The notes under the pieces: model-generated
Seen by the model: the letters and a program-made list of their open reading frames with translations, nothing else
Database searches by the model: none
Told to the model about the DNA's origin: nothing
Shown: piece by piece, positions 1-21,886 of the stretch
Numbering within the stretch: position 1 is the stretch's first letter
Layout: each line of letters starts with the position of its first letter
Source of the DNA: a virus
Lineage: Duplodnaviria; Heunggongvirae; Uroviricota; Caudoviricetes
Direction: 5' to 3' (one strand)
DNA length: 21,886 bases
IMG/VR virus record: IMGVR_UViG_2909739949_000002
Coordinates: 146,529-168,414 of that record
Translations under genes and position numbers: made by a program

Positions 1-2711
1 AATTGGTTAGCATTAGAAGTAGACATCTCTACTGTATTGATACCTTCTAAATGAAGCTTCTGAATAGCATGTTGGCTATTATAAGAATCAAAGGAACATG
101 TCATTACTCTACGTGCTTTACATAATTCTATTAGCTTCTCTTCCATATCTAAGAAAGAGACTATTCTTTGGATACCTTTATTATTCTTATCTCTATCTAT
201 ATAAGGTTTCCATACTAGAAGAGTAGATACTATTATTCCCCAAGTATTATCTATAAGTATTGGATTACATATAGCAAGGGCGGCGCTATCTTTCTTTACA
301 CCATAATCTACATGAGCAAATGAGTTACCTATAGTAAGTGGTTCTACTCTAGATAACTTAACACCTACATAATATCTAGTCTCTCCTAATTCATTAGTAG
401 TATCTATTGGAACTTGTCTTCCATCTACTGAAGAGATACCTTTAAATGATTCTTTAACATTAGGTATTACCATAAAGGTTCCTTGTTTAAGAACCCTAAT
501 ACCTTCATATTCAGTAGCAGCACTAATAGGATCTTTAATATAATCTTCTGAAGACTTAATAGATTCTTCAGACATATTAGGATTTAAATTAACATCCCAA
601 GTACGTAGTCTTAAACCTAGAGTAGAAGAATCTCTAATAGCAACTTCTTCATATAATTTCTCTATATAATCTCCTGGTTCCCATGCAGAGGAAATAGCTA
701 TCTTATGCCCTTCTGCTCCAAATGTAATTGTATTATGAGAGATTATGGGATTACCTATGATGTTAGTATCTGGGATAGATAAAGCTATAGTTTCATCTTG
801 TTTAAAATAGTCTACAGATTTAACTTCATCCCATCTTATAGATGAATTAACTAAATATTTTATAAGATCATCTTTTATATCTATACCCTTTAATAAAGAT
901 AAAGACATACAATGATTATCTCTTATGCCTCCATAACCTCTACCTAATAAATCAGACCAAGATAAATCATTATTAATTTTATATTCTTTAAATCTTTTAG
1001 TTAATCCTAAAGGTAATAAAGATAATCCATTCTTAGATTTATCTTTTCTCTCTAATACAATCTCAAGTAAATCAAGCTGTCTCTGTTCTTTAGAAGGTAT
1101 TAATCCTATATTTGTATAAAAGTTAAGTATATTCTCTTTATCTCTAATTTCTAATACGTAACTAACTTTTCCATTAAAAGTATTAGTACTAAAGTATTTA
1201 TTATTCTTTAGTCTAACATTAGAGAAAACATTAAATCTTAATAGTTCTCTTTGTAGAGAGATTATTAAATTTTTATTAGTAAGTCCAATACCAATATTCT
1301 TGGAATTAGTTATATAACCATCAGTAGCAAATAATCCTTTTATAAATTCTGCTAATACGTCATTAGAAGAAGAAATTATATCAGGGGGAATAAACTTTGT
1401 ATAGGAAGTCTTTCCCATTAATCCTAATTCTCTAAGCCATTGTTTGAGAAGGTTAGGTTGAGAAGTACCTAATGATTTAACTGTATAATCATAGCTCTTA
1501 GACTTAGAGTAATTTACTAATTTATATCCCGGATATTCTTTATCTAAGATAGATTGAAAATCATCTATTATTTCTTTAGATACATTAGTAAATTTAATAT
1601 GGTTCTGAGATATTCCCCCGTCTCCTATTAAATATCCCAATAATCTAGCTTTCTCTTTAGAAATAGAATTATTTGTTCCTTGATAAGGAACAGTAGTTAA
1701 AATAGCTAACCTATCTCCTATTTGTATATCTTTAAGTTCTATCCATTGAGGTTGATTATTATCTTGTCTCCAAACTAAGAAAGGGTGATTATCTGTATAA
1801 TTACCTTCTAAACCCGTTCTAGTTTTAAGGGTATATATATCTTGTATTCCATTACTCTTTATAGAATAATTACTAGTAAAATAAGGAGTATATGTATTAG
1901 GGTCTAAAGTTAATATATCTATTCCTTCTCCATATCTTTCTAATAGCTCTTTATGGGTAATAGAGCATATAGAAGTATAAATAAGGTCATCTTTATACTG
2001 ACACCCACGGCCAATATTTTCCCAAAGGTGGTCAGCTTTACTATTACCAAACTCATCATATTCAAAACGAGCCACCTCATCTAGTATTAAACATTTAAGA
2101 GAATAACCTACTAGAGATTTAGAGTTAGTATGCTTTGCATATATACCAATATTCTTATGGCGGCATCTTATTTCGTCAGTTAATATTTCTATCTTGCCAG
2201 CTTTCTCTAGAGATTTGAAATAATCAGAACCTTCTGCATACCCTCTAATAGAAGCAAATAGAGTTTCTTTAACTTGCTCGGCTGATTGAGATATTACAAA
2301 TACAGCTATAGGAGAACCAGGTAAAAGTTTATAGTATTCTGCTGGATTATTTAACGTAATTAGCTTATAAAATTCTAATAATACTATGATAGATACCAAT
2401 ACCGTCTTCCCGCTTCTTCTGCCTGCTTCTAGCACTAGATTTCTATATTTTCTACCAGGAAGCCAAGTAGTTCTATCATTATCTCCCCAGCTATTTAATA
2501 TTAATATTTCATCTTCTTCTAAAGGTTCTCCATAGAAAGCCTTCAATATAGCTCTTTGAGTAGGATAGAGTTTTACTTTACTGTTGAATAGTATCTCTTC
2601 TGCAAACTCTACTATTGATATATCTGCGGAGCTTTCTAATGAAGATATGCCTTCACTAATAAGGTCATTAAATAATGAGTCTAGAGAAAAGTCTTTCTTA
2701 TAATTTGCCAT
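1..2711 (-). CDS. terL: Phage terminase large subunit, intein-containing, 3' end truncated by window edge
   Basis: Manual translation from ATG at 2711 (MANYKKDFSLDS...): LYPTQ motif, Walker A GRRSGKT (2403-2423), Walker B LILDE (2076-2090), coupling motif KIAISS, RNase H-like nuclease motifs HVDYGVKKDSAALA and FDSYNS. No stop found before the window edge, which would explain its absence from the ORF track. Confidence 0.92.
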   Translation of the reverse strand, partial: MANYKKDFSLDSLFNDLISEGISSLESSADISIVEFAEEILFNSKVKLYPTQRAILKAFYGEPLEEDEILILNSWGDNDRTTWLPGRKYRNLVLEAGRRSGKTVLVSIIVLLEFYKLITLNNPAEYYKLLPGSPIAVFVISQSAEQVKETLFASIRGYAEGSDYFKSLEKAGKIEILTDEIRCRHKNIGIYAKHTNSKSLVGYSLKCLILDEVARFEYDEFGNSKADHLWENIGRGCQYKDDLIYTSICSITHKELLERYGEGIDILTLDPNTYTPYFTSNYSIKSNGIQDIYTLKTRTGLEGNYTDNHPFLVWRQDNNQPQWIELKDIQIGDRLAILTTVPYQGTNNSISKEKARLLGYLIGDGGISQNHIKFTNVSKEIIDDFQSILDKEYPGYKLVNYSKSKSYDYTVKSLGTSQPNLLKQWLRELGLMGKTSYTKFIPPDIISSSNDVLAEFIKGLFATDGYITNSKNIGIGLTNKNLIISLQRELLRFNVFSNVRLKNNKYFSTNTFNGKVSYVLEIRDKENILNFYTNIGLIPSKEQRQLDLLEIVLERKDKSKNGLSLLPLGLTKRFKEYKINNDLSWSDLLGRGYGGIRDNHCMSLSLLKGIDIKDDLIKYLVNSSIRWDEVKSVDYFKQDETIALSIPDTNIIGNPIISHNTITFGAEGHKIAISSAWEPGDYIEKLYEEVAIRDSSTLGLRLRTWDVNLNPNMSEESIKSSEDYIKDPISAATEYEGIRVLKQGTFMVIPNVKESFKGISSVDGRQVPIDTTNELGETRYYVGVKLSRVEPLTIGNSFAHVDYGVKKDSAALAICNPILIDNTWGIIVSTLLVWKPYIDRDKNNKGIQRIVSFLDMEEKLIELCKARRVMTCSFDSYNSQHAIQKLHLEGINTVEMSTSNANQ
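732..2003 (-). mobile_element. Intein with LAGLIDADG homing endonuclease (424 aa) in terL
   Basis: In-frame insert GRG|CQYKDDLIYT ... GNPIISHN|TIT. Block A Cys1; block B TDNHPF; LAGLIDADG motifs LLGYLIGDGG (~1615-1645) and FIKGLFATDG (~1318-1347); block F start WDEVKSV; terminal His-Asn followed by Thr(+1). Confidence 0.93.
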
Positions 2712-2722
2712 TAGATAGTAGT

Positions 2723-2739
2723 TAGATAGCTGCTATCTA
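2723..2739. promoter_or_regulatory. 17-bp palindrome (TAGATAGC-T-GCTATCTA) in divergent intergenic region, operator-like
   Basis: Perfect 8-bp inverted repeat with 1-nt centre in the 68-bp gap between the divergent terL and 2780 starts. Confidence 0.4.
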
Positions 2740-2779
2740 TTTATATGAATTTAGTAGTTAGTAAAGGTAAGCGAAATAT

Positions 2780-3067
2780 ATGGCGAGATTGATAATTAAT
2801 AGTTTAGGTGCATTAGGTAATGCTCTTTGGTACTTCATAACTTGGAGAAGATACAATGATCCTACAGGGATGTCTACTAAACCAAAAGAAGAGCATGAGG
2901 CAGTAGAAGAATGGTATGAGTATATAGACAATAATCCTGAAGGATATGCATCTAATATATATCCAGATAATGTATATCCATATGAAGAGTTTGTAGATAG
3001 AACTTATGAAGAGAATTTAGAGTGGGAACAAGAAATGTTTAAATGGAAGGAGTTAGAAGATGAATAA
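2780..3067 (+). CDS. Hypothetical acidic protein (module gene A1; likely paralog of 6314..6580)
   Basis: ORF with AAAGGT upstream, overlapping the next gene; shares D-TG..T, (E/D)W.E and PDNV...T.EE motifs with 6314..6580. Confidence 0.7.
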   Translation: MARLIINSLGALGNALWYFITWRRYNDPTGMSTKPKEEHEAVEEWYEYIDNNPEGYASNIYPDNVYPYEEFVDRTYEENLEWEQEMFKWKELEDE

Positions 3068-3500
3068 ACCTAAGACATTAATCCAGTTATATAGAGAACA
3101 TTACAAGGAAGTAGCAAATTTTCTTAAAGAGGAAGAGATACTAAACTTAGTTATAGCTGGCATAGTTATGGATAAAGAAAAGTTTCTCGAAGTTCTATTT
3201 GAAGTAGATAGAGAAGGAAAACCTGAAAGAGTTAAAGTAACTTACAAGGCTGCAATCAATAATCAACCTCTTGATTGTACTCAATGGATTAAAAGAAGTA
3301 AATTTAAAGACCTTACTGGAAACATATTCGGTATCTATTATAGAGATACTTATAATGATTCTCTTTTAGAGGGAGATAAAGTAAGTATTGAAATAAGTAA
3401 TAGTGAAGGTGAACTATGTTCTCTAGAAGCAGAAATAATAAGAGTATTCTTAAATGATTCAGAGAATGGGGACAGTTATATTATTGTCAAAGAAATTTAA
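3060..3500 (+). CDS. Hypothetical protein (module gene B1; likely paralog of 6564..6971)
   Basis: GGAG RBS and overlap with the upstream gene; F.EVL.E.D and FK..GN motifs shared with 6564..6971. Confidence 0.75.
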   Translation: MNKPKTLIQLYREHYKEVANFLKEEEILNLVIAGIVMDKEKFLEVLFEVDREGKPERVKVTYKAAINNQPLDCTQWIKRSKFKDLTGNIFGIYYRDTYNDSLLEGDKVSIEISNSEGELCSLEAEIIRVFLNDSENGDSYIIVKEI

Positions 3501-3502
3501 GA

Positions 3503-3539
3503 ATAGGCGGCCTAACTAGCCGCCTATTTAGTTAGGAGA
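3503..3539 (+). repeat. Conserved hairpin + RBS repeat, copy 1
   Basis: ATAGGCGGCCTAACTAGCCGCCTATTTAGTTAGGAGA; 10-bp stem, 7-nt loop; 35/37 identical to 6270..6306. Confidence 0.95.
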
Positions 3540-3545
3540 AATAAA

Positions 3546-3699
3546 ATGAATTACGAAATATACTTAGATCTAATTAAAGAATTTACTCCTATACGGCATT
3601 AAATTAGCAGAGCATTTATATAATGACTGCACCTTGTATCTAGATCGTAAAAAGAAAAAATTAACTGATTACTTAAGCGTAGAAAGGAGTAGATATTAA
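3546..3699 (+). pseudogene. Internally deleted/frameshifted gene, probable remnant of a free-standing LAGLIDADG endonuclease
   Basis: AGGAGA RBS plus ATG 3546 (MNYEIYLDLIKEF...) stops after 18 aa. A different frame reads KLAEHLYNDCTLYLDRKKKKL...RY* and ends with TAA overlapping the 3699 ATG (TAATG coupling). LYxDxxxYLDRK resembles the C-terminal motif of phage LAGLIDADG endonucleases. Confidence 0.5.
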
Positions 3700-4052
3700 T
3701 GGCTAAACCTTGGGATCATGCAATAGAATCCTCTCGCAAATTTGGAGGCAAACCAGAGGATTATTTTGAGATTCATCAAATGATAGATAGCTCTAAATCA
3801 GCTCATGCAACTATGAAACATAGATGTGTATTTCATAATTCATTTGGCATATATCTTATTGAAAGAATATTTGGGATTAACATAACTAATAGCAATGGAA
3901 AGTTAGTTTCTGTAAGAGAAATAGCAGAGCTTCACGTTTTAAGTGACTTAGGAAAAATTCCTTCTCTAGATGATTGGATGAAAGAAATGGAACTTAAGCC
4001 TTGGATGGGTCAACCTACTAAAGTTGTTTACGAATATAAGTTGGGAGAGTAA
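3699..4052 (+). CDS. DUF6915-like His-rich protein
   Basis: Pattern P..HA.SS.RKFGG..EDY..IH...D.SK....HR...H...GI...E.IFG..ITNS.GK.V.VR.IAE.HV..DLG.IPS matches my recollection of DUF6915; AAGGAG RBS. Confidence 0.75.
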   Translation: MAKPWDHAIESSRKFGGKPEDYFEIHQMIDSSKSAHATMKHRCVFHNSFGIYLIERIFGINITNSNGKLVSVREIAELHVLSDLGKIPSLDDWMKEMELKPWMGQPTKVVYEYKLGE

Positions 4053-4165
4053 TAGAAGATCTAGGAAAGATACCCACTTTAAGTGATTGGTTAAATGAAA
4101 TGAAACAAAGTAGTTGGCATGGTGCCCCAACTAAAATTACTTTTGAGTATAAATTAGGAGAATAG
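4049..4165 (+). pseudogene. Orphan diverged second copy of the 3' end of the DUF6915-like gene
   Basis: Reads VIEDLGKIPTLSDWLNEMKQSSWHGAPTKITFEYKLGE*, colinear without gaps with 3936..4052 (23/38 aa identical). No start codon; contains the AGGAGA RBS for 4167. Confidence 0.9.
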
Positions 4166-4166
4166 A

Positions 4167-4724
4167 ATGCAAAGAGTATTGAGACATGAGTTAGACAACA
4201 CAATAGACAAGTCTTTAAATGAAATTAAGTTAGCTCAAGAAGCAATAGGTAAATCAGTTCTTGAGTTAGTAGTAAAACAAGTTAGAGATGTAATAGAGTA
4301 TTTGCCTGACTCAATAGTAGGTATTACATGGACACAATATACCCCATTCTTTAATGATGGAGATCCATGCACTTTTAGAGTTAATGATCCTCAATGGATT
4401 ACTAAAGCTGAAGAGAATATAAATAATATCTTCAATGAATGGGTACTAGAAACTATAGATAAATATGGAGAAGATGTTATCCAAGTAGAAGGAATAGTAG
4501 AGCAATATATACTTCTTGATACCTGGAGCTGTTTCTATCAATACTTAAATAACGAAAGGATGTTCTTCTCTCCAGATAAAGAACAGTTATTTAATATTCT
4601 CCAAGATATAGAAGCTGCTTTATCTAGAATAGAAAGCTATCTAGAAGATGAGATGGGCGGGCATTCGGAAATTTACATATTCAAAGACAAGATAGTAGTA
4701 GAGGAATATCTTAATCATGATTGA
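4167..4724 (+). CDS. Hypothetical protein, WTQYTP(F/Y)FNDG family, paralog 1
   Basis: GITWTQYTPFFNDGDPCTF motif; C-terminal GGHSEIYI...EEYLNHD. Confidence 0.8.
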   Translation: MQRVLRHELDNTIDKSLNEIKLAQEAIGKSVLELVVKQVRDVIEYLPDSIVGITWTQYTPFFNDGDPCTFRVNDPQWITKAEENINNIFNEWVLETIDKYGEDVIQVEGIVEQYILLDTWSCFYQYLNNERMFFSPDKEQLFNILQDIEAALSRIESYLEDEMGGHSEIYIFKDKIVVEEYLNHD

Positions 4725-5190
4725 AGGATTTAATTCAATTGAAGAGTACCATGAAGAACTCTGTGGAGTTATAGATAAGAATTGGAGTGAGCTTTTAGCA
4801 AAAGTTAGGACAGAAGTAGCTAATTTACTAAAGCTTTATTTCCTCGAAGTTAATGATGAAACAAGTATAGAAGGTATCACTTGGACTCAATATACTCCTT
4901 ACTTTAACGACGGAGAAGAATGTGTATTCTCAATAGGAGATGTTTATTATCTATTGAGAAATGAATATGGTGGCTATGAGAATATAGGAATAGATGATTT
5001 TAATCCTAGGTTTAATCCTAATCCTATTACTGATGATGAACATAAGGATGCTGAATTAGAGAGCCGCCTTAAGTTATTACAAGAACTTCTCCATAAGAAT
5101 GAAAGTTATTTCCAGATAGTATTTGGAGATCATGCAAGAGTATCAATAACAGCAGATAACTTGAGAGTAGAGAGATACGACCATGAGTAA
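4717..5190 (+). CDS. Hypothetical protein, WTQYTP(F/Y)FNDG family, paralog 2
   Basis: GITWTQYTPYFNDGEECVF motif; C-terminal FGDHARVSI...ERYDHE; overlaps both neighbours. Confidence 0.8.
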   Translation: MIEGFNSIEEYHEELCGVIDKNWSELLAKVRTEVANLLKLYFLEVNDETSIEGITWTQYTPYFNDGEECVFSIGDVYYLLRNEYGGYENIGIDDFNPRFNPNPITDDEHKDAELESRLKLLQELLHKNESYFQIVFGDHARVSITADNLRVERYDHE

Positions 5191-6265
5191 ATTTCTAGTA
5201 GAGATAGTAGAGATAGATCAAGTAGTTAAACATCCTGATGCTGATTCATTAGAGATTATCTCTATAAAGAATATGGGATATCAAGTAATCAGTAAGATGG
5301 GTAATTACAAAAGTGGCGACTTAGCTATTTACTTTCCTATTGATTCAGTAATACCTGACGACTTAGTTGAAGTCTTTGGTATTAGAGCCTACTATAATGG
5401 GAAAATTAGGGCGGCTAAGTTAAGAGGTATATTCTCAGAAGGATTACTAATTCCTATTGATATAATCAAAGCTATATTATCTAGCAAAGGAAGATTAGTA
5501 TCTACTCCTGATGAAAAAGAGTATTACTTAAATAGCGATAATACTGCTTATGAACTTAGCATAGGAACAGATCTATCTCATTCTTTAGGAATTACTAAGT
5601 ATGAATATCCCTTACCAACTCAAATGGGTGGGATAGCAGAGATGCCTGTAGGTCAATATAAATTCCCTAGTCCTGAGAACTATAAGAGATATAGTCATCT
5701 ATTAGAGAAAGGTGAGTATATATTCCTAACCGAAAAAGTTCATGGTAGCCACCTTCTTTATGTACTAGACGAAGAAGGAATACCACATATAGGCAGTCAC
5801 AATTACTTCTGGAAGATAGATGCAGAAGAGAATACTAACAATATATATGTGAGAGCTTATAAGGAGAATCCTAATCTAGCTAAAGTACCTAAAGGATACT
5901 GTCTCTATGGAGAGGTATATGGTAGTGGGGTACAAGATTTAAAGTACGGACTAAAGAATGGACAGATTAGGATTGCTGTCTTTGCGATCGCATATAAAAG
6001 AAAGATACTAAATATGAATGAGGTATCTGATTTATGTAGACAATGGGAACTACCAATGGTACCAGTTCTATATGAGGGGCCTTATTCAGATGAGATAGTT
6101 CAGTCTTTTAATAATGCTGATAGTTATCTATGTCCAGGGCAGATACAGGAAGGAGTAGTAATAGTTCCTAAGGAAGAGAGAAGTAGTTTAGAGATAGGTA
6201 GAGTGTGTCTGAAGTCTATCTCTGATAGATATTCTCTAAGAAAAGAAGGCACTGAACTACATTAA
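5183..6265 (+). CDS. ATP-dependent RNA ligase, DRB0094/Rnl5 family
   Basis: N-terminal OB-like domain (HPDADSLE, YFPIDS, KLRGIFSEGL); nucleotidyltransferase motifs TEKVHGS (I), LYGEVYG (III), QEGVVI (IV), LKSIS (V). Confidence 0.9.
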   Translation: MSKFLVEIVEIDQVVKHPDADSLEIISIKNMGYQVISKMGNYKSGDLAIYFPIDSVIPDDLVEVFGIRAYYNGKIRAAKLRGIFSEGLLIPIDIIKAILSSKGRLVSTPDEKEYYLNSDNTAYELSIGTDLSHSLGITKYEYPLPTQMGGIAEMPVGQYKFPSPENYKRYSHLLEKGEYIFLTEKVHGSHLLYVLDEEGIPHIGSHNYFWKIDAEENTNNIYVRAYKENPNLAKVPKGYCLYGEVYGSGVQDLKYGLKNGQIRIAVFAIAYKRKILNMNEVSDLCRQWELPMVPVLYEGPYSDEIVQSFNNADSYLCPGQIQEGVVIVPKEERSSLEIGRVCLKSISDRYSLRKEGTELH

Positions 6266-6269
6266 TTGG

Positions 6270-6306
6270 ATAGGCGGCTTAACTAGCCGCCTAATTAGTT
6301 AGGAGA
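6270..6306 (+). repeat. Conserved hairpin + RBS repeat, copy 2
   Basis: ATAGGCGGCTTAACTAGCCGCCTAATTAGTTAGGAGA, just after the ligase stop and before ATG 6314. Confidence 0.95.
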
Positions 6307-6313
6307 TAGATAA

Positions 6314-6580
6314 ATGAAATGGGTATTAAGATGGGTTAATGGCTGGTATTCTTATTTCTTTGATCATCCTCAGGATACTGGACTATTAACATTATTTAAC
6401 AAAAGAACTGATTTATTAGAATGTATTGATGATTGGCTAGAACAAGACGAATTACATAGAGTAAGTCCTCCTGAACCATACTTTGACCCTGATAATGTAT
6501 TGCAACAGACACAGGAAGAATACGAACTATATATAGAAATCTACGCAGAGGAGCATGGACTAAATGAAGAAGGAGAATAG
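6314..6580 (+). CDS. Hypothetical acidic protein (module gene A2)
   Basis: AGGAGA RBS supplied by the repeat; motif similarity to 2780..3067. Confidence 0.75.
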   Translation: MKWVLRWVNGWYSYFFDHPQDTGLLTLFNKRTDLLECIDDWLEQDELHRVSPPEPYFDPDNVLQQTQEEYELYIEIYAEEHGLNEEGE

Positions 6581-6971
6581 AGAACAAGCTAAGTTTCTCT
6601 TTAATTGTTTGCTAGATAAATTAAATGAAGAAGGTGGCGGCTACTTAGAAACTCTATATTTAGCATTAGAGAATCTAGATTTATTTGGAGAAGTATTAGC
6701 AGAATATGATTCTACTTTTAATAAAGGATTAGATATTAATAATACAGAAGATATATCTGTCTTTCTCTTAGAAGAAGAATTTAAAGCTAATTCATTTAAA
6801 CTACAAGGTAATTATCTTTATCTATCAGGAGTTAATAAATTAATAAGTAATTACGAACCTATAACGATTACTATTACTTCTAGAAGAGAGACTCATAAGG
6901 TAGTAGGAAAGATAGAGAAGTGTAAGCCTGTAAAAGGTGGATATAACTATAGATTTATATTAGATAGATAA
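6564..6971 (+). CDS. Hypothetical protein (module gene B2)
   Basis: Overlaps A2; motif similarity to 3060..3500. Confidence 0.75.
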   Translation: MKKENREQAKFLFNCLLDKLNEEGGGYLETLYLALENLDLFGEVLAEYDSTFNKGLDINNTEDISVFLLEEEFKANSFKLQGNYLYLSGVNKLISNYEPITITITSRRETHKVVGKIEKCKPVKGGYNYRFILDR

Positions 6972-6975
6972 AAGT

Positions 6976-7006
6976 ATAGGCGGCTTAACTAGCCGCCTAA
7001 TTAATT
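6976..7006 (+). repeat. Conserved hairpin repeat, copy 3 (no AGGAGA tail); possible terminator or processing site
   Basis: ATAGGCGGCTTAACTAGCCGCCTAATTAATT, 4 nt after the B2 stop. Confidence 0.93.
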
Positions 7007-7032
7007 TAAAGACAATAGTTTAATTAACTAAT

Positions 7033-7584
7033 ATGAGTGAGACTATTAAAAAGACATATTACTCTATTGAATATAAAGGTTCTCTTCTTACTATAGAAAA
7101 GCAATACGGAGGAGGTTATATATTCTCTACTAATAAAGATTATGAGCTATATCGAGTTGACACTTTTGAAATAGCTTATAGAAGTTTATTAGAAAGTCCA
7201 GTTTATTTATCATCTACTAAAGAATATCCCCAGCACAGTAAGTTTATTAACATTGAAGAATGTCAGGTGGTAAAAGTAGAAGATACGATTATTAGAGATA
7301 TAGAAGCGGTTTATTATTTAAAACCATTAGATGTCACTAATGATCTTCTAGGTAGCTATAATGATCATTCTGATGGGGCCCCTAATATAGCTAAGATATT
7401 AAAAGGAGAAATAAAAAGTAAAGCCAGATATAGTAAAGGAGATATTATTCGTATCTATAGTACTGTTTATCAAGTAGAAAGAATATTATCTTTACCTAAA
7501 GGTCAATATGATATTTATCCTAATGCTCTAATAGCTATTGTCAAAGTAGTAGTGGCTGATAGTTTATTAGAAAGTAAGAGTTAA
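7033..7584 (+). CDS. Hypothetical phage protein
   Basis: 183-aa ORF with typical composition; converges with and overlaps the 7567 minus-strand gene by 18 nt. Confidence 0.7.
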   Translation: MSETIKKTYYSIEYKGSLLTIEKQYGGGYIFSTNKDYELYRVDTFEIAYRSLLESPVYLSSTKEYPQHSKFINIEECQVVKVEDTIIRDIEAVYYLKPLDVTNDLLGSYNDHSDGAPNIAKILKGEIKSKARYSKGDIIRIYSTVYQVERILSLPKGQYDIYPNALIAIVKVVVADSLLESKS

Positions 7585-8514
7585 ATTAATTCTCTTATCT
7601 AGTTCTACACCAGGTAAATCTTCTATATCTAATAGATTAAAAGCTTGTCTAAGTATATCTATATTTATATCTTTGTGCATTCCTAAATAATAAACATATG
7701 GACTTGAAAGTATAAATCTATTAGATCCTTCTCCATCTATAAGACTAGGAGCAACAGGAATTATTAAGTTTCCCTTTACTTGAGAAAATGAATAGAATCC
7801 TGAACTAATTGGATAGAGAAAGAAATAGTCAGTTATATCTAAATCATAGTCTTCTTCTGAAGTGGCTCCATTTATTAATAACTGCTCTCTATTAGGGATT
7901 AATGAAGGAGATGATCTTAAAGTATGAACCCTAAGAGGATAGAAAGGAGTTCCTTCTTTAGATACATCTCTTTCTAGAGAACTAACATTAATAGTAATTA
8001 AAGACTGATCTTCTAAAGTAGATACTCTATTAGCACTATAATCTTTATCTTTATTAAATAAAAGTTTATTAATGCCAACACTATATAAACCTATCAATAT
8101 TAGTAATGTCTTAGTAGAAGAGTAAGTATCATATTGTAAATAATAATAATCTAATACTTTAGATTGCAATACTAAAGTTCTATCTAGAATAGAATTACCA
8201 TACACCCCTGAATGATTAGATACTTTATATAACAACAACCCATCCTTATCATATACAGAGTAAGGATGGTCTAAGTTAATAGAAGAAGATTCCCTAAATG
8301 AATTATCTCCTTCAGTAATATTAAATGATAAATCAGTTGGAGTTATTACTACTATCTTATCTGGATGATTTAATATTCTATGTATATATATAGAAGGATC
8401 TAATTCTTTATATATAACTAAAGATAAGAAATTATTTAAATTACCAAAAGATTGTATTAGGTTAGGAAATCTTTTACTTAAAGTAAAACCTACTTTGTCA
8501 TATAAATCTGTCAT
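7567..8514 (-). CDS. Hypothetical protein, last gene of putative structural operon
   Basis: 315-aa ORF translationally coupled (TAATG) to 8514..9011. Confidence 0.7.
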   Translation of the reverse strand: MTDLYDKVGFTLSKRFPNLIQSFGNLNNFLSLVIYKELDPSIYIHRILNHPDKIVVITPTDLSFNITEGDNSFRESSSINLDHPYSVYDKDGLLLYKVSNHSGVYGNSILDRTLVLQSKVLDYYYLQYDTYSSTKTLLILIGLYSVGINKLLFNKDKDYSANRVSTLEDQSLITINVSSLERDVSKEGTPFYPLRVHTLRSSPSLIPNREQLLINGATSEEDYDLDITDYFFLYPISSGFYSFSQVKGNLIIPVAPSLIDGEGSNRFILSSPYVYYLGMHKDINIDILRQAFNLLDIEDLPGVELDKRINLTLTF

Positions 8515-9011
8515 TAGAGAATCCTAGTAGAAACAATGAAGCTAGTATTGTGGGTAAATGTAACCCCATTAGCAATTGTATAAGGAGCAAGTACTAAAGG
8601 TTCTACTTTAATAAGTGTGCCTATAGTAGAACCTCTATTATTACCATTAGATGCACTAGCTCCTAATACATCTGCTCCTCTTGCATAACAAATATGTGAG
8701 GCGGGCCCTATACTTCCACCATTTGCTGTAAATGTACTAGTTACTGTAACAGTAATAACTCTATTTATAAGATCTTCACTAGAAGTAGAAGTAGTAATGA
8801 TATTTCTTTTATATCCATATAAATTAGTGGCTCCTATTTCCTGAGCAACTGCATTACTCATAGTAAGACTTAATCTATTATTCAGTTCAGTAGGAGTAGG
8901 ACTATCAGTAATGCCTAAAGAAGGCATCTGAATTAGAAAAGATACTAGATTTATCTTTATATAATCTTCTACTAATCTAGTTCTAAATTGATTTGTATAT
9001 ATACTTATCAT
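8514..9011 (-). CDS. Putative tail/baseplate-associated structural protein
   Basis: E....YGYKR...TFTANGGSIGPASH...GTLI....L...TIANG.TF pattern resembles small beta-rich tail-fibre-attachment/baseplate proteins. Confidence 0.55.
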   Translation of the reverse strand: MISIYTNQFRTRLVEDYIKINLVSFLIQMPSLGITDSPTPTELNNRLSLTMSNAVAQEIGATNLYGYKRNIITTSTSSEDLINRVITVTVTSTFTANGGSIGPASHICYARGADVLGASASNGNNRGSTIGTLIKVEPLVLAPYTIANGVTFTHNTSFIVSTRIL

Positions 9012-10012
9012 GATATGTGAATTGTTTCTTCTGTACTACTTGTTGAAGTATTAATAGTATATGTTTGTACTCCTCTATATCCTATTAGAGTTATAGAAGG
9101 ATCTAATAATTTAGCATAGGGAATTAACTGCTGAATTAACGACAGTCCATATTCATGAGGCTTTATAGGAGATAGAAAAGCAGTACCATTACTTCTCTCA
9201 TACATATAAAAAGTAAGATATGGAAAGTAATTATTATTAGTCTTATATCCAGTAAAGGTTCCTATCTGATGGAGATATCCACTAGCAGGATAATAACCTA
9301 TAGAATCTAATATACATTCTTCTATCTCTATTTCCCCTTCTAAAGGAAATCCCAAAGGGAAATCTAATTGCATAGGAGGCAAAGGAGATGTATAGAGCTT
9401 AGTATAGGGCCCATATAATCCTAATAAGTCCTGGTACTCATATAAAATTAGTTCCTTGCGAGTGACTAATCTACCAGTAAAATAAAAACCCGGTAGAAAA
9501 TTATGAGTATATCTATCAGATATCACTACTAAATTAGTATTCCATTCTTCTATTCGACTGTTATATATATAAAACTTATCTGGATAATTAATATTAATAG
9601 AATTAGTATTAACATCCCAGGAATATACTTTAGGTAATTTAGAACTTAGTTTAGTAGTAGTTCCTATATTAACTGGCACATATAGAAATTTACTATCTGT
9701 AATAGTATTCTTACCAGTAATAGATTTATAGAACTCATAGTTTAATTGGCCCTCTAAAGGAACGATACCTACATATCTATAATCCTCATTCAATATTATT
9801 TCAATAGCTTTCTCCCCAAGAAATAACTTAACAGGCTCTACAAAAGTAAATCTATCCCTTTTAGGATACTCTAAATATTTAAGATTCTGTTTTCTTACTA
9901 TTCTTAGATAAGGAGTCAGATTATCTAACTCAATAGGAATAAAGTTATTTATCCCCCTACTAGCTAAGTCATCTATATTAAGTTGTAACTCAGTAGCTAT
10001 ATCATATGTCAT
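9008..10012 (-). CDS. Hypothetical protein, probable virion component
   Basis: 334-aa Tyr/Pro-rich ORF with ATGA overlaps to both neighbours in the operon. Confidence 0.65.
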   Translation of the reverse strand: MTYDIATELQLNIDDLASRGINNFIPIELDNLTPYLRIVRKQNLKYLEYPKRDRFTFVEPVKLFLGEKAIEIILNEDYRYVGIVPLEGQLNYEFYKSITGKNTITDSKFLYVPVNIGTTTKLSSKLPKVYSWDVNTNSININYPDKFYIYNSRIEEWNTNLVVISDRYTHNFLPGFYFTGRLVTRKELILYEYQDLLGLYGPYTKLYTSPLPPMQLDFPLGFPLEGEIEIEECILDSIGYYPASGYLHQIGTFTGYKTNNNYFPYLTFYMYERSNGTAFLSPIKPHEYGLSLIQQLIPYAKLLDPSITLIGYRGVQTYTINTSTSSTEETIHIS

Positions 10013-13000
10013 TTAGGTTTTCTCCAGAATTTACCATTAGGTAATCTAATCTCTTCTATAGAATCTAAAGGTATTTCTCTATCATCTAATCTATCATCAA
10101 AAGGTCTAAAAGTAAGAGTAGGATCATGGATATTAACGTTAATAGCCTTAGCAATAATAGTTTCAGTATTAGTAGTTATATTAAATTGACCTCTAGGTAT
10201 GAAAATACCAGCGTAACCAGATTCTAATATAAAGTTAGTTACCGGATGAAGATTATTTATACTATTAATAGTTTGGTTAGTTTGTGCTTGTCCAGTAAAA
10301 GAACTATTATTAAAAGCTGCTCTACCTTCAGAGGGAAAAGGAATTCCACTGAACCCAGCAAATCTAGCATGAACTTCTGCTATTCTTCTTTTGTTCTCTA
10401 TTAACTGCAATTCTAATTTAACTGTTTTACTAAACTCTTCTGCAAATCCAGTTCTTATTACTACTTGATCTACAGTATTAGGTTTAGAAACTCTAATAGC
10501 AGATATAGCTTTTTGTAATGGAGTAGGCCCAGGAGAACTCTTAGGAGATGGAGGTATATATGTTGTATTAGGATTCTTTTTCTTTTCTTCTTCCTCTTTC
10601 TTATCATAAAGGATAACTGATCTAACATATTGAAAAGATCCATATCCTACACCTAATGAAAGAGAAGCTGCTCCTGCTAATTGAAGTAAAGGATTACTTA
10701 ATAACCTAATTGGATTTAATTGAACCCTATTAGAAACTAATCCTCCTACTACTTTTTCACTAGTACTATTAACTGAGTTAGTTAAATCATAAGTTTTATT
10801 AGGAACTACTATAGAAGGAGGTGGAGCTGGAGGTGGAATAGGAGGTGGGAGAGGTGGCTCAACTTTGTTAACTGTAGTATTAGTAGTCTCTATGGGAGTG
10901 GGGTCAGGATTAACATCAGGAGCAGCTTCTTCAATAGGAGAGTTCCATATATCTAATTCTGCTGGCTGATCAATAGCAGGTGTAGGTTTAATACCATTTG
11001 CCTCCTTAGCCGCCTCATAGATATTATCTAAGTCATCAGAAATATTTCCTAACTCTACTAGTTCTGGATCTTGAGCAACTACTGGCTGCTGTATAACAAT
11101 AGGTTCCTCTATTACAGGTGTAACTTCAGGTGGAGTAAAATCCTCAAATGTTGTAGTAGTAGGTGTTTCTTGAACTGCTACTGAAGCTTCCGTCTCATTA
11201 ATTACTGGAGTAGTCTCCTGTATAGCATCTGATTCTTGTTTATACTCAGCTAATACTTCTTCTGAATTAACTTTAGGTGGTTCATCGATTACTTTAGGTA
11301 CTGCATCTTCATTTACTACAGGGATAGGAGGTTCTTCTACAGGAACAGAAGTATCAATTGGATTAGGATTAGGCGCTTCGGGATTTATTTCCCAGGGTGG
11401 TTTAGGAGCAGGAGGCAATAACTCAGAAGGTTTAGGTACTTCTTCTGGTTGAATTATAAATTCATCTATAGCTTTCTGGAACTCATCTGTCTGTATAACA
11501 GGATCTATATCTAATGAAGAGTTAGTAGGAGTAAGAGTATATAGACCATCGCCATCAATCTGTCCAGTCTCTAATAATAATCTTCTTTCTGCAAGAACAT
11601 TATCTAATCCATCTGCTACTTGTTTACTAACTATCTTCTCAACTACGTCTCCTTTATTATTTGTATAAGTTACTCTATATTTACCTGTTGCTTCATATTT
11701 TATAGGACTCCCTATAGCATTTCTCGCTATAACCTTTCTGTCTGGAACTATCTTTGTTGGATTAATGGCATCATTTATTATAGATATATCTTCATTAATT
11801 GCTAGTATTTCTTCTTTAACTTTATTATTAATAGGAACATACTCTTTAACTTCTTTACCCTTTTTCTTAACTACCCTAACTTCTCTAAAGTTAGCTTCAG
11901 ATGGTTGATAAGGTGTACCAGCTTTTTCTTGTATAGTCTTTCTATAATTAAGATCTTGTAATTTAAACTGCTCTAATCTTTCTTCCCTGGCTTGTTTCTT
12001 AGCTAATGCTTCATCTAAAGATTGTTCTAGATCAGAAGTTCTAGAATCTACTTCATTCTCTATAGTTCTTCTAGAAGCATATCTAGTAGTAGTTCCTTGT
12101 TCTACTATTTCCTGAAATTCCGCATTAGTAATAGACTGCTTAAATTCTTTACCAGCAGAGTTTTTATATGTAATTAGTACATTATCATCAGAACTAGTAG
12201 AAAAGCCTACTATATCTGAGTCAGATGGAATGAAATCTAACTCTCCTGATTGAAGTACTTTATTTATCCTTACAGACTCTTCTGCACTTAGATCTACTGC
12301 TTTTAAATTACCAGAGGTATCTTTATAAGAATATCTATAAGTAGGTGTAGTTGATGCTGTTGATGGTACAACAGCAACATCGGGTACTACATCTGGAGGA
12401 ATAGTGGCTACAATTTCCTTTACTGGATCTGGCGGAGGTGTAGATGGAGGTTTAGGAGCACTTGAACTCGAAGTTGTATTCTTAGCTACAAAACTATCTA
12501 TAAAATCTACTTCTGCTTTATTAGAAGTAGATCCTCCAGTTTTATAATTAGGATAGCTAGTATTAGTATTAGTTCTTTTATTAAATACATTTATACCATT
12601 AACACTATCTTCATATTGAATCTGAACTATATCTCCTTTCTTACCGGATATAACACCAGTTGAATCTTTCTGTAATTCAAACTCATAAGTTCTAGCAGGA
12701 GTTCCTGAAGCTTTTCCTACTCCTTCTGGAATATCTGATTTAAGAGTTGCACTAGGAGGTGTAGGGTTAGTTGGTTTAGCTGTACCTGGTTTATATGGAG
12801 CAGGAGGACTCTGTGAATAAAGACTATTCTTAAAACTACCAACAACATCTGTAGATTCACTATTCTGATAGAAGAAGTTATCAAGAAAGTCTTTCTCTTG
12901 TGAATCAGGTTTTATAGTATTGATAGAACCAGTTTTATTATCAGGGGTTTGGTAAGTAATCTTTCTCTTAACAGAACTTCCTGAAATAGAACCACCTGAA

Positions 13001-15741
13001 TTATTACCAGATACCTCATATGTGAATTTAGTACCAGCAGGAAACTTATCTATCCTTCCAACTGAGGAAGCCATATCTTCTTGTAGAGTACCCTCGAAAG
13101 TATATTTGAAATTACCACCAGTATCAACTTCAGTAATAGCCCTACTACTAGTTCCTTTAGGAATAGTACTTGTACTACTACTAGTAGAACTAGTGGTAGA
13201 TGTTTTAGGAGGAGATGAAGGTGTAGAAGTAGAGGGAGATTTAACTTCTGGGTCTGGAGTAGTAGTTCTTTCTACTGGAGTTGGAGGGGGTGGTGTTCTA
13301 ATAGCTACTACCTTTTCTATAATCTCTTTAATAGATTCATCATCAGGAGGTAGAACTATTTCTACTGATTCAGGAGTAGCAGGTGCATAATCTTCAAATT
13401 TAATGACAGCTTTACCTTCACTGTTTCTAGAAACCTTAATGTTATTATTAGCTGGAATAGTATACTCAACTCCATCTACTCCTTTAATACTTATATCTTT
13501 ATCAAAACTAACATCAGTAGATACATCTGCTTCTATATCTGCAAACTTAGCTGCCTGACTAACTCCTGATCCAGATACTTTAACAGAAGTATATTTACTA
13601 AGAGCTTGTCCAAAAGTTATAGGAGCTGGTCTATTTTTATATAATCTTCCTAAAGTAACTTTATTAACTATACCTGTAGTAAGGGGACTAAAGAAAGATT
13701 CATCAAAAGCTTTAACAGCTCCACCTAAAGCATTTAATTCGGCTCCTGGAGCTTTACCTACAGTACCAACAGCTTTTAATACTCCTGATATAGGGTCTGC
13801 TACAAAGCCCCCAACTTTTAACACACCACTAGCTAACTTAGCAGAAGCACCAGTCCCTTGAGCAGCAGTCGTTAGAGCTTTACTTATACCTAAAGCTCTA
13901 GCAGGATACTTAGCTAAACTAGCAGCAGGAAGAACAGTTAATAGTAACTCTAGGTCGCTAGCATTATTACCTAGATCATTTCCTTGACCTTGATCTATAA
14001 GGCGTTTAATTCTAGTCCCAGTGTCAAAACAAATAAGAGCAGCTAAACCAGCAGTTAAACCTAAAGTGGCTCCACTAGCTCCTATTGTAGTAGCGCAACC
14101 TATTGCTGATCCAACAAGTACTACATGATTTTTAATAGCAGTGGCCGCATCACCATACTTTCTTCCAGATAGATTCTTAAATTCCTTTTCACTAATCCTA
14201 TCTATATAAGTAGAACCATCAGAAGTACCCCTAACAAAATACTCTGTTATAGTTTGTCCAGTATTAGGATCTACATAAGTAATTTTATTAACTAATACTT
14301 CTCTACCATTAGCATCAACAGCAGCAAACTCTTCTACCTTACCTAAAGCTTTACCGTTACCATCTTTTCCTTCAGCTAAAGCTATAATCTCACCTAATCT
14401 TTTCATTAAAGCTACATCAGCTTTAATCCTATTCTTTTTATCTAATGCCGCATTCTCTTCTTTCTGTAACTGAATAGCAGCAGTTAGATCATTATTTAGA
14501 TTAATAGGAATCTTACTAACTAATCCCATATCAGATACTTCTAATTGAAGTGTATACCAAGTTCTATCAGAACGTTGTTGATATACTTCCATAGATTTGA
14601 CTATGGCTTTGAATTTAGGATTACCATTAGCAGCTCTTATTACTGAATCTTCTTTACTAGGACTAGTTAATGTTCTATATTTACTTGAGTTGATTTCTAC
14701 TTCCATTTCTACACCTTGTAGAATTGCAAAGTTATAAAACTCTTGTAAATCTCTATAAGAATCTACTAAAGTAGCTAGACTATTTAATTCAGCTAAAGAA
14801 GATGCAGTATTATCAAATATACTTCTATTACCAACCTGTTCCCAAGGAGCTTTATCTGGATCTGCATATGGTTTAGCTCCATCTCCACCAGCAAAAGCGC
14901 CGACCATAGTAACTAATAAAGTATCCATACCTAGATTCTGAAATACAGGTTGGAAGCCTACAGTTTTAAACTTAGCTAGATTAGGAATTATTTTAAAAGA
15001 TAATCCAGGCATTACATTAGGAACATCTCTACTACCTTGCATAGGTAAGGTAGAGTTAATAGCTGGTAGTAAAGTTAAGTAAAACTCTTTATCAGTTATT
15101 TGAGTATTATTAACTGGGCCCGCACTTGGGTTATTAAAATTAGGATCATCAGCTTTCTTTAGAGTTCTAAATCTAACACCCCAAGTATCTCTAGGTTTTT
15201 CTGGTGTATCTTTTACTTCTTTAGGAAGTTCAGATTTATCTGGTTTATTAGGATTGCCGCTCTGACCTAAATCAATAGAAGGAGTTCTCTTAGTATCTAC
15301 ATTAAGTAAAGGTTTAGTTGAAGCCTTATTTAACTTTAACCATCTACTAGTAATAGACTGCAACTCTGATATAGCTTTAGGTAATACAGCTATATCTTTC
15401 TGAAATAGTGAAGAATTAAAATCCTGATTACCTTTAACTCTTGCATATACTAAGTTGAAATTATTATAGGTATTTAGAATATTATTTATATCAAATAAAT
15501 TATCTGATACCTCGCTTTCTCCTAGAGTATTAGCTAAAGGGAAGTATGATAGGCTATTTAACAAAGCTGAGTAAACAGAGTCTAAAGCTGTAGGAAGATT
15601 CCCATATCTTTGATAATCTAAAGAAGTGTTATCTATTGAACCTTCATATAGTTTTCTTATTCTTCCTATTATTCCTTCTTTATTAGTGTAAGCATCCCAT
15701 TTCTTAGCTTCATTAATTAGTGATTCTCTAGTATCAGTCAT
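10009..15741 (-). CDS. Giant (1910 aa) modular protein, probable virion tail-associated/ejected protein
   Basis: N-terminal region with PVFQNLGMDTLLVTMVGAF (reminiscent of GpU/tail-tube-initiator folds); Gly/Ala hydrophobic helices (~14030-14130); Pro/Ser/Thr linkers separating repeated small domains; acidic Pro-rich stalk; hydrophobic segment near the C-terminus (~10630-10700). Confidence 0.6.
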   Translation of the reverse strand: MTDTRESLINEAKKWDAYTNKEGIIGRIRKLYEGSIDNTSLDYQRYGNLPTALDSVYSALLNSLSYFPLANTLGESEVSDNLFDINNILNTYNNFNLVYARVKGNQDFNSSLFQKDIAVLPKAISELQSITSRWLKLNKASTKPLLNVDTKRTPSIDLGQSGNPNKPDKSELPKEVKDTPEKPRDTWGVRFRTLKKADDPNFNNPSAGPVNNTQITDKEFYLTLLPAINSTLPMQGSRDVPNVMPGLSFKIIPNLAKFKTVGFQPVFQNLGMDTLLVTMVGAFAGGDGAKPYADPDKAPWEQVGNRSIFDNTASSLAELNSLATLVDSYRDLQEFYNFAILQGVEMEVEINSSKYRTLTSPSKEDSVIRAANGNPKFKAIVKSMEVYQQRSDRTWYTLQLEVSDMGLVSKIPINLNNDLTAAIQLQKEENAALDKKNRIKADVALMKRLGEIIALAEGKDGNGKALGKVEEFAAVDANGREVLVNKITYVDPNTGQTITEYFVRGTSDGSTYIDRISEKEFKNLSGRKYGDAATAIKNHVVLVGSAIGCATTIGASGATLGLTAGLAALICFDTGTRIKRLIDQGQGNDLGNNASDLELLLTVLPAASLAKYPARALGISKALTTAAQGTGASAKLASGVLKVGGFVADPISGVLKAVGTVGKAPGAELNALGGAVKAFDESFFSPLTTGIVNKVTLGRLYKNRPAPITFGQALSKYTSVKVSGSGVSQAAKFADIEADVSTDVSFDKDISIKGVDGVEYTIPANNNIKVSRNSEGKAVIKFEDYAPATPESVEIVLPPDDESIKEIIEKVVAIRTPPPPTPVERTTTPDPEVKSPSTSTPSSPPKTSTTSSTSSSTSTIPKGTSSRAITEVDTGGNFKYTFEGTLQEDMASSVGRIDKFPAGTKFTYEVSGNNSGGSISGSSVKRKITYQTPDNKTGSINTIKPDSQEKDFLDNFFYQNSESTDVVGSFKNSLYSQSPPAPYKPGTAKPTNPTPPSATLKSDIPEGVGKASGTPARTYEFELQKDSTGVISGKKGDIVQIQYEDSVNGINVFNKRTNTNTSYPNYKTGGSTSNKAEVDFIDSFVAKNTTSSSSAPKPPSTPPPDPVKEIVATIPPDVVPDVAVVPSTASTTPTYRYSYKDTSGNLKAVDLSAEESVRINKVLQSGELDFIPSDSDIVGFSTSSDDNVLITYKNSAGKEFKQSITNAEFQEIVEQGTTTRYASRRTIENEVDSRTSDLEQSLDEALAKKQAREERLEQFKLQDLNYRKTIQEKAGTPYQPSEANFREVRVVKKKGKEVKEYVPINNKVKEEILAINEDISIINDAINPTKIVPDRKVIARNAIGSPIKYEATGKYRVTYTNNKGDVVEKIVSKQVADGLDNVLAERRLLLETGQIDGDGLYTLTPTNSSLDIDPVIQTDEFQKAIDEFIIQPEEVPKPSELLPPAPKPPWEINPEAPNPNPIDTSVPVEEPPIPVVNEDAVPKVIDEPPKVNSEEVLAEYKQESDAIQETTPVINETEASVAVQETPTTTTFEDFTPPEVTPVIEEPIVIQQPVVAQDPELVELGNISDDLDNIYEAAKEANGIKPTPAIDQPAELDIWNSPIEEAAPDVNPDPTPIETTNTTVNKVEPPLPPPIPPPAPPPSIVVPNKTYDLTNSVNSTSEKVVGGLVSNRVQLNPIRLLSNPLLQLAGAASLSLGVGYGSFQYVRSVILYDKKEEEEKKKNPNTTYIPPSPKSSPGPTPLQKAISAIRVSKPNTVDQVVIRTGFAEEFSKTVKLELQLIENKRRIAEVHARFAGFSGIPFPSEGRAAFNNSSFTGQAQTNQTINSINNLHPVTNFILESGYAGIFIPRGQFNITTNTETIIAKAINVNIHDPTLTFRPFDDRLDDREIPLDSIEEIRLPNGKFWRKPK

Positions 15742-15742
15742 A

Positions 15743-16186
15743 TTAAACTCCTCTATTGATAAGTGCTATTACTATCTCTCTAAGAGAAGTAACATTATAT
15801 TGATTAAAAGAAGCAAATCCTAATTGAAGACTTGCAGTAGATATATCTTGAGGATCTAATAGAGAATAAATTCTATAGCTGCCAGTATCATGAAAGGATT
15901 TATAAGGAGATAGATTATAGACTATTGATGCAGAAGGTAATTGAAGAGTATCAAAGTAATCTAATCTTAATCTAGAAACCATTTCTAATTCCTCATTGGT
16001 AAATAAGGAAGAATTAATATTCTGTAAAAGAATAGCTAGACCTATTAGTTTAGAGCTTTCTACATTTAAGCTTCTAAGTCTAAGCTCTTTTAATTTAGTG
16101 TTTACTCTAGAGCCCCTTAATTCTAAAGGGTGCCCATAATCTTCAGTAGGTAATTTAGATAGGAATGATTGTAATAGTTCATCCAT
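15743..16186 (-). CDS. Hypothetical protein, first gene of minus-strand operon
   Basis: 147-aa ORF ending 1 nt before the giant gene start; its 3' end carries the GAGGAG RBS for that gene. Confidence 0.7.
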   Translation of the reverse strand: MDELLQSFLSKLPTEDYGHPLELRGSRVNTKLKELRLRSLNVESSKLIGLAILLQNINSSLFTNEELEMVSRLRLDYFDTLQLPSASIVYNLSPYKSFHDTGSYRIYSLLDPQDISTASLQLGFASFNQYNVTSLREIVIALINRGV

Positions 16187-16257
16187 AAGAGATGAGGCAA
16201 TTTATTAATTAATTAATTTAAAGAGATATCTAATGCAGATATGTAGGAGAAATATAA

Positions 16258-17346
16258 ATGGAATTAGAAGTTCAGAAATATTTAAGAGATAAAGGTTCTT
16301 TAGAATCTTTAGAGAAAGAGTTAGCTATTAGTTCTAAGAGACATAAATTATTTCCTAATCTAGTCCTATTGAAATATTCTCAAATTGATTCTCCAAGAAC
16401 TCATGAAGTAGTAAAACAATGTAGAGGTATTATTTTAGATGAAGAAGATAATTGGAAAGTAATTAGCTATCCTTATAAACGCTTTTATAATGCAGAAGAA
16501 TATGGAGCTGATGAAATAGATTGGAGTAATGCTACTTGCTATGAGAAACTAGACGGCTCTCTTTGTACAATTGCTAAATATAAGAATAGATGGTTTGTTT
16601 CTACTAGTGGATCTCCAGATGCTAGTGGTTCAGTAGGAGATTTTAACTTTACCTTTGAGGATTTATTCTGGAAGACTTTTGATGAACTATACGACATATC
16701 TTGTTTATTAAATTTAAATGAGCAGGTATGTTTTATGTTTGAGTTATTAACTCCATATAATCAAGTCATAGTTAGACATGATACTAGTAGATTAATTTTA
16801 CATGGAGCGCGTAGATTAGATACTCTGGAAGAATTAGATCCCTTAAAGATAGCTAAAGAAATAGGCTGGGAACCTATAAAGACATATCCATTTACTACAT
16901 GGGCGGATATTCAAGCCGCCATAGTAGATATAGATGGTAGTAAATCAGAAGGATATGTAGTAGTAGATAAAGAATTCAGAAGAGTAAAAGTAAAGAGTCC
17001 TCAATATGTAGCCCTCTCTCATCTTAAAGAGGGTATTACTTCTAGAAGAATATTAGAGATAGTTAGAACTAATGAGGGGTCTGAGTTTCTAGCTTATTTC
17101 CCCGCCTTCAAAGATATCTATATAGATTATCTAGATAAATACAAACAGCTAGTAGAAGATATAGATATCGTCTATCAGAAAGTTAAAGATATAAAGGGCA
17201 GAAAGGAATTAGCTATGGAGATAAAACATTTACCTTATAGTGGAATAATATTTGCTCTAGTAGATGGACATACATCTTCTATTAGAGAAGGCTTAAGAAC
17301 CACTCATATAGATAAATTAGCCTCTTGGTTAGGAGTTAAAGAATGA
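16258..17346 (+). CDS. T4 Rnl1-like ATP-dependent RNA ligase
   Basis: QCRGIILD, PYKRFYN, motif I EKLDGS, motif III FMFEL, motif IV EGYVV, motif V RVKVKS; AGGAGA RBS. Confidence 0.9.
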   Translation: MELEVQKYLRDKGSLESLEKELAISSKRHKLFPNLVLLKYSQIDSPRTHEVVKQCRGIILDEEDNWKVISYPYKRFYNAEEYGADEIDWSNATCYEKLDGSLCTIAKYKNRWFVSTSGSPDASGSVGDFNFTFEDLFWKTFDELYDISCLLNLNEQVCFMFELLTPYNQVIVRHDTSRLILHGARRLDTLEELDPLKIAKEIGWEPIKTYPFTTWADIQAAIVDIDGSKSEGYVVVDKEFRRVKVKSPQYVALSHLKEGITSRRILEIVRTNEGSEFLAYFPAFKDIYIDYLDKYKQLVEDIDIVYQKVKDIKGRKELAMEIKHLPYSGIIFALVDGHTSSIREGLRTTHIDKLASWLGVKE

Positions 17347-17774
17347 GTAGAGAAAGTAAGAGAATTATCCAAGAGAGAGAAGAATTAACTAGAACACAGA
17401 ATAGAAGAATGTTCTTGAATAGCTTACCTAGAAAGCTACTAGAGTTAATGTTGGAAGTGGAAAGTATAGGAGGCTCTTATAAAGTTACTTCTATAGATTT
17501 CCATGAGCTAACTAAATCAAGTGAGATAGAAATTGAGTTTAAGTGGTATGACTTATCTAATACTACTCAGAAGTACTACTTAAATACTGCTAGTGAGGAA
17601 TGGGAGTTACAAAATGTAGTAGATAAGGTTCAGTCCTACAAGAGAGAGTTGGAAAGGGATAATTATCTAAAAGAGATATCTAAAGAAGCTAGACAGAAAG
17701 CAAAGGAGGCGCTAACTGAAGATCAATTAGAAGCCTTAGTTAGATATGTAAAAGAAACAGGAGTAATTAATTAG
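17343..17774 (+). CDS. Hypothetical protein, small paralog family member 1
   Basis: KLLELMLEVESIG helix, IEIEFKW strand, LNTASEE, then coiled coil ending ALTEDQLEAL. Confidence 0.75.
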   Translation: MSRESKRIIQEREELTRTQNRRMFLNSLPRKLLELMLEVESIGGSYKVTSIDFHELTKSSEIEIEFKWYDLSNTTQKYYLNTASEEWELQNVVDKVQSYKRELERDNYLKEISKEARQKAKEALTEDQLEALVRYVKETGVIN

Positions 17775-17775
17775 T

Positions 17776-18195
17776 ATGGCATTAGAAAGATATCAAGACT
17801 TAGATCTAAGATTGGCGGCGATGTTAGATCTAATAGCTATGGCTCAGAAAGAAGATGTAAAAGCTATTGTTATGAATAGCAAAGAAGAGAATCCATATAA
17901 GAAAGAAGATAAAGACATTATATGTGTGAGATTTGAACATGAAGGAAAGAATTTAGGTATAATTAGTAGCCATACTACACTAGCTTATCCAGTAGATATT
18001 AAGAGGCAATTAGAAAGGATAAGAGATGAAAGGATAGAGAAGGAATTAAAATATGAACAATTACTTAGCGCCTTAGGAACTATTAGAGATAATCTTTCTC
18101 CTGAAGAGTTAAAGGCTCTGAATGAAATTATTCCAATACAACAAACAATCTATAACTATTTAAGAAAGGAGTCTAAAGATGAAGGAGAATATTAG
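17776..18195 (+). CDS. Hypothetical protein, small paralog family member 2
   Basis: AMLDLIAMAQKEDV, CVRFEH, IISS, coiled coil, LSPEELKAL. Confidence 0.75.
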   Translation: MALERYQDLDLRLAAMLDLIAMAQKEDVKAIVMNSKEENPYKKEDKDIICVRFEHEGKNLGIISSHTTLAYPVDIKRQLERIRDERIEKELKYEQLLSALGTIRDNLSPEELKALNEIIPIQQTIYNYLRKESKDEGEY

Positions 18196-18547
18196 TTTAT
18201 TAAGTAAGAGTGATTATGAATCTAATAGAGCAACTGCTTTATTAGACTTATTATCTATGGCTCAGAGTAACGGAGTCTTTAATTGTGTTAGTAAGACAAT
18301 AGATGGAGAACATCATATAGCCTTCTGCTTAATGACAATAAAGCCAGCAGTAGATTGTATTATCAGTTCTAGCGACACTTACGAGAAATATGTAGAAGTA
18401 TACAATTCTCTAATGATACCTTTTATTAAGAGAAAGCTAGAAGTGATTAAGAAGATTACTGATATTGCTACTCAAGAGGAATTAGAACTAGTGGGTATCG
18501 ATACTAATAAATGGGAACTTAGTTTAAAGGAGTATGTAGTTGAGTAG
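18179..18547 (+). CDS. Hypothetical protein, small paralog family member 3
   Basis: ALLDLLSMAQSNGV, HIAFCL, IISSSDTYEKY, ATQEELELVGI. Confidence 0.75.
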   Translation: MKENISLLSKSDYESNRATALLDLLSMAQSNGVFNCVSKTIDGEHHIAFCLMTIKPAVDCIISSSDTYEKYVEVYNSLMIPFIKRKLEVIKKITDIATQEELELVGIDTNKWELSLKEYVVE

Positions 18548-19751
18548 ACTGATTATTATTCAAGGTCTACCTGCTAGTGGTAAGAGTACAAAGGCGGCGG
18601 AGTTAGCCGCCTCTCTTATTAATAGTGTGGTAGTAGAGATGGATGAAATTAGAAAAGAGATGGGAATTCTTAATCTCCCTTTTAATAAAGAGAAAGAGAC
18701 CCAGGTTAAACAGATAAGAGATTCTAGAATTAGAAAGTATCTAAAAGATGGAAAGATAGTTATATCAAGTGACACTAATCTGAAACAAGATACTACTAAG
18801 AGACTAGAAGAGATAGCCGCCCAAAGTAGATCAACTGTTGAATATATATCTCTAACTGATGTTTCTTTAGAAGAATGTATTAGAAGAGATAGTGCTAGGG
18901 ATAGATCAGTAGGTGAAGCAGTTATTAGAAGATTCTATAACCAATACCTAAGACCAGATGATCCTATCTATAAATTCGGGAAGTATGGAAACCATCCTAG
19001 TGGATTAGATAATGTAATAGTTATAGGCGATATTCATGGTCAACATGAAAAGTTAACTAATCTATTACTTAGAGTAGGTATCTACATAGACTCTTTTGAG
19101 TGGGTTAATAGTAATAATTATTACTGTGTATTTCTAGGAGATTTAAATGATCCTAGATTAAGTGATCCTAAACTTAATCTGCCACCTTACTCTTCTTCTC
19201 TTAGATGTATCTATATAGTTAAGAAGCTAGTAGATTTAGGATGGGCTACTCTAATACAGAGTAATCACCAGAAGAACCTAATACAAGCTATTAGAGGAGA
19301 GAGGACTAGATATTCCTATGGATTGGAATATACTATGGAAGAGATGAGGGAAGAAGATCTGGTAGATTATGTTCCTTATAGAGGAATAGCAGATTGGTTA
19401 TCTAATCAACCTTACTTCTATAAATTCTATTGTGGTAGAAAGTTATTTATCTGTACTCATGCAAAGTATACAGTGGGAATGAAGCAATATATTCCTACAG
19501 GTAATGAGATACAGAATGCTTTATATGGGCCTGTAGATAAGAACATCAAATATGTTCCAGGGGGTAAAGATCCTAGAATACATTGGTGGTTAGATGAGAC
19601 TAATAGAATTGAGGGAGCCGTCCAGATATCAGGTCATTATCATACTTACTATTCTACTGATTGGGTGAAGATTATAGATAGTGAATGCGGTAATGACGGC
19701 GGCTTATTAACTGGTTATTTACCAGTAACTAATCAGACTATTCAGGTATAA
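18540..19751 (+). CDS. Polynucleotide kinase fused to calcineurin-like metallophosphoesterase (Pnkp-like RNA end-healing enzyme)
   Basis: P-loop GLPASGKST, DEIR, DTNL and CIRRDSAR of the T4-PNK/AAA_33 type; phosphoesterase motifs GDIHG, GDLND, SNHQ, THA, GHYH; TTG start with AAGGAG RBS. Confidence 0.88.
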   Translation: MSRLIIIQGLPASGKSTKAAELAASLINSVVVEMDEIRKEMGILNLPFNKEKETQVKQIRDSRIRKYLKDGKIVISSDTNLKQDTTKRLEEIAAQSRSTVEYISLTDVSLEECIRRDSARDRSVGEAVIRRFYNQYLRPDDPIYKFGKYGNHPSGLDNVIVIGDIHGQHEKLTNLLLRVGIYIDSFEWVNSNNYYCVFLGDLNDPRLSDPKLNLPPYSSSLRCIYIVKKLVDLGWATLIQSNHQKNLIQAIRGERTRYSYGLEYTMEEMREEDLVDYVPYRGIADWLSNQPYFYKFYCGRKLFICTHAKYTVGMKQYIPTGNEIQNALYGPVDKNIKYVPGGKDPRIHWWLDETNRIEGAVQISGHYHTYYSTDWVKIIDSECGNDGGLLTGYLPVTNQTIQV

Positions 19752-19755
19752 ATAC

Positions 19756-20013
19756 ATGAATAACATCTATTACGAATTACTGTTTCTAATAGCAATTGCA
19801 CAAGAAGCAGGCGTAAGAACATCTGTTACTACTAGAGGTATAGATATCTCAATAGATTTTCTATTTACTGAAGTAGATATAAGATTGTCATCTATGCATT
19901 TAGATATAGATAGCAGTCCTGAAGATATAAAAGAAGTAAGTTTTGCTCTAAAAGAGATTATCTCAAAAGAGAAACTAAAAGCTGAAATGGTGCTAAAGAA
20001 ATTCAATAGGTGA
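19756..20013 (+). CDS. Hypothetical protein, small paralog family member 4
   Basis: ELLFLIAIAQEAGVRTSVTTRG, IDFLF, LDIDSSPEDI. Confidence 0.75.
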   Translation: MNNIYYELLFLIAIAQEAGVRTSVTTRGIDISIDFLFTEVDIRLSSMHLDIDSSPEDIKEVSFALKEIISKEKLKAEMVLKKFNR

Positions 20014-20020
20014 ATAGAGT

Positions 20021-20407
20021 ATGACTAATGCTGAAAGATTACTATTCCTTTTAGCTCTAGCAGAAGAAGCTACTGTAACAACTAGAGTTATTACTACTGG
20101 GAGTAATATTAAAGTTAGATTTCTATTTAAGTATTACTCTACTGCTTTAGAAACTAGTGAATTACAACTAACATCTTCTGAGAAAGATTATGAAACAGTA
20201 GAGATTCTTCTAAGAAGAATAGCTACAAGAGAGAATAAAAGGAATGAGTTAGAGATGAATGCTCTAAATAAAATTAAATGCGTAGTTCCTCTAGAAGAAG
20301 CAATACATTTAGATATATTCTCTCAACATGATTTAGAAAGGATGTATGGAGAAGAAGAAGTGAATAAGGCATTAAACAATAGTTATAAAGAAGTATTAGA
20401 AAGATGA
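20021..20407 (+). CDS. Hypothetical protein, small paralog family member 5
   Basis: RLLFLLALAEEATVTTRVITTG, VRFLF, LQLTSSEKDY, coiled coil. Confidence 0.75.
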   Translation: MTNAERLLFLLALAEEATVTTRVITTGSNIKVRFLFKYYSTALETSELQLTSSEKDYETVEILLRRIATRENKRNELEMNALNKIKCVVPLEEAIHLDIFSQHDLERMYGEEEVNKALNNSYKEVLER

Positions 20408-20556
20408 CAGAGACCGCCGCACAAGTTTTATTAAGATGCGCCATAAGATGGAATAAGATTAAGCATCTTAATAAAGAAGATAGAAAAAGATTAATGAGAT
20501 TATCAGAAGATGAGTTTAGATTAGAGATAGATAAATTAACTAAACTAGTAGCTTAA
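20404..20556 (+). CDS. Small 50-aa helical protein (not in ORF track)
   Basis: MTETAAQVLLRCAIRWNKIKHLNKEDRKRLMRLSEDEFRLEIDKLTKLVA*; ATGA overlap with the upstream stop; fills the gap and overlaps the recombinase 3' end by 17 nt. Confidence 0.55.
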   Translation: MTETAAQVLLRCAIRWNKIKHLNKEDRKRLMRLSEDEFRLEIDKLTKLVA

Positions 20557-21886
20557 CTTCTAATACTTCACCATTAAGTACTCTAACTTCTCTAACAAGT
20601 TGTTTATAGATAACTACCTTATCTAACCAACTAATATCCTGGAAGAATTCTATATTACTATAAGAAGATTCCAGGATATTAAATAGTTCTTTATCTACTT
20701 GAGTTTCTTTAATAATAGAATGTTTTATTTGCTCAATACTTTCTAGAATTCCTTGGATAGCTTCATCTACAAAAGGATTTCCTTGAAGATTTCTAAGACC
20801 AGCTAGGGTAGCTTCATTTTTAATAATCTCTGGATGGCTTTGAATCTTAACTTCTATATTATCTAGAGTATATGCTATTAACTTTTCATATCTAGATACA
20901 AGTGCTTCGTCTACTTTCTGAATAACATAAGCTAATCTAGTACTTCTACCATTAGAACAATTTAACTCTCCTAGAGTATCTCTCTTAATACATCTAAGTC
21001 TATAGGTATTACCATGAGGAGTTTTAAATCTACAATGGAATCCACAATCTCCACACAATATTAATCCTGATAGTGGAAGCGGATCTTTATTAGATTTATT
21101 ATTTCCATACGCATACTTATGCTTATTATCTTTTAGTTTATCTAGTATGAGTTTGTAATTAGCTTCAGATATTAAAGGAGTATGTGTATTAGATATAACT
21201 TTCCAATCATCAGGATTATCAGATCGACTACGTCTGTAATATACCGTATGTCCTCTTAATACTGGATTAGTCATCCATTTTCTTAATCCAGTAGGAGTCC
21301 ACTTTTTATTATGTTTCTCTAAAGAGTATATTGCTGCCTTTCTAAGAGAAACATTTTCATATATAAAATAGTTAATTATATCTATTGCTATTTCCCAATT
21401 GTTCCTATCAGGTGAGTATTTCTCATCTACTCTCATATAACCAAAAGGGATTTGAGGACAAGCTTTATGTTGTTCTCTGAAGTAATCTAGTCCATGCTTT
21501 ATTCTATCGCTTAATAATCTAGATTCAAACTCAGCTAATCCTGCCATCTGATTAACCTGGAACCAACCAAAGGGAGAAGAAGGATCTACAGGTGCATCTA
21601 TTATAGTTAATTTAACTCCGTAAGTTTCAAATAAACTTATAACCTTATTAATACCAATAACACTTCTACCTAATCTATCTATTCTAGTTACTACTACTTC
21701 AGTTATCTTCCTTTTCTTAACTAAATTAATCATCCTATTAAAATTCTTTCTATCAGAAGATTTACCTGATTCTATATCAGAGAATATCTCTATTACTCCT
21801 TCTTTCTCCACTCTATTAGTTTGCTGATTAAGCGCATCAGTTAAAGCTTGCTCTCTATTAGAAACTCTTACATACCCTACCTTCAT
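20540..21886 (-). CDS. Large serine recombinase (integrase), XisF-like
   Basis: Catalytic GYVRVS; DIESG..SDR; TRIDRLGRS; AEFES..LS.R; PFGY; recombinase domain NPVLRG and H.PLIS; zinc ribbon LSGLILCGDCG...RC...C; C-terminal coiled coil. Confidence 0.93.
   Translation of the reverse strand: MKVGYVRVSNREQALTDALNQQTNRVEKEGVIEIFSDIESGKSSDRKNFNRMINLVKKRKITEVVVTRIDRLGRSVIGINKVISLFETYGVKLTIIDAPVDPSSPFGWFQVNQMAGLAEFESRLLSDRIKHGLDYFREQHKACPQIPFGYMRVDEKYSPDRNNWEIAIDIINYFIYENVSLRKAAIYSLEKHNKKWTPTGLRKWMTNPVLRGHTVYYRRSRSDNPDDWKVISNTHTPLISEANYKLILDKLKDNKHKYAYGNNKSNKDPLPLSGLILCGDCGFHCRFKTPHGNTYRLRCIKRDTLGELNCSNGRSTRLAYVIQKVDEALVSRYEKLIAYTLDNIEVKIQSHPEIIKNEATLAGLRNLQGNPFVDEAIQGILESIEQIKHSIIKETQVDKELFNILESSYSNIEFFQDISWLDKVVIYKQLVREVRVLNGEVLEVKLLV

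Follow-up and report, generated by a model that had tools for sequence, protein, structure and literature searches.

GGCGGC, an asymmetric all-GC hexamer iterated across the genome of an AT-rich cyanobacterial prophage

Genomic setting

The analyzed stretch of DNA (21,886 nt; hereafter the window) belongs to a record of 168,414 bp that represents an AT-rich, Ma-LMM01-type prophage of a filamentous cyanobacterium. The record is classified as a provirus, and a TnpB with 90–95 % identity to Nostocales indicates a cyanobacterial host lineage. The window encodes (i) an intein-bearing terminase, (ii) an RNA-ligase-like protein, (iii) a structural-type protein of 1910 aa, (iv) an Rnl1-type RNA ligase, and (v) a kinase-phosphoesterase (PNK-like; Pfam AAA_33 and Metallophos), as well as ORFs of 135, 139, 146 and 157 aa. 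The phage possesses RecA, an SbcD-type exonuclease, helicases and a DnaG-type primase. Neither a C5 or N4 cytosine methyltransferase (no match to PF00145 and PF01555) nor DpdA was found in the phage.

Distributed over the window are 18 copies of GGCGGC or its complement GCCGCC, all of those claimed in the first-pass annotation proving exact; twelve lie within ORFs and the other six form the arms of three intergenic hairpins. The accompanying estimate of less than one expected copy agrees with 100 dinucleotide-preserving shuffles of the window (mean 0.18, maximum 2). GGCGG near-matches are present at positions 4656, 8700, 12431, 17102 and 20414 as well as at 16902 and 18596, the last two being new to the list.

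Genome-wide excess of the hexamer

The entire record is AT-rich and CpG-poor (GC 33.3 %; CpG observed/expected 0.29), as had been supposed from the window. It harbours 124 copies of GGCGGC (0.74 per kb), where base composition predicts 7.2 and a first-order model 2.4. Hence, the enrichment extends beyond the window and amounts to 17–50 times expectation. Among CpG-containing hexamers, GGCGGC ranks first (17 times expectation vs 2.2 times for the runner-up) and is the sole outlier, as it is among all-GC hexamers. The hexamer constitutes the unit, since GCGGC is preceded by G in 69 % and GGCGG followed by C in 73 % of cases; a longer GGCSGCC does not apply, because only 9 of the 124 copies continue with C. 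No depletion is seen for one-letter variants, among them the transition neighbours GGTGGC, GGCGGT and AGCGGC. CpG is generally spared in GCGG/CCGC contexts (observed/expected 1.18 vs 0.14–0.30 in most other contexts).

The 124 copies correspond to 102 loci of two classes, i.e., about 27 inverted pairs and about 75 solitary copies. The first-pass annotation had counted genuine copies throughout, but had left these classes unseparated: about one third of the copies are arms of hairpins with a fixed spacer, located shortly after stop codons.

Independence from coding, frame and strand

Coding sequences contain 70 copies, vs 8.4±2.8 (maximum 17) in 300 synonymous-codon shuffles within each gene; the excess thus survives a codon-preserving control. 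On the coding strand, GGCGGC was counted 44 times (4.8 expected) and GCCGCC 26 times (3.7 expected), so that both orientations exceed their own nulls about equally (9.2- and 7.1-fold). Every frame and each orientation is enriched separately, by 5- to 25-fold. Gly-Gly pairs are written GGC-GGC 17 times (1.6 expected) and Ala-Ala pairs GCC-GCC 14 times (1.7 expected), and this does not reflect a general reuse of identical codons, with GGA-GGA, GGT-GGT and GCT-GCT at or below expectation. Neither strand bias (67 copies on the plus, 57 on the minus strand) nor regional polarity (41 runs vs 41.4 expected in a runs test, P=0.5) was observed. These results support an origin or maintenance of the word at the level of DNA, regardless of frame, strand and codon usage. 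Its occurrence in genes and also as hairpin stems implies that something acts on the DNA itself.

Inverted pairs

Inverted pairs have the form GGCGGC-N7-GCCGCC. Of the approximately 27 in the genome, 21 are perfect, with a 7-nt spacer (6 nt in one of them), and about six more carry one mismatch, two of these being located in coding sequence. Most pairs start 8–14 nt past a stop codon, and fifteen of the 21 perfect ones start within 6–14 nt of it. Stems comprise 9–11 bp (-18 to -22 kcal/mol and z -3 to -4.5 for five folded examples), and the loops are related (NTAACTA type, in either orientation). Downstream tails are fairly T-rich (about 6 of every 10 nt), yet a classical U-run is missing, and several hairpins passed a terminator scan on both strands. 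The hairpins border genes among small-gene cassettes, and none occurs in the long structural genes.

Within the window, these hairpins are the only strong stem-loops, and no Rfam covariance model matched at gathering score over its whole length. The pair at 3506..3524 (-18 kcal/mol, z -4.3; flagged as terminator-like) starts 6 nt after the stop codon of the 146-aa ORF and is followed by an RBS-like GGAG. The pairs at 6273..6291 (-21.9 kcal/mol, z -4.5), downstream of the RNA-ligase-like gene, and at 6979..6997 (-18.8 kcal/mol, z -4.3) both lie 8 nt past a stop codon and end 23 and 36 nt, respectively, before the next start. Two further pairs are situated within genes: one at 18593..18611 in the PNK-like gene, where it encodes K-A-A-E-L-A-A directly after the P-loop (-21.7 kcal/mol, z -3.3), and the one-mismatch pair GGCGGA-N7-GCCGCC at 16902..16920 in the Rnl1-type RNA ligase gene (-18.4 kcal/mol, z -2.95).

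The pairs after stop codons need a separate explanation at the level of RNA. Judging from position and fold, they most likely act in RNA as partial terminators or as 3'-end-protecting elements between cistrons.

Solitary copies

The approximately 75 solitary copies are randomly spaced and lean to the final 200 nt of genes. The spacing is Poisson-like (CV 1.1) and thus gives no hint that evenly distributed copies were selected for. Motif-specific flanks were not found; biases at -7, -6, -1, +6, +11 and +12 also surround control words and therefore do not indicate an extended footprint. A comparison with random positions revealed no association of solitary copies with hairpins, which makes a single function for both classes an assumption.

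Solitary copies use rare codons and often entail amino-acid changes where conservation is poor. In the intein-bearing terminase gene (279..284, plus strand), the coding strand reads GCC GCC (Ala-Ala), the counterparts being GCC GCT in Ma-LMM01 and Gly-Ala in My-WqHQDG. A second copy in the terminase gene (2159..2164, plus strand) is out of frame (TGC CGC CAT) and involves CGC, a rare codon for Arg; at this site, relatives carry Cys-Gln-Ala or Ser-Pro-Ser. Likewise out of frame (AGC CGC CTT) is the copy in the 157-aa ORF (5063..5068, minus strand). In the RNA-ligase-like gene (5410..5415, plus strand), the word is part of AGG GCG GCT (Arg-Ala-Ala), corresponding to Arg-Thr-Ile in My-WqHQDG. Further copies are formed by GGC GGC (Gly-Gly) in the 135-aa ORF (6636..6641, plus strand), GAG GCG GCT on the coding strand of the 1910-aa structural-type gene (11009..11014, minus strand), and TTG GCG GCG (Leu-Ala-Ala) in the 139-aa ORF (17814..17819, plus strand). 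The PNK-like gene contains GCC GCC (Ala-Ala; 18816..18821, minus strand) and, 48 nt before its stop codon, GGC GGC (Gly-Gly; 19698..19703, plus strand), the latter replaced by GGG CCC (Gly-Pro) in My-WqHQDG.

Across 19 aligned sites, a relative has kept the dipeptide at three and the word at none. Since relatives usually have other amino acids at the matching protein positions, the copies were gained in the present lineage.

Distribution in relatives, host-type genomes and other phages

The excess is absent from the relatives Ma-LMM01, MaMV-DC and My-WqHQDG. Four other large phages likewise lack it, three of them with only 1–2 copies each. Sampled Nostocales loci totalling 1.47 Mb contain 447 copies vs 239–324 expected, which was judged as no excess. 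In five whole Nostocales genomes, GGCGGC is about as frequent as a control word and shows no skew. Overall, host-type genomes contain 0.19–0.38 copies per kb, vs 0.74 per kb in the phage. GGCGGC accordingly is a lineage-specific iterated DNA word, the relatives compared being distant ones.

Possible functions

From the first-pass proposal of a genome-wide mark at the DNA level, the genome-wide occurrence and the independence from frame, strand and codon usage stand, whereas its more specific suggestions fare less well. Methylation by the phage is unsupported, given that the respective methyltransferases and DpdA were not found; a RecBCD-type Chi signal is weakened by missing strand polarity and by the absence of RecC (PF04257) from the five Nostocales genomes; and the presence of 102 loci at random spacing does not agree with one packaging or injection signal.

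GGCGGC may rather represent a selected recognition word for a putative protein acting on duplex DNA (probability about 0.4), reading of the duplex being suggested by the equivalence of the two strands. Selection for the recognition site of a sequence-specific protein would best account for the solitary copies and for the use of one single word in all hairpin stems. Such a reader could be encoded by phage or host, would act on double-stranded DNA and might serve, e.g., to silence or mark the prophage genome-wide. Counting against a recognition word, 6 bp alone make a short site for a specific DNA-binding protein, spacing is random, an extended footprint is missing, and no candidate reader was identified, most early genes of the phage being without a Pfam family.

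A possible parallel are the stoperators of cluster A mycobacteriophages, i.e., about 25–35 sites of 13–14 bp for the L5 gp71 repressor, in one orientation relative to transcription. In both cases, tens of copies of a short asymmetric site are scattered over the genome of a temperate phage, and many of them are placed where genes end or in narrow intergenic gaps. However, the present site has only 6 bp and occurs at 102 loci in both orientations, and no repressor was identified.

Rather unlikely, although consistent with several observations, is a functionless word arising from a repair ratchet, a model that has already been put forward to explain HIP1 and its alternates in cyanobacteria. A host cytosine methyltransferase would act on GGCGGC or a GCSGC core, and methyl-directed or very-short-patch-type repair would convert near-cognates in the chromosomal prophage. 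The cyanobacterial host lineage and provirus classification agree with such a process, as does the enrichment of HIP1 in the phage (7 copies vs about 0.4 from base composition), which implies that host-type word-making forces do act on phage DNA. Unconstrained positions, gene 3' ends and random spacing would fit a drive limited by purifying selection. Known cyanobacterial HIPs comprise HIP1 (GCGATCGC) and the alternates GGCGCC, rCCGGy and GCsGC, and all-GC alternates including GCsGC reach 1–2 per kb in conjunction with a cognate methyltransferase (Elhai 2015, PMC4390886). Similar to HIPs, GGCGGC is a short, GC-rich word that contains a GCsGC core and, again in cyanobacterial surroundings, is enriched many-fold to about one copy per kb, with genes carrying it in every reading frame. 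The described HIPs are palindromes, however, whereas GGCGGC is asymmetric, carried by a phage instead of a chromosome, and randomly spaced. One-step neighbours, moreover, are not depleted, the sampled Nostocales DNA is without the excess, and no cognate cytosine methyltransferase was found in the phage itself.

It is quite unlikely that the word is a signal for a processive DNA enzyme, which the AT-rich genome would have to enrich to a density of about one per 1–2 kb for it to work. Either it would be a Chi-like site taming a helicase-nuclease that acts on the ends of phage DNA, or the phage primase would prefer it as a place to start. Firmicute Chi sites (AGCGG, GAAGCGG) are similarly short, G-rich and asymmetric; like the Chi sites of RecBCD/AddAB, which can protect linear DNA, GGCGGC is over-represented, with a density above that of host-type genomes. 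RecA, the SbcD-type exonuclease, helicases and the DnaG-type primase of the phage would suit such a role. Chi, in contrast, shows strand polarity and occurs in excess in the host genome, whereas the phage word displays neither strand bias nor regional polarity, host-type genomes are free of excess and skew, and the copies are spaced no more evenly than by chance. Known primases, in turn, recognise trinucleotides. RecC is missing from the five Nostocales genomes of the host lineage, and recBCD is mostly limited to marine picocyanobacteria (PMC5101192).

A very improbable explanation confines function to the hairpins, which would represent a repeated terminator or a REP/PeSL-like cassette-boundary element, and regards solitary copies as decayed, nascent or recombination-derived half-elements. 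The fixed spacer, the related loops, the position at gene boundaries among small-gene cassettes and the lack of other strong stem-loops in the window conform to it, and the approximately six one-mismatch pairs demonstrate that decay does occur. True solitary copies, however, lack any remnant of a partner arm at +13 to +18, are no nearer to hairpins than random positions, and mostly reside inside ORFs, in every frame and including the hairpin-free long structural genes; about 27 elements are implausible ancestors for about 75 half-sites inside conserved proteins. PeSL cassettes were reportedly described in T4-type phages by Arbiol and colleagues in 2010. Restricted to the hairpin class, the resemblance to PeSL/REP consists in repeated GC-rich stem-loops bordering small phage gene cassettes, whereas a conserved promoter is absent, the hairpins hug the upstream stop codon and the stem sequence is invariant rather than co-varying; solitary in-gene copies are left unexplained by PeSL/REP.

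An excess arising simply as a side effect of composition, codon usage or the amino acids encoded, and lacking any cause at the DNA level, has next to no likelihood: the general sparing of CpG in GCGG/CCGC contexts points that way, but dinucleotide shuffles, the first-order Markov model and synonymous shuffles fall short by 8- to 50-fold, other identical-codon pairs do not exceed expectation, and three other large phages are poor in the word.

Enriched genome words have repeatedly pointed the way to DNA-handling machinery, each of Chi, DUS/USS, KOPS and HIP1 having revealed a piece of it, and HIP1 is to our knowledge still without explanation after three decades. GGCGGC provides a 50-fold enriched word in a small, tractable genome with clean controls, i.e., relatives, host-type genomes and other large phages lacking the excess. 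One may tentatively speculate, with considerable doubt, that some AT-rich phages of unrelated hosts write this asymmetric all-GC hexamer about once per 1–2 kb for a putative phage-encoded reader or writer, as a phage counterpart to words of the HIP, Chi and DUS type; if so, this would point to a shared, undescribed phage function. Apart from its iteration, the word has a second, positional use in the hairpins at gene ends. In the same phage, the enriched HIP1 copies are spread over AT-rich genes and account for all seven occurrences of CGATCG.

Abundance and specificity of the GGCGGC word

The excess of the hexamer GGCGGC (GCCGCC on the other strand) in the phage genome is solid and striking. 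All 18 exact copies listed in the first-pass annotation were recovered from the window at identical coordinates, versus a mean of 0.18 and a maximum of 2 copies per window in 100 dinucleotide-preserving shuffles. The five GGCGG near-matches noted alongside are real, and two further ones are present at 16902 and 18596. Twelve window copies are located inside ORFs, as had been claimed; the other six make up three inverted pairs between genes, one copy per arm. Enrichment is not confined to the window: the entire 168,414-bp record (GC content 33.3 %, CpG observed/expected 0.29) harbours 124 copies (67 on the plus and 57 on the minus strand), compared to 7.2 expected from base composition and 2.4 from a first-order model, with only three 6-kb bins devoid of any copy.

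Among all NNCGNN hexamers, GGCGGC reaches 17-fold its expectation (runner-up 2.2-fold) and is also the top CpG hexamer in raw count. Among the 36 all-GC hexamers, its 124 copies are followed by 39 of the second, which overlaps GGCGGC. Since 69 % of GCGGC are preceded by G, 73 % of GGCGG have C next, and GGCGGC is followed by C in only 9 of 124 copies, the unit is an asymmetric hexamer, neither a GCSGC pentamer nor a longer palindrome.

Several GC-rich or CpG-containing palindromes (GGCGCC, GCCGGC, GCGCGC, CCGCGG, CCCGGG, CTCGAG, CACGTG and ACCGGT) are completely missing from the record, while GGGCCC is present in 22 copies. CpG is 3- to 7-fold depleted in all contexts but GCGG/CCGC and, to a lesser degree, GCGC. 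Together, the missing palindromes and the CpG depletion look like heavy restriction-site avoidance.

Independence from coding

The enrichment outlasts synonymous-codon shuffling within each gene (300 shuffles preserving protein sequence and per-gene codon usage), with 70 coding copies observed versus 8.4 ± 2.8 expected (maximum 17). The codons GGC, GCC, GCG and CCG are rare (3–10 % of their own families), and the pairs GGC-GGC (17 vs. 1.6 expected) and GCC-GCC (14 vs. 1.7) are highly enriched; other identical-codon pairs show no enrichment, which speaks against codon re-use as the cause of the word. On the coding strand, GGCGGC occurs 44 times (4.8 expected) and GCCGCC 26 times (3.7 expected), with a 5- to 25-fold excess in all six combinations of orientation and frame. 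This equivalence of both strands argues that the word matters as duplex DNA rather than as mRNA, and the DNA-level cause proposed from initial inspection thus holds. Genes were predicted as simple longest ORFs, which number 247 and span 89 % of the record, such that small genes may contain a few of the copies scored as intergenic; in the gene-position analysis, the inverted pair inside the PNK-like (kinase-phosphoesterase) gene was scored as intergenic because this gene starts with TTG.

Distribution of solitary copies

About 75 copies lack a partner arm. With paired arms merged, the record contains 102 loci at a mean distance of 1,632 bp; a coefficient of variation of 1.1 and a largest gap (9.8 kb) that is ordinary under random placement speak against even spacing, and a negative runs test rules out orientation domains. 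Within genes, solitary copies are skewed to the last 200 nt (36 of 68 vs. 21.9 ± 3.8 expected, no simulation attaining 36) and show no skew to gene starts.

Flanking sequences common to solitary copies were not found. The flanks of 74 of them appear symmetric (A at −1 and T at +6, with T/A at −7/−6 and again at +11/+12), but a 20-bp footprint around the word was dismissed, since similar biases flank words that differ from it by one letter, frequent dicodon words and further all-GC words. Hidden partner arms were likewise rejected, as a partner with one mismatch is present for only about 6 of the solitary copies.

Phage identity and probable host

The record is classified as provirus in IMG/VR and as complete by CheckV, and the window makes up its final 21.9 kb. 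Its large terminase (window 3–2711, minus strand, continuing upstream in the record to 149239) bears an intein that includes a LAGLIDADG homing-endonuclease domain and shares 59 % identity with Microcystis phages Ma-LMM01 and MaMV-DC and 49 % with Microcoleus phage My-WqHQDG. A family A DNA polymerase (record positions 109668–112010) also contains an intein and is seemingly split from its exonuclease part. The best host clue is an IS605-type TnpB (record positions 62962–64188, minus strand), the best segment of which is 90–95 % identical to its counterparts in numerous Nostocales genomes, among them Calothrix, Chlorogloeopsis, Nostoc and Nodularia. A large serine recombinase is encoded at the extreme end of the record (window 20540–21886, minus strand), and a protein identical to the PNK-like protein is encoded on the 359,493-bp parent contig; the provirus class, the recombinase and this contig jointly suggest an integrated 168-kb prophage. 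Terminase, TnpB, recombinase and the contig encoding the PNK-like protein therefore mark this as a temperate Ma-LMM01-type phage, the host of which is most likely a Nostocales cyanobacterium.

The genome also encodes a TROVE (Ro60-like) protein (record positions 74960–76567, plus strand), two RNA ligases (window 5183–6265 and 16258–17346) and a kinase-metallophosphoesterase (window 18540–19751), representing an unusually full RNA-repair set.

Comparison with relatives, hosts and other phages

My-WqHQDG (48 % GC) contains 26 copies of the word, which is below composition expectation, and no inverted pairs. Ma-LMM01 and MaMV-DC carry 103 and 111 copies, versus 79 and 86 of the control word (same letters reversed). 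At the 19 motif sites alignable to relatives, the dipeptide is kept at only 3 and the word at none, the nearest to it being GCC GCT in Ma-LMM01. Accordingly, copies have been gained in this lineage, often via amino-acid changes at variable positions. No close relative was found by megablast against phages, by structural-protein search of IMG/VR and metagenomes, or among 401 Nostocales genomes, and the literature yielded nothing relevant on a GGCGGC word in phages.

As for host-type DNA, Nostocales loci totalling 1.47 Mb (GC 41.6 %, CpG observed/expected 0.83) contain 447 copies versus 239–324 expected and no inverted pairs; in five whole Nostocales genomes, word and control word are about equally frequent (0.19–0.38 per kb). 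Raw copy numbers in four other large phages, two of them Herelleviridae, are 2 (Staphylococcus phage), 1 (Enterococcus phage), 1 (Psychrobacillus phage) and 23 (Bacillus phage, vs. 20 of the control word), so the excess is not general to large phage genomes.

Possible origins of the word

The first-pass annotation proposed a genome-wide mark, of which the DNA-level, genome-wide excess stands; methylation by the phage is unsupported, and a RecBCD-type Chi signal is weakened. A remaining candidate is a selected recognition word, with a predicted protein reader that would act on duplex DNA.

The other remaining candidate is a host-driven, repair-based ratchet of the kind proposed for HIP1, the highly iterated palindrome of cyanobacteria. 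The HIP1 octamer GCGATCGC is present in the phage in 7 copies versus about 0.4 calculated from composition (record positions 18673, 44647, 51406, 68533, 79619, 88885 and 152512, the last corresponding to window 5984), and each CGATCG sits within a full HIP1. The seven sites are AT-rich and scattered, 6 of them in phage genes, and do not cluster in a host-derived island. This enrichment and spread indicate that host-type word-making forces do reach phage DNA, and the presence of HIP1 lends the ratchet some weight. However, the alternate HIPs described by Elhai are all palindromic, each with a methyltransferase (PMC4390886), whereas the phage GGCGGC is asymmetric.

If the word were a Chi signal of the RecBCD type, strand polarity, an excess in the host and the host enzyme would be expected; none of these is seen in the phage or in five whole Nostocales genomes. 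According to the literature, recBCD is largely restricted to marine picocyanobacteria (PMC5101192). Under a VSR-type conversion drive, transition neighbours should be depleted, but they occur as often as expected or more often. Nothing supports a phage-encoded modification of C or G, the phage proteins showing no match to PF00145, PF01555 or PF01702, and adenine methyltransferases are irrelevant since the word contains no A.

Inverted pairs

The record contains 21 perfect GGCGGC-N7-GCCGCC pairs, one of them with a 6-nt spacer, and about 6 more with one mismatch. Of the perfect pairs, 15 start 6–14 nt past the stop of a gene on the same strand, and most end 10–40 nt ahead of the next start codon, the ribosome binding site lying between. 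Including flanking A-T pairs, the stems comprise 9–11 bp (−18 to −22 kcal/mol, z −3 to −4.5). Loops resemble each other, with a sequence of the NTAACTA type that can face either way inside co-directional gene blocks. The 3′ tails are T-rich without a classical U-run, and several hairpins score terminator-like on both strands. Coding sequences contain one perfect pair in the PNK-like gene (window 18593) and two one-mismatch pairs, including that in the Rnl1-type RNA ligase gene (window 16902). The long minus-strand structural blocks have no hairpin.

Given their stereotyped position just past stop codons, the hairpins are most economically read as RNA-level elements, which would serve as partial terminators or 3′-end stabilisers between cistrons. 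With a selected recognition word, the uniform stems would be made from the same favoured word. Anti-terminator pairing of a solitary copy with a downstream hairpin arm was rejected, as the final 200 nt are free of solitary copies in all 19 genes followed by a hairpin; distances from solitary copies to hairpins equal those of random positions.

An Rfam search retrieved no family match, and a pattern scan of IMG/VR yielded just single chance matches in other contigs. In the 401 Nostocales genomes, hairpin density is nowhere near that of the phage, and loops are GC-rich among the matches listed. A seventh one-mismatch pair forms the anticodon stem of a putative phage tRNA gene (record positions 27600–27680), with a GCCGCC arm and the loop CTCATAA.

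What the first reader, a model, noticed from the sequence alone, without database searches (positions are those of the whole stretch)
16258..20556. RNA-repair operon interleaved with five divergent paralogs of one uncharacterised small-protein family
ORFs at 17343, 17776, 18179, 19756 and 20021 share one layout: helix LL.L(I/L)A.AQ..GV, then a beta strand ending in (I/V).F, then (I/L)..(S)S.E, then a coiled coil ending L(T/S).EEL..L (truncated in 19756). They sit three between and two after Rnl1 and Pnkp in one tightly packed operon. Rnl1 plus end-healing enzymes are established counters to host anticodon nucleases (T4 versus PrrC). Inference: a diversified paralog array embedded in this operon could be inhibitors or adaptors against different host ribotoxins, i.e. 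a candidate undescribed anti-defence system.
Basis: partly seen in the sequence, partly recalled or inferred. Interest (0 to 1): 0.75.

Follow-up and report, generated by a model that had tools for sequence, protein, structure and literature searches.

The report
Paralog array inside phage RNA-repair operon
A large temperate phage has an RNA-repair gene cluster with five fast-evolving small sister genes of unknown function inserted into it; they look like small protein binders, but nothing yet ties them to RNA repair.

Summary
The coordinates and gene calls are correct. Window 16258-20556 is one tightly packed plus-strand operon at the integrase end of a 168-kb provirus. It encodes an Rnl1-family RNA ligase, three small ORFs, a kinase plus calcineurin-type phosphatase (Pnkp), two small ORFs and a 50-aa ORF.

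Four of the five small proteins are related by sequence:
- 19756/20021: BLASTP E 5e-8.
- 17776/18179: E 7.7e-4.
- Pair against pair: hhalign E 3e-4.

The fifth (17343) is supported only by fold-level hints. AlphaFold models of one member per pair give the same layout: an alpha-beta-beta-beta-alpha head, then a long helix and C-terminal helices. Both models share the same top neighbours, which are uncharacterised phage proteins.

No sequence homologue exists in about 15 billion proteins. The head weakly resembles dsRBD, HicA and the T7 Gp1.2 inhibitor, but the proteins are acidic and lack RNA-binding or catalytic motifs.

In 77 of 80 cyanobacterial loci ligase and Pnkp are adjacent. In phages, unrelated small ORFs often sit between them. 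This genome has 20 paralog groups, many of them tandem. The one probable structural relative I could place (phage ACP17) is not beside RNA-repair genes.

The paralog family is real. The anti-ribotoxin reading is untested and only weakly favoured.

The parts
16187..16257 (.). 71-nt intergenic region between the divergent minus-strand structural block and the operon. The operon's promoter should lie here.
   Evidence: ORF map. A GGAG Shine-Dalgarno site lies 8 nt before the rnl1 ATG. The sigma-70 consensus scan found no site here.
16258..17346 (+). Rnl1-family (T4 RnlA-like) ATP-dependent RNA ligase, 362 aa
   Evidence: PF09511 5.9e-17, 62.7 bits against a cut-off of 28.3. phrog_562 7.2e-43. T4 Rnl1 chains 2c5u, 5tt6 and 9do4, E 1.6e-5 to 5.5e-5. 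K97, D99, G100, E231, G232, K244 and K246 are invariant across 24 homologues. The nearest relatives are 44-50% identical and come from filamentous cyanobacteria and viral contigs.
17343..17774 (+). Small protein S1 (143 aa, pI 5.4). Probable but unproven family member.
   Evidence: ATGA start/stop overlap with rnl1 and a GGAG site. No significant sequence match to the other four. ESM Atlas model pLDDT 0.80. Its nearest neighbour is a viral 100-aa cluster with TM 0.50/0.67 over residues 22-115, and an RNase III dsRBD region scores 0.35.
17776..18195 (+). Small protein S2 (139 aa, pI 5.1). Family member.
   Evidence: BLASTP to S3 E 7.7e-4. AlphaFold model pLDDT 68.5: H2-25, E29-37, E46-55, E58-64, H72-105, H109-135. 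BFVD top hits are shared with S5.
18179..18547 (+). Small protein S3 (122 aa, pI 4.9). Family member. The long start at 18179 is preferred.
   Evidence: An AGGAG site precedes 18179 and none precedes the internal ATG at 18257. A public gene call uses the 96-aa form, which would remove the conserved N-terminal helix. In the leave-one-out HMM it is the top non-member hit, E 0.0026.
18540..19751 (+). Pnkp: polynucleotide 5'-kinase plus calcineurin-type 3'-phosphatase, 403 aa, TTG start
   Evidence: AAA_33 53 bits and Metallophos 21.9 against a cut-off of 21.5. phrog_505 'polynucleotide kinase' 3.8e-30. TIGR04075 bacter_Pnkp 9.8e-18. PDB 4j6o 'Metallophosphoesterase' E 1.4e-5 and T4 Pnk 1ly1/1ltq E 1e-3. 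An AGGAG site precedes the TTG.
19756..20013 (+). Small protein S4 (85 aa, pI 5.1). Family member lacking the C-terminal helices.
   Evidence: BLASTP to S5 E 5e-8. It aligns with S5 at 37% identity with a single one-residue gap over its length.
20021..20407 (+). Small protein S5 (128 aa, pI 5.2). The best-modelled family member.
   Evidence: AlphaFold model pLDDT 86.2, pTM 0.63: H3-16, E20-26, E29-35, E45-49, H54-88 and three further helices. Top BFVD hit A0A6J5M2C0, E 1.1e-4.
20404..20556 (+). 50-aa basic ORF (pI 9.7), last gene of the operon. Not a detectable family member.
   Evidence: ATGA overlap with S5. No family hits. No BLASTP match better than E 0.18 to the five.
20540..21886 (-). 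Large serine recombinase (integrase). It is convergent with the operon, overlaps it by 17 nt and marks the provirus end.
   Evidence: Resolvase 1.7e-28, Recombinase 1.3e-10, Zn_ribbon_recom 9e-8. phrog_95 'integrase' 1.2e-61. The window ends where the 168,414-bp provirus record ends.

Best explanation
Shown. A temperate 168-kb phage carries a heal-and-seal RNA-repair operon. Pnkp would convert 5'-OH and 3'-phosphate ends into ligatable ends, and the Rnl1-type ligase would seal them. This is the T4 pathway for repairing cleaved tRNA; that statement rests on established knowledge, not on a test here. A lineage-specific family of small acidic proteins has been inserted into this pair of genes, which is normally contiguous. 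The family has then been expanded by tandem duplication. Four members are secure and a fifth is probable. In the two members modelled, each has an alpha-beta-beta-beta-alpha head (the dsRBD / Gp1.2 / HicA-like arrangement) on a long helix.

Inferred. These proteins have no conserved polar, catalytic or basic RNA-binding residues. They evolve very fast. They have the shape of known small phage inhibitors. I therefore read them as stoichiometric protein binders that block or modulate host proteins, made at the same time as the repair enzymes. Their targets are unknown. A specific link to tRNA-cleaving host nucleases is possible but not supported beyond co-transcription.
For: - Operon and enzymes.
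- Paralogy; DNA remnants.
- Shared topology in two models. Both models also share four BFVD neighbours: A0A6J5M2C0, A0A8S5UIW9, A0A218M319 and A0A482MLH4.
- The independent ESM Atlas models of S2 and S1 also have viral proteins of about 100 aa and dsRBD domains as neighbours.
- All five are acidic, pI 4.9-5.4. The only invariant columns are M, L, L, V and E.
- Insertion into an ancestral pair: in 77 of 80 cyanobacterial loci a kinase-HAD Pnkp starts -4 to 389 nt after the ligase. Only 4 of those 77 have any ORF of 45 aa or more in the gap.
- No homologue in 5.8 billion clusters or 1.84 billion representatives. This fits fast evolution or a poorly sampled lineage.
Against: - There is no functional, expression or interaction evidence of any kind.
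- Both AlphaFold runs used the same five-sequence alignment, so the two models are not fully independent.
- S1 is not linked by sequence.
- The acidic pI is also the genome norm for small proteins: median 5.29 over 101 proteins.
- Small fast-evolving phage proteins have many roles other than inhibition.
Confidence: 0.45

Rival explanations
1. The small genes have no tie to RNA repair. They are ordinary early or 'moron' genes that landed in a permissive spot near the integrase and duplicated locally, as small genes do throughout this genome. Their targets, if any, are unrelated to RNA damage.
For: - 20 paralog groups among 260 called genes, many of them tandem.
- In 23 of the 50 viral loci with both genes, ORFs lie between rnl and pnk. 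One of these (L110) is the ligase's own second half. The rest are mutually unrelated and include a membrane protein and a Cys-rich protein.
- ACP17's Rnl1 - kinase - HD - metallophosphoesterase cluster is also interleaved with small hypothetical genes.
- The probable ACP17 structural relative lies about 30 kb from that phage's Rnl1 gene.
Against: - All five copies stayed inside one translationally coupled operon with the two repair enzymes.
- No copy lies elsewhere in the 168 kb.
- The genome invests heavily in RNA repair, so an RNA-conflict module is plausible.
Confidence: 0.3
2. The five are accessory subunits or adaptors of the repair enzymes. Their helical stalks would assemble ligase and Pnkp into one complex, or their heads would give substrate specificity.
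For: Start/stop overlaps couple rnl1 to S1 and S3 to pnkp. A long exposed helix in both models suggests oligomerisation, which is an inference.
Against: - Related ligase-Pnkp pairs work without such genes: 77 of 80 cellular loci are contiguous, and 27 of the 50 viral loci have no ORF between the two genes.
- Five divergent copies are not expected for a fixed structural partner.
Confidence: 0.12
3. They are RNA-binding proteins of dsRBD type that recognise broken tRNA or other structured RNA and hand it to the repair enzymes.
For: The alpha-beta-beta-beta-alpha topology. dsRBD-containing proteins appear among the weak structural neighbours.
Against: - No Pfam dsrm hit at E up to 0.1.
- Net negative charge, -3.4 to -6.3.
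- No conserved basic residues at the start of helix 2 in the alignment.
- TM-scores to dsRBD proteins are only 0.33-0.38.
Confidence: 0.08
4. The 'family' is partly an artefact. S1, and perhaps the link between the two pairs, reflects only a common small alpha/beta layout and coiled-coil composition, so the locus holds two unrelated paralog pairs plus a singleton.
For: S1 is not significant in any sequence test. The pair-to-pair hhalign probability is only 40%.
Against: The pair-to-pair alignment is colinear over 87 columns at E 3e-4. The models of S2 and S5 share the same top two BFVD neighbours.
Confidence: 0.15

Closest known systems
Phage T4 RnlA (Rnl1) plus PseT (Pnkp) tRNA repair, which counters the PrrC anticodon nuclease
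   Same: The same two activities: an Rnl1-family ligase and a 5'-kinase/3'-phosphatase, both phage-encoded. The role against anticodon nucleases is established knowledge and is reviewed in passages of PMC7824862.
   Different: - The ligase is a distant relative: TIGR02308 scores 44 bits against a cut-off of 242.
- The phosphatase is calcineurin-type, not the T4 HAD type.
- Here the genes sit in one operon with five small paralogs. No anticodon nuclease or host is known for this phage.
Bacterial Pnkp (kinase - metallophosphoesterase - ligase, Clostridium thermocellum type, partner of Hen1)
   Same: Kinase plus calcineurin-type phosphoesterase. The best NCBIfam hit is TIGR04075 bacter_Pnkp and the best PDB hit for the phosphatase part is 4j6o.
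   Different: There is no fused ligase domain (403 aa against a model of 851 positions), and the score is far below the equivalog cut-off (63.7 against 750). No Hen1 hit was seen in the Pfam scans of the window and genome proteins. That 4j6o is the C. thermocellum Pnkp phosphatase domain is recalled, not shown by the call.
Phage T7 Gp1.2, inhibitor of E. coli dGTPase
   Different: There is no sequence similarity. The present proteins carry an extra long helix and C-terminal helices. The match is within the range the tool calls a common arrangement. The target is unknown.
dsRBD / HicA / HPF-type alpha-beta-beta-beta-alpha domains
   Different: No Pfam hit, no conserved His and no basic RNA-binding motif; the proteins are acidic.
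RNA-repair repertoires of large and jumbo phages (Iyer et al. 2021, PMC7824862)
   Same: Several RNA ligases in one phage, Pnk with a calcineurin-type phosphatase in a minority, and TROVE/Ro proteins (passages read). This genome has Rnl1, a second ligase, Pnkp, a Thg1-like enzyme and a TROVE protein.
   Different: The passages read do not describe a small-protein paralog family within a ligase-Pnkp operon. I did not read the whole paper or its supplements.

Membership tests
T4 RnlA (Rnl1) family RNA ligase | RNA_lig_T4_1 domain (PF09511) above Pfam's gathering score | tested here: met
   62.7 bits against 28.3, covering profile positions 1-227 of 227.
T4 RnlA (Rnl1) family RNA ligase | Nucleotidyl-transferase motif I lysine (KxDG) and the later E-G and KxK motifs (motif names recalled) | tested here: met
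   K97, D99, G100, E231, G232, K244 and K246 are invariant in the alignment of 24 homologues.
T4 RnlA (Rnl1) family RNA ligase | NCBIfam equivalog TIGR02308 above its cut-off | tested here: not met
   44.4 bits against 242.25. It is a divergent member of the family, not an equivalog of T4 RnlA.
Polynucleotide kinase-phosphatase (Pnkp) | N-terminal P-loop polynucleotide kinase domain | tested here: met
   AAA_33 53 bits against 27. phrog_505 3.8e-30. T4 Pnk chains E 1e-3. A Walker A motif is visible in the translation.
Polynucleotide kinase-phosphatase (Pnkp) | T4-type HAD phosphatase domain (PF25109) | tested here: not met
   No HAD_PNKP hit, whereas the cyanobacterial and viral neighbours tested have one at 1.6e-26 to 3.6e-53. 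This protein has Metallophos instead, at 21.9 against 21.5 bits.
Bacterial Pnkp (TIGR04075) | Kinase - metallophosphoesterase - ligase in one chain, above the equivalog cut-off | tested here: not met
   63.7 bits against 750. It is 403 aa and has no ligase domain.
dsRBD (PF00035) | Sequence match to the dsrm profile | tested here: not met
   No hit at E up to 0.1 for any of the five.
dsRBD (PF00035) | alpha-beta-beta-beta-alpha topology | tested here: met
   Seen in the models of S5 and S2. Not modelled here for S1, S3 or S4.
dsRBD (PF00035) | Basic RNA-contacting residues at the start of helix 2 (feature recalled) | tested here: not met
   The aligned region is S/T/D/E-rich and the proteins have net charge -3.4 to -6.3.
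HicA toxin | Conserved catalytic histidine (feature recalled) | tested here: not met
   No invariant or nearly invariant His in alignment A1; the invariant columns are M, L, L, V and E.
HicA toxin | Structural match | tested here: inconclusive
T7 Gp1.2-like inhibitor | Structural match to Gp1.2 | tested here: inconclusive
T7 Gp1.2-like inhibitor | Binding and inhibition of a host enzyme | not testable with these tools
   Met for S2, S3, S4 and S5. Not met for S1.
   No sequence homologues exist to test. None was found in the 160 Rnl1-containing loci. The one probable structural relative that could be placed (ACP17) is not adjacent to RNA-repair genes.

The most novel reading that the evidence does not exclude
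The five paralogs are a diversified set of decoy inhibitors with a Gp1.2/dsRBD-like head. Each is tuned to a different host RNA- or tRNA-cleaving defence nuclease and is encoded in the same operon as the heal-and-seal enzymes. The phage would then both block ribotoxins and repair what gets through. That would be a two-layer counter-defence module not described before.
Probability: 0.15. Interest if true: 0.75.

Novelty: new variant of a known kind. Interest (0 to 1): 0.4.

Why it matters
Phage RNA-repair genes are an established answer to host nucleases that cut tRNA. Recent work shows that tRNA is a frequent target of bacterial immunity (abstracts listed).

If the inserted paralogs act on the same conflict, this would be the first example of repair enzymes and inhibitor proteins packaged together. 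The five divergent copies would then be ready-made probes for finding new host ribotoxins in a poorly studied host-phage system.

Even if they are unrelated to repair, the family defines a phage-specific small fold. It recurs in uncharacterised proteins of cultured phages (ACP17, BcepSauron) where it could be studied.

The genome itself carries an unusually rich RNA-repair toolkit for a temperate phage: two ligases, Pnkp, a Thg1-like enzyme and a Ro/TROVE protein.

Tried and rejected
**Homologue searches**
- S5 alone and the five-sequence profile, searched against 5.8 billion clusters, returned only the window's own proteins.
- The exhaustive profile search of 1.84 billion representatives added one 723-aa protein (E 1.8e-9, nine stretches). 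It is a 58-aa tandem-repeat protein whose weak matches add up, so I rejected it as spurious.
- HMMs A1, A5 and A6 and phmmer with each protein found no relative of the five small proteins in the 80 cyanobacterial or 80 viral Rnl1 loci.
- No other paralog exists in the 168-kb genome.
- blastn of the operon against the phage collection found no match.
- Pnkp as a single query found no viral locus.

**Family libraries**
- PADLOC gave only weak hits: AbiEi E 4.9e-4 over 44 residues of S3, OloA 0.0094, pVip 0.0064. I treated these as chance.
- Pfam, PHROGs and NCBIfam gave nothing for the five beyond weak sub-cut-off hits (best DUF6922, E 0.0018, 18.1 bits against 27).
- Rfam found no family in the window.

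**Structural neighbours in cultured phages**
- ACP17 has four CDS of 150 aa. Three are clearly something else: a P-loop kinase, a Gly/Ala-rich protein and a Thr/Ala-rich protein.
- The fourth, at 106896-107348, shares colinear motifs with S1, S2 and S3. It is not significant, though: hhalign P 0.03-0.07, and rank 42 of 615 ORFs with the A1 HMM.
- It has no tblastn relative in other phages.
- The BcepSauron neighbour could not be located by sequence.

**Other leads dropped**
- By eye, small ORFs flanking Pnkp in viral locus L095 looked similar to the family. hhalign rejected this (all P at or above 0.097).
- The repeat AGAGATATCT upstream of rnl1 and inside S1 is not above chance: 11 of 100 shuffles had 2 or more matches.

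**Expression and binding**
- No sequencing run was listed, so no RNA holder is listed.

**Host and literature**
- A RecA tblastn gave no useful host clue.
- The 2016 survey of RNA-repair systems (Burroughs and Aravind, recalled) is not held, so I could not check whether it describes such small proteins.


Full report
**Where the window lies.** The window is the last 21,886 bases (146529-168414) of a 168,414-bp record that IMG/VR classes as a provirus. G+C is about 30%. The record ends at the start codon of a large serine recombinase (20540-21886, minus strand).

**The operon.**
- On the plus strand, 16258-20556 holds eight ORFs with junctions from a 17-nt overlap to a 7-nt gap.
- GGAG-type ribosome-binding sites precede rnl1, 17343, 17776, 18179 and the TTG start of pnkp.
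- All eight ORFs show the same coding periodicity: GC1 > GC2, purine at codon position 1 in 64-71% of codons.
- For 18179 the long start has an AGGAG site and the internal ATG does not. A public gene call uses the short 96-aa form, which would delete the family's best-conserved helix.

**The two enzymes.**
- 16258-17346 is an Rnl1-family ligase: PF09511 62.7 bits, phrog_562 7.2e-43, T4 Rnl1 structures E about 1e-5. The KxDG lysine and later motif residues are invariant among 24 homologues.
- It is a distant member of the family: TIGR02308 scores 44 bits against a cut-off of 242.
- Of 2,308 hits at E up to 1e-5, the best are 44-52% identical. The named ones are mostly from filamentous cyanobacteria.
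- 18540-19751 has a P-loop polynucleotide-kinase domain followed by a calcineurin-type phosphoesterase.
- That is the bacterial-Pnkp arrangement without the ligase domain. The ligase-linked relatives tested here carry the T4 kinase-HAD arrangement instead.

**Are the five small proteins one family?**
- By BLASTP, 19756/20021 are clear paralogs (E 5e-8). 17776/18179 match at E 7.7e-4 over the N-terminal helix. Other pairs are not significant.
- Two colinear DNA remnants between 17776 and 18179 (84% and 75% identity, spacing 418 and 427 nt) fit a tandem duplication.
- A profile of 17776+18179 aligns with a profile of 20021+19756 over 87 colinear columns at E 3e-4, probability 40%.
- Leave-one-out HMMs searched against all 471 ORFs of the genome put the omitted member first for 19756, 20021, 18179 (E 0.0026) and 17776 (E 0.069). 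They do not recover 17343.
- hhalign of 17343 against either pair is not significant.
- No further copy exists in the genome.

**Fold.**
- The AlphaFold model of 20021 has pLDDT 86.2: helix 3-16, strands 20-26, 29-35 and 45-49, a 35-residue helix 54-88, then three short helices.
- The model of 17776 has pLDDT 68.5 and the same order: helix 2-25, three strands, helix 72-105, helix 109-135. Both runs used the same five-sequence alignment, so they are not fully independent.
- In BFVD the two models share their top two neighbours: A0A6J5M2C0 (122 aa; E 1.1e-4 and 6.0e-4) and A0A8S5UIW9 (153 aa). They also share A0A218M319 (phage ACP17) and A0A482MLH4 (phage BcepSauron). All are uncharacterised.
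- The ESM Atlas holds its own single-sequence models. For 17776 the nearest cluster is a viral 108-aa protein (TM 0.55/0.68), followed by dsRBD domains of RNase III at 0.33-0.38.
- For 17343 (pLDDT 0.80) the nearest cluster is a viral 100-aa protein (TM 0.50/0.67, residues 22-115), and an RNase III family scores 0.35. This is the only support for 17343 as a member.
- Foldseek finds nothing below E 0.2 against solved structures.

**What the sequences say about activity.**
- The only invariant columns are M1, two Leu, one Val and one Glu.
- There is no conserved His, so no HicA-type catalysis, and no basic patch at the start of helix 2, so no dsRBD-type RNA binding.
- All five are acidic, pI 4.9-5.4. 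That is also the genome median for small proteins, 5.29 over 101 proteins.
- Pfam, PHROGs and NCBIfam give nothing above weak sub-cut-off hits. PADLOC gives only weak hits that I treat as chance.

**Homologues elsewhere.**
- None was found by word-indexed search.
- The exhaustive profile search of 1.84 billion representatives added only one spurious tandem-repeat protein.
- The family is therefore either very fast-evolving or confined to a poorly sampled lineage. Of the 145 other proteins of this genome that were scanned, most have no Pfam hit either.

**Context in relatives.**
- In 77 of 80 cyanobacterial (and a few other) genome loci with an Rnl1 homologue, a kinase-HAD Pnkp starts -4 to 389 nt after the ligase. 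Only 4 of those 77 have any ORF of 45 aa or more in the gap. None has a relative of the small proteins.
- In 80 viral loci, 50 have a Pnkp-like gene within 6 kb. Of those, 27 have no ORF between ligase and Pnkp.
- The other 23 have one to several ORFs between them. One of these (L110) is the ligase's own second half.
- The interposed ORFs are diverse and include a membrane protein and a Cys-rich protein. They do not match the family HMMs.
- Locus L095 has the same layout as the window: ligase, several small ORFs, Pnkp, two small ORFs. Its small ORFs show no detectable similarity to the family.
- ACP17's Rnl1, stand-alone kinase, HD and metallophosphoesterase genes are likewise interleaved with small hypothetical genes.
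- A contiguous ligase-Pnkp pair therefore looks ancestral, and insertion of small genes into it is common in phages.

**A probable structural relative placed on a genome.**
- ACP17 has four CDS of 150 aa, the length of BFVD entry A0A218M319. Three are clearly other things.
- The fourth (106896-107348) aligns colinearly with the family. It has an N-terminal charged helix, an LxLxDLI...AAG helix, an EEWE motif shared with 17343, and an LSPEQ...AL motif shared with 17776 and 17343.
- The statistics are weak: hhalign P 0.03-0.07, and rank 42 of 615 ORFs with the A1 HMM. That this CDS is the BFVD entry is an inference by elimination.
- It lies after an RNase HI gene among small hypothetical genes, about 30 kb from Rnl1 and more than 100 kb from RnlB.

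**The genome's habits.**
- An all-against-all BLASTP of 260 called genes finds 20 paralog groups, many of them tandem.
- One is a triple directly after the TROVE/Ro gene. Another is a pair directly before the second RNA ligase (window 4167-5190).
- Local duplication of small genes is therefore routine in this phage. Twice more it occurs beside an RNA-related gene, which could be coincidence or a pattern.

**Interpretation.**
- Shown: a heal-and-seal operon, and a real paralog family of at least four members with a shared small fold, inserted into a normally contiguous enzyme pair.
- Inferred: the proteins bind proteins rather than RNA and act stoichiometrically. This rests on the absence of catalytic or basic motifs, rapid divergence, an exposed long helix, and the fold of a known phage inhibitor.
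- Whether their targets are ribotoxins, the repair enzymes or something unrelated cannot be decided. Co-transcription favours a link. The phage-wide pattern of unrelated interposed ORFs, the genome's duplication habit and the ACP17 placement argue against reading much into position.

**Confidence.**
- 0.45: small protein binders or inhibitors co-expressed with repair.
- 0.30: no functional tie to RNA repair at all.
- 0.12: adaptors of the repair enzymes.
- 0.08: RNA binders.
- 0.15 for the specific anti-ribotoxin array reading, which is a sub-case of the first.

**Not possible here.** No sequencing run was listed. The host contig is not held.

Noticed in passing
window 5183-6265 (+), with 4167-4724 and 4717-5190 upstream: A second RNA ligase of another type: PF09414 RNA_ligase plus the PHA02142 OB-fold domain, and phrog_968. 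Directly before it lie two overlapping paralogous ORFs (phrog_9564, unknown function). This is another small-paralog pair beside an RNA enzyme.
   Followed up: partly
genome G000:C1 54935-55714, 74960-76567 and 74426-74499 (outside the window): The phage also encodes a Thg1-like tRNA-His guanylyltransferase (PF04446, 1.9e-23) and a TROVE/Ro60-like protein (2.2e-11). A tRNA-Pro(TGG) gene (Rfam tRNA, 53 bits) lies about 460 nt upstream of the TROVE gene. Three tandem paralogs (76656-78350) follow it directly. Whether the tRNA-like gene acts as a Y-RNA-type partner was not tested.
   Followed up: partly
window 3-2711 (-), full gene at genome 146177-149239; also genome 108322-112010: The terminase large subunit carries an intein with a LAGLIDADG endonuclease. 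The family A DNA polymerase is split and carries an intein too. The two intein-bearing genes hit each other in BLASTP.
   Followed up: no
window 2780-3500 (+) and genome 62023-62716: A two-gene cassette (95 aa and 146 aa, no known family) is present twice in the genome, about 87 kb apart.
   Followed up: no
window 10009-15741 (-): A 1,910-aa protein with long Pro/Thr/Ser-rich stretches and no Pfam hit, in the minus-strand block next to the operon. It is probably a virion or tail protein.
   Followed up: no
genome G000:C1 191-14367 (outside the window): A run of about 22 plus-strand ORFs of 130-220 aa separated by gaps of about 70 nt. None has a Pfam hit, and several form tandem paralog pairs.
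   Followed up: no
genome G000:C1 62962-64209 (-): A TnpB/OrfB_IS605-type gene (Cas12f1-like TNB domain, 1.8e-24) inside the provirus.
   Followed up: no
loci L002-L081 (cyanobacterial genomes): A conserved chromosomal pair, an Rnl1-family ligase followed by a T4-type kinase-HAD Pnkp, is widespread in Microcoleus, Kamptonema, Tychonema and related cyanobacteria: 77 of 80 loci. I did not look at what flanks these pairs.
   Followed up: partly
window 3699-4052 (+): A DUF6915 protein (7.2e-41; phrog_8143) of unknown function lies between the duplicated cassette and the second ligase cluster.
   Followed up: no
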